Shown piece after piece: positions 1 to 64,000 of a stretch of DNA of 64,000 bases (within the stretch, counting starts at the first letter, position 1; each line of letters starts with the position of its first letter). The DNA is taken from positions 6,802 through 70,801 of the forward strand of contig CABYXZ010000007.1 in the NCBI GenBank assembly GCA_902523065.1, read 5' to 3'. This DNA is from an uncultured Marinoscillum sp. Lineage in GTDB: Bacteria > Bacteroidota > Bacteroidia > Cytophagales > MED-G16. The position numbers were made by a program, and so were the translations under genes. The notes below the pieces were generated by a model that did not search any database, was not told the DNA's origin, and worked only from the letters and a program-made list of their open reading frames with translations.

Positions 1-227
1 CCTGAAGGGAGTCATTATTAAAGTCTCCAATTGCAACACCACCTCCATTATAGAAGTTTCTATATGTGTATGGATTTAGATTTTCTGTATAATTTAGAGT
101 ATTATTGAAATTAATATTAGACTTATCATTCGATATTAACTCAAATAATCTATTATCCTTAGTCTTGGAGCAAGCAGAAATAATAACAAATAATAAAATA
201 ATTTTCCTAAATGTCACAACAATTAAA
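1..227 (-). CDS. VCBS/FG-GAP repeat (CRTAC1 / ASPIC-UnbV-like) lipoprotein, N-terminal fragment running off the window
   Basis: Absent from the ORF track because it has a GTG start and is truncated. My translation of the minus strand from GTG at 227 is (M)TFRKIILLFVIISACSKTKDNRLFELISNDKSNINFNNTLNYTENLNPYTYRNFYNGGGVAIGDFNNDSLQ. It has a lipobox-like ISAC followed by the NFYNGGGVAxGDxNND motif typical of CRTAC1-family VCBS proteins, which often follow SusC/SusD pairs. Confidence 0.5.
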
Positions 228-242
228 TATTACGACAAAGAT

Positions 243-274
243 AAAAAAAAAGCAAGCGATAAAATCGCTTGCTT
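243..274 (-). terminator. Rho-independent terminator-like hairpin downstream of susD
   Basis: An 11-bp stem AAGCAAGCGAT / ATCGCTTGCTT (250-260 / 264-274) with a 3-nt loop. On the minus strand it is followed by a run of 8 T (243-250). Confidence 0.55.
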
Positions 275-309
275 TAATCTTAAGATATATTTTAACTAAA
301 TATAATCTA

Positions 310-1869
310 CTAGTAACCAGGATTCTGAGTCAACTTAGAATTTGCATTTAGCTGATCCTTTGGAATAGGGAAAAGATTATACTTCGAATCAGAAGCGTCT
401 TTTGCCCACCAAGCATCATTAAATTTACCAAATCTGATAAGAGATCTTCTCCTGTCATTCTCAACATACATTTCTCTACCTCTTTCTGCAAGAAGTTGAT
501 CTTCAGTAAGTGAGTTAAAAGGAGTAACACCAGCTCTTACTCTGATTTGATTTACAATTCCTAAAGCACCAGTAGCATCACCTGTTCTAAAGTGTGCCTC
601 AGCCTTACTTAGTAAAACATCAGCATATCTTAGAAGAACAAAATCATGATTCATTTGCTCTCTACCACCTTGAACGTGACCATACTTATTAATTCTAGCA
701 CCACACTGACGACATGCATCAGGATATATTTCATTTATAAAAGGTGTAAAATTAAGAGCAGTACCGTCATCATCACCATCTTCACCACCAGCTGAGTCAT
801 CAGCTCCCTGAGAACCAACTAAAAAGTTTGATAGTCTGCTGTCTAAGGTACCAGTAGCAGCACCTTTACCTTTAATCACATCACCTTGTGGACCAGGATT
901 GGTTGATGGGTCTACATATGAGTTGTAGAACTCTTCAACAGTAGCATATCCGTTCCACGGTTGGAATGTTAAATTAAATGTATTTTGACTAGCATAGTGC
1001 AAAGTCATTGCCACCCAGTTAAAACCAGTAGCAAACACTTCATCGTAAGGTACAACGAAGATGTTTTCAGATGAACCTTCGTTCTGTTCTTTAAAGTTAT
1101 CAGAGTAAACTGCCTCTAACGAATAAAGACCAGAATTTATAATTTCATCTGCATCAGCTTTTGCACCTGCCCATTGAGCAGTACCTGTGTAGACTTCAGC
1201 ATTTAACTGTAATTGCATTCTAACAGCAAGTGCAGCCCATTTGTTCATTCTACCATAAGTTGTAGCATCTTTCTTATCACTTAGAAGAGGTATGACAGCA
1301 TCAAGTTCAGACTTGACAAAGTTATACACTTCACTTCTCGTTGAGTTTGGTTTGGTCTCAGTATCAGTAAAGTCTGTTGATAAAGGAACATTTCCAAACA
1401 TGTCAAGAAGGTGAAAATAATAAAATGCTCTGATTGATCTTAACTCAGCTTCATAGGCATCAGCACCCTCAATACTACTAAACTGATATATCAGTCTGTT
1501 TACAGTATTAATTGCACCATATGCACTATTCCATGCATTGTTAAAAATACTATTATCTGCTTGGAACTCATGCTGATGTAACTGAAGTAAAATACCACCA
1601 TCGTACCAGTCACCACCTCTAGTAGGTATGACTAACTCGTCAGACGATAATTCATTTGCAGTCCAAATATTTGTATGACTTCCCCAGTGTGTCATAGAAG
1701 AGTAAGCCTGACCTAGTGCAGCGATATTTTCTTCATCAGTAGTGAAAAAATTCTCAGCAGCTAAATCACTGTACAACTCTTCATCAAGGTTAGTACAAGC
1801 AGGAACGATAAATATCATACCTACAACTAATAAACCTAACTTTTTCATATTTATTAATAAATTTTTCAT
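310..1869 (-). CDS. susD: SusD/RagB-family outer-membrane glycan-binding lipoprotein
   Basis: 519 aa. Lipoprotein signal (VPAC), TPR-like SusD hallmarks (AELRSIRAFYYFHLLDMFGNVPL; LLRYADVLLSKAEA) and position 11 nt downstream of a SusC gene. An alternative start MKKLG lies at 1848. Confidence 0.9.
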   Translation of the reverse strand: MKNLLINMKKLGLLVVGMIFIVPACTNLDEELYSDLAAENFFTTDEENIAALGQAYSSMTHWGSHTNIWTANELSSDELVIPTRGGDWYDGGILLQLHQHEFQADNSIFNNAWNSAYGAINTVNRLIYQFSSIEGADAYEAELRSIRAFYYFHLLDMFGNVPLSTDFTDTETKPNSTRSEVYNFVKSELDAVIPLLSDKKDATTYGRMNKWAALAVRMQLQLNAEVYTGTAQWAGAKADADEIINSGLYSLEAVYSDNFKEQNEGSSENIFVVPYDEVFATGFNWVAMTLHYASQNTFNLTFQPWNGYATVEEFYNSYVDPSTNPGPQGDVIKGKGAATGTLDSRLSNFLVGSQGADDSAGGEDGDDDGTALNFTPFINEIYPDACRQCGARINKYGHVQGGREQMNHDFVLLRYADVLLSKAEAHFRTGDATGALGIVNQIRVRAGVTPFNSLTEDQLLAERGREMYVENDRRRSLIRFGKFNDAWWAKDASDSKYNLFPIPKDQLNANSKLTQNPGY

Positions 1870-1880
1870 TTTAAAATAAT

Positions 1881-4796
1881 TTATAAAGTTATATTAAGAC
1901 CTAAAGTAAAGGTTCTTGCTCTAAAGTAAGTCTCTCTCCTCTCAATTCCTTGAGCAAGAGGATCACCATAATCAGTCCACCTAGAGACAGGGTCTATACC
2001 CTCGTATCCAGTTATCATGATTGGTCTTTGAGCAGAAACATATACTCTTAAGTTTTTCATAAACTTTGTTACATCTTTTAAGTTATAACCAACAGTTATG
2101 TTGTTTAACTCAAAGTATGTAGCATCTTCCACGTGAGAACTGTTAGCAGCAGCTGCAGTAAGATCCGGGTTGTAATAGCTTGTATTTACAACGTTCCAGT
2201 TTCCAACAACAGTTGGGCCAGCATTCTCATAAAAACCTCTGAACGAGTTGAATAGGTCGTGACCAAATTCACCATTCCAGAACATTGAAATATCAAGGTC
2301 CCCGATATTGAATGTATTATTCCATCCAAGTGTGAAGTCAGGTAATCCATTACCGATAACTTCTCTGTCATCATCACAGTTACAGTATGTTCCGTCACCG
2401 TCAAGGTCAGCAAATTTGAAAGTTCCATCAGCATTTATCCCTTCATATCTAGGCCCCCAAATTTGTCCTAAGGTTTCACCTTCAACTACTCTGACTAATG
2501 ACACATCACTCTGTCCGGGTGATCCCATACTAGCTCTGTAAAGAACACCACCACTAAATGATAAGTCACCCTGTGTCCAGCTCAATAACTCACTAGTACT
2601 TGTACCAAATACAACTCCAGTTGTCCAGTTAAAGTTATTAGAGTTTGAGACGTTAAAGTTAACATTAGCCTCAAAACCAGCATTCCTTGTTGTACCAATA
2701 TTTAATAGAGTCTGCCCGACAAGATTTGGTGGAACTGGTACGTTCACACTTAACAACTGATCTTTTGTCTCTCTAGTAAAGTATTCAACAGAACCAAATA
2801 ATCTTGAGTTAACAAATGCAAAATCTACACCTACGTTTAAGTGAGTTGCAATCTCCCAAGCCAAGTCAGGGTTCGCATTACTTGTAGGTCCATAACTTGA
2901 GGTATATGCACCATTGTAGTAGAAGTTACCAGCAGGAGCAAATCTCTGTAATGAGATGTAAGAACTTCCTGGCTCGTTACCAGTCTGTCCGTAACTAACT
3001 CTCAATTTTAAATTATCAATCGCATCAGTGTCAAGTAAATTGTGAAGACTAACGCCACCACCGAGTCCATAGAACGTAGCCCATTTGTTGTTAGCTCCAA
3101 ACCTTGAAGAACCTTCATATCTTAAACTAGCATTCAAGAAGTAAGTGTCATCATAGTTTAGGTTTACTCTCGCTAAACCAGCAATTAATTTATTAGAATT
3201 AGCCCAACTCCAAACAGATCCTAATCCGTTATTGAAATCAGCTGAAGCACCTAAGTTATGGTATGAAAAAGCATCAGTTAAGAAATCACCACCTTCGGCG
3301 TGGTAACCTTCGTTGAAGAATTCTTGATAAGAATATCCAACTAAAGCATTAATGCCAAGGTCACCGGCTTGACCAGCATAACCTAGCGTTCCCTCTAATA
3401 GATCATTAGTATACTGTTGATTATCGGTTATTGCTAGACCATTTCTATCTGATCCTCTGAATCTTGCCGTCTTTTTGTAGTATTGACCTCTCTCAACATC
3501 AGTTATTTGTCTAGAATATGAAAGTGATGCGTTAAGACCCTCAGCTATTGCGCTAAGATCTAAAGACGCCTTAAGTGAACCCAAGAAAATATTATCATTA
3601 CCCTCGTTTATATTTTGTGTAACAATTGAAACAGGGTTAACATAATCAAAAATAGTTCTCTCGTGGTAGCCACCATATATTGAGTTTGGATCGTACACAG
3701 GCATTGTTGGGTTAGATTTAAGTGCTTCTCTAAAACCTTCATTACCAAATCCGTAGCTTGCATCCTTGTTAGTATAAGAAACACCTACATCTATAGTCAA
3801 CTTACCATCCATACCCTTTTGCGATAGATTAACGGCAGTGTTAAGATTATTATTTCCTGTACCTAATAGGATACCTTCTCTCTCTCTGTAATTAACAGCT
3901 ACTCTGTATGTAGTATTTACTGTACCACCAGAAACTGATATATTATGAGTTTGAGACACACCATCTCTTGTTACAAGGTCTAACCAATCAGTAGATGCCC
4001 CAAAGTCAACAGCACCCGGAAGTGCTCTATACTCGTCAGCAGTCATAACACTAATTGTATTAGCCATTTGATCAACAGATGTAGATACATTGTATTCAAC
4101 TTTAAAGTCATTGACCATACCTCTCTTAGTTGTTACTAAGATCACACCACTAGAACCTCTAGTACCGTATATAGCAGCAGCTGCACCGTCTTTGATTACG
4201 TCGATTGACTCTATATCATTTGGATCAACCAAGTCTAGGTTTCCACCAATAACTCCGTCAATTACAACCAAAGGAGATGCGTTAGCACCAACAGTTGAAA
4301 TACCTCTCAGCCTTAGTGTAAATCCACCGTTTGGATCACCACCTGGCTTTGTAATAGATAAACCTGCAACTTTACCCTCAAGAAGACCCATTGGATTACT
4401 TACTAATCCTTTATTGAAATCTTCCTCATTGAGGCTAGTAACAGCACTGGTTATCTCTTTTCTTTCTTGTGTACCGTAACCGGTAACAACAATCTCATCA
4501 AGAGCGGCAATATCCTCTGCAAGAGAGATATTGATCTCCGATTGAGATCCCACAGCAATTTCAATGGTTGAATATCCAACATATGTTACAACTAGGACAT
4601 CATCCGACGAAGCATTTAATGCAAAGTCACCGTTCATATCCGTTATTGTTCCATTAGAAGTGCCTTTAATAACAATATTGGCACCTGGGATACCTTCACC
4701 ATTTTCATCTGTAACTTTACCAGTTACAGCACTTTGAGCTAAAGCATAGCTCATACCTGAAATAAACATCAGGACTAATAGTAAAAGCTTTCTCAT
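1881..4796 (-). CDS. susC: SusC-family TonB-dependent outer-membrane transporter
   Basis: 971 aa. Signal peptide, an N-terminal carboxypeptidase-regulatory-like domain (VTGKVTDENGEGIPGANIVIKGT), a plug motif (VVTGYGTQERKEITSAV; IYGTRGSSGVILVTTKRG) and a C-terminal beta-barrel ending in an aromatic-rich strand. Confidence 0.92.
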   Translation of the reverse strand: MRKLLLLVLMFISGMSYALAQSAVTGKVTDENGEGIPGANIVIKGTSNGTITDMNGDFALNASSDDVLVVTYVGYSTIEIAVGSQSEINISLAEDIAALDEIVVTGYGTQERKEITSAVTSLNEEDFNKGLVSNPMGLLEGKVAGLSITKPGGDPNGGFTLRLRGISTVGANASPLVVIDGVIGGNLDLVDPNDIESIDVIKDGAAAAIYGTRGSSGVILVTTKRGMVNDFKVEYNVSTSVDQMANTISVMTADEYRALPGAVDFGASTDWLDLVTRDGVSQTHNISVSGGTVNTTYRVAVNYREREGILLGTGNNNLNTAVNLSQKGMDGKLTIDVGVSYTNKDASYGFGNEGFREALKSNPTMPVYDPNSIYGGYHERTIFDYVNPVSIVTQNINEGNDNIFLGSLKASLDLSAIAEGLNASLSYSRQITDVERGQYYKKTARFRGSDRNGLAITDNQQYTNDLLEGTLGYAGQAGDLGINALVGYSYQEFFNEGYHAEGGDFLTDAFSYHNLGASADFNNGLGSVWSWANSNKLIAGLARVNLNYDDTYFLNASLRYEGSSRFGANNKWATFYGLGGGVSLHNLLDTDAIDNLKLRVSYGQTGNEPGSSYISLQRFAPAGNFYYNGAYTSSYGPTSNANPDLAWEIATHLNVGVDFAFVNSRLFGSVEYFTRETKDQLLSVNVPVPPNLVGQTLLNIGTTRNAGFEANVNFNVSNSNNFNWTTGVVFGTSTSELLSWTQGDLSFSGGVLYRASMGSPGQSDVSLVRVVEGETLGQIWGPRYEGINADGTFKFADLDGDGTYCNCDDDREVIGNGLPDFTLGWNNTFNIGDLDISMFWNGEFGHDLFNSFRGFYENAGPTVVGNWNVVNTSYYNPDLTAAAANSSHVEDATYFELNNITVGYNLKDVTKFMKNLRVYVSAQRPIMITGYEGIDPVSRWTDYGDPLAQGIERRETYFRARTFTLGLNITL

Positions 4797-5029
4797 ATTT
4801 GCTTTATTATAGTTTAGTTTAAAAATTTAACTTAATTCAATTAAAATTAAATTATTGACTGTCCAACAAGTTACTTAAATCAGACAAACTTAGAATTAAG
4901 CTGTCATGTAGTTTAGTACTGGTTTGGTCGTCGACAACAATTAATTAGTTAACTCCTACAAAATTGCAACAATTTTTTGATAATTAAAAACTAATTATTA
5001 CCAAAATATTATCAAATAATCATGTCATT

Positions 5030-6058
5030 TTATGAACCGAGATCTTTCAATGTTTTTTCCCATTTCCAAGCAGATTTCATCATTTCATCAAGATTTCTTT
5101 CTGCCTTCCAGTTCAGTTCATTTCTAGAAAGATTTGTATCAGAATAAATCTTTTCAATATCTCCCTCTCTCCTACTAACTATTTCGTAAGGTAATTTAAT
5201 ATTGTTGACCTTCTCAAAAGATTTAATAACCTCTAGAACCGAATGTCCTTTTCCCGTTCCTACATTAAAAAACTCATAAAATTTCTTTGATTTTTTTTCT
5301 ATCAACCTATTGAGAGCTTGTACATGAGCATTAGCAAGATCAACAACATGGATATAATCTCGAACAGGTGTACCATCTGATGTATTGTAATCCTTTCCAA
5401 AAACTTTGAGTTTTTTTCTTTTTCCTATTGCCGATTGGGTTATGTAAGGAATTAAATTGTCAGGGATACCCCTTGGAAGTTCTCCAATCAATGATGAATT
5501 ATGCGCTCCTACTGGATTAAAATATCTTAGACTAATCCCATGCTTTCTTTTTTCATCGCTAAACTTCTCTATTAATTTCTCACAAATTTGTTTAGTTTCT
5601 GCGTAAGGTGATTCAGGTTTTTTAAATGGTGAGTTTTCGTTGACTGGTAGATTATCAGGTTGTCCGTAAACGGTACAAGAAGAAGAAAAAACAATGCCAG
5701 ATAAATTTTGAGATTCAATACATTTTAAAATATTCTTTAATGAATCTAGATTATTTTTCATGTACTTATCAGGATATTTAACTGATTCATTAACTGATTT
5801 TAGTGCTGCAAAATGAATAACGAAATCAAAATTATTTTCTTTGAAACATTCACTTGTTTTTTTATAGTTAGTGATATCAAATTCATAAAAAGGAATTTTC
5901 TTTCCTGTAATTTTTTCAATTCTTTCCAGTATGAATTTTTCAGAATTAATAAGGCTATCAATTATTGTTACATTATAACTATTATTAATTAACTCAACAC
6001 TGGTATGAGAACCTATATAACCAAGTCCCCCAGTAACAAGAATATTTGCTTTATTCAT
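5030..6058 (-). CDS. galE: UDP-glucose 4-epimerase
   Basis: 342 aa. Rossmann motif VTGGLGYIGSH, the catalytic YxxxK (SPYAETKQICE), and the length and end-to-end pattern of GalE. Confidence 0.9.
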   Translation of the reverse strand: MNKANILVTGGLGYIGSHTSVELINNSYNVTIIDSLINSEKFILERIEKITGKKIPFYEFDITNYKKTSECFKENNFDFVIHFAALKSVNESVKYPDKYMKNNLDSLKNILKCIESQNLSGIVFSSSCTVYGQPDNLPVNENSPFKKPESPYAETKQICEKLIEKFSDEKRKHGISLRYFNPVGAHNSSLIGELPRGIPDNLIPYITQSAIGKRKKLKVFGKDYNTSDGTPVRDYIHVVDLANAHVQALNRLIEKKSKKFYEFFNVGTGKGHSVLEVIKSFEKVNNIKLPYEIVSRREGDIEKIYSDTNLSRNELNWKAERNLDEMMKSAWKWEKTLKDLGS

Positions 6059-7170
6059 ATACTTAATTTTAACCCTTTAGATACATCAATTATATGACAT
6101 TCTAAACTAATAGAAAATTTCTCCTGATAACGTCTTGATATATTTTTTATATACCCTTCAGTATCATCTTTTTCTATCAAATTAATTACACATCCACCAA
6201 AGCCACCACCCATCATTCTTGATCCTATGACGTAACTTTTCTTAGTTGAATATTCAACTAAAAAATCTAACTCTTTACAACTAACCTCATATAAATTTTT
6301 TAGGCCAAAATGTGATTCATACATTAATTTTCCAAGAGAAATCATGTCATTATCAAGAAGATTTTTATATGCATCTCTCACTCTTTTCTGTTCCTCAATA
6401 ACATAAAGAGCTCTCTTAAAAATATTTTTTTGAAACTCAGACTTCAAATTTTGTAAGACATCAGATGGTACATCAACAAGATACTTGTATTTATTTTTTT
6501 TCCTATTTATTATTTCTAAGGCCTCAGAGCACTCAAGAACCCTGTCATTATATGAAGTTTCAGATAAATTATGTTTTACGTTAGTATTCAGTAGTAAAAT
6601 CTGGTACTTATTAAAATTAGCATCAACATACTTATATGAAAGATCACTGCAATCGAGAAGAATTAATTTATTTTCTTTACCGTTAATGATAGTAAACTGA
6701 TCCATTATCCCTCCTTTGACTCCAATAAACTCATGTTCAACTTCTCTCGCTATTTGAATAATTTCTTCATTACTAATATCAAGTGAATTTATTGACGAGA
6801 TGCCTTTAAGCACACCGCATATCAAGGAGGAAGATGAACTTACTCCCGCACCAACTGGTAAATTTCCGCCAATAACACAACTAAAATTAACTAACCGAAC
6901 TTGTCTCTTAGTTATCAAGTTTTCAAGAACTCCTATAATATAATTGTGCCATCCCACATCACTTTTTTTGATGGAATCAATATTAATTTCAAAAGATTCG
7001 TCAAACAACTTAGATCTTACTACAGAATTATTTCCTTTTGAAATTTCTATTTCTATGATCAACTTTTTATTTGTTGCAGCTGGCATTACCAATCCACCGT
7101 TATAATCAATATGTTCTCCTATCATATTTATCCTACCCGGGGACTCAATGATTACTTTCTTATTCATCAT
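6055..7170 (-). CDS. galK: Galactokinase
   Basis: 371 aa. Galactokinase signature GRINMIGEHIDYNGG, GHMP kinase motif PVGAGVSSSSS, and a 4-nt overlap with galE. Confidence 0.9.
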   Translation of the reverse strand: MMNKKVIIESPGRINMIGEHIDYNGGLVMPAATNKKLIIEIEISKGNNSVVRSKLFDESFEINIDSIKKSDVGWHNYIIGVLENLITKRQVRLVNFSCVIGGNLPVGAGVSSSSSLICGVLKGISSINSLDISNEEIIQIAREVEHEFIGVKGGIMDQFTIINGKENKLILLDCSDLSYKYVDANFNKYQILLLNTNVKHNLSETSYNDRVLECSEALEIINRKKNKYKYLVDVPSDVLQNLKSEFQKNIFKRALYVIEEQKRVRDAYKNLLDNDMISLGKLMYESHFGLKNLYEVSCKELDFLVEYSTKKSYVIGSRMMGGGFGGCVINLIEKDDTEGYIKNISRRYQEKFSISLECHIIDVSKGLKLSI

Positions 7171-7206
7171 ACTAATATAAACATCCTATTTTGTTGTCAT
7201 TGAAAC

Positions 7207-7241
7207 AAAAAAAAAGACAGAATAAATATCCTGCCTTTTTT
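7207..7241 (-). terminator. Hairpin terminator between the NTF2-like lipoprotein gene and galK
   Basis: Stem AAAAGACAG / CTGCCTTTT pairs at 8 of 9 positions, with a 10-nt loop. It is flanked by an A-run and a T-run, so it could terminate in either direction. Confidence 0.4.
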
Positions 7242-7258
7242 CTGTAATTAAAAAAAAA

Positions 7259-7756
7259 TTATTCTTCCAGCTGATCAAATACACCTCCTAAATCAAAGTA
7301 TTCTAAGTCAGCAGTAATTTTTCCCTCCTCATTAAATTGAGTTACAGAATAGTACTTGGTTGTTGTCTGTTTTCCAGATTTATGAGTGCCATAGAATGTG
7401 CCATATGTTCTTACCGAACCATCAGGAATAAAGTCTTCGCCAACTCCTGGATAGTATTGCCTATTTTCAAAACGAAAGGCTTCAAATTCAGACATCCAGC
7501 CAGCCATACCTTCTCTAAATGCTGCTTTTGAAAGGGTGTCGTTTGTACTTGCAGGCGACCATATAAGATCTTCCGAGTGCATGTCCATCATACCATCAAG
7601 ATCTTTAGCTATAAATAGGTTGAAGGTTTTGTCTGCGATAGCTTTATTTCTTTCAAATTTAGCCATACCAGCATCAAATGCACTGGTGTCACATGTCTGT
7701 TGTGAGCATGAGGCCAAAACCACAATAATCAAAAATATGTTTACTATATATTTCAT
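7259..7756 (-). CDS. Small lipoprotein, NTF2/SnoaL-like fold (function unknown)
   Basis: 165 aa. Lipobox LASC. Its size and alternating hydrophobic pattern resemble SnoaL-like/NTF2 domains. It appears to be a paralogue of the adjacent gene. Confidence 0.45.
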   Translation of the reverse strand: MKYIVNIFLIIVVLASCSQQTCDTSAFDAGMAKFERNKAIADKTFNLFIAKDLDGMMDMHSEDLIWSPASTNDTLSKAAFREGMAGWMSEFEAFRFENRQYYPGVGEDFIPDGSVRTYGTFYGTHKSGKQTTTKYYSVTQFNEEGKITADLEYFDLGGVFDQLEE

Positions 7757-7783
7757 ATTAAAAATTTAAATTAAAAAAATTCT

Positions 7784-8347
7784 TTATTGAGCAATCTGTT
7801 TCTCTAAACCATCTGCATTAAACCAGTCGTTAAATCTCACAATTTTACCTGCAGAATTAAAGTTTATTATTGCATACCACTTGCTAAAAGTTTCTTTTCC
7901 TGTTTCAGTATGGGTCGAATTCCATGTACCATATACCCGTATATTATTTGGATTTATACTTGGCTGAGAGGAAGACTCTGAACCGTCTGATCTGAAATTA
8001 GATCCTCCCCAGAAACCGTTTACTACATTTTCATTAGGAAGGTTAATACCAGGTGTAAATGATATATTATCATATTCTGTAAAATATTCTTCAAAGGTTT
8101 GAATCATTGCATCTTTATCTAACCACTCATAACCGTTATAAACTGGAGGGCTCCATAGTACTGTATCAGCAAACATGCTCATCAATTTTTCCATATCTTC
8201 GTTTCTAAAATGTTCAGTAAATTCCATGAAGGAACTTACGTTTGATTTAAAGGTTGCCTCATTGTCAACTGCATTAAGCTCTTCTTTAACATTTGGAGTG
8301 CACCCATATATTAATAATACTAATAATGTAATTTGAAGTAGTTTCAT
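7784..8347 (-). CDS. Small lipoprotein, NTF2/SnoaL-like fold (function unknown)
   Basis: The track ORF is 7784-8374. The internal start MKLLQITLLVLLIYGC at 8347 gives a canonical lipoprotein signal. It shares motifs with the 7259-7756 product (LIWSP/VLWSPP, RxYGTxxxTHxxxGKxT, and a C-terminal GKI ... F). Confidence 0.45.
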   Translation of the reverse strand: MKLLQITLLVLLIYGCTPNVKEELNAVDNEATFKSNVSSFMEFTEHFRNEDMEKLMSMFADTVLWSPPVYNGYEWLDKDAMIQTFEEYFTEYDNISFTPGINLPNENVVNGFWGGSNFRSDGSESSSQPSINPNNIRVYGTWNSTHTETGKETFSKWYAIINFNSAGKIVRFNDWFNADGLEKQIAQ

Positions 8348-8426
8348 TTGAAATAGTTTTTTACTTTGATGCAAAAGTAAATAATTTTGTATTAATTGAT
8401 GATATAGGATACTTTTGCCCTCTATT

Positions 8427-10223
8427 ATGTTTGGAAAAAATAAAAATATTTTAACTTTTTTTTTAATTTTTTATTTAGCGATAAGCACATCTGTTGCTCA
8501 AAAAAACTATATTCTCCCAGAACCTCAAAGTATAACTTTTCCTGAAACTGAAAAACCAGGGTTTCGACTTTCAAAGAAGACATCACTAAGTGTCACTGGA
8601 TCAAGCCTTACCAATCCAAAGATCACGGATTTTATTAAATTTATAAAAAATGAAACTGGCTTCGAGGTATCGACATCAAAACAAAATAAAAAATCTAATA
8701 TTGAACTTGTTGTAGATGAGAATATACATAACCTTGGCGACGAAGGATATAAAATTTCAATCATACCAAACGAAAACTTAAAAGTTCATGCAACTACAGA
8801 AAATGGTCTCTTTTATGGTATTCAGTCACTTAAACAGATTATTCATTTTACAAAAAGAGAGAGAGATGAAGAGAATTTTAATGATTTTGATGTTGAAATA
8901 GAAACTGAAAAAATCGAATCAAAGAGTTCAAATGTTAATGATTTTAATGCAGCTAATATTACTACTAAAGGGTATAAGAACATAAACGAGACTGCACATT
9001 TTTATGGTAAAGAAGAAGTACAAAAGAAGACATTAGATATATACAATATCTCGTCCATGATTGTAGAAGACTACCCAAGGTTTTCATACAGAGGGATGAT
9101 GCTCGATGTCTCTAGGCATTTTATGCCGGTTGATTTTATCAAGAAATTCATTGATATAATTGCTTTACACAAGATGAATAAATTTCATTGGCATTTGACC
9201 GATGATCAAGGTTGGAGAATTGAGATAAAAAAATATCCAAAATTAACAGAAATAGGTTCCTACAGATCTGAAACTTTGAAAGGTCATTACCGATTTGCCG
9301 GAAATAATCCTAAGTACGATGGTATACCTCACCAAGGATTTTACACGCAAGATGAGATAAAAGAAATAGTACAATATGCTACTGAAAAATATATTGAAAT
9401 AATTCCAGAAGTTGACATGCCAGGTCATACATCGGCACTTATAGCTTCTTATCCTGAGTTTGGAACAAATAGTAAAAAAGTTGAAGTTAAAAGAATTTGG
9501 GGAGTACAAGACGAAATTCTTAAACCGACAGAAAATACATTTTCTTTTATAGAAGATTTAATAGTAGAGTTAAAAGATATATTCCCATCAGAATATTTTC
9601 ATATAGGTGGAGATGAAGCAAAGAAGACACAATGGGAAAATTCTTCTGAGATTCAAGAGTTAATGAAAAAATTAGAGATTGAGGATGTTGACAGCCTTCA
9701 AAGCTATTTCACAGGTAGAGTTGAGAAAATTTTATCAAAATATGGTAAAAAACTGATAGGTTGGGATGAAATTATTGAGGGAGGACTTAATGAAAATGCT
9801 ATTGTAATGTCATGGAGAGGAGAAGAGGGAGGGATCACAGCAGTGAAAGCTGGAAATAAAGCAATTATGACCCCAACATCACACATGTACTTCGACTATT
9901 ATCAGGCCAAAACTGGTGAACCAATTGCTATAGGTGGGTTAATTGACCTTGAAAAAGTGTATTCATACGAACCTGTACCAAGCGGTATCGATTTAAATGA
10001 GGCGAGTAGAATAATGGGTGCTCAGGGAAATATATGGACTGAATACATAAAAACTCCTGAGAAAGTTGAGTATATGGGTGTGCCTAGAATGACTGCACTC
10101 AGTGAGGTTGTTTGGTCAAAAAGAAAAAACAGAGATTTTAACGAGTTTAAAACTAGACTTAATTTTTACAGATACTTTCTAGATTTAAATAAAATAAATT
10201 ATAGAGAAAAAAGTTTTCAATAA
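8427..10223 (+). CDS. Beta-N-acetylhexosaminidase (GH20)
   Basis: GH20 catalytic-domain motifs RGMMLDVSRHF, FHWHLTDDQGWRIE and HIGGDE (the D-E catalytic pair). The track start is TTG at 8415. ATG at 8427 gives the signal peptide MFGKNKNILTFFLIFYLAISTSVAQ. Confidence 0.88.
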   Translation: MFGKNKNILTFFLIFYLAISTSVAQKNYILPEPQSITFPETEKPGFRLSKKTSLSVTGSSLTNPKITDFIKFIKNETGFEVSTSKQNKKSNIELVVDENIHNLGDEGYKISIIPNENLKVHATTENGLFYGIQSLKQIIHFTKRERDEENFNDFDVEIETEKIESKSSNVNDFNAANITTKGYKNINETAHFYGKEEVQKKTLDIYNISSMIVEDYPRFSYRGMMLDVSRHFMPVDFIKKFIDIIALHKMNKFHWHLTDDQGWRIEIKKYPKLTEIGSYRSETLKGHYRFAGNNPKYDGIPHQGFYTQDEIKEIVQYATEKYIEIIPEVDMPGHTSALIASYPEFGTNSKKVEVKRIWGVQDEILKPTENTFSFIEDLIVELKDIFPSEYFHIGGDEAKKTQWENSSEIQELMKKLEIEDVDSLQSYFTGRVEKILSKYGKKLIGWDEIIEGGLNENAIVMSWRGEEGGITAVKAGNKAIMTPTSHMYFDYYQAKTGEPIAIGGLIDLEKVYSYEPVPSGIDLNEASRIMGAQGNIWTEYIKTPEKVEYMGVPRMTALSEVVWSKRKNRDFNEFKTRLNFYRYFLDLNKINYREKSFQ

Positions 10224-12055
10224 TGTGTGGGATAGTAGCTTTTAAAGGCGATCAAAATAAAACATCAAAAGTTATATTTGATGGATTAAAACTTCTAGAG
10301 TACAGGGGATATGATAGCTGTGGTATCGGGGTCATAGATGAAAATAAGATAAAAGCTTTCAAGTGGAAAGGCAGAGTTAGAAAGACTGAGAAAAGATTTA
10401 ACGAAACTAAGATTAAATCATCTATTGCTGTAGGTCATACCAGATGGGCTACGCACGGTGAGCCTAATGATATTAATGCTCATCCTATTATATCATTTCA
10501 TAAAGAATTTGCAGTTGTGCATAATGGAATTATTGAAAACTATAAAGAATTAAAAAAAGTTTTATCAGAGAAAGGATACAAATTCTACACGGAAACAGAT
10601 ACAGAAATTCTTGTAAATTTTATTGAACTGTGTGTGTCTAATTCAAATAATATTGATAAAGGAATATCCTACGCTCTAAGTCGGCTCGAAGGTGCATTCG
10701 GAATTGTTTTAATTAAAAAGTCTGACCCCGAAATAATGTATGCAGCTAGGAAAGGAAGTCCTTTAGCATTCGGTAAAAAAGGAAAAAACTTTTTTATTGC
10801 TTCCGATGCAACACCAATAATCGAATACACAAAAAAAATAATATACCTAGATAATGGTCAACTTCTAAAAATTAATAAAAATGAATTTGAAGTATTAGAC
10901 TTCGAATTGAATAAAGTACCCAAAAAATTTAAAAAAGTTGATGTTGAGTTGCAAAAAGTAGAATTGGGAAATTATGAGACCTACATGCTTAAAGAAATTA
11001 TGAAACAACCTGATTCACTTAGCCAGACTATGTTAGGAAGAATAAAAGATGATAAAATAACATTAGGTGGGATTCAATCATATACCAAACCTCTTTTAAA
11101 TACGAAAAGAATAATAATAATTGGATGTGGTACGTCCTGGCATGCAGGTCTTGTGGCTGAATACTTTTTCGAAAAATATCTTAAAGTACCTGTTGAAGTA
11201 GAATATGCATCTGAGTTCAGATATAGATTTCCAATAATTAATGAAGGCGATGTGGTATTTGTAATATCACAATCAGGTGAGACGGCAGATACCCTTGAGG
11301 CGACAAGAATTGCAAAAAAGAAGGGTGCAGTTGTTCTTGGTATTGTTAATGCAGTAGGTTCTTCAATAGCTAGACTTACCGACGAGGGGTGTTACCTTCA
11401 CGCTGGACCAGAAATTGGAGTTGCTAGTACGAAGGCTTTCACTTCACAGCTTATGGTCCTACTAATGATTGGAGTAAAGGCAGCATTTCTGAAAAAAAAT
11501 ATCAGTGAAAAAAAATACCATAAAATGATTTCGGAACTAAAAAGAATTCCAAATAAAATTAAGGAAGTACTTAAGTCAGAAAAAGAAATAAAAAAAATAT
11601 CTAAGAAGATATTCAAAAAGAATCATTCTCTTTTCCTAGGAAGAGGAAATAACTTTCCAGTAGCTCTTGAGGGAGCACTTAAACTTAAAGAAATTTCATA
11701 TATCCACGCAGAAGGATATCCGGCTGCCGAAATGAAACATGGACCAATAGCACTCATAGACAAAGAGATGCCAGTTATTGTAATTTGTACAAAAAGTGAT
11801 GAGTACGATAAAATGATTAGTAATATCCGAGAGGTTGGATCTAGAAATGCGATAGTAATTGGTGTAATTGATAAGGAAAATGAGCACGTGAAAGACTACC
11901 TAGACTTTTCTATTATTGTACCTTCTACCTCAAAAGATTTCACCCCCATAATAAACCAAATTCCTCTCCAACTTTTAGCTTATCACTGTGCTGTGCTAAG
12001 GGGTTGTGATGTGGATAAGCCAAGAAACCTAGCAAAATCTGTTACAGTGGAGTAA
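10223..12055 (+). CDS. glmS: Glutamine--fructose-6-phosphate aminotransferase (isomerising)
   Basis: 610 aa. N-terminal MCGIV (Ntn amidotransferase Cys2), two SIS domains, and the C-terminal KPRNLAKSVTVE that is diagnostic of GlmS. Confidence 0.95.
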   Translation: MCGIVAFKGDQNKTSKVIFDGLKLLEYRGYDSCGIGVIDENKIKAFKWKGRVRKTEKRFNETKIKSSIAVGHTRWATHGEPNDINAHPIISFHKEFAVVHNGIIENYKELKKVLSEKGYKFYTETDTEILVNFIELCVSNSNNIDKGISYALSRLEGAFGIVLIKKSDPEIMYAARKGSPLAFGKKGKNFFIASDATPIIEYTKKIIYLDNGQLLKINKNEFEVLDFELNKVPKKFKKVDVELQKVELGNYETYMLKEIMKQPDSLSQTMLGRIKDDKITLGGIQSYTKPLLNTKRIIIIGCGTSWHAGLVAEYFFEKYLKVPVEVEYASEFRYRFPIINEGDVVFVISQSGETADTLEATRIAKKKGAVVLGIVNAVGSSIARLTDEGCYLHAGPEIGVASTKAFTSQLMVLLMIGVKAAFLKKNISEKKYHKMISELKRIPNKIKEVLKSEKEIKKISKKIFKKNHSLFLGRGNNFPVALEGALKLKEISYIHAEGYPAAEMKHGPIALIDKEMPVIVICTKSDEYDKMISNIREVGSRNAIVIGVIDKENEHVKDYLDFSIIVPSTSKDFTPIINQIPLQLLAYHCAVLRGCDVDKPRNLAKSVTVE

Positions 12056-12077
12056 TGAAAGGTGATTTTTTTGACGA

Positions 12078-12689
12078 ATGTTTTACATAATTTTCCTCTT
12101 TTTATTAATATTTATTGGGGGCTACATTACTAGAAGGAAGAAATTCAATAAAGAACAAGTTATTTTAGAAAATATGGGGTTTGATAGGTCAAAAAAAATT
12201 TTACATATGTTACGTCTACCTTCTAGAAGTATGTGGGATTTTGTAATTAATAGTAATCCAATAACCTCGAAAAAATATCCACATATGCTTATTTACCTAA
12301 GAATTAAATCTGAAGGAGAATTTGCTTTGGAAACAAGAGTATTTAAACTTAAAAGTAAAATAAACAAAAAGTTCCCAAAATTCTATCTTAGAAAGGAGAG
12401 CATTTTCGATAAACTTACAAGTGATATAGACTATAGAAATAATCCTGAGTTTTCTAAAAAATTTTTTTTAAAATCCTTAGGAAAGGAAGAAAATAAATTA
12501 GCTGTTGAAAAACTATTTAAAAACTTTTCTTTGCAAAAAAAATTAATTTCAAATCCATTAAATATTGAAAGTAATGGTGATGAAATGTTTTATTATTGGG
12601 ATGGAGTAAAGTTCCCGATTGAAGAAATTCCACAAAGAATTTCTGAAGTTGAATATCTTCATGATAATTATTTTGATGTTATAGTTTAA
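12078..12689 (+). CDS. Hypothetical membrane-anchored protein
   Basis: 203 aa with a single N-terminal TM helix (MFYIIFLFLLIFIGGYI). I recognise no other motif. Confidence 0.4.
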   Translation: MFYIIFLFLLIFIGGYITRRKKFNKEQVILENMGFDRSKKILHMLRLPSRSMWDFVINSNPITSKKYPHMLIYLRIKSEGEFALETRVFKLKSKINKKFPKFYLRKESIFDKLTSDIDYRNNPEFSKKFFLKSLGKEENKLAVEKLFKNFSLQKKLISNPLNIESNGDEMFYYWDGVKFPIEEIPQRISEVEYLHDNYFDVIV

Positions 12690-12704
12690 ACTGTTTCTTG
12701 ATTA

Positions 12705-13130
12705 CTAGTTTAAATATTTTTTCATTATTACATTATTAACCTTGAAGCCATTCCTCTCATAAAATTTAATAAGTTTTTTTTCACAAAATAATGTTATTCG
12801 ATAACAACCCAAATTTTTACCAATTTCTACTAACTCTTTAACCAATTTTACACCCAACATCTTTCCTCTTACGCCAGTGTCAACGACTATATCTTCTATA
12901 TGACCTGCTACCTCTCCCCTTATCTTATTTTCAACTACTATACTTCCGTATGCAACTATTTTCTTATTATAGACACCCACTATAGAATTTGAACCTGTAT
13001 TGGAAATAAAATTTGACCAAGCCTCTTTGTAATCAATTTTATTAAGGTCTATTTTTTTTAATTGATTTAACAAAGATGAGACTTCCTCCATATCTGTTTC
13101 CTCAACATTTCTAAAAGATATTTCACTCAT
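12705..13130 (-). CDS. GNAT acetyltransferase resembling eukaryote-type glucosamine-6-phosphate N-acetyltransferase (GNA1)
   Basis: 141 aa. The segment AGHIEDIVVDTGVRGKMLGVKLVKELVEIGKNLGCYRITLFCEKKLIKFYERNGF aligns by eye with the yeast GNA1 core GHIEDIAV...GQGLGKLLIDQLV..GCYKIILDC.EKNVKFYEKCGF. Confidence 0.65.
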   Translation of the reverse strand: MSEISFRNVEETDMEEVSSLLNQLKKIDLNKIDYKEAWSNFISNTGSNSIVGVYNKKIVAYGSIVVENKIRGEVAGHIEDIVVDTGVRGKMLGVKLVKELVEIGKNLGCYRITLFCEKKLIKFYERNGFKVNNVIMKKYLN

Positions 13131-13726
13131 TTCTTTTTATTTTTTTTTATTCCTAATTGTATAAGTGAATACTTAAGAGAAACTTGAATTACAGTATTTT
13201 TTGAATCAATATTTGATACATTTATATCCGTTATATTTTTAAGACCCTTAACATACCTAACAGTCAAACCAAACTTGGCAGGCAACCTTAAACCAATACC
13301 TACAATAAGACTAAAATCTCTATCAAGAAATTGGGATTTAATAGAGTTTTTTAATTCATCAAGGGCATTAGTCATTATGCCAAATTGAGGACCGAAATGT
13401 AAATTTAATGGACCGAAATCATTTCTTATCAAAACAGGAATGTTGATATAGCCTAAATTGTTTTTATTTATCAACTGATTAATTTGAAACTCACTTCCTA
13501 ATTTAGAATATTGACCCTCTACTTGTATTCCAAATATTATCGGTAATTTGAGATACATAAAGCCACCAAGATGGTATCCAGTTATTGACTCGACATTTGT
13601 AATAGTAGAAATTTTCTGTGTGGCAAAATTAGGTCCAGCTTTTAGTCCAAGCTCAAACTTTTGAGAGTAAGATGAAAAAATTAATAATACAGATAATGAA
13701 TAAAAACAAATAATTTTTTTTATCAT
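13127..13726 (-). CDS. Outer-membrane beta-barrel (porin-family) protein
   Basis: The likely start is MIKKIICFYSLSVLLIFSSYSQ at 13726, whereas the track start at 13798 would overlap the divergent gene. It has alternating beta-strand patterning and a C-terminal aromatic-rich strand, and it overlaps the downstream GNAT gene by 4 nt. Confidence 0.55.
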   Translation of the reverse strand: MIKKIICFYSLSVLLIFSSYSQKFELGLKAGPNFATQKISTITNVESITGYHLGGFMYLKLPIIFGIQVEGQYSKLGSEFQINQLINKNNLGYINIPVLIRNDFGPLNLHFGPQFGIMTNALDELKNSIKSQFLDRDFSLIVGIGLRLPAKFGLTVRYVKGLKNITDINVSNIDSKNTVIQVSLKYSLIQLGIKKNKKK

Positions 13727-13758
13727 AACAGTAATTTGTAAGTAAAAATAACAATAAT

Positions 13759-14349
13759 ATGAAGAATCCTCTAGTATCACCTTTGAAGGAAGAGTCACAG
13801 GAACTCAAAAAACTAATTAAATTTTATGATGAAACGCTCGGTTTCTGTCCAAACAGTGTAAAAACAATGTTTATAAGACCTGGAATTGCTTATGCTTTTA
13901 TTAATCTTAACAAGGCAGTTATGGAAAATAAAGGAAGATTATCAAGTAAGATGAAAAGACTCATTGGATATATTGCAAGTACCGTTAGCGGTTGTAATTA
14001 TTGCCGTGCTCATACTATTAGAGCTGCTGAAAGGTATGGTGCAAACCAATATCAACTAAAAGATATATGGGATTTCAGAACTAGTAAAAGTTTTAAGCAG
14101 AAAGAGAAGATTGCGTTTGAGTTTACTATAGCTGCATCTAGTATTCCTAATCAGGTTGACGATACAATATCGGGTGAATTAAGAAAATTTTGGGACGATG
14201 GAGAAATAGTGGAAATCTTAGGAGTGATATCATTATTTGGTTTTTTAAATAGATGGAACGACTCTATGGGTACAAGAATAGAAGAAGATGCGAATAAGTC
14301 AGGTAAAAAATTTATAGATGATTGGAATCCAATAAAACATAGTAGTTAA
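13759..14349 (+). CDS. Carboxymuconolactone decarboxylase / AhpD-like peroxidase-related protein
   Basis: 196 aa. The CxxC-containing motif SGCNYCRAHT is typical of the AhpD-like CMD family. Confidence 0.65.
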   Translation: MKNPLVSPLKEESQELKKLIKFYDETLGFCPNSVKTMFIRPGIAYAFINLNKAVMENKGRLSSKMKRLIGYIASTVSGCNYCRAHTIRAAERYGANQYQLKDIWDFRTSKSFKQKEKIAFEFTIAASSIPNQVDDTISGELRKFWDDGEIVEILGVISLFGFLNRWNDSMGTRIEEDANKSGKKFIDDWNPIKHSS

Positions 14350-14386
14350 GGCAGAGAAAATCTCTCTACCCTAACATTTTTTTTAA

Positions 14387-15622
14387 TTACTCACTTATGT
14401 CAAATCCCTTCTCGCCGTGGTATGCCATATCCATACCTTCTGATTCAACTTCTTCTGAAACTCTACCCGAACCAAAAAATATCGATATTACTTTATATAT
14501 AACAAATGTTGCTACTGCAGAATAAGCTGAAACAACTAGGACCGCTTTCAATTGAATAAGTACTTGTTCAGGATTGCCGTAAAGTAAACCAGTACCAGCT
14601 TCATTTATATTCGGGTTTGCGAAGACTCCAGTCATAATAGCTCCAAAAGCACCAGCTAAACCATGTATCCCAAAAACGTCAAGAGTATCATCATACCCTA
14701 ACCACTTCTTTAGCTTCACTACTCCAAGATAACCTACTATTCCAGATCCAAAACCAATAACTAAAGCCCCAGACACATCAACAAATCCAGCTGCAGGAGT
14801 GATTCCAACTAATCCAGAAATAACACCCGACGCACTACCAATCAAGGTTGGTTTTGAGTTTGTCGAGAACCATTCTATAAAAAGCCAGCCTAAGCCACCA
14901 CATGCCGCTGCTACATTAGTAACAAGAAGTGCATTTGCAGCGATTCCGTCAGCTGCAAGTTGGCTACCCCCATTAAATCCAAACCATCCAAACCATAAGA
15001 GTGCAGATCCTAAAATCATTAACTTAACAGATGCAGGTCTTACAGAAGTATTTTTAAATCCTGATCTGTTACCAAGTAAATAGACAAGAACTAGTCCTGA
15101 AATTCCAGCATTCACATGGATGACTGTACCACCAGCAAAATCCAATTCACCCATTTCATAAAGGAATCCCTCACCCCATACCCAGTGAGTGATTGGAGAG
15201 TAAACAAGAATTACCCACAATATTGAAAATAGAAACCAGGTTGAATATCTAACCCTCTCTATAATTGATCCACTTACAAGTGCTACAGCTATTGCTGCAA
15301 AGGTTCCTTGAAAAAATACAAACAAAAGAGTAGGTATCGTGCCAGAAACATCATTTACTCCTATACCATTCAAAAGAAAATGATCCAGATAACCAAAATA
15401 CTGATTGCCATCAGAGAAAGCAATTGAATAACCGATTACAACCCAAACAACCGAGGCTGTGCAGAAAGCAGTATAACTCATACCGATTGTGTTTAAAACA
15501 CTTTTTCTTTGAGTCAGACCGCCATAAAATAAGGTAAGACCTGCCGGAGTCATTAGCATCACAAGTGCTGACGAGATTAACATCCACGCGGTATCACCAG
15601 AATTAATTGATAGTAAATACAT
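14387..15622 (-). CDS. amt: Ammonium transporter
   Basis: 411 aa and about 11 TM helices. Amt signatures DFAGGTVIHVNAG and LDVFGIHGLAGAFGAI. Confidence 0.92.
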   Translation of the reverse strand: MYLLSINSGDTAWMLISSALVMLMTPAGLTLFYGGLTQRKSVLNTIGMSYTAFCTASVVWVVIGYSIAFSDGNQYFGYLDHFLLNGIGVNDVSGTIPTLLFVFFQGTFAAIAVALVSGSIIERVRYSTWFLFSILWVILVYSPITHWVWGEGFLYEMGELDFAGGTVIHVNAGISGLVLVYLLGNRSGFKNTSVRPASVKLMILGSALLWFGWFGFNGGSQLAADGIAANALLVTNVAAACGGLGWLFIEWFSTNSKPTLIGSASGVISGLVGITPAAGFVDVSGALVIGFGSGIVGYLGVVKLKKWLGYDDTLDVFGIHGLAGAFGAIMTGVFANPNINEAGTGLLYGNPEQVLIQLKAVLVVSAYSAVATFVIYKVISIFFGSGRVSEEVESEGMDMAYHGEKGFDISE

Positions 15623-15648
15623 AATAAAGGTTTAATTAAAATAATATT

Positions 15649-17070
15649 TTAATCATTTTGTGTTAATTGTTTTTTCTTTAAAAATTTATGTACGGAATGA
15701 GCACAGTCTCTACCCTCTTTTATAGCCCAGACAACAAGTGACTGACCCCTTCTGGAATCTCCACAAGAAAAGAATTTTTTTCTTGAGGTTAAATAGTTTT
15801 TTTCATTTGCTCGGATAGTTCCATCAGATGATGTCTCGATAGAGTATTGATCATCGAAAAATAGATTTGGTTTTTCATATCCAATTGCAATAAGTAATAA
15901 ATCGCATGGAATTAACTTCTCAGAATTTTTTAGTGGATAAAAACTTTTTTTATCCTTATCCCAAGATATATCAACCGTTTTAACAAATTCAATATTATCG
16001 TTACCAACAAATTCTTTAGCCATAACTCCCCACTTCCTATCACATCCTTCTTCATGAGATGATGATGTTTTAAAGGTACTTGCAAAAAGTGGCCACATCA
16101 TTGAATCGTCTCTCTCCAGCGGTGGTCTAGGTAGAAGTTCAAGCTGTAAAACCGATTTTGCTCCTTGCCTATTACTTGTTCCTATACAATCTGAACCAGT
16201 ATCACCACCTCCTAATACCACAACATTTTTATCCTTTGCACTAATGTCAATGTCCGTTTTTATTTTAGAATTGATTTTATTTTGCATTGTGAGAAAATCC
16301 ATTGCAAAGTGTATTCCTGATAAATTTCTCCCTTCTAAAACTATATCTTTTGGAACTGTTGATCCTACGCATAAAACAATTGCATCATATTCAGAGTCAA
16401 GTCTTTCAATAGATATATTTTCCCCAATACACATTTTTGTAAGAAAGTTTATACCCTCTTCCTCTAAAATTTTGACTCTTCTATCGATTATTTTCTTCTC
16501 TAACTTAAAATCAGGAATCCCAAACCTTAATAAACCACCTATTTTCTCATCTTTCTCATAAACGGTAACCTGGTACCCATTTTTATTTAACTGATCTGCA
16601 CATGCTAAACCAGCTGGTCCTGATCCAACGACTGCAATTTTTTTATTAGATAATTTCTTTTTCTTTGTTGGCTTCACATATCCCTTTAAAAAGGCTTTTT
16701 CAATAACTTGTTTTTCAATGTTTTCAATACTAACAGGATCTTGGTTTATACCCAAGACGCATGAATGCTCACAAGGTGCTGGACAGATTCTGCCAGTAAA
16801 TTCAGGAAAGTTATTTGTAGAGACTAAAATTTCATACGCTTCTCTCCAATTATTATCTGAAACTGCAGAATTAAACTCCGGTATCATATTTCCTAGTGGG
16901 CAGGATGAGTGACAGAAAGGCGTACCGCAATCCATGCATCTGTCTGACTGATTTCTTAGATCGTTATCAGATAATAAAGATTGAAATTCACTATGGTTCT
17001 TTAACCTTTTATCAACCTTAGTAAGTGATGGATTTTTTTTCTTGTATTTAATGAAGCCAGGTTTAACCAT
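15649..17070 (-). CDS. gltD: Glutamate synthase (NADPH) small subunit
   Basis: 473 aa. Fe-S cysteine clusters (CMDCGTPFCH; CPAPCEHSC), the dinucleotide-binding motif VVGSGPAGLACA, and an 8-nt overlap with gltB. Confidence 0.92.
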   Translation of the reverse strand: MVKPGFIKYKKKNPSLTKVDKRLKNHSEFQSLLSDNDLRNQSDRCMDCGTPFCHSSCPLGNMIPEFNSAVSDNNWREAYEILVSTNNFPEFTGRICPAPCEHSCVLGINQDPVSIENIEKQVIEKAFLKGYVKPTKKKKLSNKKIAVVGSGPAGLACADQLNKNGYQVTVYEKDEKIGGLLRFGIPDFKLEKKIIDRRVKILEEEGINFLTKMCIGENISIERLDSEYDAIVLCVGSTVPKDIVLEGRNLSGIHFAMDFLTMQNKINSKIKTDIDISAKDKNVVVLGGGDTGSDCIGTSNRQGAKSVLQLELLPRPPLERDDSMMWPLFASTFKTSSSHEEGCDRKWGVMAKEFVGNDNIEFVKTVDISWDKDKKSFYPLKNSEKLIPCDLLLIAIGYEKPNLFFDDQYSIETSSDGTIRANEKNYLTSRKKFFSCGDSRRGQSLVVWAIKEGRDCAHSVHKFLKKKQLTQND

Positions 17071-20000
17071 TTACGTTAATTTTATTTTTTTCGTGAATCC
17101 TCCTCAACTCTTTAGGATATACCTTAGTAAAATTATTTTTTTGGTTTTGAATATCGTCAAGTATAAATGAGGCTAAATGACTATCGGTATATTTCCTGTG
17201 TGAAAGAAGAAGTGCTTTTATTTTTTTAATATCCTCTTCATTAGTATTTACCAGATCAATAGATGATTTATTAAAATTATTTAAATTTTTATTTCCATAA
17301 ATATATGCTATACCTCCGCTCATACCAGCTCCAAAGTTTTTACCAATATTTCCAAGTATAAGAGCAACCCCTCCAGTCATGTACTCGCAAGCGTTATCAC
17401 CAACACCTTCAACTACAACATCTACACCAGAATTTCTAACACAAAACCTTTCACCGGCTTTTCCATTTATGAAGCAACTACCAGAGGTTGCACCGTAAAG
17501 TGCAACATTTCCAATAATCATATTCTCATTAGCGAGGAATCTAGATTCTTTGGGAGGTCTGATAATTAATTTAGCACCAGAAAGCCCCTTTCCAAAATAA
17601 TCATTAGAGTCACCTTCAATTTTTAATGTCAATCCTTTACTTCCAAAAGCACCAAAACTTTGACCTGCGGATCCAATAAAATTAATATTTATAGAGTCTT
17701 CACTAATTGCTTCTGAACCAAATTTTCTAGATATTTCACTAGATATTATTGTACCTACCGCTCTGTCTGTACTTTTTATGTGAGTAGAGACATTAGATCT
17801 AACAGATGGATTATCTAAAGTATCTTTTATTTTCTCAAGAAGAACGTAATCTAATTGATCTGAGAGAAAACCTTTCTGATGAGATGAATTATAATAATTT
17901 TTAGGTTTATCTAAATGAGAGAAAAGTATTGGGTTAAGGTCTAAATTTTTTGTCTTCCAGTGCTGATTGTTTCTTTGCTTTAGAAGTTTTGTGTTTCCAA
18001 TAAGATTGTCAACCTTTCTCACTCCTAAACTTGCCATAATTTCTCTTAATTCTTCAGTTAAGAAATGAATCAAGTTAACCATGTGATCAACTTCCCCATT
18101 AAACCTTTTTCTTAGAGTTTTATCTTGTGTTGCAATACCAACAGGACATGTATTCAGGTGACATTTTCTCATCATTATACAACCTTGAGATATTAGAGCA
18201 GCAGTTGATATCCCCCACTCATCTGCTCCAAGAATTGAGGCTATTGCAAGATCTCTTCCGGTTTTTATCTGTCCGTCAACCTGCAGTTTTACTCTAGACC
18301 TTAATCCATTTTTCATAAGTGTTTGTTGGGTCTCTGACAGGCCTAACTCCCAAGGGAGCCCAGCATGCTGTATGGAAGATATGGGAGAGGCGCCTGTTCC
18401 ACCATCATACCCAGATATCAAAATTTTATCAGATTTGGCCTTTGCTACCCCTGCAGCTATAGTACCAACGCCAGCTTTAGAAACAAGTTTTACACTTATA
18501 TCTGCATCCCTATTCGCATTTTTTAGATCAAAAATTAATTGCGAAAGATCCTCAATAGAATATATATCGTGATGAGGTGGAGGTGAAATCAATCCTACAC
18601 CAGGTGTAGAATTTCGTACCCTAGCTATCCAGTCATCAACCTTATGACCTGGTAACTGACCGCCCTCACCTGGCTTTGCTCCTTGTGCCATTTTGATTTG
18701 AATTTCTTTTGCATTATTTAGATAATTTATAGTGACACCAAATCTACCAGATGCAATTTGTTTTATGGCTGAACTTAAATTATCTCCATTTTCTTTGATT
18801 TTGAATCTTACCTCATCCTCACCGCCTTCACCAGAGTTACTTCTCCCTCCAAGTCTGTTCATGGCAATTGCTAAGTTAGTATGGGCCTCATGAGAAATTG
18901 ATCCAAAAGACATAGCCCCAGTTGCAAACCTCTTGTATATATTTTTTGACGACTCTACTTCAGACAGTGGAATAGAATCATTGATAAAGTTAAAATCAAA
19001 ATTGCTTCTGATTGATGTTTTATTGAGGTGATTGACCTTTGATGAATATTTTTTGAATAGACTAAAATCATTTTTTATAGTACTGTGTTGAAGAAGAGAA
19101 ATTGTCTCGGGGTTAAAGGCATGCTTCTCACCTTCTTTCTTCCAGCTTAGTAGACCTCCAACATCTAGATCAGATTGTTCGTGGTTGTATGCATGAAAAT
19201 GCTTTTTATTATTTTCTCTCTCAATGTCATTAATACCAAGACCTTGAATTCTTGAAGTGGTAGATGTAAAATATTGATCGACAGTATTTCTATTTATACC
19301 AATAATCTCAAATAATTGAGATCCTTGGTATGATTTAAGAGTGGATATACCAATTTTAGAAAAAACTTTGAGTAGTCCTTTTTCTATAGAGTTAATGTAA
19401 TTATTCTTTAAAGTTTTTAATTTTTTTATATCAGATGAAGAATTAGATTCGCGTAATTTTCTAATTGTGGCAAAAGCCATATATGGATTTATTGCATTAG
19501 CTCCAAAAGACAGAAGTGTAGCATAATGATGAACCTCCCATGCATCTCCAGACTCAACAATTAATCCAACTTTTCCTCTTTTACCAGATCTTATTAAATG
19601 ATTATGAATGCAAGAACATGATAATAGACTAGGAATTGGTGCATGGGATGAATCTAAAAAACGATCACTGATAATAATAAATTCATAACCATCATCAATA
19701 GCATCATCAACATACCTGCATAATCTATTCAAAGCCTTCTTAAGGTTTCCTCCTTTTTTGTCAACCTTATAATAAGCATTAATTGTCTTTGACTGTAAAT
19801 TAAAAATATCAATAGATCTAATTTTCTCTAGAGTTTCGTCATTTAAGATTGGTGACTCCAGCATGATGTTTCTGCAGTCCGTATCCTTCTGAGATAGTAA
19901 ATTAGAAACATTTCCTAAATGGGTAATCAATGACATAACATCTTTTTCTCTTATAGGATCTATGGGAGGATTAGTGACTTGAGCAAATAGCTGCTTAAAA

Positions 20001-21553
20001 TAATTTGAAATGTGTTTTGGCTTCTTACTTAGTACTGCAATTGGAGTGTCATTTCCCATTGATCCAATTGGCTCACTTGCACTCTCAGTCATAGGATATA
20101 TGACTTTCTCAATATCCTCTTTTGAATAACCGAAGACCTTATGAAACCTTTCTAAATCAAGATCATTAATCTTTTTAAATTTCGATTTTTTCTTAGGTAA
20201 CATGTCGGCAGTTATTCTGTTTTTCTTTAGCCAGTTATTATAAGGCTCTCTATTACATATTGTGTTCTTTATCTCTTGATCAAACTTTACCTTATTTCTT
20301 GTAAAATCTATACTTAATATTTTTCCTGATCTAAGGTTCCCTTTTTCTTTTATGTTACTTGGTTCAATATCTAAAACACCAGTCTCTGAAGCCAAAATGA
20401 TTCTATTGTCTTCAGTAATAGTATATCTCATCGGCCTGAGTCCATTTCTATCTAGAATTGATCCTATACTTTTTCCGTTGGTGTATATAATTGCTGCTGG
20501 ACCATCCCATGGTTCAATAATTGATGATTTGAACTCATAAAAAGATTTCTTAGAATCAGACATTGTATCGTCATTGTCCCAGGCTTCAGGGATTAACATC
20601 ATCATGATCTCGTCAATGTCTATATTAGAAAATGACAACAACTCTATTAAATTATCTAGGGATGCAGAATCTGATTGATCATTAGATGTAACTGGTCTGA
20701 TAATATTTAACTCTTCATTAGTAAATAGCTTTGATTCAAATCTAGACTCAGCAGATTTCAAAGAATTCAAATTGCCTTGTAATGTATTAATCTCTCCGTT
20801 ATGAGAAATAAATCTAAATGGCTGAGCCAACTTCCAGGATGGAAATGTATTTGTAGAAAATCTAGAATGCACAATTGAAAAACAACTTTCAAAAAGGTGA
20901 TTTGATAGGTCGGGATAAAATGTTCTAACCTGGTGTGTTGTTAACTGTCCCTTATATACAACTGTATTAGTTGAAAGCGAAGCAATATAAACTGAATTTG
21001 ACAAGTTTTTATTATTATGATTACCAATAACATTTTCAATGTGTCGTCTTGATATGTACAAGACTTTATTAAATTCATCTTCATCTTTGAAATAGTTATT
21101 CGGTTTAATTATCCACTGTTCTATCTTGGGTATGAAATTAAAGCTTGACTTACATAAATCATTCTTATTAGTTGGAACTTCTCTTTTATAGATGATTGAA
21201 TAACCAAATTTCTTAAAAGTATCATCAAAAATTTTTATAGATGTATTATAGTCTTTTGTATTATTAGGTAGAAAAAACATTCCAAGACCATATTTTCCTG
21301 GAGATGGTAATAAAATATTTTTTTGTGAAAGCTCATCTAAAAGTAACTTATGTGGAATTTGAGTTTTAAGACCTGCACCATCTCCTATTTTTTTGTTATT
21401 ACCTGTAGCTCCCCTATGACTCATGTTCTCTAGAACTGTTAAGGAGTTAGCTATAATATCATTGGATCTTGTACCATCAATATTTGCAACACATCCAATA
21501 CCGCACGCATCCGATTCGAATCTTTTCCTGTAAAGACTATTTTTAGAACTCAT
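17063..21553 (-). CDS. gltB: Glutamate synthase (NADPH) large subunit
   Basis: 1496 aa. It has an N-terminal amidotransferase region (DACGIG), an FMN domain (GEGGEDE; KMAQGAKPGEGGQLPG) and a C-terminal GXGXG domain. Confidence 0.95.
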   Translation of the reverse strand: MSSKNSLYRKRFESDACGIGCVANIDGTRSNDIIANSLTVLENMSHRGATGNNKKIGDGAGLKTQIPHKLLLDELSQKNILLPSPGKYGLGMFFLPNNTKDYNTSIKIFDDTFKKFGYSIIYKREVPTNKNDLCKSSFNFIPKIEQWIIKPNNYFKDEDEFNKVLYISRRHIENVIGNHNNKNLSNSVYIASLSTNTVVYKGQLTTHQVRTFYPDLSNHLFESCFSIVHSRFSTNTFPSWKLAQPFRFISHNGEINTLQGNLNSLKSAESRFESKLFTNEELNIIRPVTSNDQSDSASLDNLIELLSFSNIDIDEIMMMLIPEAWDNDDTMSDSKKSFYEFKSSIIEPWDGPAAIIYTNGKSIGSILDRNGLRPMRYTITEDNRIILASETGVLDIEPSNIKEKGNLRSGKILSIDFTRNKVKFDQEIKNTICNREPYNNWLKKNRITADMLPKKKSKFKKINDLDLERFHKVFGYSKEDIEKVIYPMTESASEPIGSMGNDTPIAVLSKKPKHISNYFKQLFAQVTNPPIDPIREKDVMSLITHLGNVSNLLSQKDTDCRNIMLESPILNDETLEKIRSIDIFNLQSKTINAYYKVDKKGGNLKKALNRLCRYVDDAIDDGYEFIIISDRFLDSSHAPIPSLLSCSCIHNHLIRSGKRGKVGLIVESGDAWEVHHYATLLSFGANAINPYMAFATIRKLRESNSSSDIKKLKTLKNNYINSIEKGLLKVFSKIGISTLKSYQGSQLFEIIGINRNTVDQYFTSTTSRIQGLGINDIERENNKKHFHAYNHEQSDLDVGGLLSWKKEGEKHAFNPETISLLQHSTIKNDFSLFKKYSSKVNHLNKTSIRSNFDFNFINDSIPLSEVESSKNIYKRFATGAMSFGSISHEAHTNLAIAMNRLGGRSNSGEGGEDEVRFKIKENGDNLSSAIKQIASGRFGVTINYLNNAKEIQIKMAQGAKPGEGGQLPGHKVDDWIARVRNSTPGVGLISPPPHHDIYSIEDLSQLIFDLKNANRDADISVKLVSKAGVGTIAAGVAKAKSDKILISGYDGGTGASPISSIQHAGLPWELGLSETQQTLMKNGLRSRVKLQVDGQIKTGRDLAIASILGADEWGISTAALISQGCIMMRKCHLNTCPVGIATQDKTLRKRFNGEVDHMVNLIHFLTEELREIMASLGVRKVDNLIGNTKLLKQRNNQHWKTKNLDLNPILFSHLDKPKNYYNSSHQKGFLSDQLDYVLLEKIKDTLDNPSVRSNVSTHIKSTDRAVGTIISSEISRKFGSEAISEDSININFIGSAGQSFGAFGSKGLTLKIEGDSNDYFGKGLSGAKLIIRPPKESRFLANENMIIGNVALYGATSGSCFINGKAGERFCVRNSGVDVVVEGVGDNACEYMTGGVALILGNIGKNFGAGMSGGIAYIYGNKNLNNFNKSSIDLVNTNEEDIKKIKALLLSHRKYTDSHLASFILDDIQNQKNNFTKVYPKELRRIHEKNKINVNG

Positions 21554-21707
21554 TTGTTAAATTATATGAATTAAAAAAAAAGAGACCTTTTCTTATTAAA
21601 ATAAGAAAAAATCAGCTTAAAGTTAAAATTTTTGTAAAAAAAGATGTGATAACATTAAAATATTAAAGATTATAAATTATTTGTTATCAAATTTTTATAT
21701 TACGTGG

Positions 21708-21935
21708 ATGAAAATTACACACATTATTGTTACGTTATTTTTAATAAGTTGTTCTTCTGATACGGACTGCTGTTCAGAGCCAGATACATGTATAAATGAA
21801 AATTTGATAGATCCTAATAAAGCTTGTACAAAGGAATACAGACCTGTTTGTGGATGTGATGGTATAACATATGCTAATCCGTGTGTAGCAGAGGGGAATG
21901 GAGTTACAAAGTGGACTGAAGGAACTTGTGATTAA
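21708..21935 (+). CDS. Small lipoprotein with a Kazal-like serine-protease-inhibitor domain
   Basis: ATG at 21708 gives MKITHIIVTLFLISCSS (lipobox). The C-terminus CTKEYRPVCGCDGITYANPCVAEGNGVTKWTEGTC matches the Kazal core Y-x-PVCG-x-DG-x-TY-x-N-x-C. Confidence 0.6.
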   Translation: MKITHIIVTLFLISCSSDTDCCSEPDTCINENLIDPNKACTKEYRPVCGCDGITYANPCVAEGNGVTKWTEGTCD

Positions 21936-21942
21936 ATAGAAA

Positions 21943-23247
21943 TTATTTTACTATTAACTTCTTATATAACTTCATGCCATCTTTTTTGTGGGCTTCGATA
22001 ATGTAAAGACCTTCTTGTAAATCAATTTTAATATCAGAAACACTATCCCCAAGTTTTTTTGCAAATACAACTCTTCCGTCTTTGGACACTATGTAAATGC
22101 TTTTAACATCTTGAGTTGATACGATATTAATTTTTGAACCTCTTTTAACTGGATTAGGATAAATTCCGAATTTTAAATTTTCAACTTCAAAGGAAAGTAT
22201 TGGACCTGTATTATCGCAACCGGAATTTGATTTATTAACATATGCTTTTATCCATTCCATAGCTGGTCTTTCATTAGCACCAATATTCTCACCGTGAACA
22301 AGATAAGCAGTCTCTCTCCACATGTGATCCTTAACGTATCCCCACAGGGTTATTCCAGCTACATCAGGATGCTCCCACATAATAGGAAACAAATTCTGAT
22401 ACCTTGTTAGCTGTGTATTCTCAGCATTAGTACCTTCAGCGTCGATATCTAACTCTGAGATATAAATTGGAAGATCGGTAGCTCCAAGTTGATCAAGAGA
22501 AAATTTCATCTGGTTTGGTGTCATTTTTTCAATCGTAAATGAATGACCTTGAACACCAATAGCATCAATTAGATCTTTATTTTTAAGAATATTTGCAATT
22601 GCAATATGTTCATTTCTATTGCCCTGACTATTTAAAATTCCATAATCATTCAAGATAAGTTCTGCGTTTGGACAGTGTTTTCTTGCAAGTTCAAAAGCTT
22701 TAATAACCCAATCGACACCAGTGTCTCCCAACCCACCTAGAGCATCTATATAATTTGCTCTGTAAGACCCATCTTGTTTCTTTCCACCGTCTGGTTTGTT
22801 AGCTCTTGCTTCATTAACAACATCAATCTGATCAGTATCTGGATATCTTTTACAAAATTCACTAATCCACTCTTCGATTTCCTCTAACTGTTCCTCAGCT
22901 GATAAGTTATCCATCCACGCTGGCTGCTGATTACCCCAAATCAGAGTGTGTTGTTTAAATTTAAGTCCATTATCCTTCGCAAGTTGGTATGCCTTGTCAA
23001 GTCCGTCCCACCTCATAACGTCTCTCTGCCCTTCAATAAATCCCCATTTTCCAGCATTTGAAGGAGTTACCTGATTCCAATACGTAAGCCAATTTTCAGG
23101 TGTTGTAGTAATATTTGATGAAGATAAATCCCTAGATATGTTACCCAGATACTTAGAACAATTCTCCCATGTATCTGAAACAATTTGAGAGTTTGAGTTA
23201 ATATTTAATAGAAAAAATAATGTTAAGAATATTGAAAAAAACTTCAT
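21943..23247 (-). CDS. GH10 endo-beta-xylanase-like enzyme with a T9SS C-terminal sorting domain
   Basis: 434 aa with a signal peptide. GH10 motifs are NQVTPSNAGKW, HTLIWGNQQPAW, VVNEA (acid/base Glu), NDYG, GVQGH and ISELDI (nucleophile Glu). The C-terminus (GIYPNPV...LYIIEAH...KKLIVK) looks like a Por/T9SS CTD. Confidence 0.8.
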   Translation of the reverse strand: MKFFSIFLTLFFLLNINSNSQIVSDTWENCSKYLGNISRDLSSSNITTTPENWLTYWNQVTPSNAGKWGFIEGQRDVMRWDGLDKAYQLAKDNGLKFKQHTLIWGNQQPAWMDNLSAEEQLEEIEEWISEFCKRYPDTDQIDVVNEARANKPDGGKKQDGSYRANYIDALGGLGDTGVDWVIKAFELARKHCPNAELILNDYGILNSQGNRNEHIAIANILKNKDLIDAIGVQGHSFTIEKMTPNQMKFSLDQLGATDLPIYISELDIDAEGTNAENTQLTRYQNLFPIMWEHPDVAGITLWGYVKDHMWRETAYLVHGENIGANERPAMEWIKAYVNKSNSGCDNTGPILSFEVENLKFGIYPNPVKRGSKINIVSTQDVKSIYIVSKDGRVVFAKKLGDSVSDIKIDLQEGLYIIEAHKKDGMKLYKKLIVK

Positions 23248-23248
23248 C

Positions 23249-24622
23249 TTACTTTTTTATATCTAGTTCTCTTAAATGACTCTCGTCTGCGTCACTTCTA
23301 ATTATAATTGAACTAGGCAATTCGCCAAGCTCATTATATTTTTTAGTCATTGAGTTAGCAAGATTTCTTGCCAACTCTTTGTTATCTTCAAATATATTAT
23401 TTTTTTCACCAGGATCATTACTCATATTAAAGAGAAGAGTGTCGTGTGCATCAATCGGACTTTTATACCAGGATCCCGGCCAACCGCTATAAGGTAATTT
23501 AATTTTCCAGTCACCCTTTCTATAACCCTCCAATCTTTCATAATCAAAGTACAAATAGTCCCTATCATAGTTCAAGTTTTGACCATTAAATAACACTGCT
23601 ATATTGATGCCATCAAGAATTAGATCATCTGGTATTTTTGAATTTGTTAATGATGCAAGAGTTGGGAACCAATCTAATTGACTTGTGATCTCATTGCTTA
23701 TAGTTCCAGGTGGAATTACTCCACTTAACATGGCAACAGTAGGAACCCTCATACCCCCTTCAAAAGTATACATTTTACCATTTCTTAAGTTTCCTGGTGA
23801 GCCACCCATATCCTTCATAGTAAGCCATGGACCATTATCACTACTAAAAATAATCATGGTATCATCAAGCAAATTTTTCTCTCTTAATTTCTCTATAATT
23901 TTTCCAACACTCCAATCTAGTTCTTGTATCACATCACCATAGAGCCCTCTTTCAGAAGAGCCTATAAAATCCTCAGATGCGTAAATAGGAACATGTGGCA
24001 TCGGATGTGCCAGATATAAATAAAAATTATTCTCAGAATTGGATTCAATAAATTTTATTGATTCTTCAGTTAACTTTTTTGTCATTAAAGATTGATCTGG
24101 AAAATGATCAACCACTTCGTTACCTCTAAAATAGACTGTACTTGCCATATCATTACTATATGGAATTCCAAAAAAGGAATCAAAACCTTGCTGAAGTGGG
24201 AGGTATTCATACTTGTGACCCAAGTGCCACTTACCAATAATACCTGTGCTGTACCCATTATCTTTTAGAAGTTCTGCAATGGTATATTCTGAACTTGGCA
24301 TTCCCGTGTGGCTATCAGGAAAAAGAACACCATTGAGGCCAAATCTTTGCGGTAACCTACCGGTTAACATTCCTGCTCTCGAAGGTGTACAAACGGAGGA
24401 CACAGAGTAGAAGTCAGTAAACTTTATTCCGTTATCTGCAATAAAATCAATATTAGGAGTAGATATATCATTAGCTCCAAATGAGCTGAGGTCACCGTAC
24501 CCAAGATCATCAGCAAAAATAAATATTATGTTTGGACCATTATCATCCTTACTATTATCCGATACCTGACAAGAAGTTATTGAGATTAAAATAGTAAAAA
24601 GAAAGATTACAGATTTTGACAT
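23249..24622 (-). CDS. Formylglycine-dependent sulfatase (arylsulfatase-like)
   Basis: 457 aa. N-terminal IIFIFADDLGYGD and sulfatase signature CTPSRAGMLTGR, with a later GKWHLG and SDNGP. Confidence 0.9.
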   Translation of the reverse strand: MSKSVIFLFTILISITSCQVSDNSKDDNGPNIIFIFADDLGYGDLSSFGANDISTPNIDFIADNGIKFTDFYSVSSVCTPSRAGMLTGRLPQRFGLNGVLFPDSHTGMPSSEYTIAELLKDNGYSTGIIGKWHLGHKYEYLPLQQGFDSFFGIPYSNDMASTVYFRGNEVVDHFPDQSLMTKKLTEESIKFIESNSENNFYLYLAHPMPHVPIYASEDFIGSSERGLYGDVIQELDWSVGKIIEKLREKNLLDDTMIIFSSDNGPWLTMKDMGGSPGNLRNGKMYTFEGGMRVPTVAMLSGVIPPGTISNEITSQLDWFPTLASLTNSKIPDDLILDGINIAVLFNGQNLNYDRDYLYFDYERLEGYRKGDWKIKLPYSGWPGSWYKSPIDAHDTLLFNMSNDPGEKNNIFEDNKELARNLANSMTKKYNELGELPSSIIIRSDADESHLRELDIKK

Positions 24623-24639
24623 TTTCCAATTTGTTGTAA

Positions 24640-24656
24640 ATCTATATCATATAGAT
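24640..24656. promoter_or_regulatory. 17-bp palindrome ATCTATAT-C-ATATAGAT in the divergent sulfatase promoter region
   Basis: Read directly from the sequence. It lies 18-34 nt upstream of the minus-strand sulfatase start (24622) and overlaps a near-consensus -7 box (minus strand TAGATTTA). Confidence 0.25.
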
Positions 24657-24728
24657 AAGAAAAAAAAAGTGAGAAAAAATGTTAAAAGTAGAGTAAAAGA
24701 TTAGATTTATGGTATCAATAAAAATCAA

Positions 24729-26159
24729 ATGAGACTTAGACTTTTTTTACTTACGTTGCTATTTAATGTAAACTGCTCCAATGCAATTTCTCAATCTAAA
24801 GAACCAAATATTCTTTTCTTTCTTGTTGATGACTTAGGATGGTATGATCTTGGGTTCCAGGGATCTAAATTCTACGAGACCCGAGTAATTGACTCACTAT
24901 CAAAAAGAGGAATGATATTTAGTTCAGCATACTCCTCTCATCCAAGATGCGTTCCGTCTAGGTATGGTATAATGACTGGAAAATACCCTGCAAGAACTAA
25001 AAGTCCTGGTCCAGGATCACAACTAAAAAGTTCTGAGTACACCATAGCTGAAGCTCTTAAAGATAACGGTTACTCAACATTCATTGCAGGTAAATGGCAT
25101 CTGTCAAGAGGAAAGAGTGGATCATCACCTGAAGAACAAGGATTTGATCAAAATTATGGTGGAGGAGATTCAGGAGTTCCAAAGTCATATTTCTATCCGT
25201 ATAATATCCAGACCAGAGGAAGGGGAAATGAAAACGCTCCAGATATTACAAAACTTCCAGAAGTAGAAAAAGGATATCATCTGACAGACCAACTTACAGA
25301 TCTAACATTAGACTGGATTGATAAGAATTATGTTAGCAAAAAAAGCAAAAAACCTTTTTTTATTTACCTGTCACACTACGAGGTTCATACACCTTTTGAA
25401 GGGAAACTGGATTTAGAAGAAAAATATAAAGCTAAAGCTGAAAGGTTATATGAAGGAAAAAATTTAAAAAATCCATTTTCATTTGAGTCTACAACAGGAG
25501 AAACCAAATTGAGACAAGACAATCATATATACGCTGCTATGATTGAGAATCTTGATAATAATTTTGGAAGAGTTATCGATTTTCTTAAAAATAATGGTTT
25601 ATATGAAAATACAATAATTGTATTTACATCAGATCATGGAGGACTTTCTAACAGAGGTAACGGAAGACCTCTTGCTACCTCCAATTTACCTCTTAGAGCT
25701 GGAAAGGGACATAATTATGAGGGTGGAATCAAAGTTCCACTATTTGTGGTATGGGAAGACAAAATAAAAAAAGGTTTATCTAATACTTTGGTGACAGGAA
25801 CCGATCACTTTCCTACACTACTTGACCTCGTAGGTATCAAGCTGATGAATGACAAGCATTTAGATGGGATAAGTTTCAAAAATTCACTCATGGGAAAATT
25901 TCAAGATAACAGTAAAAGACCCGTTTTCTGGCATTCACCAAGACCAAGACCAAAAAGCACAGGAGACCTTGCAAATACCACTGTTAGACTTGGTGATTTT
26001 AAGTTGCTTGACTTTTATAGAGAGGGTAGGATTGAACTTTATAATTTGAAGGAAGATCAAGGAGAGACTAATGATTTATCTGATATAATGCCTCAGAAAA
26101 GAGATGAATTATATGAAATGGTAAAGAACTGGAGAAAGTCGGTTGATGCTACTGAATGA
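24729..26159 (+). CDS. Formylglycine-dependent sulfatase
   Basis: 476 aa. ILFFLVDDLGWYD, signature CVPSRYGIMTGKYP, GKWHL and TSDHGG. This is the only plus-strand gene in the locus. Confidence 0.9.
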   Translation: MRLRLFLLTLLFNVNCSNAISQSKEPNILFFLVDDLGWYDLGFQGSKFYETRVIDSLSKRGMIFSSAYSSHPRCVPSRYGIMTGKYPARTKSPGPGSQLKSSEYTIAEALKDNGYSTFIAGKWHLSRGKSGSSPEEQGFDQNYGGGDSGVPKSYFYPYNIQTRGRGNENAPDITKLPEVEKGYHLTDQLTDLTLDWIDKNYVSKKSKKPFFIYLSHYEVHTPFEGKLDLEEKYKAKAERLYEGKNLKNPFSFESTTGETKLRQDNHIYAAMIENLDNNFGRVIDFLKNNGLYENTIIVFTSDHGGLSNRGNGRPLATSNLPLRAGKGHNYEGGIKVPLFVVWEDKIKKGLSNTLVTGTDHFPTLLDLVGIKLMNDKHLDGISFKNSLMGKFQDNSKRPVFWHSPRPRPKSTGDLANTTVRLGDFKLLDFYREGRIELYNLKEDQGETNDLSDIMPQKRDELYEMVKNWRKSVDATE

Positions 26160-28311
26160 TAATACTTGTCTTTTTTTGTTCAACTCCATCTAAACTAATA
26201 AGAAAAACGAATTGACCTGTTAGTCTTGACACATCAACAGAGACCTTTGATTTATTTTTAAATTCTTTATTATCAAAAGTTTTACCGGTAACATCAACAA
26301 GTTTGATCTTGATTTCCTTGTAAACTTTATCTAAATGAATATGCAAATTTTTATCAACAGGATTTGGGAATAAACTATAATTTTTAATTTCTTTTCTTTC
26401 AATAGATAAAACTTGATTGTAAGAAATACATTCTGACTGAACTTGTCCACAATCAGGATCACTTATTATCACGTAATAACTTCCAGATTCTTTTGGCTTG
26501 AAAAATCTACTCGTTTCACCTGAAATTGCTTGATTATTTGAACAATCATACCACTGATAATCAGAATCTAGTTGCTCAGCATATAATTTTCCATCTGAGT
26601 CATAAACATTATTAGTCAATTGACCATCTAAAGATAATTCAATTGTAATAATACTATCCATACCATTTTTTGCAACCAATGACGCTGTATAAATTCCACT
26701 CTCAAAATATTCGTTATTATCAGGAGCGATATATGATTCAGAGCAGGTACTTACAGAAATAAAACTAGATGGTGAACTTTGAGCAATATTCCTTCTCTTG
26801 AATTCTAGCTCAAACTGATCAATAATATTAGAGTAATTTGAATCTGAACACCTATTAATTTTTTCATCGTAATCTATCTCATAATCATAAAACTCACAAG
26901 CAATTGTATTTCCATATCTCTCACCTGATCTATAATCCATCTGTACCCATTTTGTATATCTATACCTTTCATCTCTAAGTGAATACCCCATAACTCTTTT
27001 ACCACCTGACATTCTCGTATATTGAGCAAGAGCCGCGTGTCTGACCTTATGGTTCGGGTCAGACATTACTTTTTTTATTGACCTTCCCTCAACTTCACTT
27101 GGTATACTTATACCCGCCAAATCACACAGAGTAGGATAAATATCAAGAAGTTCAACTGGTGAGTTTGTTTTATTGTTTTCTATTCCGTGATCGGGTGAGT
27201 ATATTATCATAGGTGAACTAACTGCCTGCTCAAAATTTGTGTGCTTGATCCATAGACCGTGGTCACCAAGATGCCAACCATGGTCACCCCACAATACAAT
27301 AATTGTGTTATCTGATAATCCAAGATCATCTAGCTTTGACAATAACTTTCCAATCTGCGCATCTACATATGAAACGCAAGCTTTATAACCATGAATCAAT
27401 TCTTTTTGTTTATCAATAGTGATGTTGCCGTTTATTGGAATATCTGAATAACTATTTACAAGTTCATGATTATTGTGAAATGCAATTGATGGTATGCTAC
27501 TGTCTCTATCTTGTTCAGGGTGAATAGAAATATTATTTCTATCATACAGATCCCAATATTTTTTAGGTGCAACAAAAGGAAGATGCGGTTTGGTATATCC
27601 AACAGCTAGAAAAAAAGGTTTTCCAGAGTTTGCAGCCTCTTCCATCTTTATCATAGCGTAGTTTGTCCTTGCTCCGTCAACGTATCCATCATCTGGGAGA
27701 TCTTGATTTCCCTCTGTTGATGGCTTACAAAGTGGGAAAAGCTTTCTTGCCTCTCTCTTTCCGTTGAATGAAGTAATATTATTTGAAGATATGTAACTAT
27801 TATACTGATTAATAGCTTGGTGTACTAATGGATCTTGGTAACCTGATTTTCCAGCATCATTACTAAAGTAGTACTGATTAGGCATTCCTTGTAAAAATTG
27901 AGTTGACCAAGATTTTGAGTCATAGCCGTTATCAACGGACCTACTATCAAATATTTTTCCTAGCCCAACGGAATAATAACCATTATTCTTAAAATGTTGA
28001 GGTAAAGTAACAACATTAGGATTCTCGTCTCTTATTTGAGTTTCTAAATCCCATACTCTTGTATTATCAGGGTATAAACCAGTGAGAAGACTTGCCCTGG
28101 ATGGAGCACAAATAGCTTGTTGGGTAGAAGTATTAAGAAATGATGTGCCCTTTGCTGCTAGTGCATCAATATTTGGAGTAATCATATCCTGGTGACCATA
28201 AGATTTAAACATTGGTTTTAAATCGTCAACTGATATGAAAAGAATATTCTTTTGAGCACTTAAAAATGTTAGAGGAAAAAGGAGAAAAAATGATAGTAAA
28301 AATCTTTTCAT
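26149..28311 (-). CDS. Iduronate-2-sulfatase-like sulfatase with an extra beta-rich module and a T9SS C-terminal sorting domain
   Basis: 720 aa. Motifs NILFISVDDLKP, QQAICAPSRASLLTGLYPD and LWGDHGWHLGDHGLW. The C-terminal 75 aa or so (YSLFPNPVDKNLHIHL...GQFVFLISL...) are typical of a T9SS CTD. Confidence 0.88.
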   Translation of the reverse strand: MKRFLLSFFLLFPLTFLSAQKNILFISVDDLKPMFKSYGHQDMITPNIDALAAKGTSFLNTSTQQAICAPSRASLLTGLYPDNTRVWDLETQIRDENPNVVTLPQHFKNNGYYSVGLGKIFDSRSVDNGYDSKSWSTQFLQGMPNQYYFSNDAGKSGYQDPLVHQAINQYNSYISSNNITSFNGKREARKLFPLCKPSTEGNQDLPDDGYVDGARTNYAMIKMEEAANSGKPFFLAVGYTKPHLPFVAPKKYWDLYDRNNISIHPEQDRDSSIPSIAFHNNHELVNSYSDIPINGNITIDKQKELIHGYKACVSYVDAQIGKLLSKLDDLGLSDNTIIVLWGDHGWHLGDHGLWIKHTNFEQAVSSPMIIYSPDHGIENNKTNSPVELLDIYPTLCDLAGISIPSEVEGRSIKKVMSDPNHKVRHAALAQYTRMSGGKRVMGYSLRDERYRYTKWVQMDYRSGERYGNTIACEFYDYEIDYDEKINRCSDSNYSNIIDQFELEFKRRNIAQSSPSSFISVSTCSESYIAPDNNEYFESGIYTASLVAKNGMDSIITIELSLDGQLTNNVYDSDGKLYAEQLDSDYQWYDCSNNQAISGETSRFFKPKESGSYYVIISDPDCGQVQSECISYNQVLSIERKEIKNYSLFPNPVDKNLHIHLDKVYKEIKIKLVDVTGKTFDNKEFKNKSKVSVDVSRLTGQFVFLISLDGVEQKKTSIIIQ

Positions 28312-28314
28312 ATT

Positions 28315-29970
28315 CTATAATTTGATCTTAATTATATCACTATCTTCAAAACCGAGCCTTGTTGATAATACATAAATATAACGTTTATTCACGATTACTG
28401 GCTCATGATATAACTTCCAGCCATCATCAAGACTAGGATCAAAATCTTCATCAGATATAATGTATCCAATGGAAGAGCCCAAAGTGCTAGATTTTACAGT
28501 GACAACATTATTACTTACAAAAACTTCAGGTTTTAAAGTTTTTGGTTGAACTCCTTTTGGCCACATAATAGATAATAAACTTTTCTCAGGTATGTCTCCT
28601 AAATCATTAATATCATTCTGCCACTTCTTTAGGGCTTGCCTATGAACTTTTATTTCTTTCCTATAATTGGGATCAGCAATAAGGTTCTTTAAGCTATAAG
28701 CATCATCTGACCGGCGGTAAAACTCTTCCTCTGTTTTAGTTTGTCTATACCAATATTTTTGATCTGAATTTAATTTATTTTCATTATAAAGCATGAGCAT
28801 CTCGTTAGTCATGTCTATGTTTTTTCTATATAATACATCTTTGTATGCGGGCCTGTCAGTATGGTAATTTTTTACATAAATAAATTCATCCGATATTACA
28901 CTTCTAACCCTGTCGTAGGTTTCATCAAACCGATCTCCAGAACCAAAAATATAGTCTCTCGGCTTCTCACTTTTTTTATCACCTAGGAAGGGTATTCCTT
29001 GGAAGTGTTCTGGAATACTTATACCAGCAAGAGATAGAATGGTCGGAGCAAAATCAACGAAAGATACTGGTTCCTCAACAAATATTTTTGATTTTACATA
29101 TGGATCTCTTATTATGAGTGGAACTTTTAAGCCTGATTCGTAGTGAGATCTTTTACCTCTCGGTAATGGTCCACCATGATCACTAAAAAAAAATATATAA
29201 GTATTATCTAATAAATTATCAGCTTTTAATTCAATTATTAGCTTACCTACCATTTGGTCTAACAATTCAATATTTGAGTAATTTCTTGCAACATCATTTC
29301 TTACTGTTTCTGTATCTGGAAAGTAAGGAGGTAAGGGTACTTTTTTAGGGTCTACAGTCAATGGCTTATCTCTGTGAAGCCACATTTTTGATTCGTGAGT
29401 AACATCAAAATTAAATACAGAAAAAAAAGGTTGATTTGCTTCTCTATTACTCCAGTGGGCATCATTACCATTCTCATCCCAAGCTGTAACAGGGGCAGCA
29501 AATTGATAGTCCGTTTTAGAGTTATTAGTACAATAATATCCGTTGGCTCTTAAATATTCAGTAAAACACTTTACACTTGGTGGAGTGACAACTGAATGTA
29601 GAGGAATAGAATCACCGTTCACATCAATAGCATTCGATATACCATCATATTCTCTCGAACCCCAACCAAATACATCTTTCCCTGTCCTCATCTGATGAGT
29701 ACCAATTGAGACAGGATACATTCCTGTTATCAGAGAAGACCTTGAAGGACTACAAACCCCAACAGTAGTAAATGACTCAGTAAATATTAAACTTTCAGAT
29801 GCTAGTTTATCTAAATTAGGAGTAATTGCAGTCGAATCTCCATACATAGACAATGTAGGACTAATATCTTCAACAGTAATCCAAAGTATATTTGGTTTTT
29901 GAGATGAGGAAATAAATGGAGTTGATAGAAAGTATATCAACAATAATTTTCTATATATAATTCTAATCAT
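28315..29970 (-). CDS. Formylglycine-dependent sulfatase
   Basis: 551 aa. NILWITVEDISP, signature CSPSRSSLITGMYP, and FFSDHGGPLPRGK. Confidence 0.88.
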   Translation of the reverse strand: MIRIIYRKLLLIYFLSTPFISSSQKPNILWITVEDISPTLSMYGDSTAITPNLDKLASESLIFTESFTTVGVCSPSRSSLITGMYPVSIGTHQMRTGKDVFGWGSREYDGISNAIDVNGDSIPLHSVVTPPSVKCFTEYLRANGYYCTNNSKTDYQFAAPVTAWDENGNDAHWSNREANQPFFSVFNFDVTHESKMWLHRDKPLTVDPKKVPLPPYFPDTETVRNDVARNYSNIELLDQMVGKLIIELKADNLLDNTYIFFFSDHGGPLPRGKRSHYESGLKVPLIIRDPYVKSKIFVEEPVSFVDFAPTILSLAGISIPEHFQGIPFLGDKKSEKPRDYIFGSGDRFDETYDRVRSVISDEFIYVKNYHTDRPAYKDVLYRKNIDMTNEMLMLYNENKLNSDQKYWYRQTKTEEEFYRRSDDAYSLKNLIADPNYRKEIKVHRQALKKWQNDINDLGDIPEKSLLSIMWPKGVQPKTLKPEVFVSNNVVTVKSSTLGSSIGYIISDEDFDPSLDDGWKLYHEPVIVNKRYIYVLSTRLGFEDSDIIKIKL

Positions 29971-29982
29971 ATAAATTATTTT

Positions 29983-30777
29983 CTAATTCTTAAGATAACC
30001 CAAAGAGGATAGAAATTTGTCAACTTCTCTACTTGTTTTAACAAAAAATTCTTGACTATTAAAAAAAGAGTGTCCCTGACCTGGATATTCTATTACATCA
30101 CAGCGTACGCCATATTCTTGAATAGTTTGTTTATACTTTTTGATCTTATTTATAGGTTCCATTTCATCTAAGGATCCATGAAATATAATTGATGGAGGAA
30201 AGTTTTTATCTAAATTATGAATAGGAGAAATATCTAAATTGTATTTACCTGATCTCCTCTTAGAAAAAGCGGAATTAGGCCCTGTGTCAACAATTGGGTT
30301 ATACAAAATTAATCCTTTGACAATGTTACTTCCCACATTCCAAAAAGTAGTAGAAAGAGCTAAAAGACCACCAGCAGAACCTCCACCAACAAATATTTTA
30401 TTTTTATCTATATTAAGTTTTTCAGCATTTAAAAGAATATAATCAATTAGGTCTTTAGCGTCATCACATGATTCAATAGCAGATGTTCCATGTAAACTCT
30501 TAATTCTATAAACGGGTGTTATAGAAATGAAATTTTTAGAGTTAAAATATTTTGCGTGTCTTCTAAATTGATTTTCATACCTTGTATTAAATCCTCCTCC
30601 ATGAAAGAGTATGACAGTGCTATACTTTTCATTTTCATTAAATGAATCTGGTTTATATAATTTAAAATCTAAAGAAATAGAATCTATTTTTTTATATATG
30701 TGTGCTGAAACATTAGACTGAGAAAATGAATTGATACAAGGTGAGAAGAAAAGGAATACAAAAACTAATTTTCCCAT
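29983..30777 (-). CDS. Alpha/beta-hydrolase carbohydrate esterase (candidate acetyl-xylan esterase)
   Basis: 264 aa. Oxyanion motif HGGGF, nucleophile elbow GGSAGG and C-terminal GQGHSF. It overlaps the upstream sulfatase gene by 13 nt. Confidence 0.7.
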   Translation of the reverse strand: MGKLVFVFLFFSPCINSFSQSNVSAHIYKKIDSISLDFKLYKPDSFNENEKYSTVILFHGGGFNTRYENQFRRHAKYFNSKNFISITPVYRIKSLHGTSAIESCDDAKDLIDYILLNAEKLNIDKNKIFVGGGSAGGLLALSTTFWNVGSNIVKGLILYNPIVDTGPNSAFSKRRSGKYNLDISPIHNLDKNFPPSIIFHGSLDEMEPINKIKKYKQTIQEYGVRCDVIEYPGQGHSFFNSQEFFVKTSREVDKFLSSLGYLKN

Positions 30778-32351
30778 ATTACACTTCTCAAGTCTTTAAT
30801 CATCCCCTCCTTAACTTTTTGGTAACTAGCATCAGAGGCATAACTTTTCGTTTCAAGTGGATCAATTTCGTAATCGTATAGCTCTTCCATTACTATCTCG
30901 TCATTATCAAAATCAGATCTATCTTCAAAATCACCAGACACCCAAGCTATATATCTATACTTTTCGTTTCTTACAGCGTATCCCATAAGAGTACAATCAT
31001 CTGGGTATCTACCAATAACACTACGCATCACGTTACATCTTCGCGGGTATTGACTTATTGCAAAGTCTCTTAAATATTCTGATTTTTTTTCAAGGATAGG
31101 AACCAATGAAATACCATCTAAATCGTCAGGTTTTGGAATTCCTGCCAAAGTGCAAACAGTAGGAAATATATCTAATAATTCAACAGGACTGTCATTAACA
31201 AATCCGCCATCTATATCTGGACTTTTAAATATTAAAGGGGTTCTTGTTGCCTCCTCAAAATTTGAGTGTTTATTCCATAGTCCATGGTCACCAAGATGCC
31301 ATCCATGATCTCCGAAAAATACAACCACTGTATTTTCATCCAATCCAGTGGACTCTAAATGGTCAAGTATCATACCAACTTGGGCATCAATAAAAGATAC
31401 AGATGCCATATATCCATGTATAAGCTCTCTTTGTTTGGCCTCATTGACAATTCCGTTTTCATCCATGCTAGGCTCAGTGTCATGATAATTTCTTAGCTCT
31501 CCTGATTGGTGATATGCCTCTGGCGGAGACCCAATTGATTTACTTTGAAATTCAGCAAGTTTTATATCATCTCTTTGATATAGATCCCAATATGTTTTTG
31601 GTGGAGTAAATGGTAAGTGAGGCTTTTGAAAACCAACTGTTAAAAAAAAGTTTTTATTGTTTCTATCAAATTCATTTAATAACTCAATAGTCTTTAGAGT
31701 CGAGGCGCCATCAGCATAAGCATCGTCAGGTACATCTAAGTTTTCAGTTAACGGTCTAAGACCAGCTGATCTCATTACGCTGTTAACTGCAAACCAACCC
31801 CTATCTGCGTTTGGGTCTGCATCGAGAGCTGCCTGTAACGAGTCCCACTTCTTATGAATTTCAGGAGATTGATAGAGATTAGCTGGCATCTTAAACCCTT
31901 CTGCATACTCAAAGTTTTCATTAGCTATAAAAGGCTTTGTCCAAGATAGGGGATCATTATTCTTTGCCCCGTGCATAACTTTACCCATACCAACAGTTTC
32001 GTAACCATTTTCCTTAAAATATTGAGGAATTGTTTTAATATCAGGTCTAATGTCTCTTAGTTTAGTTTGAAGATCCCATATCTTGGTATAGTCTGGACGT
32101 TTTCCTGTTATAAAACTCATCCTTGATGCTGTACATATTGCCTGCTGTGCATATGCCTTAGAAAATAAAACACCTTCGCTAGCTAACTTATCAATATTAG
32201 GAGAGATTATTTCGTTATATCCATAGCTCCCTAGAAGGGGTTTGAGATCATCAACTACAATAAATAAAACATTTTTCCTCTGCGACTTATTCTCATCGTT
32301 ACAACTTAAAAATATCAAGCTCAAAATCAGTATTATATACCTATTAATCAT
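30765..32351 (-). CDS. Iduronate-2-sulfatase-like sulfatase with a variant C-T-A-S-R active-site motif
   Basis: 528 aa and paralogous to the 26149-28311 product and to the N-terminus of the 32348-35827 product (VLFIVVDDLKP, KPHLPFTPPKTYWDLY, FFGDHGWHLGDHGLW). The signature reads QQAICTASRMSF, with codons TGT ACA GCA TCA AGG at 32135-32121. Confidence 0.85.
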   Translation of the reverse strand: MINRYIILILSLIFLSCNDENKSQRKNVLFIVVDDLKPLLGSYGYNEIISPNIDKLASEGVLFSKAYAQQAICTASRMSFITGKRPDYTKIWDLQTKLRDIRPDIKTIPQYFKENGYETVGMGKVMHGAKNNDPLSWTKPFIANENFEYAEGFKMPANLYQSPEIHKKWDSLQAALDADPNADRGWFAVNSVMRSAGLRPLTENLDVPDDAYADGASTLKTIELLNEFDRNNKNFFLTVGFQKPHLPFTPPKTYWDLYQRDDIKLAEFQSKSIGSPPEAYHQSGELRNYHDTEPSMDENGIVNEAKQRELIHGYMASVSFIDAQVGMILDHLESTGLDENTVVVFFGDHGWHLGDHGLWNKHSNFEEATRTPLIFKSPDIDGGFVNDSPVELLDIFPTVCTLAGIPKPDDLDGISLVPILEKKSEYLRDFAISQYPRRCNVMRSVIGRYPDDCTLMGYAVRNEKYRYIAWVSGDFEDRSDFDNDEIVMEELYDYEIDPLETKSYASDASYQKVKEGMIKDLRSVIWEN

Positions 32352-35300
32352 AAATCAGAATTTGTTTCCTCTAAAATATTTTTCATCTTATAATATGCCA
32401 ATTTAGGATTACCAGCTAGATCAAAAATAAATCTAGACTTGTCGGTATGAATGCCAACTCTATCAACTATCCCCCACGTATTAAAAGTGACTAATCCGTT
32501 ATTTTTTTTTGATAATAGAGTTTTTAAAACATCTGAATATGCCTTTGCTTGTATTTCTTGTTTTTGTTTTGTCACCTCACCGAAAATTTTATAATCCATT
32601 TCAGTTATATGAAACTCTAAATTGTTTTGATGAGACCAGTCTATAAGATCTGATAAATATTGAATTTCATTCTCACCGTATTTCATCCTACTAGATAGAT
32701 GTGCCTGCCATCCAATACCGTCTACCCTAAGACCTTTATCTTTCAGATACATAATAGTCTCTTTCACTCTCTCCCACATGACTTCTTCCATTCCACCATG
32801 CTGGTTGAATACCAAATTTATATTTGGAGCATACTTTTGGGCAATTTCAAAAGATCTTGAAATATAAATTGGAGTGCTATTTTTATCGTTGTCTGAGCCA
32901 ATAATTGTCCAAGGGTTTTCCCACTCAGTCACTCCTTTCTTTGGACCGAACCATTCACCATCTCTTGTAATTGTCTCATTAACTACGTCCATCCACTTTA
33001 CGTTAGGATGATTATTAAATCTTTTACATTGTTCTATAAGAAACTCGTTCATTATATTTTCTAGCTCTACAGGTTTTCTGTCATCGTGCTTTGCCCATCT
33101 TGAAGACTGAGGACTAATTGGTCCATGAAGCCTAACGCTGAGGTCATTCTCTTTAGCCATATCAAGAATAGCATCAATTTTAGTCCAATCCCATGTATCT
33201 GGATCAGGATGAACAACAGATTGTTTAACGGCATTTTCAGGAACAGTCATGTTAAAATTATTTGCTAAAATTTTTTCTACGTCCGTATCTAACTGACCAG
33301 ATGAAATTGTTGCACCAAAATAAAAGTTGTCATAATTTTTTTCCGTCAAAATTTCACGGATAGGTTTTTCCTCTGAAACTAATTGAGTTCCTAACTCAAT
33401 CACTGATAGGTCATCAAACCAAGTTCTTCCTGTACCACCATCAACGTACTTTAACAAAGCAATTCGAGCAGATGTGTTTTCAGGACCAGTTTTAAATGTG
33501 GCGGTCACCTCTCCATATTCCGATTTATTATATCTTCTTGTAATATCTTTACCACCATAAAATCTGACTTTCAGAAGTCCAGCTTCATTGTTTTCTGATT
33601 TAATATATGCACTTACTTTATATGTTGTATTTGGTTTTAGACCACTTAATTTCTGAAAAACACCACATTTGGTTCCCTCAAACATAAGAGCACTATTTCC
33701 AGATCTTGAATTATTATTTACTGCATTAATTGGGCATCCTTTTCCTTTATTCCATCCTTTGGTTCCATTCTCAAAACCAGAATTATTTAATAAGTTTTTG
33801 GTAGTCGAGGAATTATTATTCTTTGCTATAGAATTATATCCAACCTCAACTACAGACAAATCATCAAACCAACTTCTTCCAGTTGCTCCTGCTACATATT
33901 TTAATAATGCGATTCGAGCTGAAGTGTTTTCTGGACCCGTTTTAAATGTGACGGTTACCTCTCCATATTCTGATTTATTATATCTCCGTGTAATATCCTC
34001 ACCGCCAAAGAATCTAACTTTAAGAAGGACAGCTTCATTATTCTCGGACTTCATATATGCAGTAACCTTATATTCGGTATTTGGTTTTAAACCGTTTATA
34101 TTTTGAAATACACCACATCTAGTTCCCTCAAACCTTAGAGCACTTTCACCAGACCTTGCATTATTGTTAACAGAATAAATGGGACACCCCTTGTTCTCAT
34201 TCCATCCCTGTGTTCCATTTTCAAAACCAGGATTTTTTAAAAGGTTAATTGAAGAATTTACATTATTAGAATTATTGCTTTCTTTTGATCTTTCAATTTT
34301 TTGAGTCGCTTTAAATTTGTTTTTTTCATTCGACTGCTTCTCAAAAAAATTATTTAAAGAAGATTGAAACTCTTCAGCTAGTGCTCTTTCTATACCTACT
34401 ATGTTAACTGTTTCATCTGGATCAGATTTATAATCATATAATTCTTTTATTATAATATCCTGTTCATTTATAGAGTATCTGTTCTTATACCATGCAACAT
34501 ATCTATACCTATCATTTCTTAATGCGTATCCCATCACATTTCCTCTAGGATACTGACTAATTGCATAATCCTTAACTTTTGATTTACCATTTAATAATGT
34601 TACTAAACTTTTTCCCTGTAAATGATCCGGTGATTTTAGGCCTGATAATTCTACCAGAGTAGGAAAGACATCGATAAATTCTGTTGGAGAAGAATTAAAA
34701 TTATTTTTTTTAGTTTCAGGGTCAACAATTATTAAGGGTGATCTTGTCGCCTGTTCAAAGTTTGAATGTTTAGCCCACTGTCCATGGTCTCCTAGGTGCC
34801 AACCATGATCTCCCCACAAAACAATAGTTGTATTTTCAAGTAAATTATTTTCTTTGACTGCTTTGAGAATTTTACCAACCTGAGCATCAATGTAAGAGAC
34901 ACATGCGTAATAACCGTGAATCAGCTCCCTTTGTTTATCTGTATTTATAAGTCCGTTTTGGTCAAAAGATTCTGGGATATCAGTATACGATCTCATCTCT
35001 CCATTATTATTATATACCAACTTAACAGTTCCTCTAGCCCACTTCTGATATCCAGCTAACCGAACTTGACTTCTGTCATACATATCCCAATATTTTTTGG
35101 GAGCAACAAACGGCAAGTGAGGTTTTTGAAAACCAACCGCAATAAAAAATGGTTCATTGTTATCTGCAAGTTTATTAATTTGATTAACAGCTTCAAGTGC
35201 TAAGGCACCATCAAAATAACCATCATCTGAAATATCAAAAGATTCGGTAGACGGTTTGTATTTACTTCTTAGATACTGCCACATCTCTCTATTTGGGATT

Positions 35301-35827
35301 CCATCAGCCAATGCTTGATCTCTTAACTGAGAAAGAATCCTTTTATTTTCAGTAGACTGAAATCCAGTAATATTATTCCCGTGCACTGGATGATCAACAT
35401 TTACTCTAATGTAAGGAACTGACCAAGATGGTTTATCCAAACCCTTATCAACACTTCTGTTGTCAAATATTTTACCCATACCAACAGTTTTATAACCGTT
35501 ATTTTTAAAGTGTTGAGGTAAGGTTAAAATATTAGGGTTTCTATCCCTCATCTGAGTTTCAAGATCCCAGACTTCAGTTAAATCAGGTCTTAGACCAGTC
35601 AATAAGCTTACTCTTGATGGAGCACAAATAGCCTGCTGAACATGAGCATTTGTAAATGTTGTACCTAATGAAGCCAACTCATCAATATTTGGAGTTTTTG
35701 CAAAGGAATCGCCATAGACTCCTAATGATGGCTTGAGATCATCAACGGCAATAAATAATATGTTCTTCTTTGAGTGTGATGTAATAGAGATAAATAAGAA
35801 TAAAAAAACGAGATAGATATTTTTCAT
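32348..35827 (-). CDS. Multidomain fusion: iduronate-2-sulfatase-like sulfatase, 2 x CBM4/9/22-like modules, and a divergent GH10-like glycoside hydrolase
   Basis: 1159 aa with a signal peptide. The sulfatase domain covers roughly aa 20-480 (NILFIAVDDLKP, QQAICAPSRVSLLTGLRPD, LWGDHGWHLGDHGQW). An Asn/Ser-rich linker follows. Two 135-aa repeats begin at aa 529 and aa 679 and start LLxNxGFENGTxGW. The C-terminal domain of about 330 aa carries FNMTVPENAVK, MDVVNETI, GIGWQAHL and HITEMDY. It overlaps the next gene by 4 nt. Confidence 0.85.
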   Translation of the reverse strand: MKNIYLVFLFLFISITSHSKKNILFIAVDDLKPSLGVYGDSFAKTPNIDELASLGTTFTNAHVQQAICAPSRVSLLTGLRPDLTEVWDLETQMRDRNPNILTLPQHFKNNGYKTVGMGKIFDNRSVDKGLDKPSWSVPYIRVNVDHPVHGNNITGFQSTENKRILSQLRDQALADGIPNREMWQYLRSKYKPSTESFDISDDGYFDGALALEAVNQINKLADNNEPFFIAVGFQKPHLPFVAPKKYWDMYDRSQVRLAGYQKWARGTVKLVYNNNGEMRSYTDIPESFDQNGLINTDKQRELIHGYYACVSYIDAQVGKILKAVKENNLLENTTIVLWGDHGWHLGDHGQWAKHSNFEQATRSPLIIVDPETKKNNFNSSPTEFIDVFPTLVELSGLKSPDHLQGKSLVTLLNGKSKVKDYAISQYPRGNVMGYALRNDRYRYVAWYKNRYSINEQDIIIKELYDYKSDPDETVNIVGIERALAEEFQSSLNNFFEKQSNEKNKFKATQKIERSKESNNSNNVNSSINLLKNPGFENGTQGWNENKGCPIYSVNNNARSGESALRFEGTRCGVFQNINGLKPNTEYKVTAYMKSENNEAVLLKVRFFGGEDITRRYNKSEYGEVTVTFKTGPENTSARIALLKYVAGATGRSWFDDLSVVEVGYNSIAKNNNSSTTKNLLNNSGFENGTKGWNKGKGCPINAVNNNSRSGNSALMFEGTKCGVFQKLSGLKPNTTYKVSAYIKSENNEAGLLKVRFYGGKDITRRYNKSEYGEVTATFKTGPENTSARIALLKYVDGGTGRTWFDDLSVIELGTQLVSEEKPIREILTEKNYDNFYFGATISSGQLDTDVEKILANNFNMTVPENAVKQSVVHPDPDTWDWTKIDAILDMAKENDLSVRLHGPISPQSSRWAKHDDRKPVELENIMNEFLIEQCKRFNNHPNVKWMDVVNETITRDGEWFGPKKGVTEWENPWTIIGSDNDKNSTPIYISRSFEIAQKYAPNINLVFNQHGGMEEVMWERVKETIMYLKDKGLRVDGIGWQAHLSSRMKYGENEIQYLSDLIDWSHQNNLEFHITEMDYKIFGEVTKQKQEIQAKAYSDVLKTLLSKKNNGLVTFNTWGIVDRVGIHTDKSRFIFDLAGNPKLAYYKMKNILEETNSDL
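33389..34243 (-). repeat. Tandem in-frame duplication (2 x 405 nt, period 450 nt) encoding the two CBM-like modules
   Basis: Unit 1 is 33839-34243 and unit 2 is 33389-33793, separated by 45 nt. As a landmark, tcatcaaacc occurs at 33411 and 33861. By hand count about 109 of 135 encoded residues are identical. Confidence 0.85.
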
Positions 35828-35884
35828 CTATAAGTAAAGAAATAAATTGGTTAACTAAAGTAATTTAAACTTAAGAAATTATCC

Positions 35885-37516
35885 TTATTCTTCTTCAGCA
35901 GTATAAACGTCAGGCTGTTCTATTCTCACATCATTTATAACCCACTGCCCGTTCTGCTTACCTGTCTGAGAATCTTTTCTTCTCATTCTCCAATTTAAAT
36001 AAACCTTATCACCAGTGATAGTGTTTAAGTTAATCGACTTGGTATATTTCTGAGCAGGACCGCTTCCAGCATTCCAATTAGCACCTAACCAATCAGCACC
36101 CTCTAAGCCTAATCCAGTGAAAGGAACCCATTCAGTATCATTCCAGGTACCTGAAGATATATTAGTAGTGTCCTCACCATAATAAAATGCTCTATCGTAC
36201 TTATTCATATATGCTGGTCCATATCCAATCACTTCACCAAATACAACAGTTGTTGGTTTTGTTTTATCAATAGAAGATAAGTCTACCACTCTTACAACTG
36301 ATTCGTCTGAGTCACCGACATATGCACCACCCATCCATCTTCTCATGCTACTCCACTTACCAGCAACAGCCTTCATTTTCTTCCACGTACTACCATCACC
36401 AACTGTACCAGCAATCACGTAAGAGCTCCAGCCCTCAACTGAACTTGGTGGAGCGGAATCTCCAGGACCATTGATTAAATCTTCAAAAACTACAGCAGAT
36501 CTATTCTCTACCTTTATTGTTAAAACTTCAGGAAAATCAAGAGAAATTCCACCAGCATTAGTAGGAGTTAATCCAATTTTATAATCTCCCTCAGGAAGAT
36601 TAGCGTCAGCAGCAATAGTTATTTCGCCTGCTGAACCCATACTAAAAAAATTCTTGAAATTATCTAACGCCGCAGGTAATATAATTTCCCAAGATGCAGC
36701 TGTCATATCACTAAGAACAGGGGGGTAACTTGTGTATGCCGTGTAAGGAGATAATGTTACTCTAGTTAAAGCAGTTGCACCATCTAACTGCAATAAACTT
36801 AGTGTTGGAGAAGGTCCAACATTTATTGTTAATAGATCTGTTGCCACAACAGCTCCGAGGTTGCTACCTACTTGTACAGATAACTTAACTGAGCCTGAGT
36901 TTGCAGCCTTTACTTTTGAGATGACACCTGATTTTTCGTTAATAGTATATGTGTCTGGAGCATCAATCAACTGATATGTCACCATGTTAACAACACCTGA
37001 GCCAGATAAATCAGTTATAGAGGCAGTTGCAATCTCTCCAATTTGAAGTGAACCTACATCAACACTTGCGTTATCAATATTTATTTGTATTGGGACTGGT
37101 AAAACTTTCATTGTAACTGCGTCAGTGTAATTAGCAACTCCACCTGCATTATCAACTGAAACTGATATCATATAATTTCCTTCAGAAAGACCTCCCGATG
37201 AATTGTCGTAAGATATAACACCTGATGGTTTATCAATTGAAAATTTAGAGTTATCGTAAGAACTCTCTGCAGGAGCCTTAACTGTATCAATTTTAAAAAC
37301 AATTCCAGTCTTAATACTGTTGTCTACACTTGGTGTATCAGTAGATATAACGTCTAGCAATGGATAAACATCTACATCAGAGTAGGTGATTTTACCGTCA
37401 TTATCAGAAAGTGAACCAGGAGTAAACTCCACAAAATCTAATTCAACTCTTTCCTCACATGAAAGTATGAATAAAGAAAATATTAAAAACTTAAAACTAT
37501 TTATGATGTATCTCAT
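35885..37516 (-). CDS. PUL-encoded surface lipoprotein, candidate surface glycan-binding protein (Ig-like repeats plus a C-terminal beta-sandwich)
   Basis: The start MRYIINSFKFLIFSLFILSC at 37516 gives a lipobox, whereas the track start at 37537 would overlap susD. It has repeated xSGVISxx / AGEITI motifs and lies immediately downstream of susD, as SusE/F-like SGBPs do. There is no recognisable catalytic motif. Confidence 0.5.
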   Translation of the reverse strand: MRYIINSFKFLIFSLFILSCEERVELDFVEFTPGSLSDNDGKITYSDVDVYPLLDVISTDTPSVDNSIKTGIVFKIDTVKAPAESSYDNSKFSIDKPSGVISYDNSSGGLSEGNYMISVSVDNAGGVANYTDAVTMKVLPVPIQINIDNASVDVGSLQIGEIATASITDLSGSGVVNMVTYQLIDAPDTYTINEKSGVISKVKAANSGSVKLSVQVGSNLGAVVATDLLTINVGPSPTLSLLQLDGATALTRVTLSPYTAYTSYPPVLSDMTAASWEIILPAALDNFKNFFSMGSAGEITIAADANLPEGDYKIGLTPTNAGGISLDFPEVLTIKVENRSAVVFEDLINGPGDSAPPSSVEGWSSYVIAGTVGDGSTWKKMKAVAGKWSSMRRWMGGAYVGDSDESVVRVVDLSSIDKTKPTTVVFGEVIGYGPAYMNKYDRAFYYGEDTTNISSGTWNDTEWVPFTGLGLEGADWLGANWNAGSGPAQKYTKSINLNTITGDKVYLNWRMRRKDSQTGKQNGQWVINDVRIEQPDVYTAEEE

Positions 37517-37526
37517 ATTTATCAAT

Positions 37527-39056
37527 TTAATCGTCAATTAGGTCGTTAGTTGTAACCTCTCCAAGAGGAATAGGTAATTTCATTATCCTTGTCTCATCAG
37601 TAATTAATGTTAGATCATACTGATTTTTATTTGGATCATTATTATGAGGTAATATGGTGTTATTAAGAAAATAATTATAACCCCTTCTTCTGTTGTTGTG
37701 AGAATCTTCACCCTCACCTAGTAACTCAAATCTATACTCTCTCATAATTGCGTCTCTGAAAGATGCCTGACCACCCTGATAACTGATGTGAGGGGTTAAC
37801 CCTACTCTATCAAGAACCTGCTCAACGTATCCCATTGCCTCAGCATCTTTAGATAACTCATTAGAAATTTCAGCAAGCATTAGTAATAAATCAGCATACC
37901 TATACATAATATAATTTTGGCTGTTATACTGAGCTGAATGACTTTTATCTTTTTCAGCAAACTTGAAAAGATATGGGTGGGATGCTCTAAAGTTATTTCT
38001 ACCAGTCGAAGGATATACTTTAACTTCTGCATTATTGTCTGCCCTCGTGTAATAGTGAAGGTAAGTACCATCAAGTCTAGGATCAGCAGGATAATTAGCA
38101 ACGTGGCTATCGTAAACGCTAGCATGAACTGAGAACCATCCAAAATGCATTCCCGTCTTATATTTCCAAGGAGTATAATTTCTTCCAAGCTGGCTATTAC
38201 TTGCTATCTCACTTAATTGATATTCAAATATCGATTCTCTGGAGTTTTCACCTGATTGTGTGAACAATTCACTGTAGTTAGGATGAAGAGAATACCTGCC
38301 TGAGTTCTTAACTTTTATTGCTTCATCATAAGCTAACTGCCAGTAATTACTTGAGCCATCTCCAAGATCTGGGTTTGTAGCAAGTGTCATATAAACTTTA
38401 GCTAAAAGCATATTAGCAGCAAACTTCAGAGGATAGCCAATACCTAGCGACTCATTCATTAATGATTCAGCTTGCTGAGCGTCACTTATGATTTGAGCGT
38501 AAACATCTTTTGCTGGAGATTTAGCTTTATGTAAATTATTATTATCCGGCAAAACAGTCCATAAAGGTATATCTCCCCATAACCTTACAAGCTGAAAATA
38601 TGAAAATGCTCTAAGGAAGTATGCATGCCCAGCAACGTTATCAAATACGGCATCGTTACCGGTAGTTGTATACTGGATTGCGCCATTACATCTTGATATA
38701 ACTGCATAATACTCACTCCACATTGCCTCTGAGTCCGCGTCGTAAGTTGGATTTAGAGAGAAAAGGTTAGCATTATTAGGGTTAGTAATTCTTTGACCTT
38801 GCTTTCCTGTTATAAACAATCCTGAAAATCCGTTAATAACAAAAATTCCTCTTTCTTTAGCATTGTATGCAGTGAGTCCAGCATATATTCCTTTAGCACT
38901 TGCCTCAGCGGTTTGAGGATCTTCATAAACGGTTTTATCAAGAAAAGGTGCAACCTCCTCAAGCTCACAAGAACTTGAAAATATTAATAAGAAAGCTAAG
39001 AAAGGTATTTTTAAATTTTTCATAGTTTGCAGTGTTATCAATTTTAAAAATTTCAT
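37527..39056 (-). CDS. susD: SusD/RagB-family outer-membrane glycan-binding lipoprotein
   Basis: 509 aa. Lipobox SSSC (alternative start MKNLKIPF at 39023), FLRAFSYFQLVRLWGDIPL and YRYADLLLMLAEI. It lies 5 nt downstream of susC. Confidence 0.9.
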   Translation of the reverse strand: MKFLKLITLQTMKNLKIPFLAFLLIFSSSCELEEVAPFLDKTVYEDPQTAEASAKGIYAGLTAYNAKERGIFVINGFSGLFITGKQGQRITNPNNANLFSLNPTYDADSEAMWSEYYAVISRCNGAIQYTTTGNDAVFDNVAGHAYFLRAFSYFQLVRLWGDIPLWTVLPDNNNLHKAKSPAKDVYAQIISDAQQAESLMNESLGIGYPLKFAANMLLAKVYMTLATNPDLGDGSSNYWQLAYDEAIKVKNSGRYSLHPNYSELFTQSGENSRESIFEYQLSEIASNSQLGRNYTPWKYKTGMHFGWFSVHASVYDSHVANYPADPRLDGTYLHYYTRADNNAEVKVYPSTGRNNFRASHPYLFKFAEKDKSHSAQYNSQNYIMYRYADLLLMLAEISNELSKDAEAMGYVEQVLDRVGLTPHISYQGGQASFRDAIMREYRFELLGEGEDSHNNRRRGYNYFLNNTILPHNNDPNKNQYDLTLITDETRIMKLPIPLGEVTTNDLIDD

Positions 39057-39061
39057 CTTGT

Positions 39062-42000
39062 TTATAAGTTAAAGTTTAGTCCAATTGTAAATTTACGAGC
39101 ACTTGGCTGGCCGTTCCAGTCTACTCCATTTCTTAATCCATCGTACAGAAAGCTTGTAACTTCTGGATTGTATCCACTATATCCTGTGAATGTGAATAGA
39201 TTTTGAGCAGAGAGATAAATATTTATTCTATCAAATTGATAGCTTAGATTAATATTACTTATCCTGAGAAAACTTCCGTCCTCAATTATCCAATCAGGCA
39301 TCGCTATCTGACCATTTGTTGTGTAACCAATTCTTGGATAGCTATTTGATGTCCTCTCTGGTCTCCAAGCATTATTATAAGCAGCAGTTGTTATGTTACT
39401 CCATGAGATACCTTCAGGTGTTGCGAGCTGCAATAAATTTCCATTTGCTATGTCATTTCCATATACCCCATTAGCTAGGACTCTTAAACTTAAATTCTTA
39501 TAAGATAGTTCTAGATTAATACCGTATACAAAATCTGGATTTGGGTTACCTATGATTGTCCTGTCCTGTAAATCTATCACTCCGTCACCATTCTGATCAA
39601 CTATCCTGTAGTCACCTGCCCAAAAAATAGGTGGATTATCATCAGAAGGATCGTAAATTCTTGCTATACCACCTCCAGGAAGAGCATCGTTAACTTGGTA
39701 TATTCCATCTGTTTCAAAGCCATAAAAAAGACTAGTCTCTTCTCCTTCAATAAATACATTAGGTGCATATTTGAATATGTTACCTCTACTGACATTATTA
39801 CCTTCGTAAAATGCCTTTTGCTGGTAAGAGCCGTTAAGTAAAATACCTGAGGCAGGAAGTCCAAGATTTTTAAGTTTAGTCTTATTAAATGCGATGTTAC
39901 CACCAACCGATAAGGTGAAATCATTGTTATCAACTAGTATTGCATTTAGGCTTGCCTCAATACCTCTATTCTCAATTTCACCTCTATTTACTTGAACATT
40001 TAAAAATCCAGATGATAAAGGTATAGGAACATTTTGAAGTAAATCTTTGGTAAGCTTACTGTAAACATCAACAGTAGCAGTTAGTCTACTCTCAAAGAAA
40101 GCAAAATCTAAACCTAAATTAACCTGCTCTGTAGTCTCCCACTTAAGGTCAGGGTTAGCAATATTCTGTAGAAATATTGGAATGTCTACACCATTATTTG
40201 CATTACCATATAAAACATTTGTGTTACTTGCGTAATTAGACAGCGTAGCGTAAGGTCTTATTCCATGGTTACCAATTTGACCCCATCCAGCCCTTAATTT
40301 TAAATCATCAAAAACATTCAAGTTATCAATGAAAGATTCTTGCACTAATCTCCAAGCAAGTGAGAAAGATGGGAAATATCCGTATCTATTTTCTTGTGAA
40401 AATTTAGAGACCCCATCAACTCTTAGTGTGGACGTTAATACATACTTATTCATGAAAGTATAGTTTGCCCTAGCTAAATAAGATATAAGTCTCGTATCTG
40501 ATGCGTCCGTAGCAAGCGGAGTTGAATTAAGCTGGCCTAAAAGAGGTTGCTGAGTTGTTAAGGCAGTAGTAACAAAATCCTCGACAGCAAATATTTTAGT
40601 ATCGACATCTCTCGAGTCCCAAGTCACACCAGCAACTGCATTTAATCTATGCTTTCTATTAAAAGATCTATTAAATCTAAGAAGATTATTTACCTGGTAG
40701 GACTTCGTGTTGAGATTAGAAATCTGAAGGGCACCGTTAGCAGCTTTTCCTTGGAAGGTATTTAATCCCCAGAACCTTCTTCTCTCCTTACTTCTCATAT
40801 TTCCACCAGCTCTCAATTCATACTTAAGACCTTTAACTGGTAAGTCATATGTCAATGTAACTGAACCAATAAATCTACTCTCCTCAGATTTATCTTCAAA
40901 ATCTTCTACCCAACCTAATGGGGTTGTGGTGTTTAGCGCGTTCCCGTATTCCTCCATCTCGTCATTGGTGATAGGAACATTTGCTAATGTACTTCTTACA
41001 GCACTTTGATTTGCACCAATCAAGTCACCTGACTCAGCAAAGTCTAAATTGCTATAAAATCCACTAAACCTTGCGTCTACTTTTAATTTATCTGTAATCT
41101 TTTTATCGAAATTATATCTTATATCTCCACTTTGAAATCTTGAGTTCTCAACAAGTCCTTTCTGATCTGTATAACCAAATGATAAGTAATAACTTCCTTC
41201 GCTATCTCCTCCAGATACCGATCCACCAAAATTATAGTGCTCACTAATATTGTAGATTTCATCCTGCCAGTCATGTAAAACAGCAGGAGTCGAAGCCAAA
41301 GTTCCCCCTTCAAGTATTGGATAAACCTTATCTCCGTCAATGTGATACCTCACATTATTGTAGTTCATTGCCTGAACTTCATTCTGATATCTTGCAAAAT
41401 CTAATCCACTCAAAACATCGTATCTCTGATCCTCCATCATTCTGACACCCGAGTTTACAAATAAATCAATTTTTCTTTTTCCGGTAAGTCCTTTTTTCGT
41501 TGTTATCAAAACAACTCCATTAGCTCCTCTAGATCCATAGATAGCTGTTGCAGATGCATCCTTAAGAACTTCAATACTTTCAATATCACGAGGGTTTAAC
41601 CCATTAAGTCCGTTCTGTACTTCTTGACCTGAGTTACCAATTCCACCAGCTGGATTTACATCCTCTCCTGCAGATGAGATGATGACTCCATCAACAACAT
41701 ATAGTGGTTCGTTGTTTCCTCTAAGGCTATTGGTACCTCTAATTCTTACACTGATACCTGAACCTGGGGACCCTGAGTTCTGTGTTACTTGGACACCAGC
41801 AGCTCTTCCTTGTAATATCTGATCTACAGTAGCAAACTCTCTAGCTTCGTTCTCGGATAATTCCACTGATGATACAGCACCAGTCAGATCGCTTTTCCTA
41901 ACTGTTCCATAACCAACAACGACAACCTCTTCTAATTCCTGTAGGTCTTGGGCAAGGGTTATGTCTATAACTGATCTTGCACCTACCGATATCTCTTGAG

Positions 42001-42229
42001 TTTCAAAACCTAAGAATGAGATTCTTAAGACTGCATCTGATCCCGATACCGATATCGAAAAATTTCCATCAATATCAGTAACAACTCCATTACTTGTATT
42101 TAACTCTAGAATTGTTGCTCCTGGGATTGTTTCTCCAGTGTCATCAGTAACAGTTCCTGTTATTGTCTGCTGAGCGAAACTTAATGTAGTTGCAAATAGT
42201 GTGATAAATAAAAGGAATACTCTCATCAT
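39062..42229 (-). CDS. susC: SusC-family TonB-dependent outer-membrane transporter
   Basis: 1055 aa. N-terminal ITGTVTDDTGETIPGATILE, a plug region (VVVGYGTVRKSDLTGAV; IYGSRGANGVVLITTKKG) and a long beta-barrel. Confidence 0.92.
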   Translation of the reverse strand: MMRVFLLFITLFATTLSFAQQTITGTVTDDTGETIPGATILELNTSNGVVTDIDGNFSISVSGSDAVLRISFLGFETQEISVGARSVIDITLAQDLQELEEVVVVGYGTVRKSDLTGAVSSVELSENEAREFATVDQILQGRAAGVQVTQNSGSPGSGISVRIRGTNSLRGNNEPLYVVDGVIISSAGEDVNPAGGIGNSGQEVQNGLNGLNPRDIESIEVLKDASATAIYGSRGANGVVLITTKKGLTGKRKIDLFVNSGVRMMEDQRYDVLSGLDFARYQNEVQAMNYNNVRYHIDGDKVYPILEGGTLASTPAVLHDWQDEIYNISEHYNFGGSVSGGDSEGSYYLSFGYTDQKGLVENSRFQSGDIRYNFDKKITDKLKVDARFSGFYSNLDFAESGDLIGANQSAVRSTLANVPITNDEMEEYGNALNTTTPLGWVEDFEDKSEESRFIGSVTLTYDLPVKGLKYELRAGGNMRSKERRRFWGLNTFQGKAANGALQISNLNTKSYQVNNLLRFNRSFNRKHRLNAVAGVTWDSRDVDTKIFAVEDFVTTALTTQQPLLGQLNSTPLATDASDTRLISYLARANYTFMNKYVLTSTLRVDGVSKFSQENRYGYFPSFSLAWRLVQESFIDNLNVFDDLKLRAGWGQIGNHGIRPYATLSNYASNTNVLYGNANNGVDIPIFLQNIANPDLKWETTEQVNLGLDFAFFESRLTATVDVYSKLTKDLLQNVPIPLSSGFLNVQVNRGEIENRGIEASLNAILVDNNDFTLSVGGNIAFNKTKLKNLGLPASGILLNGSYQQKAFYEGNNVSRGNIFKYAPNVFIEGEETSLFYGFETDGIYQVNDALPGGGIARIYDPSDDNPPIFWAGDYRIVDQNGDGVIDLQDRTIIGNPNPDFVYGINLELSYKNLSLRVLANGVYGNDIANGNLLQLATPEGISWSNITTAAYNNAWRPERTSNSYPRIGYTTNGQIAMPDWIIEDGSFLRISNINLSYQFDRINIYLSAQNLFTFTGYSGYNPEVTSFLYDGLRNGVDWNGQPSARKFTIGLNFNL

Positions 42230-42352
42230 TTAGTCATTTAGTTAGTTTCAATTTGTTGACTTAGTTTGCGAAAGTCAACTAATTTTTAGCTTTAAACTAA
42301 AAATTTGATATTGAATTTATAACATATATGTTACAAAAGCAATAATTATCTC

Positions 42353-42368
42353 ATTCTGTTAACAGAAT
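42353..42368. promoter_or_regulatory. Perfect 16-bp palindrome ATTCTGTTAACAGAAT between GH43 and susC
   Basis: Read directly from the sequence. It lies 16 nt downstream of the GH43 stop and 124 nt upstream of the susC start. It could be an operator or an RNA hairpin. Confidence 0.25.
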
Positions 42369-42383
42369 CAAAATCAATTTAAA

Positions 42384-43388
42384 TTATGAATATGGATTGA
42401 TTTTTTTGATCAAGCCATTCTTGTCATAGAATATTTCGACAACTTTCATACATCTTAGGTGAGTTACCCCCTCAGAAAGAGAAGAGTCGTGGTAAAAGAG
42501 AAACCACCTCCCATTAAATTCGCATATTGAGTGATGGGTAGTCCACCCAACGACTGGATCTAGAATTTTACCAGCATAATTGAATGGTCCTTTTGGAGTG
42601 TCCCCAATGGCATAGCAGATGAAATGCGTGTCACCAGTTGAGTATGATAGGTAATATTTTTCGTTATACTTATGCACCCAGGGACCCTCGAAATACCTTC
42701 TGCTTTTGTCTCCAGCTAATAAAGGGTTTCCGTTTTCATCCTGGATAATTATTTCTTCAGGTGAAGTAGAAAAACCTCTCATGTCATCAGACAGTTCTGC
42801 TACTAATGGTCCAAAAGCAAAATCATCATCACTCCTCAATTCATTTCCGTTGCTGTAAATATTATTTCTGTATTTCTGGAGCTGGCCACCCCAAAGTCCA
42901 CCAAAGTACATATAATATTTGCCGTTATCATTAAAAACTGCAGGATCTATGGAATAGCTTCCTTCAATTGGTTTAGGGTCAGGAGTGAATGGTCCAGAGG
43001 GACTATCACCTATAGCTACCCCAATTTTAAAAATATCATTTTTATCTTTCGCTGGAAAATAAAAATAATACTTGTCACCTTTTCTAGCAATGTCCGGGGC
43101 CCACATTTGTCTTTTTGCCCAAGGTACTTCATCTATATCAAGTATCTTACCTAAATCAGTAGCAAGTTTGTCATCAGGACTTTCCATAGTGTAGGCATGA
43201 TAGTCTCTCATCCCAAAATGATCACCATTGTCGTTAAAAGGTATACCAGCATCTATGTCATGAGAAGGGTAAATATATATCTTCCCATCAAATACGTGGG
43301 CGGACGGGTCGGCAGTATATTTATCAACCACTAGAGGTTGAGACACGGCTCTTTTTCTTAAATCATTAAAATCAATATTATCTGACAT
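42384..43388 (-). CDS. GH43 beta-xylosidase / alpha-L-arabinofuranosidase
   Basis: 334 aa. The GH43 five-bladed propeller motifs are ADPSAHVFDGKIYIYPSHD, MWAPDI and YFEGPWVHKYNEKYYLSYS. There is no signal peptide, so it is probably cytoplasmic. Confidence 0.88.
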   Translation of the reverse strand: MSDNIDFNDLRKRAVSQPLVVDKYTADPSAHVFDGKIYIYPSHDIDAGIPFNDNGDHFGMRDYHAYTMESPDDKLATDLGKILDIDEVPWAKRQMWAPDIARKGDKYYFYFPAKDKNDIFKIGVAIGDSPSGPFTPDPKPIEGSYSIDPAVFNDNGKYYMYFGGLWGGQLQKYRNNIYSNGNELRSDDDFAFGPLVAELSDDMRGFSTSPEEIIIQDENGNPLLAGDKSRRYFEGPWVHKYNEKYYLSYSTGDTHFICYAIGDTPKGPFNYAGKILDPVVGWTTHHSICEFNGRWFLFYHDSSLSEGVTHLRCMKVVEIFYDKNGLIKKINPYS

Positions 43389-44813
43389 CTATCTGCTACT
43401 TTTTAAATCCAACTCTATTTTTGACTCCATCCTCTTATCTATTTGATAAAAGAAAAGAATAAAAACACAAACAAAGAAAGGAATTGATGGGAAAATACTT
43501 ATGAGCATTTTGATACCGAAAAGAGTATTCATCCCCTGATCCATACCTGCCTCATATCCATAATAACCTAGTATTGAAGCAACAAGTGCACCTCCAATAC
43601 TTAGCCCACCCTTCAAGCCAACCATCATCGCAGAAAATATTATTGCGGTAGCTCTCCTATTATTTTTCCATTCTGAATAATCTGCGACATCAGCAATCAT
43701 TGCCCAGAGCAAAGGAATAGTTAGTCCATAAAAGAAACCGTGTAAGATTTGAGATAAAAACATGAGTCTTAAATTCTCTGGATTAAAGAAATAGAATACC
43801 GCTATAAATAATGTTGAGACAAATAATGCAGACATGAATACATCTCTCTTCCCGTATTTATCTGCTAGACCCTTAGAAAAAGAAATTCCAACGATCATAA
43901 ATATGATACCGCCGGCATTGAATAATCCAAAACCAGCTGAAACAGGATCTTCACCAAAAAAGTTTAGACCGATTAAGGAGAGAAAAGATATTATTGGCTC
44001 AATAAATAAAGTAAGTGCCTCCTCATTAACATAATTTTCAAAATAGTATACGTAAGCACCACCTTTCATTGACAAAGTAATAAATAAAAATGTTGTTACG
44101 GTTAGCATGATAATCCATGGTAGATTGGACGATAAATCAGAAATGTCCTGTCTTATACTTGATCTCTGTTCAGGTTTAGGTATGATTCTTTCTTTTGTAG
44201 TAAAGAATGTTATGAGAAGCATAACAGTACCAATTATAGCAAGGTATGTCATTACCGTTTCTATACCGAGAGCTTTATCTCCATCACCAACTTTCAATAT
44301 AATTGGGTACATGAAAACCTGAACAAAAAATTGTGCTGCCATAACAGCGACAAACCTGTAAGAAGACATGCTATTCCTCTGCCTCATATCACCAGTTATG
44401 ACTCCACTTAAGGCTGAATAAGGAAGATTGTTTGCCGCATAAACAAAAAGCAGGGCAGTGTAAGTAACAACCGCATATATAAACTTGCCTTTATACGAAA
44501 AATCTGGAGTTGAAAAAGCTAATAATGAAATGATGCCAAGAGGTACCGAAGTCCATAATATCCAAGGCCTAAACTTACCCCACTTAGAATTAGTCCTATC
44601 TGCAATCGCACCTATTATAGGGTTAAATGAAAACGCAGCAATTAAACCAATTGTTAAAATTATGAAAGATGAGTCATCGGATGTGAGTCCATAGATATCT
44701 GTGTAAAAATAAGCAAGGTATGTTATGAGTGTCTGAAATACTAGATTGGCTGCTAAATCGCCTAGACTGTAACCAATTTTTTCTTTGACTGATAGTACTT
44801 GAGATTTATCCAT
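43389..44813 (-). CDS. Glycoside-pentoside-hexuronide (GPH):cation symporter, xyloside-transporter-like
   Basis: 474 aa and about 12 TM helices. The N-terminus KIGYSLGDLAANLVFQ and DRTNSKWGKFRPW are typical of the GPH/MelB/XynT family. Confidence 0.85.
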   Translation of the reverse strand: MDKSQVLSVKEKIGYSLGDLAANLVFQTLITYLAYFYTDIYGLTSDDSSFIILTIGLIAAFSFNPIIGAIADRTNSKWGKFRPWILWTSVPLGIISLLAFSTPDFSYKGKFIYAVVTYTALLFVYAANNLPYSALSGVITGDMRQRNSMSSYRFVAVMAAQFFVQVFMYPIILKVGDGDKALGIETVMTYLAIIGTVMLLITFFTTKERIIPKPEQRSSIRQDISDLSSNLPWIIMLTVTTFLFITLSMKGGAYVYYFENYVNEEALTLFIEPIISFLSLIGLNFFGEDPVSAGFGLFNAGGIIFMIVGISFSKGLADKYGKRDVFMSALFVSTLFIAVFYFFNPENLRLMFLSQILHGFFYGLTIPLLWAMIADVADYSEWKNNRRATAIIFSAMMVGLKGGLSIGGALVASILGYYGYEAGMDQGMNTLFGIKMLISIFPSIPFFVCVFILFFYQIDKRMESKIELDLKSSR

Positions 44814-44838
44814 CTAAACTAAAGATATAGTAATTAAA

Positions 44839-45984
44839 TTATTTTTCATTAAAGAGCATCATTATATCCTTGTAAGCTTTCTTAGGATTATTTTCTCTGT
44901 CAAATAGAAGTGGGTAATTAGTCCTGCCCTTGGCTGGCCAGTCATTTTTCCAACTATGACCGTCTGATAAACCCCAGAAGGTAACCCTATCTATTTTATC
45001 ATTATGCTTATCAAATAATTCAAAAATTTCACTGTATCTGTTAGAGAGCAAGTCTGAGATGCTATCAGGTAGTGATGATTTGTATGGATTAAGCTGATCA
45101 TTAGATTTAAAATTATCTGATAAGTCAGCACCTTCAATCTCCCACAAATTTGGTAAAACGTCAATATCGAGTTCTGTGAAATGAACTCTGAAACCTGCTT
45201 CATGAATTTTAAGAATACTTGTCTCTATTTCATCAATTGAGGGGTAATCCAATCCCCAGTGTGCCTGAAGGCCTATACCATCTATTCTCAATCCTCTTTC
45301 TAGAATTTTATTTGCAATCCTAATTGCTGCATCACACTTCTCAGGTTTATACATACTGAAATCATTATAGTACAGTTCAGCATTTGGGTCTATTTTATGA
45401 GCTATCTCAAAAGACTTAAATATATATTCATCTGCAGATATTTTATAAAAATCATTTTCTCTGTAGGAACCGTCATCTAAAATTGCTTCGTTTACTACGT
45501 CCCACCCCTTAATCTTACCAGAATACCTACCTGCAACAGAAGATATATGATCAAAAATATTTCTGTATAGAGTGTTATCGCTAACAAGCGAACCATCACC
45601 TTTTCTTGTAACCCAATCCGGTATTTGATTATGCCACACAAGAGTATGACCAATTAAGTCTTGATTATTTTCCTCTGATAGTTTAACAAGGAGATCAGAA
45701 ATTTTAAAATTATACTTATCTTTTTTTGGGTGAATCTCCTCCCACTTCATAATATTTTCTGCAGTCAGTGAGGAAAATTCTTTTTTAATAAGTTCATTCT
45801 CATCTTGTTTTTTCTGTCTTATCTGATTTTTATTAAGTGCTACCCCAATTTTGAACTTTGATTTGAATAACTCTTTTAGTGAGTTTTGATCTTGATCACT
45901 TGTAGTACCGTAAGTAAATAATGATGAAAAAAATATGGCGTAAATGATTTTACCGAGATGTAACATACTCAAATCTAAAATCAT
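44839..45984 (-). CDS. GH10 endo-1,4-beta-xylanase
   Basis: 381 aa. Canonical GH10 motifs are LTAENIMKWEE, GHTLVWHNQIPDW, WDVVNEA, YYNDF, GIGLQAHW and FTELDIDV. An alternative start lies at 45966 (MLHLGKIIYAIFF...). Confidence 0.9.
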   Translation of the reverse strand: MILDLSMLHLGKIIYAIFFSSLFTYGTTSDQDQNSLKELFKSKFKIGVALNKNQIRQKKQDENELIKKEFSSLTAENIMKWEEIHPKKDKYNFKISDLLVKLSEENNQDLIGHTLVWHNQIPDWVTRKGDGSLVSDNTLYRNIFDHISSVAGRYSGKIKGWDVVNEAILDDGSYRENDFYKISADEYIFKSFEIAHKIDPNAELYYNDFSMYKPEKCDAAIRIANKILERGLRIDGIGLQAHWGLDYPSIDEIETSILKIHEAGFRVHFTELDIDVLPNLWEIEGADLSDNFKSNDQLNPYKSSLPDSISDLLSNRYSEIFELFDKHNDKIDRVTFWGLSDGHSWKNDWPAKGRTNYPLLFDRENNPKKAYKDIMMLFNEK

Positions 45985-45991
45985 AAATTAA

Positions 45992-46016
45992 AAAACCCTA
46001 CTCATGATAGGGTTTT
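45992..46016 (-). terminator. Rho-independent terminator of tRNA-Val
   Basis: Stem AAAACCCTA / TAGGGTTTT (45992-46000 / 46008-46016) with a 7-nt loop, followed on the minus strand by TTAATTT. Confidence 0.6.
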
Positions 46017-46022
46017 AATTAG

Positions 46023-46097
46023 TGGGCCCTGCTGGATTCGAACCAGCGACCCCCTGCTTGTAAGGCAGGTGCTCTGAACCAACTGAGCTAAGAGCCC
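46023..46097 (-). tRNA. tRNA-Val (anticodon TAC)
   Basis: The minus-strand sequence GGGCTCTTAGCTCAGTTGGTTCAGAGCACCTGCCTTACAAGCAGGGGGTCGCTGGTTCGAATCCAGCAGGGCCCA folds by hand into a 75-nt cloverleaf. It has a 7-bp acceptor stem, the anticodon loop CTTACAA and the T-loop TTCGAAT. CCA is not encoded. Confidence 0.95.
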
Positions 46098-46108
46098 AAA
46101 GAAGTTTG

Positions 46109-46116
46109 CAAATCTA
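46109..46116 (-). promoter_or_regulatory. Bacteroidota-type -7 promoter box (TAGATTTG) for tRNA-Val
   Basis: The minus strand reads TAGATTTG, which matches the TAnnTTTG consensus, 11 nt upstream of the mature tRNA 5' end. Confidence 0.45.
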
Positions 46117-46197
46117 TGTTTATTAATTAATTAATACAAAAAGTATTTTATTGTATTGGAAACGCAGATATTAAAATTTATTAGAAATATTAAGTCG

Positions 46198-46857
46198 TTA
46201 ATCACACTCAACCAAGAAGTTTGGTCTTTTAGATTCCGGCCAATTAGCATTATCAAAAAAGGTTTTTAAATCAGTGCATTTGGTGACTTTAGAAACATCC
46301 CATCCACTTAAATCCATTTTTTCTATATATACATTATTTTCTATATTACTATACCACATAAACATTTTCGACATATCTGTAGCATTACTTACATCCCAAT
46401 TATTGATATTAATATTTACATCTCCCAATTTCATAAATAATTGCATATCTGTTACTTGAGAAACATCCCAACCGCTTAAATCTGCATTAACTGGTTCAGA
46501 AGAATAAAATATTCCTTGCATAGAAGTCCAGTTACTGACATCCCAACCCTCGATACCTTTAATTTCCTTCCCTGTTGTCAAAAATAGGCCTGCTACTGCT
46601 GATACTGAAGAAGAGGTTTCTACTTTAGTTGTAACTACTTTACTCGGATCTTTGTCATCCTCTATCCATTCCTTTAGTGAAGCTAAATCAACAGCGGTGT
46701 AAGTTACTCCGTTAAGCTCTGCTGTAGTTCCAACAGTAACCCAATCTCGAGCTTTTATTGTTACCCCGTTTTTTGCAACATAAAAGGGTGAATTATCTTC
46801 CTCTTCACAGGAGATAAATAAAAATGATAATAAAATAACTAATAATCGAAATCTCAT
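46198..46857 (-). CDS. BspA-type leucine-rich-repeat (DUF285-like) lipoprotein
   Basis: 219 aa. Lipobox FISC. Four copies of the (G/N)WDVS-x-(V/A/W)T-x-M/C repeat (GWDVSNWTSM, GWDVSQVTDM, NWDVSNATDM, GWDVSKVTKC) are characteristic of DUF285/BspA repeats. Confidence 0.7.
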   Translation of the reverse strand: MRFRLLVILLSFLFISCEEEDNSPFYVAKNGVTIKARDWVTVGTTAELNGVTYTAVDLASLKEWIEDDKDPSKVVTTKVETSSSVSAVAGLFLTTGKEIKGIEGWDVSNWTSMQGIFYSSEPVNADLSGWDVSQVTDMQLFMKLGDVNININNWDVSNATDMSKMFMWYSNIENNVYIEKMDLSGWDVSKVTKCTDLKTFFDNANWPESKRPNFLVECD

Positions 46858-46912
46858 TAATTATCAGGATAGAAGATTCTGTTTAATTTAATTACAATTA
46901 AAAAAATTGAAA

Positions 46913-46981
46913 CTAGCAGTCACAGCATGTGCAATCATCACATGTTGAAGTGCATTCACAATCTTTGCATTCACAATTCAT
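46913..46981 (-). CDS. Candidate micro-ORF encoding a 22-aa cysteine-rich peptide (MNCECKDCECTSTCDDCTCCDC)
   Basis: My own translation; the ORF is below the track cutoff. It runs from ATG to TAG and 9 of its 22 codons are Cys. It lies between a terminator hairpin (47004-47029) and the BspA-like gene. No expression evidence is available. Confidence 0.3.
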   Translation of the reverse strand: MNCECKDCECTSTCDDCTCCDC

Positions 46982-47003
46982 AGTACTAATATATGAAAAA
47001 AGT

Positions 47004-47029
47004 ACAAAGGGTACCTCTGCACCCTTTGT
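47004..47029 (-). terminator. Rho-independent terminator downstream of the 306-aa NTF2-like gene
   Basis: Stem ACAAAGGGT / ACCCTTTGT with an 8-nt loop, followed on the minus strand by ACTTTTTTC. Confidence 0.55.
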
Positions 47030-47055
47030 TTTATTAAAATAGATAGTTTTAAAAT

Positions 47056-47976
47056 TTAATCTAATAGAGATTTGTTCCAGTAAAGAAATCTTCTTTCGAT
47101 TTTTCCTTCTTTATCAAACCAGTCAATAAATAAAACTTGCAAGACGACCTCTTTACCATCAGAATTTCTCTTCATTCCCATGTCCCACCAGGACTGAACA
47201 GCATTACTATCCCTCCAGTCGTACTCAAGGTAATCAGGGTAACCAGATTCATCTAAGTAAGTCATGGTCCAATTGGCAAAGATTTTATTATCTCTGGCCT
47301 TTATCTCATCAAAAGTCATTACATCCTCCTCGTTAATGTCATGAAATCTTGAATTCTCATGAAAGAAACTATACGCTTTCTCTGCATCACCATTTAAAAA
47401 TGCATACATAGCCTTTCTGACAGAGTTGATATTTTCGTGGCTAACATAAATAGTTCCGTTCTCCCTGTCTGACCTCGCATCACCGATCATCCTAAAATTA
47501 GATTTATTACTATACTCAATTATTGCTGTAATCTTTGTGACATCTTCATTCAACCTATAGATTCTGAGGACATTATGATCTAATTCTACACCCGTATTCT
47601 TATGTACTCCGTACACCCTAAACCAGGACTGGACCCAGTTCCCTGACTTTTTATATTCCAACATGTCAGGGTATGCACCCTCAGTATCATCAAAGGAAAC
47701 GTAGTCAAAGTAATCTCTAAACCACTTGATGTTATTTATCACATTTTGTTTTGTGCCACCCTCATCATTTTTTGTCTGGGAATTTCCGTCATACCATTTC
47801 ACATCATCGTGTAAAATTTCCTCGGCTTTCTCTATGTCTCCAGAAGCATATGCGTCATGGAAAGATGCAATAAGATCTATCCCAGGGTGCTCGTCATATA
47901 GTGTTCCGTTTTTATTTTTTTGAGCATTTAGTGAGAAAACAAATAAAAAACTCACTATGTGTATTATGTATTTCAT
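47056..47976 (-). CDS. Secreted protein with two tandem NTF2/SnoaL-like domains (function unknown)
   Basis: 306 aa with a signal peptide. The two halves share a pattern (GDxEKAxxxxHxxxxxxD ... YPDxLEY ... VQSWxxxG ... W(F/N)xxS), which indicates an internal duplication. Confidence 0.5.
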   Translation of the reverse strand: MKYIIHIVSFLFVFSLNAQKNKNGTLYDEHPGIDLIASFHDAYASGDIEKAEEILHDDVKWYDGNSQTKNDEGGTKQNVINNIKWFRDYFDYVSFDDTEGAYPDMLEYKKSGNWVQSWFRVYGVHKNTGVELDHNVLRIYRLNEDVTKITAIIEYSNKSNFRMIGDARSDRENGTIYVSHENINSVRKAMYAFLNGDAEKAYSFFHENSRFHDINEEDVMTFDEIKARDNKIFANWTMTYLDESGYPDYLEYDWRDSNAVQSWWDMGMKRNSDGKEVVLQVLFIDWFDKEGKIERRFLYWNKSLLD

Positions 47977-48017
47977 AAGTTATTAATTTAAGTATTACAG
48001 TTAATTAATTCTTTTAA

Positions 48018-49124
48018 CTAAAGAGGTACAATTCGGTATATACCATCCTTCTCGACAGCAAGATGAATATAGCCATCAGGGCTTACCTTGACATCTCTAA
48101 CTCTTCCTATTTCAGGAGCTATTTTTTCTCTATAATTTACCTTACCAAAAATATTTGTAGTTAATCTTTCAAGATATCCATAGTTTAATGATCCAACAAG
48201 TAAACTACCATTCCAACCATCGTAGACATCAGAATCTAAATATTCAAAGCAACTAGGTGCAATCGATGGCACCCAATAATAAAGAGGTTGTTCCATGCCG
48301 GTCTTAGCTGTTAGGTCAGTAAATATTGTACTATCATAATTTATCCCATACGATATAACTGGCCACCCATAATTTTTTAATGGTTTAATTATATTAATTT
48401 CATCTCCTCCCCTTGGACCATGCTCATTTGTCCAGATCTCATCTGTTTCAGGATGATAGAAAATTCCTTGTGGGTTTCTGTGCCCATAAGAATATATTGC
48501 AGGGTTGATACCTATTTTATCTACATATGGGTTGTCCGATGGAATACTTCCGTCATCGTTAATCCTAAAAACTTTTCCCCCATCTCGATAGAGATCCTGT
48601 GGATTTATATCCCTACTCCCCCTATCACCGATACCAAAGTAGAGGTGACCTGCCTTGTCAAATGCAATTCTTGAACCCCAGTGATAACCTTTTTCTGAAC
48701 TCTGTTTACTAACAAAAATATCTTCAAGGTCTACCAGTGAATTTCCATTGTACTTTGCTCTTGCAACCGTAGTATTACCACCATTCTCATCTAGTTTCTT
48801 AGCATAGGTAATATAAAGGGTATTATTATCTTGAAAGTTGGGGTGTAACTGAATATCCATAAGACCACCCTGTCTGTTAAGATAAATTTCCGGGGCACCT
48901 TCTATCTCATTTTTTTCAGAGCCGTTGTAGGTGTAGATTTGACCCTCTTTATCAGTAAAAATTATATTCTCATTGTCAAGAAATTCAATACTCCATATTA
49001 TACCGTCGTGATCAACCACTTTCTCTAACTCGTAAGATAATTGACTAGACTCAGTAATGTCAACTTTAGAATTACAAGACCCAAGAAGGAAACAAAACGA
49101 CATTATAAATAAAAATATTCTCAT
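48018..49124 (-). CDS. PQQ-dependent soluble sugar (aldose/sorbosone) dehydrogenase, YliI-like
   Basis: 368 aa with a lipoprotein-like signal (LGSC). Beta-propeller motifs are GGLMDIQLHP, HWGSRIAF and YSYGHRNPQGIFYHPETDEIWTNEHGPRGGDEIN. Confidence 0.85.
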   Translation of the reverse strand: MRIFLFIMSFCFLLGSCNSKVDITESSQLSYELEKVVDHDGIIWSIEFLDNENIIFTDKEGQIYTYNGSEKNEIEGAPEIYLNRQGGLMDIQLHPNFQDNNTLYITYAKKLDENGGNTTVARAKYNGNSLVDLEDIFVSKQSSEKGYHWGSRIAFDKAGHLYFGIGDRGSRDINPQDLYRDGGKVFRINDDGSIPSDNPYVDKIGINPAIYSYGHRNPQGIFYHPETDEIWTNEHGPRGGDEINIIKPLKNYGWPVISYGINYDSTIFTDLTAKTGMEQPLYYWVPSIAPSCFEYLDSDVYDGWNGSLLVGSLNYGYLERLTTNIFGKVNYREKIAPEIGRVRDVKVSPDGYIHLAVEKDGIYRIVPL

Positions 49125-49129
49125 AAAAA

Positions 49130-50344
49130 TTAAAACTTTAATAAACTGTTTTTTTCTATTGGTTTAGAATAAAAACCAATATAGGAAATATATAATAAAC
49201 CCAAAAATATTAGAAGCATCCCGTACCTTAATTCTGAGATTTGAGAGATGAAAGCAATTAAAAAAGGAAAAATTGCTCCACCAATAATTCCAGTTAGTAA
49301 AATTCCTGTGAAAGTGCCATGATTTTTAGTAACTGAGTTTAGACCTAGGGATATAATAAGAGACCATATACCAGAAATTGAAAAACCCATCAACTTAAAT
49401 GATAATACTGAAACTTCGAGATTGCCAAAGAGAGCACATAGAATTAATATAGATGAAGCGAGGGAATAAATATGTAATAGAACTTTACCATCTACAGTCT
49501 TTATAAGAATTAATGTTACTAATGTTCCTAAAGTCAGATTACCCCAGAAGGCTGATATGACTTCTGTTCCCACCACATTTGGATCCAAACCGTGGTACTG
49601 GTATAGGAATTGAGATACCCAGTTATTAATCCCTTGTTCAACACCGACATAACAGAAAATTCCAAAGAAAAATATGTAGGAATTCCTTTCTCTTAAAAAG
49701 TCATAAAAGGTCGAACCAAATTTAAATTTTTCTCCCTCACTAAAAGTAATACTTGGCAGTTTGACTACATAAACAATTACAGAAACTAAGGCAAGTAGAA
49801 GAAGAAACGAAAGATAGATTAATACCCACGGACTATCAGCAAAAAAAGAATAGGCATTTACCTCACTTGACTGGACAATAGATTTATAAAATATTGGACT
49901 TAAAAAAGATGCAAAACCAAATACCAACTGTCCGATCACAGAAAAGAATGCAAAATTTTGGGGACTTACAGACACTCTTAGTAATGGGTTTATGACTACT
50001 TGTAAAATCGCCATGCCCGTTCCAATTAAAAAGAAAGAAAATAATAGACTCGTGTAGGTCTTAAATATGATAATAGTTAGAGCCCCAACGAAAGACAATG
50101 CAAAAGCAAAAAAAATCATTTGTTTGTTTCCTGTCTTCTCAAGGATAATTCCAGAAGGAATAGAAAATAACCCATATGCAATGAAAAAAGATAGTGGCAG
50201 AAAAGAAGCTAGCACAAAACTTAAATCAAAGGATTGAATAAAATCTGGTACGAGAGGCCCTATAATATTTGTTATAAATGAAATAACAAAAAAAATCATC
50301 ATTACTATCAGGACTGATAAGTAATCTATACTTGATGTGTTCAT
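49130..50344 (-). CDS. MFS sugar transporter (glucose/galactose/fucose permease-like)
   Basis: About 12 TM helices. The start MNTSSIDYL at 50344 lies 1 nt after the GH16 stop, whereas the track start at 50365 would overlap GH16 by 20 nt. Confidence 0.8.
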   Translation of the reverse strand: MNTSSIDYLSVLIVMMIFFVISFITNIIGPLVPDFIQSFDLSFVLASFLPLSFFIAYGLFSIPSGIILEKTGNKQMIFFAFALSFVGALTIIIFKTYTSLLFSFFLIGTGMAILQVVINPLLRVSVSPQNFAFFSVIGQLVFGFASFLSPIFYKSIVQSSEVNAYSFFADSPWVLIYLSFLLLLALVSVIVYVVKLPSITFSEGEKFKFGSTFYDFLRERNSYIFFFGIFCYVGVEQGINNWVSQFLYQYHGLDPNVVGTEVISAFWGNLTLGTLVTLILIKTVDGKVLLHIYSLASSILILCALFGNLEVSVLSFKLMGFSISGIWSLIISLGLNSVTKNHGTFTGILLTGIIGGAIFPFLIAFISQISELRYGMLLIFLGLLYISYIGFYSKPIEKNSLLKF

Positions 50345-50345
50345 T

Positions 50346-51494
50346 TTATTTCTTCTGAAAAACACGAACGTAATCCAACTCCATTATATCATAGGTATAA
50401 TCAGGATTTATGTTTCCTCCTAAATTCCCACCCATAGCAATATTTAAGAGAATATAATGAGGGTTATCAAATGGTACGTCATTATTGTTATTCATAACAA
50501 CATATACTTTATTGTCAACCATTATTTTTATTTGGTCTTTTGTCCACTCCATTGAGTAGATACGATATACCGAAGATGAGTTCAGGTCAGTAGTTAAACC
50601 ATAAGATGCATAATCACCACTGGGTGTTGCCCAATGAAAAGTTCCATACAATTTTTTCTTATCCCAACCATTCTGCTCCATGATATCTATCTCACCACAC
50701 CGTGGCCAACCCACACTTCCGTACTGACTTTTATGAAAATTTCCCAACTCGTTTATGTTGGCGCCTAGAGTCCAGATTGCAGGCCAGGTACCCTCTGACT
50801 GGGGAAGTTTAGCTCTCACATCAACCCTTCCGTATTCAAATACGAATTTTGAATTAAGTCTCGCTGACGTATAATCCCTCCCAACTCCGTCGAAAACATA
50901 GTTTTCTTTTATAGATGCAATCTTTAATGAACCGTTATCAACATAAGAGTTTTTTATATCGTCTGTATAATGTTGCAACTCACCATTCCACCAACCACCA
51001 TTTGGATTTGGTGGTAAAATTTGATGGTGCCAAAGTTCAGGATCAGGTTTTCCCTGGTAATTAAACTCATCACCCCACACCTGGACATAGGACTGATCAA
51101 ATTCATTGATGACAAGGCAACCACTCTCATTAACATAAGTACCCTCTTCTGTGTCAGGGCATAAGTCATTAACATCAGGAACACCGTCTTTATCAGAATC
51201 AAGCAAGACAACGTTGGTCTCCTGAAATTCTGCTACAATATTTAAATCGGAACTTGCCACAATATCAATTGGATTATTGGTACCATCTAAGTCCCCTGAC
51301 CACCGAACAAATTCGTATGGAGAATTACTTACTGCCTCTATCTTTATATTAGTTCCTAACTCAACGTTATTATTACCATCATAAACAATACTGCCAGCAT
51401 TTTCAGGTATAACAAAAAAAGATAAGCTTACGAGCTCCTCATCAGAACACGATAAGAAAAATAAAATGAGGACAAGAGTAATCTTATTTTTCAA
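50346..51494 (-). CDS. GH16 beta-glucanase (laminarinase-like) lipoprotein with an N-terminal module and a thrombospondin-type-3-like Ca-binding repeat
   Basis: 382 aa with a TTG start and lipobox FLSC. It carries DSDKDGVPDVNDLCPDT and the GH16 catalytic motif GEIDIMEQ (ExDxxE), plus WPAIWTLG. Confidence 0.85.
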   Translation of the reverse strand: MKNKITLVLILFFLSCSDEELVSLSFFVIPENAGSIVYDGNNNVELGTNIKIEAVSNSPYEFVRWSGDLDGTNNPIDIVASSDLNIVAEFQETNVVLLDSDKDGVPDVNDLCPDTEEGTYVNESGCLVINEFDQSYVQVWGDEFNYQGKPDPELWHHQILPPNPNGGWWNGELQHYTDDIKNSYVDNGSLKIASIKENYVFDGVGRDYTSARLNSKFVFEYGRVDVRAKLPQSEGTWPAIWTLGANINELGNFHKSQYGSVGWPRCGEIDIMEQNGWDKKKLYGTFHWATPSGDYASYGLTTDLNSSSVYRIYSMEWTKDQIKIMVDNKVYVVMNNNNDVPFDNPHYILLNIAMGGNLGGNINPDYTYDIMELDYVRVFQKK

Positions 51495-51713
51495 ATTCCT
51501 GTTTAGTTAGTTTGATCCGTAAATCTATAAAAAAGTAAAGATTAGATCTATTAAGAATACATTTTTAACAAAAAAACAAGAAAATACTATAATTAAATTT
51601 CATTATTTGTAAAATAATAATATAAAATTATAAATAATGTAAATATGATACTATAAATTAAAATTATTAAATAATTATACTCTATTTATTAAAAAATATA
51701 TAATTTTGATTAT

Positions 51714-51790
51714 TCATTTTATAGTTTGGTTTAACACTTCAAACTGGTTAGTTAGTTAGTTAATGCCCCTTGGTCGGGGCATTTTTCTTT
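51714..51790 (+). ncRNA. Candidate small RNA or 5' leader: -7 box, stem-loop, (GUUA)4 linker and an intrinsic terminator
   Basis: TAATTTTG at 51701-51708 matches TAnnTTTG. Stem-loop 1 is AGTTTG / CAAACT (51723-51728 / 51740-51745). The linker is (GTTA)x4 at 51747-51762. A GC-rich hairpin AATGCCCC / GGGGCATT (51762-51769 / 51776-51783) is followed by a T-run to 51790. No ORF ends here. The 5' end is a guess. Confidence 0.3.
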
Positions 51791-51830
51791 TAATTTTATT
51801 CTTATATATTTGCCGCAAATTTTTAAAGAA

Positions 51831-52406
51831 ATGTATTTTGATATAAAAGAATTTATCTCCGCGACCATGATTTTATTTGCAATAATTGATGTGGTTGGTA
51901 ATATCCCATTGATAGTGTTACTAAGAGAAAAATTTAAGGTAATAGAATCGGGTAAGGCTACATTAGTATCTCTTATAATAATGGTAACTTTCCTTTACGT
52001 AGGAGAAATAATTTTACAGCTTCTAGGTGTAGATATAAATTCTTTTGCAGTTGCAGGGTCTATCATAATTCTTTTTTTAGCTACAGAAATGATTCTAGGT
52101 ATAAAACTATATAAGGATAATAACCCAAAAACAGCATCCATTGTTCCTATTGCATTTCCTCTCATTGCCGGCCCTGGTACTTTAACAACTTTAATTTCTA
52201 TAAAGTCTGAGTTTAACGACTTAAATATAATCTTGGCAATAATTGTAAATATGGTTCTCGTCTATATTGTCTTGAAATCTTCTGAAAAAATAGAAAAAAT
52301 TATCGGAGCTCAAGGGATAAATATTCTAAGGAAAGTATTTGGTATTATCCTTCTGGCTATAGGTATAAAACTATTTACAACAAATATTAAGTTAATATTC
52401 TCTTAA
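51831..52406 (+). CDS. MarC-family (UPF0056) integral membrane protein
   Basis: The track ORF starts at TTG 51810. ATG at 51831 gives MYFDIKEFISATMILFAIIDVVGNIPL. It has six TM segments and the IAFPLIAGPGTLTT motif typical of MarC/NAAT. Confidence 0.8.
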   Translation: MYFDIKEFISATMILFAIIDVVGNIPLIVLLREKFKVIESGKATLVSLIIMVTFLYVGEIILQLLGVDINSFAVAGSIIILFLATEMILGIKLYKDNNPKTASIVPIAFPLIAGPGTLTTLISIKSEFNDLNIILAIIVNMVLVYIVLKSSEKIEKIIGAQGINILRKVFGIILLAIGIKLFTTNIKLIFS

Positions 52407-53733
52407 GAGTTGTCTGAATTCTCTCAAGTCTCAAACTCCTAGATCCCTTTACTAATACATCAACATTCTGAAAGCGCAATTTAGCTATTGAATCATGCAT
52501 TTCATCATACGTCTTAAACCACCTTGAATTTTTATTCATTTTATAGGCATCCTCCATTTTATCTCCTACAAAAAAACACTCTGACAATTTTAATTTAGAG
52601 GTTAACTTCCCTACCTCAGAATGCTCATGTTTTGATATATCTCCGAGCTCATTCATATCTCCTAGAATAAACACCTTATCATTATCAGAAAAGTTCTGAA
52701 CAGATTCAATTGCATTTTTCATAGACTGAGGGTTAGCATTGTAAGCATCAAGTATGATGTTTGATCCCGCTACCTTAATTACCTGAGATCTATTATTAGA
52801 GGGCATATTCCAGATACAAATTTTGTCTGCAGATTCTAGCTCATCAATCTTAAAAAACTTTGCTGCAGAGATAGCCATCAAAATATTTTCAAAGTTATAC
52901 CTACCAAATAATTTTGATTTTTTTTCCTCATACAATCCAGAGTTTAAATTTTTAACCATGAAAAAAATATTTGGCTCAAATAATTTTAAGCCATCCTTTG
53001 ACTTGGAAATTTTTACGTCGATATTAGATTTGTCTCCCTCTATAAGTATTGGGTTATCAAACCTTTTTATAAAATTAACAAGAGTACTATCATAATTATT
53101 GATGATAATTTGACCATTATTTTTATTTAAGTAATCAAAAAGTTCTGACTTACCTCTGACTACTCCTTCAAATGATTTAAAACCCTTGATATGAGCTTTT
53201 GAAATATTGGTTATGAGACCACACGAAGGTTTTGCTATCTGACATAATTCAGCAATTTCTCCAACCGAACTAGCTCCCATCTCAATTATACCAATTTCAT
53301 GAGAGTTATTAATCTTTAATATACTTAGGGGGACTCCTATGTGGTTATTGAAGTTACCTTCTGTGGCATAAACATTATATTTTACAGATAGAGCAACTTC
53401 TAATAAATTTTTTGTTGTTGTCTTTCCATTGGAACCCGTGATACCCACAATGGGAATATTCAATTTATCTCTATGATATTTTGCTAGCTCTTGTAGAGTA
53501 TCTAGAGAGTCTTCAACTAGTAAAAATTTTTCAGATTTTTTAGCAAACTCCGGATTGTCTATCACACATAAACTTGCACCTTTATTGAGCGCATTTTCAG
53601 CATAGTCATTGCCATCAAAATTATCTCCACTTAGGCAGAAAAATATATTATCTTTTTTTATCGTCCTGCTGTCAGTTGAAATGCCAGAACTCTCTTTAAA
53701 CTTTTGGTAAAGATCTTTTATCTGTGGCTGCAT
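52387..53733 (-). CDS. murF: UDP-N-acetylmuramoyl-tripeptide--D-alanyl-D-alanine ligase
   Basis: 448 aa with the Mur ligase P-loop GITGSNGKTTTK. The overall length and C-terminal domain fit MurF. Confidence 0.88.
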   Translation of the reverse strand: MQPQIKDLYQKFKESSGISTDSRTIKKDNIFFCLSGDNFDGNDYAENALNKGASLCVIDNPEFAKKSEKFLLVEDSLDTLQELAKYHRDKLNIPIVGITGSNGKTTTKNLLEVALSVKYNVYATEGNFNNHIGVPLSILKINNSHEIGIIEMGASSVGEIAELCQIAKPSCGLITNISKAHIKGFKSFEGVVRGKSELFDYLNKNNGQIIINNYDSTLVNFIKRFDNPILIEGDKSNIDVKISKSKDGLKLFEPNIFFMVKNLNSGLYEEKKSKLFGRYNFENILMAISAAKFFKIDELESADKICIWNMPSNNRSQVIKVAGSNIILDAYNANPQSMKNAIESVQNFSDNDKVFILGDMNELGDISKHEHSEVGKLTSKLKLSECFFVGDKMEDAYKMNKNSRWFKTYDEMHDSIAKLRFQNVDVLVKGSRSLRLERIQTTLKRILT

Positions 53734-54275
53734 TATTTTTTTACATTATAGTTAACATCCACCTTTCCTCTTAAAATTTCTGATAATTTATTTTTAAGAA
53801 GTTTCCTTTTTAGGGAAGGCAAATAGTCAACAAATAATTTACCATTAATGTGATCAAACTCGTGTTGGATGACTCTAGCTCTCATACCATCGTACTCCTT
53901 ATTTTTTTTGTTCCATTCCTCATCAAAATACGTAATATGAATGTTGGACTTTCTTGAAACACCACCCCTCACGGCTGGTATACTTAGACAGCCCTCCTCA
54001 AACTCCCAAGTATCGCCAGTCTCAGACTCAATAGTTGGATTAATAAACACTTCCTTAAAATCTTTCATCTCCTCATCCTCAAGCATAGAACCGTCAACAA
54101 CAAAAATTCTTTTTGAAATACCAATTTGAGGTGCGGCAAGACCAATCCCATCAGCGTTATGCATTGTCTCAAACATATCCTCTGAAAGTTTTTTTACATC
54201 AACTTCACCTTTAGCAATTTCTACAGCTCTTTCTCTAAGAACTGAATTTCCATATAATACAATTGGATATATCAT
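53733..54275 (-). CDS. def: Peptide deformylase
   Basis: 180 aa with the three PDF motifs GIGLAAPQIG, EGCLS and QHEFDH. Confidence 0.93.
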   Translation of the reverse strand: MIYPIVLYGNSVLRERAVEIAKGEVDVKKLSEDMFETMHNADGIGLAAPQIGISKRIFVVDGSMLEDEEMKDFKEVFINPTIESETGDTWEFEEGCLSIPAVRGGVSRKSNIHITYFDEEWNKKNKEYDGMRARVIQHEFDHINGKLFVDYLPSLKRKLLKNKLSEILRGKVDVNYNVKK

Positions 54276-54685
54276 GAGTTTCTTTGTAAGTAAGATTGTA
54301 ATATAATACTTGCACTAACTTTATCAATATTACTTTTTTTTCTTCTATATTTTTTATTCTTACCGAGAAAAATCAAAGAATCTCTAGCAATTTTAGATGT
54401 AAATCTCTCGTCATAGGTCTCAATATCAATTTGTTTATATTTCTCTCTTAATTTCTCTATAAAATCGGTTGTTATTTTGGTAGCATCAGTTTCTAAGCCC
54501 TTTAGATTAGTAGGTAATCCAACGAGAAAAAGATCCACATTATTCGTGTCAGTATAACTATCGATAAAATCAAAAATTTTATCTGTGTCGTAAGTCTCTA
54601 GTGGGGATGAAATTATTCTTTGCTCATCGGTGACTGCAATGCCAACTCTTTTAGCACCGTAGTCAAAACAAAGAATTCTGGCCAT
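54272..54685 (-). CDS. ruvX: Holliday-junction resolvase-like / pre-16S rRNA nuclease YqgF
   Basis: 137 aa. The N-terminus ILCFDYGAKRVGIAVTD and DERFTS are typical of YqgF/RuvX. Confidence 0.88.
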   Translation of the reverse strand: MARILCFDYGAKRVGIAVTDEQRIISSPLETYDTDKIFDFIDSYTDTNNVDLFLVGLPTNLKGLETDATKITTDFIEKLREKYKQIDIETYDERFTSKIARDSLIFLGKNKKYRRKKSNIDKVSASIILQSYLQRNS

Positions 54686-55446
54686 TAATTAAGAAATGAT
54701 ATATTTCTTATCTTTTCTGTTATGCCTTCCTCTAATTCAACTGCTCTAGGGAAAAGAATATTATTCTCTATATCGGAATGTATCTCTAACTCCTGATCAA
54801 AATCTTTAAGTTCTTGAAATATTACTTTGAGATGTAAATTTTCAATATTCTCTATTGAGTAATTCTTGGTCAGACCTCTTATTCCACTCATCTCTGAGTC
54901 TTCGTTCATATGCTCATCAGCTATTTCCTTTAATGAAATATTTTTAAGGGCAAAGAACAGTTTTGCATGGTCAGTATTTTTGACTTTTGTTCTTGATAAA
55001 TTTTGAATGTGGGTAAATATAAATTTTTCTTCCTCAAGAATATGATCCACAAAATCTTCATAAAAAAGCGGGAAAATAAATTTAAGATCCTTGAAGAAAG
55101 GATAAAGTTTGTCTTCAACATCTAATTTCGATATTAAACCTTTGATGTATGGTAATTTATTCTTTATGAAGTAACTATGATTATGCTTTAGGTATTCGAT
55201 TACCAGATTTATGGGTGATGTTTTCAGAGTTTCAAAATCTAAATCAAAAGACTCATCTAAAGATAGCCTGTACCCCAATAATGAGTTCTTATCTACACCC
55301 TTAATTTGGCAAACTTGATTGATAGTTAATTCTGGGTACTGATAAAAGTTTATACCGAACGAGTCGAGAACTTTAGCATACCTAAAGTCTTTGTCTACTA
55401 GATTATAAATTCTTTGATTTTCCACGTTTTCTGTCTTTAAAAACAT
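54685..55446 (-). CDS. Hypothetical protein, possibly a hemerythrin-like / ScdA-like di-iron protein
   Basis: 253 aa. It has H/E-rich helix motifs (DHILEEEKFIFTHI; EIHSDIENNILFP) reminiscent of HHE cation-binding hemerythrin domains. The call is weak. Confidence 0.35.
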   Translation of the reverse strand: MFLKTENVENQRIYNLVDKDFRYAKVLDSFGINFYQYPELTINQVCQIKGVDKNSLLGYRLSLDESFDLDFETLKTSPINLVIEYLKHNHSYFIKNKLPYIKGLISKLDVEDKLYPFFKDLKFIFPLFYEDFVDHILEEEKFIFTHIQNLSRTKVKNTDHAKLFFALKNISLKEIADEHMNEDSEMSGIRGLTKNYSIENIENLHLKVIFQELKDFDQELEIHSDIENNILFPRAVELEEGITEKIRNISFLN

Positions 55447-55513
55447 GGAATCAAAACTATTAATTTATATTGATTTTATAAAACAAATATTAAGAAAAAA
55501 TGATTAGGATAAA

Positions 55514-56935
55514 TTATCCGTTCATTGAAACAAGAAATTCTTCGTTGTTTCTAGTTCCCTTGATTTTAGATAGTAAGAATTCCATAGCTTCGATTGAATT
55601 CATATCAGCAAGATACTTTCTTAAAATCCATAGTCTTGACAATTCATCTTTGTCGATTAGAAGATCTTCTCTCCTTGTTCCAGATGCAGTAACATCGATT
55701 GCAGGATATATCCTTCTATTTGATAATTTCCTATCAAGCTGAAGTTCCATATTACCTGTACCCTTGAATTCTTCAAAAATTACCTCATCCATCTTAGAGC
55801 CGGTCTCAATAAGTGCAGTAGCTATAATAGTAAGAGATCCACCTTTTTCTACGTTCCTTGCAGCACCAAAAAATCTTTTAGGCTTATGTAAAGCATTAGC
55901 ATCTACACCACCTGATAGTATCTTACCAGACGAAGGGATAACAGTATTGTGTGCTCTTGCCAACCTTGTGATCGAATCCAATAAAATAACAACGTCGTGT
56001 CCACACTCGACCATTCTCTTAGCTTTTTCTAATATAATATTAGCTACTTTCACATGTCTTTCAGCCTGCTCATCAAATGTTGATGATACAACTTCTGCCT
56101 TCACACTTCTAGCCATATCAGTCACTTCTTCAGGTCTCTCATCAATAAGTAATATCATAAGATAAACCTCAGGATGATTCTCAGCAATTGCATTTGCTAT
56201 CTGTTTAAGAAGTACAGTCTTTCCTGTCTTAGGCTGAGAGACAATCATCCCTCTCTGTCCTTTACCTATAGGTGAGAAAAGATCAAGTATCCTAGTAGAG
56301 TAGTTATCTTGATTAGTACTAAGGTTAAGCTTTTCTTCAGGAAAAAGAGGAGTTAGATACTTAAAAGGTATTCTATCTCTTACCTGCTCAGGTGTTTTAC
56401 CATTTATCTGAGATACCTCAATTAATGCAAAATACTTTTCATTTTCTTTGGGAGGTCTGATTTTACCAAGTACAGTATCTCCAGTCTTTAGACCAAAAAG
56501 TTTTATTTGTGACGGAGAAACGTATATGTCATCTGGACTTGCAAGGTAGTTGTAGTCACTACTCCTTAGGAAGCCGTAACCATCTTGCATCATCTCTAGT
56601 ACTCCTTCACTTTCAATAACGCCTTCAAACTCTTTCACTTTCTTCTCATACTCCGAATTCTTTCTATTGTCAGGTCTATCTCTTCTTACTCTGCTATCTC
56701 TCCTGTCATTTGTCCTTCCTCGAGGCGAAGGTTTCTTTGGGGCTTTATCACCTTCTTCTTTTGTTTTTTCAGATTTAGCATCCGCCTTCTTTGGTTTAGC
56801 AATTGCCTGCTCATCTAATATTTTATATATAAGATCTTGTTTTGAAAGCTTTGATGCACCTTTGATACCGAGCTCTTCGGTAATCGCTTTAAGCTCTGAT
56901 AAAAGCTTATCATTAAGTTCGTCCATTGTGTACAT
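55514..56935 (-). CDS. rho: Transcription termination factor Rho
   Basis: 473 aa. It has the Rho N-terminal helix bundle, an RNA-binding CSD-like region ([14 protein letters not shown]), Walker [16 protein letters not shown], and the C-terminal [14 protein letters not shown]. Confidence 0.95.
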
Positions 56936-57105
56936 ATCGTAAAATTTTGATTTATGTGTTAAAGGGTATGTTTTTAGGTTGGCCTAATAACAATTGACAC
57001 CGCAATGATACCATTATTCTCGAATTTGTCAAAAAAAAAATTAATTTTTATTAGATTGGTGCTTTGGTGTAAAAAATCGTTCTAAATATATAAAAAAACC
57101 AGACT

Positions 57106-58374
57106 ATGCTCGAAGTTAACAAGGTCAGAGATGAGTTCGAAAACATTCTTAAAGCTCTTGAGAAAAGAGGTGTTTCTGATATCAAAAATAAATTGCAAGA
57201 TCTAATAAAGCTTGATGACCAAAGAAAATCATTAAAATCTGAAATTGATAAGATAAATAACGAGTCCAACACCATATCGAAAGATATAGGAATAGCTTTT
57301 AAAAGTGGTAAAGATGATAATGTAGAATCATTAAAACTTAAGTCTCAAGAACTAAAAGAAAAAAGTAAAATAATTAATGATAATCTAAAGGAAACTGAAA
57401 ATAAATTAAGAGTATCTCTCTATAGCATTCCTAATACCCCAGATCGTAGAGTGCCTGAAGGTAAAAGCGATAAAGAAAATAAAATAATTTTCTCTTCAGA
57501 TATCAGTAAAAATGAAACTCTAAAACCACACTGGGATCTAATAAAAGAATTCCAGATAATTGATTTTGAATTGGGAAATAATATCACTGGAGCTGGTTTC
57601 CCTGTTTACATAGGTAAAGGAGCCATACTACAGAGGGCGCTGATAAACTATTTCCTAGATGTTGCCAGAGAAAAAGACTACACTGAAATTCAACCACCCA
57701 TTCTCATTAATGATGATTCAGCTACCAACACTGGGCAGCTTCCAGACAAAGAAGGCCAGATGTATAAGATTGAGGATGAAAACTTATACCTTATCCCAAC
57801 TGCCGAAGTTCCAGTAACTAATATCTATAAAAAGAAAATAGTCGAAAAAGAAATACTTCCAATAAAGAATGTTGCCTACACACCATGTTTTAGAAAAGAA
57901 GCTGGATCTTGGGGTTCTCATGTAAGAGGATTAAATAGGTTGCACCAATTTGATAAAGTTGAAATAGTACAAATTCAGGAAGAAAGTAAATCTGAGGATG
58001 CCCTAAATGAAATGTGTGATCATGTTCAGAGTTTAATTGAAAGCCTTGAAATTCCATACAGAAAAATTCTTTTATGTGCCGGTGATTTAGGATTTACCTC
58101 TAGCTTGACATATGATTTTGAAGTATATGCTCCTGGTCAAGACAAATGGTTAGAGTGCAGCTCAGTAAGTAATTTTCTTACCTATCAGTCAAATAGGATG
58201 AACCTTAAGATAAAAGACGGCAAGACTAAACAACTTGCTCATACCCTTAACGGATCTGCACTAGCCCTACCAAGAATTGTTGCTTCAATACTTGAGAATC
58301 ACCAAGAAGGTGACCATATACTTATCCCAAAAGTTCTTCATAAATACACTGGATTTAAAAAAATTTCCAAATGA
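57106..58374 (+). CDS. serS: Seryl-tRNA synthetase
   Basis: 422 aa. It has an N-terminal coiled-coil arm and class II motifs (FRKEAGSWGSHVRGLNRLHQFDKVE; GSALALPR). Confidence 0.95.
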   Translation: MLEVNKVRDEFENILKALEKRGVSDIKNKLQDLIKLDDQRKSLKSEIDKINNESNTISKDIGIAFKSGKDDNVESLKLKSQELKEKSKIINDNLKETENKLRVSLYSIPNTPDRRVPEGKSDKENKIIFSSDISKNETLKPHWDLIKEFQIIDFELGNNITGAGFPVYIGKGAILQRALINYFLDVAREKDYTEIQPPILINDDSATNTGQLPDKEGQMYKIEDENLYLIPTAEVPVTNIYKKKIVEKEILPIKNVAYTPCFRKEAGSWGSHVRGLNRLHQFDKVEIVQIQEESKSEDALNEMCDHVQSLIESLEIPYRKILLCAGDLGFTSSLTYDFEVYAPGQDKWLECSSVSNFLTYQSNRMNLKIKDGKTKQLAHTLNGSALALPRIVASILENHQEGDHILIPKVLHKYTGFKKISK

Positions 58375-58814
58375 TCATTAGACCTGGAAGGAAAAGTGAC
58401 ATACCTCAAGTATTTGACCTCATTAAAGAACTTGCTGAATATGAGAAAGCTCTTGACAAAGTATCCAACACAGTTGAGAAATTAGAAGAAGATGGATTCG
58501 GTCCAAACCCAGTTTATGAATTATTCGTTGCAGAAGTTGAAAATAAAATAGTTGGTATTGCCCTAACATATTACAGGTTTTCAACGTGGAGAGGAAAAGT
58601 TATGTATTTAGAAGATTTAATCGTTAAAGAACACATGAGACGAAAAGGTATTGGGAAAAAATTATTTGATATGGTTCTAGACCATGCTAAAGCTACAAGT
58701 TGTGTTGGGCTATCACTCCAAGTTCTTGACTGGAATGATCTTGGAATAAATTTCTACAAAAAATATAACATGGAGTTTGATGATGAGTGGATAAATTGCT
58801 ACTTAGAATTTTAA
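58371..58814 (+). CDS. GNAT-family N-acetyltransferase (diamine/spermidine acetyltransferase-like)
   Basis: 147 aa with the acetyl-CoA motif RRKGIGKKLF. It overlaps serS by 4 nt and abuts crtI. Confidence 0.75.
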   Translation: MIIRPGRKSDIPQVFDLIKELAEYEKALDKVSNTVEKLEEDGFGPNPVYELFVAEVENKIVGIALTYYRFSTWRGKVMYLEDLIVKEHMRRKGIGKKLFDMVLDHAKATSCVGLSLQVLDWNDLGINFYKKYNMEFDDEWINCYLEF

Positions 58815-60290
58815 ATGGAAAATAAAAAAAATATATGCGTAATTGGAGGTGGATTTGCAGGTATATCTGCAGCTACCTACCTATCTGATAAAGGCCATAA
58901 TGTCTACGTATTAGAAAAAAATTCTAAAATTGGTGGAAGGGCTAGAAAATTTACTGCAAAGGGTTTCACTTTTGATATGGGGCCGTCATGGTACTGGATG
59001 CCTGATATTTTTGAAAAGTTTTTCTCTGACTTTGGTAAAGACATAAATGACTATATAAATCTAAAAAGGTTAGATCCTTCTTACAGGGTGTACTTTCCAG
59101 AAAATGAAAAAATCGACATTCCGGCAGACTACGAGGAACTGAAAGAATTATTTGAAGAGTTAGAAGAAGGTGCAGGAGAAAAGCTTGATAAATTTATCTC
59201 TCAGGCTGAGATAAAGTATAATGTAGGCGTTAAAAATCTAGTTTATAAACCAAGTCTTTCTGTGAGAGAGTTCATAAATAAAGAAACAATCACTGGAGCA
59301 CTGAAATTAGATATATTCAACTCAATGCATAAGCATATAAGGAAGTATTTCAAAAATGAAAAAATAATTAAACTACTTGAATTCCCAATTCTTTTTCTTG
59401 GCGCGACACCTAAAAATACACCCTCTCTTTACAGCTTGATGAACTTTGCAGATATAAAACTAGGCACTTGGTATCCAGAAGGGGGAATGCATAAAATTGT
59501 GGAGGCAATGGTTTCTCTAGCGAAAGAGAAAGGAGTTAAATTTTACCTCAACGAGGAGGTTAAATCTCTTGGATACAACAAGAATAGTATCTCTTATGTA
59601 ATCACTGAAAAGAAAATATTTGACGCTGACTATGTAGTTTGTTCTGCTGACTACCATCACTTTGATCAGAACATACTCAAAGATAAATTTAAAAACTACT
59701 CAAAATCTTACTGGGAGAAGCGAGTTCTTGCTCCATCCTCTCTCCTTTTCTACATAGGATTAGACAAAAAACTCAGAAATGTAAAACACCACTGTCTTTT
59801 CTTTGATAAAGATTTTGAAAATCATGCAGAGGAAATATATACTACCCCTAGGTGGCCTTCAGAACCACTATTTTACGCTTCTTTTACCTCTAAGTCTGAT
59901 AAGACCGTAGCTCCAACGGGATGTGAAAATATGTTTTTACTCATGCCTGTAGCACCAGACCTAGAAGATAATAAAATCATTAGAGACAGATATTTTGAAT
60001 TAATTCTTTCACGACTTGAGAAAATTACAAAGCAAAACATAAGGGATCACATAATCTATAAAAAAAGTTATGCTATCAATGAATTTAAAAAAGATTATAA
60101 CTCATTTAAGGGGAATGCGTATGGTCTTGCAAATACTCTTTTTCAGACAGCAATATTCAAACCATCATTAAAAAATAAAAAACTAACAAACCTTTACTTT
60201 AGCGGTCAATTGACAGTACCTGGTCCCGGTGTTCCGCCATCTATAATATCTGGTAATGTTGTTGCGAGTGAAATCCTAAAAAAGGTTTAG
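58815..60290 (+). CDS. crtI: Phytoene desaturase
   Basis: 491 aa. The FAD motif is VIGGGFAGISAATYL, and the C-terminal GQLTVPGPGVPPSIISG is typical of CrtI. Confidence 0.88.
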   Translation: MENKKNICVIGGGFAGISAATYLSDKGHNVYVLEKNSKIGGRARKFTAKGFTFDMGPSWYWMPDIFEKFFSDFGKDINDYINLKRLDPSYRVYFPENEKIDIPADYEELKELFEELEEGAGEKLDKFISQAEIKYNVGVKNLVYKPSLSVREFINKETITGALKLDIFNSMHKHIRKYFKNEKIIKLLEFPILFLGATPKNTPSLYSLMNFADIKLGTWYPEGGMHKIVEAMVSLAKEKGVKFYLNEEVKSLGYNKNSISYVITEKKIFDADYVVCSADYHHFDQNILKDKFKNYSKSYWEKRVLAPSSLLFYIGLDKKLRNVKHHCLFFDKDFENHAEEIYTTPRWPSEPLFYASFTSKSDKTVAPTGCENMFLLMPVAPDLEDNKIIRDRYFELILSRLEKITKQNIRDHIIYKKSYAINEFKKDYNSFKGNAYGLANTLFQTAIFKPSLKNKKLTNLYFSGQLTVPGPGVPPSIISGNVVASEILKKV

Positions 60291-61079
60291 TTAGTAATCC
60301 AACTCGTAATTGTCAAGCTGAATGTCATCTATTCCATCACCATCAAATGGATTTTCTATCTGTTCTTGTACATTGAACAGAGAGATAAGTATAAATGATA
60401 TGATAATATTTAGAGCATATACAATAAATGTTGTGTCAAAATATTCTGTTCCGCCGAAAGTAGAACCGATTTCATTTAATTGACCAGAGTACCCTATGTT
60501 ATAGATTAAAGTTGGAGCATAATAGAAGGGGAAGATGTATATAAATAATTCACAATATGCCCTTATTGTCTGAGGGGTTCTGTGCACCTTTATAGATATA
60601 GAATTTTCCACTCCCATGATCACATCTCTCATCAGTCTATAAACTCTAACTGAAATACTCCTTCCAAGGAATTCTCTGTTTTTGTCAATAAACATTTTTA
60701 TTTTCTGAATTGAATTATTTAATGGTTCTTTATCATTTGATTCTGAATATAAAAATTTTATTAACTCAGATTTTACTTCAATTACCTGTTTACCTATATT
60801 TCTTTTGTCAGCATCAGGAACTTTTGAAACGGTGAAAATATATTTAATTGATGCCAGAGCTCCCTTAGCTCTACCCAGATGCTCGAGGGCTTTCTCTCTT
60901 CTCTGAAAAGCACTACCCAAGGTAAATACAAGAGGAAAAACAACAGCAATAGATATTAGTGTCAAATCTAGGTTAAATGCAAGCTGATATTTATAGGCAA
61001 TCCAGGTTGCAATCACGGAAATAATTAATGAAATTACTGTCCTAATATTTAGTGCACCAGTGTATTTTTTAAAGTTCAT
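60291..61079 (-). CDS. Bestrophin-like (UPF0187/YneE-type) membrane protein
   Basis: The likely start is MNFKKYTG at 61079. TM helices are followed by ...VHRTPQTIRAY... and the C-terminal QIENPFDGDGIDDIQLD, which resembles the bestrophin-family ExPFG-x-DDL motif. The track's 340-aa version adds an implausible N-terminus antisense to the neighbouring gene. Confidence 0.5.
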   Translation of the reverse strand: MNFKKYTGALNIRTVISLIISVIATWIAYKYQLAFNLDLTLISIAVVFPLVFTLGSAFQRREKALEHLGRAKGALASIKYIFTVSKVPDADKRNIGKQVIEVKSELIKFLYSESNDKEPLNNSIQKIKMFIDKNREFLGRSISVRVYRLMRDVIMGVENSISIKVHRTPQTIRAYCELFIYIFPFYYAPTLIYNIGYSGQLNEIGSTFGGTEYFDTTFIVYALNIIISFILISLFNVQEQIENPFDGDGIDDIQLDNYELDY

Positions 61080-62118
61080 GAAAAAGAAATTTAATAAAGA
61101 AAGGATTAAAATTCTATTTTTGAGTGTTTTATATTTAGTAGCACTACCTGGAGTATCCTTCTCGCAGTCAGAAAACCTATTCAAAGAAAACCTAAACTTA
61201 AGTGTACAGTTATCCTTTGACTTCAAAGAGCTATATAAAGACACTAACGATTCAACATTCATAAAATCAAAGATGGTTTTTTCTGGTAATGAGATAGAGG
61301 AAGACACTATCACAGCCAGGGTAAGAGTTAGAGGAAACTTTAGAAAGAAGATTTGTTATTTCAAGCCGATGAGACTTGAAATAAGGAAAAAGCAAGCCCA
61401 AAATACAATCTTTGAAAATAACAGAAAGTTAAAGCTTGTGGTTCCCTGTCAAAACGAAAAAAATAAAGATGAACTTGTCTACAAGGAATTTATGGCTTAT
61501 AAATTTTTTGAAGAGTTATCAGATATTCACTTAAAAACACAAGCTGTTTCGCTAAAAATAATTGAGCTGAAAAACGGCAAGGAAATAGAACATACCATGT
61601 TTGCTTTTCTTGTTGAGGATGATGATAAAGTTGCAGATAGACATGAAATTAAAAAATATCCAAGCAGGAGAATGAGTCCACTAGCAGTAAAAGACTCTTC
61701 GGCAATTAACTTCACGCTCTTCTCTTACATGATTGGTAATACAGACTGGTCCCTAGCATATCAACATAATACAGAAATGTTTTTTGATGGGAGGAGAATG
61801 ATAGCAATACCTTATGACTTCGATCATAGCGGCCTAGTTAACGCTTTCTATGCAAAACCTAATCCTATGCTTAAAATTTCTAGTGTTACTGAGAGAGTCT
61901 ACAGAGGTCTGTGCAAGCGAGATCCGCAGACATTCAATAATATGAGAAACCTCTACATTTCAAAAGAGGGATCTATATTAAATATACTGAATGGATTTAA
62001 AGAAAATATAGAAGTTAAAGAGTTTGAAAGATTAAACGAATATATCAATTCTTTTTATGGTATTCTTAAATCAGATACAGAATTTAAGAATAAAATTCTA
62101 AGTAAGTGTCGAGGATAA
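61078..62118 (+). CDS. Secreted hypothetical protein, possibly CotH-kinase-like fold
   Basis: The start MKKKFNKERIKILFLSVLYLVALPGVSFSQ at 61078 gives a signal peptide. The motifs RVRVRGNFRKK..FKP and IGNTDWSLAYQHN...IPYDFDHSG are reminiscent of CotH-family proteins. The call is weak. Confidence 0.35.
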   Translation: MKKKFNKERIKILFLSVLYLVALPGVSFSQSENLFKENLNLSVQLSFDFKELYKDTNDSTFIKSKMVFSGNEIEEDTITARVRVRGNFRKKICYFKPMRLEIRKKQAQNTIFENNRKLKLVVPCQNEKNKDELVYKEFMAYKFFEELSDIHLKTQAVSLKIIELKNGKEIEHTMFAFLVEDDDKVADRHEIKKYPSRRMSPLAVKDSSAINFTLFSYMIGNTDWSLAYQHNTEMFFDGRRMIAIPYDFDHSGLVNAFYAKPNPMLKISSVTERVYRGLCKRDPQTFNNMRNLYISKEGSILNILNGFKENIEVKEFERLNEYINSFYGILKSDTEFKNKILSKCRG

Positions 62119-62127
62119 TATTGTCTA

Positions 62128-62955
62128 ATGGAAGATGCTGTCAAACTTTATAAGGAGGTAAGCTTTAGCTGCAGTGAGTTAATTACAAAACGGTACAGCA
62201 CGTCATTTTCACTTGGAATTAATACTTTACACAAAAGCATCCACAAACCCATTTACGCAATTTATGGATTCGTAAGATTTGCTGACGAGATTGTTGATAC
62301 ATTTCATGACCTTGACAAAGAAAAAGTTCTTAATGAATTTGAAAGAGATACCTATGATGCCATAAAAAATCAGTTCTCAACAAATCCAGTTCTACACTCA
62401 TTTCAGTCAGTAGTAAATAAACATAAAATTAAAAAAGATCACATAGCGGCTTTCCTTAAAAGCATGAGAATGGATTTATCCATGAAAGTTTTCAGTGAGA
62501 AGAGCTATAAAGAATATATCTATGGATCGGCAGAAGTTGTTGGGCTTATGTGTTTAAAAGTATTTTGTGATGAACATGAATATGAAAAACTAGAAGAATA
62601 TGCAATTAGCCTCGGATCAGCTTTTCAAAAAGTAAACTTTCTAAGGGACATAAAAAGTGATTTTGAGGAGAGGGGAAGGGTTTACTTTCCAGGAGTAAAA
62701 TTTGATACATTTAGTGAGGCGGATAAAAAAAGTATTGAAAAAGATATTGCTAACGATTTCAATAATGCACTTATAGGAATTAAAATGCTACCAAAGGTTG
62801 CGAGGTCAGGTGTTTACTTATCCTATAAGTATTACCTTGAATTACTAGACAAAATTAAGTCAAAAGATTCTTCAACTATTAAGACTGAAAGGGTAAGGGT
62901 ATCAAACATAAAAAAATTTATGATCTTTGTGGGAACATACCTTAACCGAGCTTAG
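62128..62955 (+). CDS. crtB: Phytoene synthase
   Basis: 275 aa. It has squalene/phytoene synthase motifs (YAIYGFVRFADEIVD; YIYGSAEVVGLMC; GSAFQKVNFLRDIKSD). Confidence 0.9.
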   Translation: MEDAVKLYKEVSFSCSELITKRYSTSFSLGINTLHKSIHKPIYAIYGFVRFADEIVDTFHDLDKEKVLNEFERDTYDAIKNQFSTNPVLHSFQSVVNKHKIKKDHIAAFLKSMRMDLSMKVFSEKSYKEYIYGSAEVVGLMCLKVFCDEHEYEKLEEYAISLGSAFQKVNFLRDIKSDFEERGRVYFPGVKFDTFSEADKKSIEKDIANDFNNALIGIKMLPKVARSGVYLSYKYYLELLDKIKSKDSSTIKTERVRVSNIKKFMIFVGTYLNRA

Positions 62956-62956
62956 C

Positions 62957-63649
62957 ATGACACTATATTTTTATCTTTTATTGTTTACCCTATCCTTTCC
63001 TCTAGGAGCTTCTTGGGACAGAAGATTTAAATATGCTCAAAACTTTAAGTACTTATTTCCTGCTATTTTCATCACTGGAACTTTCTTTATAGTTTGGGAT
63101 ATCATATTCACAAAAAATGGTGTTTGGGGTTTTAGCGAGGTACATGCAAGCAGTCTAAAGTTTTTCTACCTCCCAATTGAAGAATGGTTATTTTTTATCA
63201 TAATTCCTTTCTCCTGTGTATTCATATACGAGAGTGTAAAGTATTTTCATAAAGCAGAAAAGTATAACTCAATCGCACGTTATATATTTCTTGGGACAGG
63301 AGTAATACTAATTATTGTTGGTAGCTTAAATTACGAGAGAGATTACACCTTCTGGAATTTTATTTTCTGTGGTATTTTCCTGCTCTATAGCGGATATAAA
63401 GAGAGAAAATACCATGGAAATTTTTTGATCAGCTTCCTTTATGTACAAATTCCTTTCTTTCTAATCAATGGCATACTGACAGATGGTAATTTTGACTTTG
63501 ACTTTTCAACAGATCCCGTTGTTTGGTATAATAACGACGAGAACCTCTCAATAAGAATGATCACAATCCCATTCGAAGATATCTTCTACAATCTTCTCCT
63601 TCTTTTTATGAATGTAACTTTTTATGAAAAATTTAAGTCTAATAGTTAA
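62957..63649 (+). CDS. Lycopene cyclase domain protein (fused CrtYc/CrtYd type)
   Basis: ATG at 62957 (MTLYFYLLLF) lies 1 nt after the crtB stop. The product is a small polytopic membrane protein with two repeats containing PxEE(W/D)xF-like motifs (LPIEEWLFF; IPFEDIFY), placed next to crtB. Confidence 0.7.
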   Translation: MTLYFYLLLFTLSFPLGASWDRRFKYAQNFKYLFPAIFITGTFFIVWDIIFTKNGVWGFSEVHASSLKFFYLPIEEWLFFIIIPFSCVFIYESVKYFHKAEKYNSIARYIFLGTGVILIIVGSLNYERDYTFWNFIFCGIFLLYSGYKERKYHGNFLISFLYVQIPFFLINGILTDGNFDFDFSTDPVVWYNNDENLSIRMITIPFEDIFYNLLLLFMNVTFYEKFKSNS

Positions 63650-63658
63650 ATTTGCATC

Positions 63659-64000
63659 ATGCTAGGATTAGATGTTACAATAGATACAAAATCGGGATTC
63701 TGCTTTGGTGTTGAGTACGCCATTGAGATAGCTGAGGAAATTCTTCAACAAGATGGAGAATTATATTGTCTCGGTGACATAGTTCATAACGACATGGAAG
63801 TCAAGAGACTGGAAGACATGGGACTGAAAATCATTGACCACGATGAACTTAAGCAAATGAAAGATGTTAAGGTTCTAATAAGGGCTCACGGTGAGCCACC
63901 CTCAACATACGATTTAGCAATAAAAAATAATATCACGCTTATGGATGCTTCCTGTCCCGTGGTACTAAAACTTCAGAATAGAATTAAGAAATCACACGAC
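63659..64000 (+). CDS. ispH: 4-hydroxy-3-methylbut-2-enyl diphosphate reductase, N-terminal part (runs off the window)
   Basis: My translation is [27 protein letters not shown]...[14 protein letters not shown]...[10 protein letters not shown]...DASCPVV. The GFCFGV, HN and SCP motifs are typical of IspH/LytB. Confidence 0.88.

Follow-up and report, generated by a model that had tools for sequence, protein, structure and literature searches.

Which polysaccharide is broken down by a locus that combines xylanases with six sulfatase domains? The locus (~24 kb) belongs to an uncultured pelagic, open-ocean Cytophagales bacterium, labelled 'Flammeovirgaceae' or 'Marinoscillum', and lies in a 64-kb stretch of DNA, the whole of which is called the window here. 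A first-pass annotation had taken it for a utilisation system for sulfated xylan or a xylose-rich sulfated glycan. We took coordinates from an ORF list, domains from Pfam and NCBIfam profile searches and nearest structures from sequence comparison with the PDB. Every coordinate of the 14 genes was reproduced by the ORF list and the domains by Pfam and NCBIfam, so that gene order and content stand as first described. The substrate proposal is supported as well, in that sulfatase proxies, a fusion enzyme, synteny and the context in Polaribacter agree. With a probability of about two in three, the target would be a beta-xylan bearing sulfate esters on xylose, mainly at O-2, plus probable acetyl esters, and its source would be algae or phytoplankton. 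Genes lie on the minus strand unless stated otherwise.

The xylan-directed part begins with GH10a (44839-45984; Pfam GH10 E=1.4e-91, full profile covered). Its canonical HTLVWHNQ, WDVVNE and FTELD motifs and signal-like N-terminus fit the prediction of a canonical periplasmic endo-beta-1,4-xylanase; the true start is probably Met7 (MLHLGK...). The adjoining MFS_2 protein (43389-44813; Pfam MFS_2 E=3.1e-73; TIGR00792 gph, 335 bits against a cutoff of 231) is by these matches a glycoside-pentoside-hexuronide:cation (GPH) symporter, predicted to take up xylo-oligosaccharides across the inner membrane, and is 72-73% identical to its Polaribacter ortholog in a GH10-GPH-GH43 trio. The GH43 enzyme (42384-43388; Pfam GH43), which we take to belong to subfamily GH43_1, matches 5GLK (E=2.8e-140), 6XN0 ('Xylosidase', E=7.6e-129) and 4MLG ('Beta-xylosidase', E=1.8e-122), and its N-terminus (MSDNIDFND) holds no signal sequence. 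It is predicted to be a cytoplasmic beta-xylosidase near the structurally characterised single-domain GH43 xylosidases. At the other end of the locus, a GH10 protein (21943-23247; Pfam GH10 1.7e-59) with a type-A T9SS C-terminal sorting domain (Por_Secre_tail 30.7 bits; TIGR04183 33.6 bits, cutoff 23) is predicted to act as an extracellular or surface endo-xylanase. Its ENxxK motif reads PSNAGKW, with Glu changed to Ser, and this is also conserved in a different species (locus L019). Both catalytic glutamates are retained in all three GH10 domains of the locus.

Between these ends lie a SusC-like TonB-dependent transporter (39062-42229; TIGR04056 853.6 bits; plug, barrel and CarboxypepD_reg) and a SusD-like surface lipoprotein (37527-39056; Pfam SusD_RagB and SusD-like_3) in which acidic residues follow the lipobox (SSSC-ELEE). 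The 550-aa protein next to them (35885-37537) had been called a surface lipoprotein, and it does carry a lipobox (ILSC-EE). It has no sequence match in Pfam, NCBIfam or PDB; its AF2 model (pLDDT 81.5) is all-beta and matches over its full length in Foldseek BT4661 (SusE-like, 4AK1, 1.6e-11), Bacova_02650 (5E7G) and MLG SGBP-B (6E57). The model suggests an SGBP-B-like glycan-binding lipoprotein with three Ig-like domains and a C-terminal beta-sandwich. A hidden depolymerase was considered for this ORF and ruled out, since the model folds like SGBP-type binding proteins. All 122 members of its family come from marine metagenomes. With this ORF SGBP-like and no further GH or PL family detectable in the locus, the GH10s are left as the only candidate depolymerases, as had been supposed.

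Sulfatase and xylanase are physically joined in an ORF of 1159 aa (32348-35827). It consists of a sulfatase (aa 1-500, 34328-35827; Pfam Sulfatase 5.2e-48), two tandem CBMs (aa 521-800, 33428-34267; CBM_4_9 twice) and a GH10 domain (aa ~820-1159, 32348-33370; 1e-42, 147 bits), and has a type-I signal peptide with neither lipobox nor T9SS C-terminal domain. A periplasmic location, as predicted here, is unusual for an enzyme with CBMs. The model of the CBM pair (pLDDT 87.6) matches the GH10-associated tandem CBM22 of Xyn10C (4XUP); as single modules the CBMs match CBM16 and the porphyran-binding CBM 8XMZ. Their pI is basic (9.4-9.7), a property that is not conserved among distant homologs (4.7 to 9.8). 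The GH10 domain is divergent, with a conserved motif altered to the clade-specific LHGPISPQSSRW, and its beta-1,4-xylanase activity is assumed. It falls in a GH10 subclade that is linked to sulfatases and differs in its subsite motifs (HGPISPQxSxW). Among the best fusion homologs listed, 119 of 120 carry both PF00884 and PF00331, and judged by these sequences the joining of sulfatase and GH10 in one protein is conserved and widespread.

Are the sulfatases sulfatases at all? The alkaline-phosphatase superfamily is promiscuous, and weak Pfam Phosphodiest and Metalloenzyme matches accompany every sulfatase match. On this ground one could imagine a plain, unsulfated but acetylated xylan of marine or terrestrial origin, with sulfatase folds that drifted to binding or to phosphatase- or phosphodiesterase-like roles. 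We regard this as barely credible, given that all six domains, including the C-x-A-x-R variant pointed out before, hold an intact Cys-type formylglycine motif (CAPSR, CTASR, CSPSR, CAPSR, CVPSR and CTPSR) and score 124-202 bits for Pfam Sulfatase, far above any other family. Against it also speak a formylglycine-generating (FGE) gene directly adjacent to the fusion homolog in locus L005, which is further flanked by GH3, two sulfatases and an esterase, and the upkeep of six sulfatase genes in a small pelagic genome, which favours real sulfatase function. Each of the six also has an N-terminal signal sequence.

As to what the sulfatases act on, subfamilies were named by nearest solved structure and not by SulfAtlas models; the fusion's sulfatase domain shares 42% identity with 6HHM (P18_S1_7) over 396 aligned residues (E=5e-90), a level at which specificity may differ. 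6HHM is also the closest structure for two others. The C-T-A-S-R sulfatase (30765-32351; Pfam 4.3e-45), 46-47% identical to the fusion's domain, matches 6HHM at 5.5e-85 and then iduronate-2-sulfatase at 6e-76, and is possibly a surface-exposed lipoprotein (LSC-NDEN). The sulfatase at 26149-28311 (Pfam 4.1e-43; 6HHM 5.3e-81) is predicted to be secreted or attached to the cell surface via a type-A T9SS sorting domain (Por_Secre_tail 30.0 bits, cutoff 27). A fourth, predicted to be periplasmic (28315-29970; Pfam 5.5e-36), is closest to S1_8A/B/C (9BB9 5.8e-72, 9BBD 4.3e-65, 9BBA 1.9e-60), followed by human SGSH. In the ulvan pathway of Formosa agariphila, P18_S1_7 and P32_S1_8 desulfate xylose in ulvan oligosaccharides, and the characterised S1_8 enzymes are 2-O-sulfatases. 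Subfamilies pointing exclusively to non-xylose substrates had been named as an outcome that would speak against the sulfated-xylan proposal; instead, four of six domains are nearest to S1_7 or S1_8, where xylose-desulfating members are documented.

The two remaining sulfatases hint at non-xylose sulfated sugars, as their nearest relatives act on galactose or GalNAc sulfates or on carrageenan. One is S1_16-like (24729-26159, plus strand; Pfam 1.8e-59; 6UST 3.8e-85; 9FO1, 'k-carrageenan sulfatase S1_16', 6e-85); the other (23249-24622; Pfam 3.7e-58) is an S1 sulfatase and lipoprotein (lipobox ITSC) resembling ARSA (5.7e-75), STS (4e-72) and GALNS (4e-70). Thus the six domains fall into four lineages, and the target might instead be a sulfated heteropolysaccharide, for instance a xylogalactan, xylomannan, xylo-arabinogalactan or a heteroglycan of diatom or EPS type. 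Xylan or xylo-oligosaccharide segments would then be only a part of it and most sulfate would sit on other sugars; the GH10s would cut xylose-rich stretches and the sulfatases would remove sulfate from galactose or other sugars. This fits with carrageenan and GAG sulfatases also occurring in S1_7 and S1_8 (S1_7 also holds iduronate-2-sulfatase and a carrageenan 4-sulfatase) and with the wording in the literature, which hedges the target as 'sulfated xylans/xylose-rich substrates'. However, Pfam found no galactosidase, mannosidase, fucosidase, arabinofuranosidase or lyase in the locus, its only exo-glycosidase is a beta-xylosidase, its only inner-membrane transporter is a xyloside-type GPH, and the two catalytic domains of the fusion should share one chain. 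We consider such a heteropolysaccharide unlikely, though worth keeping in mind. The protein at 29983-30777 (Pfam BD-FAE 2e-19, Abhydrolase_3 7.9e-17) is a BD-FAE-type alpha/beta carbohydrate esterase, probably an acetyl or feruloyl xylan esterase. Its NCBIfam matches, to acetyl esterase and acetylxylan esterase, are weak. In L003 and L005 homologs come after the sulfatase/GH10 unit, and one homologous protein (P0056) unites esterase-type Pfam domains with sulfatase and GH10.

It could still be asked whether an ordinary xylan PUL (GH10-GPH-GH43-SusCD) merely lies beside a sulfatase cluster for another glycan. No FGE, regulator or xylose-catabolism gene was found within the 64-kb window, hence no shared regulator is seen, and in a Polaribacter locus (L004) the GH10-GPH-GH43 trio, followed by GH11, stands alone, with catabolic genes (transaldolase, a xylose isomerase-like protein and an FGGY kinase) between it and the sulfatase+GH10 pair. 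The gene layout, too, implies several transcription units. Co-transcription had been proposed from the tight packing, and the packing holds: overlaps measure 4, 11, 11 and 13 nt and gaps 0-25 nt, with larger gaps of 154 nt (GH43/SusC), 106 nt (divergent, by the plus-strand sulfatase) and 57 nt (before the fusion gene). A single operon is nevertheless impossible, because the sulfatase gene at 24729-26159, indeed the only one on the plus strand, is inverted and splits the cluster; its 3' end overlaps that of its neighbour by 11 nt. At least three or four units are needed for expression. One might hold GH10a-GPH-GH43 and another run from susC through the T9SS sulfatase gene; the inverted gene would form a unit of its own, and the sulfatase gene at 23249-24622 would share one with the T9SS GH10. 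The GH43-susC spacer (42230-42383, 154 nt) shows 77% column identity across five loci, and 8 of the 32 pairs in its consensus fold are kept through changes on both sides. It is probably a separate regulatory region, a putative promoter or leader of the susC unit with two hairpins.

Two independent modules are nonetheless very improbable, a reading largely refuted by the fusion and by synteny. Sulfatase and GH10 share one polypeptide here and in nearly all best homologs listed, and the sulfatase block ends in a further GH10 and has the esterase embedded in it. Comparative genomics had been suggested for seeing whether both blocks co-occur in relatives: all 14 genes recur in the same order and orientation in L019 (74-93% amino-acid identity) and L081 (98%), and partially in L001 and L002. 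The order is thus kept at about 80% amino-acid identity, and the inversion of the S1_16-like gene in L001, L019 and L081. The recurrence in L019 and L081 shows that these genes do not lie together by chance. The HGPISPQxSxW subclade adjoins an S1_7-like sulfatase in Polaribacter, a Flavobacteriaceae MAG and Pirellulaceae; by these sequences the sulfatase-xylanase association recurs in Flavobacteriia and Planctomycetota. The neighbours of this subclade in independent lineages, among them GH3, GH11, GH43, GPH, xylose isomerase-like, FGGY kinase and FGE genes, also favour a sulfated xylan or xylose-rich sulfated target.

How would a sulfated xylan be degraded? Beyond the family assignments and signal sequences observed, the following steps are what we infer, with enzyme localisation read solely from N- and C-terminal sequence. 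Outside the cell, the T9SS GH10 and the T9SS S1_7-like sulfatase would nick and partly desulfate the polymer, possibly with help from those lipoprotein sulfatases whose lipobox Cys is followed by acidic residues. Fragments would be captured by SusD and the SGBP-B-like lipoprotein and imported through SusC. In the periplasm the fusion enzyme might link desulfation with backbone cleavage: its S1_7-like domain would take off sulfates that otherwise block the GH10 active site, while the tandem CBMs grip the chain and the divergent GH10 cleaves beside the xylose that has just lost its sulfate. The S1_8-like, S1_16-like and ARSA-like sulfatases would clear the remaining sulfate positions, the esterase would strip acyl groups, and GH10a could cut the products down to short neutral xylo-oligosaccharides. 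Because all sulfatases carry a signal sequence, sulfate would be fully gone before uptake by the GPH symporter into the cytoplasm, where the GH43 beta-xylosidase would yield xylose.

Sulfated xylans and sulfated mixed-linkage xylans have been reported from red algal walls. The substrate class had been said to have no well-defined pathway; we likewise found no biochemical pathway in the literature, nor experiments on this locus or any homolog, but the PUL type itself was already predicted in 2018-2020. Kappelmann 2018/19, Krueger 2019 and Avci 2020 described 'putative sulfated xylan PULs' that feature a sulfatase domain-containing GH10, and SusC/D proteins of such predicted PULs were detected in bloom metaproteomes. 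Compared with those, our locus has three GH10s and sulfatases of four lineages; one enzyme of each kind carries a T9SS tag, and GH3, GH30 and PL9 are missing. In conclusion, it is a Cytophagales variant of an already predicted sulfated-xylan PUL type.

In this analysis we find that the 14 genes at 21943-45984 constitute a PUL, with adjacent susC and susD genes and co-localised, tightly packed CAZymes, for which a sulfated beta-xylan substrate is the best explanation, at a probability of roughly two in three. The sulfated-xylan interpretation had been put forward by the first-pass annotation and is supported in silico by the structures nearest to the sulfatases, the fusion enzyme, synteny and the xylan core. 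From the upstream end, the minus strand encodes a GH10 (GH10a, 44839-45984), a GPH symporter (43389-44813), a GH43 (42384-43388), SusC (39062-42229), SusD (37527-39056), a 550-aa protein without family match (35885-37537), a 1159-aa sulfatase::CBM_4_9::CBM_4_9::GH10 fusion (32348-35827), a sulfatase with the motif C-T-A-S-R (30765-32351), a BD-FAE esterase (29983-30777), an S1_8-like sulfatase (28315-29970) and a sulfatase with a T9SS sorting domain (26149-28311). An S1_16-like sulfatase follows on the plus strand (24729-26159), and an ARSA/STS/GALNS-like sulfatase (23249-24622) and a GH10 with a T9SS sorting domain (21943-23247) complete the locus, again on the minus strand; families were assigned with Pfam and NCBIfam. 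The CAZyme content is therefore three GH10, one GH43, one esterase and two CBMs. Gene coordinates and domains match those annotated before exactly (ORF list; Pfam, NCBIfam), and the C-x-A-x-R variant noted there is the C-T-A-S-R motif. SusC scores 853.6 bits against TIGR04056 and lies 5 nt from SusD, which carries the Pfam domains SusD_RagB and SusD-like_3.

The tight packing described previously is also seen: genes overlap by 4-13 nt or are separated by short gaps, and apart from three larger spacers the distances between them range from -13 to +25 nt. Those spacers measure 154 nt between GH43 and susC, 106 nt at the inverted sulfatase and 57 nt. Co-transcription as a single operon, which the packing had suggested, turned out to be wrong: the minus strand carries 13 of the 14 genes, and because one sulfatase gene is inverted within the cluster the PUL cannot be one operon. 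Given the inversion and the spacers, there must be no fewer than three or four transcription units. The GH43-susC spacer (42230-42383, minus strand, 154 nt) has a column identity of 77% across five loci, namely our own and the homologous L081 (3445-3598), L019 (3466-3602), L001 (960-1092) and L002 (327-467), in an alignment of only five sequences of which two are nearly identical. It contains the conserved boxes TTTTAACAGAA, ATTGCTTTTTTAAC and GTTATAAATT and, just before susC, two hairpins whose stems are kept through changes on both sides; in the second (GTTGACTT...AAGTCAAC) such changes preserve pairing in other lineages. These features are consistent with a regulatory leader, and the spacer could act as operator, leader or terminator.

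Directly upstream of GH10a lies a tRNA-Val(TAC) gene (46022-46097, minus strand). A hairpin with a T-tract (AAAACCCTATCATGAGTAGGGTTTTTT) follows the tRNA within 45985-46021 and ends 3-4 nt short of the annotated ATG of GH10a, whose true start is probably Met7. The Bacteroidetes -7 box TAnnTTTG occurs a single time in the 213-nt upstream spacer, before the tRNA and not before the PUL. Hence no separate promoter is obvious for GH10a, which may be expressed by read-through from the tRNA promoter. A sigma-70 scan was uninformative (93 promoter-like sites versus 84.6 expected; 6 terminators versus 9.6 expected).

The tRNA marks the upstream boundary of the PUL, and downstream it is bounded by a small Cys-rich ORF followed by gltB. 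This ORF (21681-21935, plus strand, 84 aa) has a likely start at MKITHIIVTLFLISC with a lipobox and shows a Kazal-like Cys pattern (CGCDGITYANPC); a copy of 54% identity occupies the same position beside the T9SS GH10 in L019 (23906-24130). Sensors or regulators are commonly linked to PULs without being obligatory. In the 64-kb window no ORF of at least 100 aa carries an HTCS, SusR, ECF-sigma/anti-sigma or AraC/LacI/GntR domain by Pfam and NCBIfam, and the SusC N-terminus, ordered CarboxypepD_reg and then Plug, carries no sigma/anti-sigma signalling domain by the same profiles. Profile searches likewise found neither FGE nor xylose-catabolism genes in the window. Elsewhere the window encodes housekeeping functions, a second SusCD pair, a GH20 and a GH16/MFS/GSDH group. 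The second SusD/SusC pair (310-4796) continues toward the window start, and beside it (310-12055) are a UDP-glucose-4-epimerase-like gene, galactokinase, a GH20 hexosaminidase and glmS; this region may belong to a locus for a galactose/hexosamine glycan. At 48018-51494 (minus strand) three genes stand in a row without SusCD, for a GH16 that also has an InlB B-repeat-like domain, for an MFS transporter and for a glucose/sorbosone dehydrogenase of the PQQ type; they may form a small uptake cluster for beta-glucan of the laminarin type. Between the tRNA and the next gene upstream lies a DUF285/PARCEL-repeat surface protein (46198-46857, minus strand), of a family named for Mycoplasma and Listeria lipoproteins and unusual for a marine Cytophagales genome. 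That next gene encodes a SnoaL-like (NTF2-fold) protein of 306 aa and two domains (47056-47976, minus strand). SnoaL-like proteins recur near glycan loci, and two shorter paralogs are found near the second SusCD pair (7259-7756 and 7784-8374, both minus strand). A full-length homolog of 27% identity lies at 3193-4080 of L005, a Flavobacteriaceae MAG, about 6 kb from its sulfatase-GH10 fusion. As this is the sole homolog in the loci compared, the Polaribacter MAGs L003 and L004 having none, we rejected the 306-aa protein as a conserved PUL component.

In the xylan core, GH43, which has no signal peptide, is close to solved beta-xylosidases (5GLK, 2.8e-140; 4MLG, 1.8e-122) and would fill the exo-xylosidase role in place of a GH3. 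The transporter at 43389-44813 scores above the cutoff of the NCBIfam GPH model. The 550-aa ORF directly downstream of susD has a lipobox followed by Glu-Glu and belongs to a narrow, unannotated marine family. Its AF2 model (pLDDT 81.5) consists of three Ig-like domains and a beta-sandwich, and its full-length Foldseek matches are the SusE/F-like SGBPs BT4661, Bacova_02650 and MLG SGBP-B, so that we regard it as a putative SGBP-B-type surface glycan-binding protein. We had also considered a hidden depolymerase here, and rejected it on account of the all-beta fold of Ig repeats and beta-sandwich with its SGBP matches. With this ORF being SGBP-like and Pfam detecting no other backbone-cleaving GH or PL in the locus, the GH10 enzymes remain, as proposed before, without a competitor.

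All six sulfatase domains carry a formylglycine motif of the Cys type (CAPSR, CTASR, CSPSR, CAPSR, CVPSR and CTPSR), score between 124 and 202 bits against PF00884 and belong to proteins with signal sequences; the T9SS sulfatase scores 30.0 bits against PF18962 (cutoff 27). As a proxy for subfamily we used the nearest solved structure instead of SulfAtlas HMMs or phylogeny. For three domains, those of the fusion, the C-T-A-S-R sulfatase and the T9SS sulfatase, the best match is 6HHM (E 5e-81 to 5e-90) and the second-best is human iduronate-2-sulfatase (S1_7); the fusion domain is 42% identical to 6HHM over 396 aligned residues. The 6HHM structure is that of P18_S1_7, which acts on xylose-2-sulfate and comes from the ulvan PUL of Formosa agariphila (review; system of Reisky et al. 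2019). For the enzyme at 28315-29970 the best structures are S1_8A, S1_8B and S1_8C (E 6e-72 to 2e-60), ahead of human SGSH. The S1_8 enzymes characterised so far act as 2-O-sulfatases, and P32_S1_8 too removes sulfate from xylose. Because two reviews conflict on the endo- versus exo-acting roles of P18 and P32, we draw no endo/exo inference. By their nearest structures the plus-strand sulfatase is S1_16-like and the last one ARSA/STS/GALNS-like. The three S1_7-like paralogs share 41-49% mutual identity; the other three sulfatases reach at most 42% to any other, over short local stretches only. Subfamilies pointing exclusively to non-xylose substrates, named by the first-pass annotation as evidence against its proposal, are not what the nearest-structure proxy returned, given the S1_7-like and S1_8-like matches. 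The main rival to a sulfated xylan is a sulfated heteroglycan that carries its sulfate mostly on sugars other than xylose; the S1_16-like and ARSA/STS/GALNS-like enzymes might be set on its side and the xylose-desulfating relatives of the S1_7-like and S1_8-like domains on the other, and we judge it unlikely. A glycosaminoglycan or ulvan was rejected as substrate, as lyases, GH88/GH105 and rhamnosidase are absent from the locus.

The sulfated beta-xylan reading draws further on the fusion ORF, which carries both PF00884 and PF00331. Both domains are present in 119 of the 120 best fusion homologs listed, and the Polaribacter and Flavobacteriaceae versions are 50-52% and 46-47% identical to ours. 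Among these best 120 the number of CBMs varies from none to two, and a single homolog, P0056 of 1302 aa, has precomputed Pfam matches to esterase-type families in addition to sulfatase and GH10. The sulfatase-GH10 family comprises only a handful of clusters at 50% identity. We also considered independent fusions in both domain orders. Matches with a C-terminal sulfatase are, however, double sulfatases by Pfam and not GH10-then-sulfatase proteins, and the family therefore has one N-to-C order. Four such tandem double sulfatases (P0339, P0344, P0351 and P0358, about 930-990 aa) have S1_7-like halves matching the sulfatase family of the fusion. The two CBM modules of the fusion are tandem duplicates (AF2 model, pLDDT 87.6). 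As a pair they match the tandem CBM22-1/CBM22-2 of a GH10 xylanase, and singly they match CBM16 and a porphyran-binding CBM (TM 0.81, 25% identity); no CBM family is assigned to them. Their basic pI (9.4-9.7) was discarded as a sign of an anionic ligand and is a weak hint only, the values in distant homologs spanning 4.7-9.8.

In the three GH10 domains the catalytic glutamates E166 and E271 (GH10a numbering) are invariant, with the acid/base in ..NE and the nucleophile in ..TE.D, and the motifs DVVNE and [TS]E[LM]D were located in each. GH10a has the canonical minus-subsite motifs ENxxKW and HTL[VI]W[HG]xQ. The fusion domain has PENAVKQ and LHGPISPQSSRW instead, and the T9SS GH10 has PSNAGKW, with a Ser for the Glu of ENxxK that is kept in L019. 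These two domains score 147 and 202 bits against the Pfam GH10 model, respectively, and may differ in specificity from canonical GH10 enzymes; the T9SS GH10 scores 30.7 bits against PF18962 (cutoff 27) and 33.6 bits against TIGR04183 (cutoff 23). The altered motifs extend beyond this locus. GH10s linked to sulfatases have HGPISPQ[ASH]S[KR]W in place of canonical HTL[VI]W[HG]NQxPxW and P[EA]N..KQ in place of ENxxKW, and share MDVVNE. They span Cytophagales, Flavobacteriales and Pirellulaceae (Planctomycetota), whether fused to the sulfatase or merely adjacent; the members compared were our fusion domain (32348-33370, minus strand), L004 (11880-12974), the C-terminal part of L005 (9920-12547) and the homologous locus L039 (9695-10975). 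These motifs do not appear in the first-pass annotation. In GH10 enzymes these segments line the -1 and -2 subsites, which might here be remodelled to tolerate sulfated xylose.

Sulfatase and xylanase blocks could, in principle, be two unrelated systems that happen to lie side by side. Such a comparison with relatives had been proposed at the outset, and both blocks are present in L019, from a related species, and in L081. The order of all 14 genes, including the inverted sulfatase, is kept in both, at 74-93% amino-acid identity in L019 and 98% in L081, and the partial contigs L001 and L002 agree with it, L002 likewise having the fusion. In the Polaribacter MAGs L003 and L004 a sulfatase ORF lies beside a GH10 ORF of the same clade, and the GH10-GPH-GH43 trio is also kept; in L004 the pair adjoins GH10-GPH-GH43-GH11, transaldolase, a xylose isomerase-like protein and an FGGY kinase. 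The fusion of L005 has FGE (PF03781, 4.9e-80) directly upstream and aldose epimerase, GH3, two sulfatases and an esterase as further neighbours, and two Planctomycetota MAGs have a GH10 and an S1_7-like sulfatase as adjacent separate genes. Within 10 kb of the fusion, L003-L005 contain no homolog of our SusC/D (E below 1e-10). Because of the fusion and its homologs, the 14-gene synteny and the recurring GH10-sulfatase linkage in Polaribacter, Flavobacteriaceae and Planctomycetota, two unrelated blocks are very unlikely. S1_7-like homologs were tried as a general marker of xylan loci and rejected, a GH10 being nearby in only 9 of the 81 loci surveyed; the remaining homologs in this survey have unrelated contexts, for example in gut Muribaculaceae. 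The xylan signal would hence reside in the GH10-linked subclade and not in S1_7 as such. As to the host, proteins of the window cluster at 90% identity or more with those of MAGs labelled 'Flammeovirgaceae bacterium', many from Tara/ENA ocean assemblies, and at species level the closest genomes are those of Flammeovirgaceae MAGs and of 'uncultured Marinoscillum sp.' AH-321-C20 (window GC about 33%). The host is an uncultured pelagic member of the Cytophagales, not of the Flavobacteriia.

If the substrate is a sulfated beta-xylan, the T9SS-exported GH10 and S1_7-like sulfatase would open the polymer outside the cell, possibly together with surface lipoprotein sulfatases; SusD and the SGBP would capture the fragments and SusC would take them in. 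In the periplasm the fusion enzyme would link desulfation with endo-cleavage, the S1_8-like, S1_16-like and ARSA-like sulfatases and the esterase would complete de-decoration, and GH10a would trim the products. The GPH symporter would then import neutral xylo-oligosaccharides, from which the cytoplasmic GH43 would free xylose. The family assignments and signals are observed, the order of action we infer; since every sulfatase is exported, desulfation would have to be complete before transport across the inner membrane. A wider reading, possible although rather doubtful, combines the cross-phylum subclade of sulfatase-linked GH10s, lacking the canonical subsite Trp and with minus subsites remodelled for sulfated xylose, with the tandem CBMs and the T9SS-exported S1_7 sulfatase into the first complete pathway for a natural sulfated xylan, in which case the abundance of the locus among open-ocean metagenomes might point to an uncharacterised sulfated-xylan pool of pelagic phytoplankton.

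Sulfated algal glycans make up a large, slowly degraded share of marine organic carbon. To our knowledge, carrageenan, ulvan, porphyran and some fucoidans have established enzyme pathways, whereas sulfated xylan has none. Nevertheless, 'sulfated xylan PULs' are repeatedly counted among the four or five principal glycan niches of Bacteroidota associated with blooms, although substrate and enzymes of the class are predicted only. The cluster described here, from a widespread open-ocean lineage, is a compact candidate, covering the steps from secretion through xylose release, with maturation enzyme, regulator and xylose catabolism located outside it. It offers specific predictions: the sulfatase::CBM::GH10 enzyme should need its own sulfatase for xylanase activity, the three S1_7 paralogs are predicted to reside at different places in the cell, and a GH10 subclade has altered subsite motifs. 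If confirmed, the pathway would provide defined enzymes to detect and quantify sulfated xylan in seawater, as well as new tools to tailor xylan sulfates of the pentosan-polysulfate type. The locus will not surprise specialists, yet it is a well-defined entry to the missing biochemistry of sulfated-xylan degradation.

Among known systems, the classical xylan core of Bacteroides and Prevotella places a GH10, a GPH xyloside symporter and a GH43_1 beta-xylosidase beside SusC/SusD. Our PUL has the same trio and SusCD, with GH10 predicted to be periplasmic, GPH in the inner membrane and GH43 cytoplasmic. PULs for land-plant xylan contain GH67/GH115 glucuronidases, GH43/GH51 arabinofuranosidases and an HTCS regulator, and we know of none with sulfatases; in contrast, these glucuronidases and arabinofuranosidases and the HTCS are absent here and six sulfatases are present. 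Four of the six sulfatase domains have their nearest characterised relatives in the ulvan PUL of Formosa agariphila, whose P18_S1_7 and P32_S1_8 strip sulfate from xylose in ulvan oligosaccharides (Reisky et al. 2019). That PUL also offers, in P36 (GH78::S1_25, PDB 6HR5), a precedent for joining a glycoside hydrolase to the sulfatase that frees its substrate. However, our PUL is without ulvan lyase, GH105, GH78 rhamnosidase and GH39 (Pfam), and because its backbone enzymes are GH10 xylanases the substrate is not ulvan.

The closest counterparts are PULs predicted from North Sea Bacteroidetes, in whose literature sulfated xylans count as one of the main substrates in blooms; red algal walls are reported to contain sulfated xylans, including mixed-linkage ones. 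Kappelmann (2018/19) described a sulfated beta-xylan PUL (PUL136) in Formosa sp. Hel3_A1_48 with expressed SusC/D homologs, and Avci (2020) described sulfated-xylan capacity and its expression in Polaribacter clades 1-a, 1-b and 3-b. Krueger (2019) defined a predicted class by a sulfatase domain-containing GH10, with GH3 and two additional sulfatases as partners in pattern 1, and GH30, three sulfatases, PL9 with CBM22, GH10 and GH43_1 in pattern 2. In view of these predictions the first-pass annotation overstated the novelty of its idea; its statement that no defined pathway exists holds, as our literature search for sulfated-xylan enzymology or an S1_7/GH10 link returned only genomic predictions and chemical work on xylan sulfate. 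Like our PUL, the North Sea PULs combine SusCD, a sulfatase-GH10 and further sulfatases, with GH43_1 and GH10 optional, and both have the same status of bioinformatic prediction, SusC/D metaproteome peptides belonging to the North Sea class. The clade motif HGPISPQxSxW is common to their GH10 domains and our fusion, at 46-47% identity, and the annotation of L005 reproduces pattern 1 (S::GH10, GH3 and two sulfatases). Our PUL has the sulfatase-GH10 and five additional sulfatases but, GH3 being absent from the whole window, differs from pattern 1; it has the GH10, the GH43 xylosidase and at least three sulfatases of pattern 2, but GH30 and PL9 are absent from the locus (Pfam). It thus shares the defining fusion and matches neither published pattern. 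Unlike the North Sea class, which is found in Flavobacteriales, it is hosted by Cytophagales of an open-ocean lineage (Tara, ENA assemblies), and it does without GH3, GH30 and PL9-CBM22. It also has features that set it apart: there are three GH10s, the six sulfatase domains belong to four lineages, the fusion contains two CBMs in tandem, one sulfatase and one GH10 carry T9SS domains, and a BD-FAE esterase and an SGBP from a narrow family of its own are present.

Follow-up and report, generated by a model that had tools for sequence, protein, structure and literature searches.

A sulfatase-CBM-GH10 fusion protein in a marine Bacteroidota PUL of the type predicted for sulfated xylan

Within a 64,000-nt stretch of DNA from an uncultured Marinoscillum sp. 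(GCA_902523065.1 CABYXZ010000007.1:6802-70801), here called the window, Pfam searches delineated a PUL at 21943..45984 (-). Its genes are arranged in the order canonical GH10 (44839-45984), MFS_2 transporter, GH43, SusC, SusD, a 550-aa lipoprotein that is probably a surface glycan-binding protein, the sulfatase-GH10 fusion studied here, S1 sulfatase, esterase, S1 sulfatase, S1_7-like sulfatase with a T9SS tail, S1 sulfatase (+), S1 sulfatase, and GH10 with a T9SS tail. From SusC to the T9SS-tailed GH10, neighboring genes are spaced by -13 to +57 nt, except for 106 nt beside the lone (+) sulfatase gene (24729), and the stop of the fusion gene overlaps the start of the next sulfatase by 4 nt. 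The SusC/SusD pair adjoins co-oriented CAZymes and sulfatases, as is characteristic of a PUL, and the arrangement is operon-like and conserved. A GH16 gene was found nearby in the window (50346-51494).

The fusion gene is a single ATG-started ORF of 1159 aa at 32348..35827 (-), without interruption in the ORF listing of the window. A sequence-only reading had described it as a 1159-codon fusion of an iduronate-2-sulfatase-type sulfatase, two CBM-type repeats and a GH10 with both catalytic glutamates that deviates from canonical GH10 at HGPIS and NQH, and this description was borne out in each of its parts. All motifs quoted there were found in the translation (DDLKP, QQAICAPSRVSLLTGLRPD, GDHGWHLGDHG, PENAVK, VVNET, GWQAHL, ITEMD, NQH and HGPIS), and the three profiles that it had named, PF00884, PF02018 and PF00331, each matched far above the curated Pfam cut-offs. 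The protein starts with a signal peptide read from the sequence (MKNIYLVFLFLFISITSHS, aa 1-19; 35771..35827 (-)), which is of the SPI type and has no lipobox cysteine; the N termini of homologs are of the same kind, typically ...SAQ/KKN. A Pfam search for a T9SS C-terminal domain in the fusion protein found none. The SPI signal peptide, together with the missing lipid anchor and T9SS tail, points to a periplasmic location.

The sulfatase module (aa 20-500; 34328..35770 (-)) was assigned to the formylglycine-dependent S1 sulfatases by Pfam, PDB and Foldseek comparisons. PF00884 matched at aa 21-396 (E 5.2e-48) and SGSH_C, PF16347, at aa 346-493 (4e-15); with a Foldseek TM of 0.85 to PDB 6HHM, both profiles indicate the alkaline-phosphatase-like sulfatase fold. 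The best solved relative is this same structure, P18_S1_7 (1.4e-88, 37% identity), followed by iduronate-2-sulfatase (5FQL/6IOZ, 1e-67). It is these best matches, both of them S1_7, that suggest the placement in SulfAtlas S1_7, whose members also include CgsB, and the module is best termed S1_7-like. The catalytic set D29, D30, C68, R72, K119, H237, D340, H341 and K353 is intact and invariant in an alignment of 33 diverse fusions sharing 47-78% identity with the query. The formylglycine motif C-A-P-S-R (C68 to R72; 35612..35626 (-)) lies within QQAICAPSRVSLLTGLRPD and conforms to C/S-x-P/A-x-R, with C68, P70 and R72 invariant across the 33 aligned fusions.

One catalytic position differs. Alignment to 6HHM and 5FQL places Asp122 (35462..35464 (-)) at the 'HisA' position, which is His138 in human iduronate-2-sulfatase, and this Asp is likewise invariant in the 33-fusion alignment. 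We take the metal- and sulfate-binding residues of iduronate-2-sulfatase to be D45, D46, R88, K135, H138, H229, D334, H335 and K347; their counterparts D29, D30, R72, K119, H237, D340, H341 and K353 are present and invariant in the fusions, and Asp122 is the equivalent of HisA. Asp occupies the HisA position in 68 standalone-size and 22 fusion-size ORFs, and His in 38 ORFs. Judged from these sequences, Asp-for-HisA is a trait of a sulfatase subclade that includes many standalone sulfatases, and we know of no assayed member of it. Genes for FGE or anSME were absent from the 64-kb window.

An Asn/Ser/Lys-rich low-complexity linker (aa 501-526; 34250..34327 (-)) follows the sulfatase, with AF2 pLDDT below 50 at aa 512-527. 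It leads into two modules of the CBM_4_9 type, a superfamily that spans CAZy CBM4/9/16/22, of which repeat 1 (aa 527-668; 33824..34249 (-)) was recognized as a beta-sandwich from Pfam PF02018 and the AF2 model, and repeat 2 (aa 677-818; 33374..33799 (-)) is its tandem duplicate. They open with NLLKNPGFENGTQGW at aa 529 and NLLNNSGFENGTKGW at aa 679. PF02018 matched in two stretches (62.5 bits vs a cut-off of 25.9), the best of which lies in repeat 2 at aa 677-786, and both modules are all-beta in the AF2 model. The repeats share 77% protein identity over 142 aa and 80% DNA identity at a spacing of 450 nt. Among the solved structures searched, the modules come closest in sequence to the N-terminal part of 4Q8K ('alginase', 3.7e-9), to 8XMZ and to Man5A modules such as 2ZEX (1e-4), the latter being presumably CBM16; no CBM22 or CBM4 match was found there.

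The C-terminal part (aa 826-1154; 32366..33352 (-)) is a divergent GH10 module of clan GH-A with a (beta/alpha)8 fold, as recognized by Pfam, PDB alignment and AF2. PF00331 covers aa 833-1149 (profile positions 8-309 of 311, E 1e-42), PDB GH10 xylanases align end to end (e.g., 4L4O, 2e-23), and the AF2 model shows the alternating beta/alpha pattern with pLDDT mostly 85-97. The acid/base E951 and the nucleophile E1076 are invariant; solved xylanases have their catalytic residues at the positions of N950-E951 and T1075-E1076-M-D1078. Invariant in the 33-fusion alignment are furthermore N865, K868, H901, Q1041, H1043 and W1118, besides N950, E951 and E1076. The fusion GH10 thus shares with canonical endo-beta-1,4-xylanases (4L4O; the window GH10 at 44839-45984) the (beta/alpha)8 fold, DVVNE, ITExD, ENxxK, the His of HTLVWH, QxH and the C-terminal WG Trp, whereas its identity to them is only ~22-30% and several active-site motifs differ. 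HGPISPQ (aa 901-907; 33107..33127 (-)) stands in place of the canonical HTLVWHxQ, so that the -1 Trp is missing, and is kept across the GH10 subclade. In the alignment, NQH (aa 1008-1010; 32798..32806 (-)) replaces NDY, turning the +1 Tyr into His, and GWQAH replaces G[ILMF]QxH. WENPW (aa 969-973; 32909..32923 (-)) lies in a loop insertion past the acid/base strand, corresponds to a gap in canonical GH10s, and is invariant among the 33 aligned fusions. The canonical xylan subsite set is therefore incomplete: ENAVK is kept at -2, no Trp stands at -1, and His takes the place of Tyr at +1.

With 22-26% identity to the window's other two GH10s, and PDB GH10 matches that all stay at or below 30% identity and include no subclade member, the module appears to be a family member in a divergent subclade, for which, given the loss of the -1 Trp and the +1 Tyr, neither endo-1,4-beta-xylanase specificity nor xylanase activity is assured. 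This subclade is sharply set apart from canonical xylanases, with 80 representatives at E<=1e-30 and then a drop to ~30% identity. The same substitutions also occur in sulfatase-free members, namely standalone forms of ~380 aa, T9SS-tailed forms and a GH16-GH10-GH9 protein. We found no biochemical characterization of the subclade in the literature searched. Its member fused to GH16 and GH9 hints at other beta-glycans.

Such a long ORF could be an artefact, arising from misassembly across the tandem repeat or from read-through of two to three separate genes. The ORF does hold a tandem repeat, one relative at 97% identity (P0016) falls short of this length by exactly 150 aa and has a single hybrid repeat, and a Polaribacter MAG has the sulfatase and GH10 parts in different frames with a 10-nt overlap. 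However, the repeats are just 80% identical in DNA, which marks them as a diverged tandem duplication and not as an exact repeat confusing an assembler. The 1159-aa length is common to 14 clusters at 98-99% identity in the protein database search, and to 12 of the 15 members listed of a 90%-identity cluster of 480 members from many assemblies; recovered independently so often, the reading frame is not a chimera. Fusions with 0, 1, 2 or 3 CBMs occur in 17 independent genomes, and in CBM-less forms the sulfatase is joined straight to the GH10, which makes the fusion independent of the repeat. A chimeric misassembly was accordingly not supported, an artefact is effectively refuted, and the ORF is a genuine gene for a single protein.

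In a search of 5.8 billion proteins, all of the best 120 matches (120/120) were sulfatase+GH10 fusions with 0, 1 or 2 CBMs. Among 80 species-level genome loci, 17 carried the single-ORF fusion, hence at least 17 genomes, all from several orders of Bacteroidota; this was the outcome of the survey of homologs that the sequence-only reading had proposed. The module order was always sulfatase to GH10. Both catalytic sets are invariant in the 33 fusions, and at 47-78% identity this indicates that both halves are under purifying selection as enzymes. Identities of the sulfatase and GH10 modules to the query drop together across loci (85/74, 78/69, 65/62, 51/53 and 49/46%), a parallel fall that fits the inheritance of a single fusion as a whole. 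In CBM-less forms, ~5 residues separate the BLAST-aligned sulfatase and GH10 segments, and at the join of one such form AF2 places a C-terminal helix and a short linker of low confidence. The PUL synteny is kept as well, in loci L001-L007, L011, L014, L019, L078 and L009, and the block SusC-SusD-lipoprotein-fusion-S1-esterase-S1-S1(CTD)-S1 is conserved over a range that takes in Cytophagales, Lentimicrobiaceae and Rikenellaceae. The fusion adjoins the xylan core GH10-MFS_2-GH43 in L001, L019 and L009, the last of which is the Polaribacter locus with the two modules in separate overlapping frames.

The architecture, implied by the sequence-only reading to be unusual or unreported, is in fact neither: beyond the counts of matches and genomes given above, Krüger et al. 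2019 (PMC6794258) named 'a sulfatase domain-containing GH10' as the hallmark of one type of putative sulfated-xylan PUL. It has thus been known in silico since 2019 as a sulfated-xylan PUL marker and is common in marine Bacteroidota. The same joining of sulfatase and GH10 in one polypeptide occurs in PULs of North Sea Formosa, Aurantivirga and Polaribacter MAGs (PMC6794258; Avci et al. 2020, PMC7242417; Kappelmann et al. 2018, PMC6298971), which, like the window PUL, contain SusC/D, further sulfatases and xylan-type GHs. Sulfated xylan was independently predicted as their substrate, and their SusC/D were expressed in late bloom phases, as evidenced by metaproteomic detection (PMC6794258; PMC7242417; PMC6298971). 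The window PUL matches the published pattern, as besides the fusion it contains five other sulfatases, two other GH10s and a GH43. It differs from 'pattern 1' in that GH3 is absent from the PUL and GH43 present instead, and in the five additional sulfatases and the esterase. The window protein itself differs in its Flammeovirgaceae-like (Cytophagales) host and in the two CBM_4_9 modules inserted between the enzymes; CBM-less homologs of Flavobacteriaceae are 47-51% identical to it. The published description of the North Sea fusions is an annotation, without sequence-level or biochemical analysis. In line with the sequence-only reading, which knew of no characterized enzyme of sulfatase-CBM-GH10 architecture, we found no biochemical characterization of one, no assayed member of the sulfatase+GH10 family, and no structurally defined natural microalgal sulfated xylan in the literature searched.

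Two characterized enzymes are informative for comparison. P18_S1_7 (PDB 6HHM) is an endo xylose-2-sulfate sulfatase, acting on sulfated xylose inside a chain, and shares the CxPxR motif and metal/sulfate-binding residues with the fusion sulfatase. In contrast to the multi-domain fusion, it is a standalone 475-aa enzyme of an ulvan PUL, and its HisA position is occupied by His (GKVYH), that of the fusion by Asp122 (GKIFD). S1_7 is polyspecific, covering iduronate-2-sulfate, kappa-carrageenan galactose-4-sulfate and xylose-2-sulfate (PMC9825549), so that 37% identity to P18 leaves the specificity unfixed. The second enzyme, the rhamnosidase/sulfatase P36 GH78+S1_25 of Formosa agariphila (PDB 6HR5; Reisky et al. 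2019, as related in PMC8360166), also joins an S1 sulfatase and a GH in one polypeptide, and its activities are successive on the same sulfated sugar. It differs in combining a GH78 exo-rhamnosidase with an S1_25 exo sulfatase for ulvan, and no CBMs are reported for it. That a single chain can couple the removal of sulfate to the cleavage of a glycoside has thus already been demonstrated (PMC8360166; PDB 6HR5), which leaves novelty of this principle in the fusion unsupported.

Starting from the domain identities, the intact and conserved catalytic residues, the conserved fusion and gene neighborhood and the sorting signals, all of which are directly supported, we infer a substrate, a sulfate position, an order of reactions, a periplasmic site and a passage between active sites. 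We consider it reasonably probable (about 0.6) that the fusion is a true bifunctional enzyme from a PUL type conserved in marine Bacteroidota and predicted for sulfated xylan, and that it desulfates and cleaves imported sulfated xylo-oligosaccharides in the periplasm. The two T9SS-tailed enzymes, the GH10 and the S1_7-like sulfatase, would make the first cuts and desulfations extracellularly, and SusC/SusD with the 550-aa lipoprotein would bind and import the sulfated xylo-oligosaccharides. In the periplasm, the S1_7-like sulfatase of the fusion would take off a sulfate ester, most likely at O2 of in-chain xylose by analogy with P18_S1_7, its closest characterized relative, and iduronate-2-sulfatase. 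The tethered divergent GH10 would then hydrolyze the beta-xylosidic backbone made accessible, while the two CBM_4_9 modules may hold the chain, handing the product of one active site to the other. The inter-domain geometry of the two AF2 models is not confident (pTM 0.50 and 0.60) and leaves such channeling unsupported. Degradation down to xylose would be left to the other sulfatases and the esterase, together with the canonical GH10, the MFS_2 symporter and a cytoplasmic GH43. It counts against this explanation that periplasmic enzymes do not usually carry CBMs and that the window encodes no formylglycine-generating enzyme.

The order of reactions might also be the opposite, the remodeled GH10 being a sulfate-tolerant or sulfate-requiring endo-xylanase that cuts the still-sulfated chain before the sulfatase trims the products, in keeping with the modified subsite suggested by the sequence-only reading. 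The family-wide invariant changes at -1 and +1 (HGPISPQ for HTLVWHxQ; NQH for NDY), the Trp-rich WENPW by the acid/base strand and the extra conserved basic residues K913, R917, K963 and R1034 of the fusion family favor such an order. We nevertheless regard it as unlikely, since members of the GH10 subclade bear the same substitutions in the sulfatase-free proteins (~380-aa standalone, T9SS-tailed and GH16-GH10-GH9), so that the remodeling either came before the pairing with a sulfatase or is unrelated to it, and since the -2 triad E-N-x-x-K, which binds free xylose hydroxyls, is kept in the fusion. The recurrence of the fusion beside the canonical GH10-MFS_2-GH43 xylan core in widely separated lineages, the activity of the closest characterized sulfatase on xylose-2-sulfate, and the conserved catalytic and -2 subsite residues of the GH10 argue against a substrate other than xylan, be it another sulfated beta-linked glycan such as a xylose-containing heteropolymer, a mixed-linkage beta-1,3/1,4 polymer or a glucan, for which the 'GH10' would have a divergent specificity. 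We deem this quite improbable, although the sharp separation of the subclade from canonical xylanases (80 representatives at E<=1e-30, then ~30% identity), its member fused to GH16 and GH9, the GH16 gene at 50346-51494 and the polyspecificity of S1_7 (PMC9825549) point in that direction.

Compared with periplasmic desulfation followed by backbone cleavage as set out above, a more specific proposal is tentative and in our view rather doubtful: combining an Asp-for-HisA S1_7-like sulfatase with a GH10 without the -1 Trp and +1 Tyr but with WENPW, the fusion could be a dedicated machine for a sulfated xylose-rich microalgal glycan, its GH10 recognizing or needing a sulfated or otherwise substituted residue. 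If this were true, a new GH10 specificity would emerge, and with it the structure of the natural 'sulfated xylan' eaten by bloom-associated Bacteroidota.

The protein encoded at 32348..35827 on the minus strand is the product of one ATG-initiated ORF of 1159 aa according to the ORF listing, and all motifs quoted in the sequence-only reading were found in its translation. The assignment of sulfatase, CBM and GH10 domains made there was right as well, as all modules scored far above the curated Pfam thresholds: Sulfatase (PF00884, aa 21-396, E 5.2e-48) with SGSH_C, the C-terminal subdomain of the sulfatase (aa 346-493), CBM_4_9 in two stretches (62.5 bits vs a cut-off of 25.9), and Glyco_hydro_10 (PF00331, aa 833-1149, E 1e-42, profile positions 8-309 of 311). 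AlphaFold2 yielded good per-domain models (mean pLDDT 81 for the fusion and 86 for a CBM-less homologue), with low-confidence linkers and no confident inter-domain geometry or juxtaposition of active sites (pTM 0.50 and 0.60, respectively). In Foldseek searches with the whole fusion model, the top 50 matches were sulfatases only, and none was a structural neighbour of the CBM or GH10 modules; relatives of these modules were found by sequence searches instead.

The CBM repeats (aa 527-668 and aa 677-818) are 77% identical in protein and lie in tandem with a spacing of 450 nt, and a chimeric misassembly across them had been named as one of the findings that would speak against the fusion. This was not borne out, and a misassembly or frameshift was rejected on three grounds: DNA identity between the repeats is 80%, fusions lacking CBMs exist, P0105 among them, and the 1159-aa protein was recovered many times independently. 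Near-identical proteins of exactly this length fall into 14 clusters of their own (98-99%) from different assemblies; in a 90% cluster of 480 member sequences, 12 of the 15 members listed have this length, too. In the CBM-less fusions, only ~5 residues separate the aligned sulfatase and GH10 segments; both enzymes are joined directly, and the fusion is therefore independent of the repeat. It is thus very improbable that the long ORF is an artefact.

Two related sequences deviate in length or frame. P0016, a homologue with 97% identity and 1009 aa, is exactly 150 aa shorter and has a single hybrid CBM repeat, the N-terminal two-thirds of which resemble repeat 1 and the C-terminus repeat 2. Unequal recombination between the tandem repeats would explain this, as would a collapse during assembly of the P0016 contig; the shortening has no bearing on the protein in the window. 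In locus L009 from a Polaribacter sp. MAG (9992-12974), sulfatase and GH10 are two ORFs in different frames with an overlap of ~10 nt, either because the fusion is naturally split there or because this MAG contains a frameshift error.

The sequence-only reading knew of no characterised enzyme with this architecture. The architecture is common, the best 120 matches of the protein search all being sulfatase-GH10 fusions (by length class, 28 without CBM, 49 with one and 40 with two), and it had already been reported in silico as "sulfatase domain-containing GH10" (Krüger et al. 2019, PMC6794258). In marine metagenomes the fusion is abundant, its clusters comprising 480, 375, 211 and 170 member sequences. 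Cultivated bacteria that encode homologues include Reichenbachiella faecimaris, R. carrageenanivorans and Marinoscillum sp. MHG1-6. Scanning one genome per species, a single-ORF fusion was verified in 17 of the 80 best loci, all from Bacteroidota. Matches in Kiritimatiellales, Pontiella and Opitutales that had seemed to be full-length did not withstand the ORF-level check, as they were either stacked paralogues of the sulfatase or involved a separate GH10 that is unrelated. A look-up of the exact protein sequence gave no recorded entry. The nearest relatives in the species collection came from MAGs of uncultured Flammeovirgaceae (77-78%) and, at 73%, from a Marinoscillum single-cell genome, and the 90% cluster of a 98%-identical protein contains a member labelled Flammeovirgaceae bacterium. 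The architectures found were S1-GH10, S1-CBM-GH10, S1-CBM-CBM-GH10, S1-GH10-CBM and S1-CBM-CBM-GH10-CBM. The sulfatase always precedes the GH10, and the identities of both modules to the query drop in parallel across loci, a pattern consistent with one fusion event, after which both modules were passed on together and CBMs were added. For P0056, a homologue of 1302 aa, precomputed Pfam annotation adds BD-FAE, Abhydrolase_3, Peptidase_S9 and DLH to sulfatase and GH10; the esterase, a separate gene in the window, would there be fused into one polypeptide in another lineage.

The fusion is the seventh gene of a PUL at 21943-45984. It is preceded by a canonical GH10 (44839-45984), an MFS_2 transporter, GH43, SusC, SusD and a 550-aa lipoprotein (35885-37537, minus strand), and followed by an S1 sulfatase (30765-32351), the start of which overlaps the fusion's stop by 4 nt, a BD-FAE-type esterase (29983-30777), a further S1 sulfatase, an S1_7-like sulfatase with a T9SS tail (26149-28311), two more S1 sulfatases, the first on the plus strand, and finally a GH10 with a T9SS tail. 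The genes are co-oriented and tightly packed, with gaps of -13 to +57 nt from SusC to the last gene, save for a 106-nt gap flanking the single plus-strand sulfatase gene. The order SusC-SusD-lipoprotein-fusion-S1-esterase-S1-S1(CTD)-S1 recurs in loci of Marinoscillum, Flammeovirgaceae, Roseivirgaceae, Lentimicrobiaceae, Rikenellaceae and other Bacteroidota, and in L009 and a further locus, L019, the fusion region directly follows GH10-MFS_2-GH43. The lipoprotein directly after SusD, with a signal cleaved between LFILSC and EE and without Pfam match, lies where a surface glycan-binding protein is usually encoded and probably fulfils this role for the locus, with a fold not yet described; it occupies the same position in related PULs at 30-78% identity. 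Within the window, we found neither FGE nor anSME for the six sulfatases of the PUL, and no HTCS, AraC or SusR-type regulator in or beside it, so that sulfatase maturation and regulation must depend on genes located elsewhere in the genome. A scan for sigma-70 promoters and terminators was uninformative (61 sites vs 67.5 expected), the consensus being ill-suited to Bacteroidota.

At the start of the window lies a separate cluster for sugar utilisation that has no relation to the fusion (310-4796, minus strand, and 5030-12055). In it, a second SusC/SusD pair is followed by genes for an NAD-dependent epimerase/dehydratase family protein (PF01370/PF16363), a galactokinase, a pair of SnoaL-like proteins, a GH20 hexosaminidase and an amidotransferase resembling GlmS. 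Upstream of the PUL (46198-51494, minus strand) lie genes for DUF285, SnoaL-like, GSDH-type (PQQ) sugar dehydrogenase, MFS transporter and GH16 proteins, the last of which carries an InlB-B-repeat-like domain.

Among solved structures, 6HHM is nearest to the sulfatase module (37% identity, E 1.4e-88, Foldseek TM 0.85), and human iduronate-2-sulfatase (IDS) comes next. The enzyme in 6HHM, P18_S1_7 from Formosa agariphila, is an endo-acting sulfatase for xylose-2-sulfate (PMC9096561, PMC9825549). In an alignment of 33 fusions, 47-78% identical to the query, D29, D30, C68-x-P70-x-R72, K119, H237, D340, H341 and K353 are invariant. The same is true for Asp122 (35462-35464), which occupies the position of HisA, the catalytic His that S1 sulfatases normally have there (His138 in IDS; GKIFD vs GKVFH in IDS and GKVYH in P18). 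In contrast, the adjoining paralogue at 30765-32351 retains His (GKVMH), while the T9SS-tailed paralogue at 26149-28311 has Asp, too. Asp was the commoner form in the 80 fetched genome loci (90 ORFs, 68 of them relatives of standalone size, vs 38 with His). Asp-type sulfatases reach freshwater Chitinophagaceae, Bacteroidales and Kiritimatiellales. To our knowledge, no S1 sulfatase with HisA replaced by Asp has been characterised.

Over its full length, the GH10 module can be aligned with GH10 xylanases of known structure such as 4L4O (DVVNE to DVVNE, ITEMD to ITELD), and in the alignment of fusions N865, K868, H901, N950-E951 (acid/base), Q1041, H1043, E1076 (nucleophile), D1078 and W1118 are invariant. 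Judged by these residues, both the sulfatase and the GH10 half look like working enzymes. The module (32366-33352) belongs to a sharply delimited subclade, with 80 representatives at E<=1e-30, the traits of which were read from an alignment of ~85 library representatives that replaced noisy regex motif counts. Canonical GH10, including the one at 44839-45984, has HTLVWHxQ at the -1 subsite, whereas the subclade has H-[GAS]-P-x-[SG]-P-Q; at the +1 subsite, Y-N-D-Y is replaced by N-Q-H-G, and before strand 7 G-[ILMF]-Q-x-H by G-W-Q-A-H. The loop after the acid/base strand contains an insertion with W-E/Q-N-P-W that is absent from canonical GH10. GH10 structures generally have a Trp at the -1 and a Tyr at the +1 subsite, and in the alignment both are replaced in the subclade. 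These departures are clade traits and not decay. The subclade (HxPxxPQ, WENPW insertion, NQHG, GWQAH; proteins P0136-P0200) is apparently without functional characterisation.

In the reading we prefer (probability about 0.6), the fusion would be a bifunctional enzyme of the periplasm, in which desulfation of imported sulfated xylo-oligosaccharides precedes their cleavage by GH10. With its SPI-type signal peptide and without a lipobox Cys or T9SS domain, the fusion is predicted to be periplasmic. T9SS tails are borne by the separate GH10 and the separate S1_7-like sulfatase, which is 49% identical to the fusion's N-terminus; these two are presumably extracellular. SusC/D would import sulfated xylo-oligosaccharides into the periplasm, where the S1_7-like module would remove a sulfate ester, most plausibly xylose 2-O-sulfate, and the tethered GH10 could next cut the exposed backbone, with the CBMs raising the local substrate concentration. 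Here we infer substrate, sulfate position, reaction order and compartment, as well as any channelling.

The order of reactions might also be reversed, with a sulfate-tolerant GH10 acting before the sulfatase. A GH10 subsite modified for a sulfated xylosyl residue had been proposed from the sequence, and the deviations at the -1 and +1 subsites are real. However, the same subclade exists without sulfatases, in standalone proteins of ~380 aa, in T9SS-tailed forms and in the GH16-GH10-GH9 protein P0156 (1441 aa). As it is not confined to sulfatase fusions, the idea that these subsites evolved for sulfated xylose is weakened, and we regard the reversed order as unlikely. A sulfated glycan other than xylan as the substrate appears somewhat less likely still.

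In bloom-associated marine Bacteroidota, most PULs were predicted for four substrate classes, the fusion's PUL type among them (PMC6794258), and SusC/D of the same PUL class were detected in late bloom phases (Avci et al. 2020, PMC7242417; Kappelmann et al. 2018, PMC6298971). Desulfation and cleavage by one chain, as proposed from the sequence, has a characterised precedent in the GH78+S1_25 protein of F. agariphila (PDB entry 6HR5, under the name 'Alpha-L-rhamnosidase/sulfatase (GH78)'), an experimentally supported sulfatase-GH fusion acting on one sugar (PMC8360166). Fucoidan and Verrucomicrobiota papers retrieved as GH10 leads were word-start artefacts (GH107, GH106, GH109). For sulfatase-GH10 proteins, no biochemistry was found in the literature searched, which omits most subscription journals, so that this absence is not proof. 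What is new in the fusion is the lineage and the two-CBM variant of an enzyme kind known from annotation and biochemically uncharacterised. Its interest lies not in the fusion itself but in an ecologically abundant enzyme without functional data that combines two non-canonical active-site variants. The fusion is the signature gene of a PUL whose natural substrate is uncharacterised, as are all of its enzymes. A biochemical study would define marine 'sulfated xylan', show if the covalent coupling of desulfation and cleavage brings a kinetic advantage, and assign functions to the divergent GH10 subclade and to the large Asp-for-His sulfatase subclade.

Follow-up and report, generated by a model that had tools for sequence, protein, structure and literature searches.

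A conserved candidate small RNA gene with a GUUA-repeat tract upstream of marC in uncultured marine Cytophagales

The spacer between a GH16 lipoprotein gene (50346-51494, minus strand) and a marC-family membrane protein gene (51831-52406, plus strand; Pfam PF01914, E 3.9e-36) holds a unit that is a well-delimited, conserved candidate sRNA gene. Coordinates refer to the window, i.e., the whole stretch of 64,000 nucleotides that was analysed. We think it probable that the unit gives rise to a discrete RNA, and we give about an even chance to the full statement, i.e., that the unit is an independently transcribed non-coding RNA gene of about 78 nt which acts in trans. Under this reading, a sigma-A-type promoter (P1) would start transcription near 51713, an intrinsic terminator at 51762-51791 would stop the transcript, and marC would be read separately from a second promoter (P2, 51805-51812). 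The candidate target is the leader of a SusC-like gene of the same window.

The preliminary description of this DNA had listed four elements in the spacer, i.e., a -7 box, a stem-loop, a (GTTA)4 tract and a GC-rich hairpin, and direct reading of positions 51300-52000 finds all four in place. The promoter region of the small RNA (P1, 51686-51712, plus strand) comprises the conserved A/T block TTAAAA at 51689-51694 and the -7 box TAATTTTG at 51701-51708. The predicted transcript (51713-51791, plus strand, about 76-79 nt) would start at 51712-51716 and end within the U-tract. Based in part on folding, its 5' end would be unpaired and lead into a small stem-loop, after which an unpaired (GUUA)n tract and a terminator hairpin follow. 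The 5' end is the conserved segment (A)UUCAUUUUAUA at 51713-51722. Next comes stem-loop 1 (51723-51745), in which AGUUUG and CAAACU (AGTTTG at 51723-51728, CAAACT at 51740-51745) pair across an 11-nt loop. The (GTTA)4 repeats occupy 51747-51762 and lie within the mostly unpaired tract G(GUUA)4A (51746-51763, unpaired probability 0.3-0.9), which we propose as the seed. The terminator, reported by two terminator scans, has an 8-bp stem with five G-C pairs and a 6-nt loop (AATGCCCC-TTGGTC-GGGGCATT, 51762-51783) and continues into the U-tract UUUCUUUU, read in the DNA as TTTCTTTT at 51784-51791. The marC ATG (51831) is located 40 nt past the terminator end.

Further claims about the spacer concerned its composition and its terminator. 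The extreme AT-richness holds (GC content goes down to 12.5% at 51500-51699), but the gap at 51495-51830 is not the longest ORF-free stretch as had been stated: with a minimum ORF length of 120 aa, the gap at 21554-21942 measures 389 nt and thus exceeds it. Since the flanking genes are divergent, no coding sequence ends at the terminator, as described, and it is the sole such strong terminator in the 64-kb window. That is, a stricter terminator scan of the 64 kb returned three loci, of which 249-275 and 47000-47028 are bidirectional and located behind genes. The strand-specificity of the hairpin is likewise borne out by the consensus terminator scan, which reports the plus strand only.

To delimit the distribution of the unit, we combined three scans. 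Here, a marC-anchored scan with one genome per species covered eight close relatives (MAGs and SAGs) and one Crocinitomicaceae outgroup. The unit is present upstream of marC in L001-L007 and was not found at this position in L008 (83% MarC identity) or L009 (52%). A second scan searched metagenomes with a DNA pattern derived solely from the element, i.e., marC was not used, and yielded 30 further loci, each of which shows the element, then TATATTTGC... and a marC start. Finally, a covariance model (R1) built from 25 copies gives 97.5 bits (E 1.5e-16) for the window's own unit and detects 39 copies in 320 kb as well as 2 more in loci added later. In total, there are 41 copies in 41 related MAG, SAG and metagenome loci of uncultured 'Marinoscillum'/Flammeovirgaceae (Cytophagales), with the same architecture throughout and one copy per locus, except for L023 with two. 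Conservation in homologous intergenic regions had been proposed as a check: the whole unit is kept in these copies, which stem from independent assemblies, and the observation is thus more than chance. Beyond the second copy of L023, R1 finds no paralogues in the roughly 400 kb scanned, and the weak R1 matches that were inspected (16-26 bits) are coding sequence or the hairpin read on the other strand. A repeated or mobile element was rejected because the hairpin is unique in the window and paralogues are missing from these 400 kb.

Every copy (41/41) is located directly upstream of marC and in the same orientation. The neighbours on the other side vary by lineage, with at least five different ones across the copies, i.e., a divergent GH16 gene, a co-directional beta-lactamase-like gene, a divergent GSDH gene, a divergent MFS gene and, in L023, a second, divergent element-marC unit. 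As the upstream neighbour changes between lineages, the unit travels with marC.

We also counted the variants of each part among 38 distinct sequences. The TATATTTG box in front of marC (one variant) is the best-conserved feature of the region, and the terminator 3' arm as well as the 5' end of the RNA (TTCA, invariant in 38/38) show a single variant, too. The terminator 5' arm has two variants (A or G, giving A-U or G-U), its loop 17, and the T-tract is identical in 34/38. For the 12-13-nt spacer that follows the T-tract, 19 variants are observed. The 5' TTCA...TTTATA segment, nearly invariant after its first four letters, is conserved though it was outside the search pattern. Lineages differ in their number of GUUA copies, from about 2.5 up to 5.5. 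On the upstream side, the conserved part reaches to about 30 nt before the predicted transcription start, which is as expected of a putative promoter at this place.

The TAnnTTTG box of flavobacteria spans -12 to -5 (PMC9723704), and this geometry sets the predicted P1 start near 51713, such that TAATTTTG covers -12 to -5. Within the box, TAATTT is found at a fixed distance from the RNA 5' end in 35 of the 38 distinct sequences; the last two positions vary and, for most lineages, do not fit TAnnTTTG. The P1 box of L007 shares nucleotides with the upstream gene's stop codon.

A second and perfect TAnnTTTG box (TATATTTG, 51805-51812, plus strand), missed in the preliminary description, is located between the terminator and marC, 19 nt before the ATG. 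We predict that marC is transcribed from this promoter of its own (P2), with a start at about 51817 and a 5'UTR of about 14 nt. The latter is short but not outside what has been reported (medians of 24 and 32 nt for the leader length; PMC9723704, PMC7366714). The palindrome ATTTGC-C-GCAAAT at P2 is perfect in the window lineage only. Relative to the predicted P2 start, the T-tract of the terminator covers -33 to -26, i.e., it overlaps the P2 -33 region. Non-coding DNA is scarce in this genome, and such sharing of sequence would account for the unit being linked to marC throughout.

The preliminary description had left two alternatives for the unit, namely a trans-acting sRNA or a terminator-based leader of marC, and P2 bears directly on the second. 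In a cis-acting leader or attenuator, the P1 transcript would stop at the terminator unless a signal, conveyed by a protein or an RNA on the GUUA/UAG repeats, allows read-through. Such a function would fit the strict position and orientation upstream of marC amid changing upstream neighbours, the 40 nt from terminator to ATG, and the UAG triplets that abut the terminator 5' arm and loosely recall TRAP and HutP sites. TRAP sites are NAG triplets spaced by 2-3 nt in 9-11 repeats, and HutP sites are spaced by 4 nt, whereas the UAG triplets of the unit (3-5 repeats) are spaced by 1 nt. Moreover, an invariant -7 box separates the terminator from the ATG and survives in L008, which is without the element. 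There is neither a conserved nor a competing antiterminator pairing: the terminator folds at -19 to -20.5 kcal/mol compared to -6 to -10 kcal/mol with its 3' arm blocked, and the alternative folds differ between lineages in their use of the 5' arm. Finally, the marC start region is not complementary to the GUUA tract (empirical p about 0.95), and no riboswitch or leader of Rfam matches. We thus rate the leader alternative as unlikely. The sRNA alternative stands, in that it fits the -7-like box, the terminator, the non-coding character, the missing Rfam match and the complementarity to a SusC site. A further candidate, in which the 5' segment of the RNA acts as anti-start-codon seed for marC or its neighbours, was rejected for want of a consistent match; the marC start region varies and the RNA 5' end does not. 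Among the start regions of the window, no target of the 5' segment was found.

With regard to known leader classes, the unit shares with terminator-based leaders a short RNA, a terminator just upstream of one strictly linked gene and the abutting UAG repeats. It differs from riboswitch or attenuator leaders by the separate conserved promoter between terminator and gene and by the lack of an antiterminator and of an aptamer-sized conserved fold. That is, the strict association with marC is present, but the unit shows neither the exclusive folds nor the single promoter that define riboswitches and attenuators.

Next to the promoters, we assessed fold, coding potential and family membership. The 84-nt fold has an energy of -20.4 kcal/mol (z = -3.5 with respect to shuffled sequences). 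Stem 1 forms in 15/15 orthologue folds examined and 93.5% of its cells are paired, with one-sided changes from U-A to U-G. Covariation of both stems had been suggested as a further check, and it yields no compensatory change in stem 1 or in the terminator stem, because both hardly vary. RNAalifold keeps only the terminator and not stem 1. Given this and the absence of compensatory changes, RNA-level selection on stem 1 is unproven. An H-type pseudoknot of loop 1 with the GUUA tract was rejected by eye, since the required loop UUAAC is not conserved and most lineages show UUUAAAA.

A small protein gene was also rejected, because no conserved ORF is found in the RNA. Most lineages are without a start codon in its 5' half, and the sole recurrent ORF starts in the terminator arm and shifts its frame with the loop length. 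An Rfam scan of the window at gathering thresholds reports the tRNA-Val at 46022-46097 alone. For the region, a low-threshold cmscan against Rfam 15 (E up to 10) gives 8 weak matches, with FopS and GibS not among them; the best reaches 24 bits (gathering score 81), and rteR is the only Bacteroides family (17.8 bits, gathering score 72). The search for an Rfam family, another of the proposed checks, hence ends without one that matches the unit. Taken together, the P2 box, the weak alternative folds, the missing Rfam match and the missing conserved ORF favour an independent RNA of about 78 nt as the reading.

Nearly as unlikely as the marC leader, and perhaps slightly more so, is a scenario without any functional RNA. 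Here, the hairpin would be the terminator or insulator of an ancestral co-directional beta-lactamase-like gene, and its flanks would serve as marC promoter at the DNA level with the T-tract as -33/UP region, for which the T-tract's distance to the P2 start is suitable. Of 39 copies examined, 24 indeed have a co-directional beta-lactamase-family gene upstream, with a constant gap of 158-161 nt in 23 of them (168 nt in L016), and the gap of the one such locus that was inspected (L012) contains no GC-rich hairpin of its own. On the other hand, the unit is intact beside divergent GH16, GSDH or MFS genes. Furthermore, the roughly 50 nt before the hairpin (5' segment, stem 1, repeats) are far more conserved than the P2-adjacent spacer, i.e., a part that a terminator could do without, and the specific and conserved complementarity of the tract to SusC leaders, described in the following, would not be accounted for.

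For target prediction, the mostly unpaired (GUUA)n tract was taken as seed and paired with each of the window's 47 start regions. Best among them is that of a SusC-like gene (39062-42229), 9.5 kb from the unit, with -16.5 kcal/mol and an empirical p-value of 0.002 (background mean -7.4 kcal/mol). The predicted site AACUAACUAAAUGACUA (42231-42247, minus strand) covers about -22 to -4 relative to the conserved AUGAGA start, and the duplex of 10 + 6 bp ends at -4 from the start codon. A second complementary site, AAACUAACUAAAC (51501-51513, minus strand), is found in the leader of the divergent GH16 gene, 7-19 nt upstream of its TTG start, with -14.9 to -15.2 kcal/mol and empirical p-values of 0.004-0.01. 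Both leaders carry AAACUAACUAAA near the start codon. The second SusC/D pair of the window (1881-4796) reaches -6.2 kcal/mol and is no predicted target. Being the best of 47 tested, the SusC p-value of 0.002 fails Bonferroni correction on its own. Since neither of the two window matches is significant after correction, the prediction was tested in orthologues.

The SusC orthologues compared show 91% and 84-85% identity. Their leaders keep a (A)CUAA-repeat block within about 30 nt of AUGAGA, and the rest of the leader is barely alignable. The RNA gene and a motif-bearing SusC gene are found on the same contig in four lineages (window, L051, L052 and L001/L043). When cognate seeds are paired with the SusC leaders, energies of -13.8 to -16.5 kcal/mol are observed (empirical p-values from below 0.0005 to 0.026), and a range of -14.3 to -17.4 kcal/mol is obtained for the leader in four related lineages. 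Two outgroup SusC leaders without the motif give -5.4 and -9.5 kcal/mol (p-values of 0.89 and 0.27), and one further SusC lineage (L044/L049) shows a weak match of -8.5 kcal/mol.

We also related these energies to other genes and to other seeds. Out of 17 orthologue groups, SusC alone stays under a p-value of 0.03 throughout the three lineages tested (0.028, 0.0023 and 0.002); these lineages are related and not phylogenetically independent. The orthologue group hyp544 is also low (p-values of 0.015-0.041); its start lies inside the SusD coding region. Over four SusC leaders, the true seed has a mean of -16.25 kcal/mol, compared to a mean of -7.67 kcal/mol (sd 1.63) for 2000 shuffled seeds, none of which reaches the true value (0/2000). 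For other repeats with identical composition, the energies are -4.6 to -7.3 kcal/mol. Seed and target show no co-variation. A variable repeat number is unusual for a seed.

Given these energies, we tentatively predict that the RNA acts on the SusC leader, which we consider possible with a chance somewhat below even. In this case, (GUUA)n would pair with the (A)CUAA block just before the SusC start codon; in the window strain, the leader of the divergent GH16 gene may be a second partner. The duplex would keep ribosomes from the mRNA and reduce its translation, i.e., result in a repression of the PUL transporter like that by FopS. Here, we infer that P1 fires, that the RNA accumulates, and that pairing takes place in vivo with repression as its sign. 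For GH16, the L003 and L002 lineages have part of the site or none of it. Since it is limited to near-identical strains, GH16 was rejected as a general conserved target.

In a bolder variant of the SusC pairing, which we consider rather improbable, the slippage-prone (GUUA)n tract (n of about 2.5-5.5) and the (A)CUAA repeat of SusC would form a repeat-on-repeat riboregulator that pairs in several registers. If so, gain or loss of repeat units on either partner would tune the strength of PUL repression, and streamlined pelagic Bacteroidota would exhibit post-transcriptional PUL control.

Two further readings of the repeats have to be weighed against the SusC pairing. Decoy RNAs such as CsrB/RsmZ typically carry repeated short motifs of variable copy number, and the GUUA/UAG repeats could likewise sequester an RNA-binding protein (e.g., an RRM-type Rbp) instead of serving as pairing seed. 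FopS and GibS are bound by RbpB (PMC11697453), which is compatible with such a role. A decoy model, however, does not predict an exact complement of the repeats in a conserved mRNA leader, and we regard this reading as highly unlikely.

Least probable of all, by a small step, is that (GTTA)n forms a DNA operator by which one transcription factor co-regulates the marC P2, the GH16 leader and the SusC leader: the GTTAGTTAG-like repeats on the plus strand at 42231-42247, 51501-51513 and 51747-51762 do share one DNA orientation, but such an operator leaves the P1 box, the terminator and the conserved 5' segment unexplained, the sites of SusC and GH16 fall inside the transcribed leader (-4 to -22 relative to the start codon), the 4-bp period places successive repeats on different helix faces, and the copy number varies from 2.5 to 5.5. 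As SusC and the unit are on opposite strands in every lineage sampled, RNA complementarity and DNA identity are indistinguishable on this point.

Returning to the independent RNA that pairs with SusC, its closest functional analogues are FopS and GibS of Bacteroides thetaiotaomicron (PMC11697453, PMC7366714). FopS sRNAs are about 65-70 nt long, are made from a sigma-ABfr promoter, combine an unpaired seed with a terminator, and act by pairing close to the start codon of SusC, whose translation they repress (PMC11697453). The candidate RNA shares with FopS and GibS the phylum, a length in the range of about 65-80 nt and a (here putative) TAnnTTTG-type promoter. In contrast to the 14 paralogues of FopS, the unit has one copy per locus (two in L023) in the roughly 400 kb scanned. 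It also has an extra 5' stem-loop, and the candidate seed, rather than being a unique sequence at the 5' terminus, is made up of internal tetranucleotide repeats and varies in length. No homology was detected in the Rfam 15 scan, a copy that may not include FopS. Furthermore, its host belongs to the Cytophagales and is a streamlined marine bacterium. By these features, the predicted RNA is not a member of the FopS/GibS family.

More generally, the unit resembles intergenic sRNAs such as RybB and MicC or the BTnc candidates of Bacteroides, i.e., it has an own putative promoter, a length within 50-150 nt, an unpaired conserved region and a terminator with U-tract, and it is located in a divergent spacer. 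Unlike RybB/MicC-type sRNAs, it is fused to the predicted promoter of its neighbour, with the terminator T-tract as P2 -33 region. To our knowledge, Hfq and ProQ are generally absent from Bacteroidota.

If the RNA is real, it would represent an sRNA family that is absent from Rfam 15 and from the limited literature searched. The latter gave nothing relevant on marC and riboswitches, only irrelevant matches to the repeat sequence, and, for marine sRNAs and PULs, nothing on sRNA control of marine PULs. We know of sRNA control of PULs so far only from gut Bacteroides (FopS, GibS and DonS-type antisense RNAs). If the SusC pairing is true as well, such control would extend to glycan degraders of the open ocean, and the candidate sRNA-target pair would use a very simple code, i.e., GUUA repeats versus CUAA repeats. 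The hosts are abundant, uncultured, genome-streamlined marine Bacteroidota, and the marC neighbour is found on hundreds of ocean metagenome contigs. Since both the architecture and the proposed mechanism are standard, the unit holds no conceptual surprise and no new principle.

The SusC loci of host and outgroups also differ in their surroundings. The host lineage has a xylan-type PUL without a hybrid two-component regulator beside SusC; in the two outgroup loci (L047 and L048), such a regulator is located upstream.

Upstream of the predicted small RNA gene (window 51713-51791, plus strand), the distance to the neighboring gene is well preserved. Where a beta-lactamase-like gene lies upstream, its stop codon is separated from the element by 158-161 nt in 23 of 24 related loci, with 168 nt in the remaining one (L016). 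That is, the gap is near-constant despite an extremely A+T-rich and divergent sequence. Loci named for this comparison are L004-L006, L011-L013, L015-L021, L025, L027, L029, L032, L033, L035, L037 and L038. In locus L007, the gap upstream of the element has shrunk to about 10 nt, and the stop codon is overlapped by the -7 box of the predicted small RNA promoter (P1).

Metagenome locus L023 carries two diverged copies of the element back to back (4257-4340, minus strand, and 4419-4502, plus strand), each with its own marC copy behind it. The arrangement is due either to a genuine inverted duplication or to a chimeric joining of metagenome sequence. The element of L033 is the same as one of these copies but has the beta-lactamase-like gene upstream. 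Loss of the element is observed in L008 (3400-3501; 83% MarC identity), which retains TATATTTGCGCGC together with its distance to the ATG. The repeat tract and T-tract may survive there in decayed form as the stretch ACGTTAAGTTATCC...ATTTTTTT.

Within window 51805-51823, the marC -7 box is immediately followed by a G+C-rich block (GCCGC here, GCGCGC or GCGGGC in other loci), against a genomic GC content of about 31%. For the window lineage, the block forms the perfect palindrome ATTTGC-C-GCAAAT. It could be a discriminator-like or operator-like part of the marC promoter.

Within the window, the only other strong terminator hairpins are located at 249-275 and 47000-47028; both are terminator-like on both strands, and each lies about 32-35 nt downstream of a minus-strand gene. 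The preliminary description took 51495-51830 for the longest ORF-free stretch, which does not hold, since the 389-nt gap at 21554-21942, which precedes the minus-strand gene for the large subunit of glutamate synthase (17063-21553), exceeds its length. This longer gap gave no Rfam matches at gathering thresholds.

Every gene in window 26149-51494 is on the minus strand, and those checked with Pfam belong to a large glycan-utilization cluster; the predicted small RNA gene heads this cluster and points away from it. Pfam-checked genes comprise GH16, MFS, GSDH, GH10, MFS_2, GH43, SusC, SusD and a sulfatase-GH10 fusion, while another sulfatase and an esterase were assigned by orthology to the related locus L051; a tRNA-Val (46022-46097) also lies inside the cluster. 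SusC orthologues of the two outgroup genera (L047, L048) show 61-62% identity, and the gene upstream of them encodes a hybrid two-component regulator (Y_Y_Y, HisKA, Response_reg, HTH_AraC; L047 1-1338, L048 1-1391). In the RNA-carrying clade, GH43 occupies the place of this regulator, and no regulator adjoins SusC.

The SusC leader (42230-42279, minus strand) contains a perfect 8-bp hairpin (42255-42279, minus strand; GTTGACTT-(9 nt)-AAGTCAAC) and a very short upstream ORF, AUGACUAAAUGA (MTK-stop), which ends in a stop codon that overlaps the start of SusC. The counterpart in the SusC-orthologue locus L040 is AUGAUUGCACCAUGA (MIAP-stop), with an ATGA overlap. For the L043 and L046 orthologues, the upstream AUG shares the reading frame of SusC, which gene callers lengthened by 6-18 codons.
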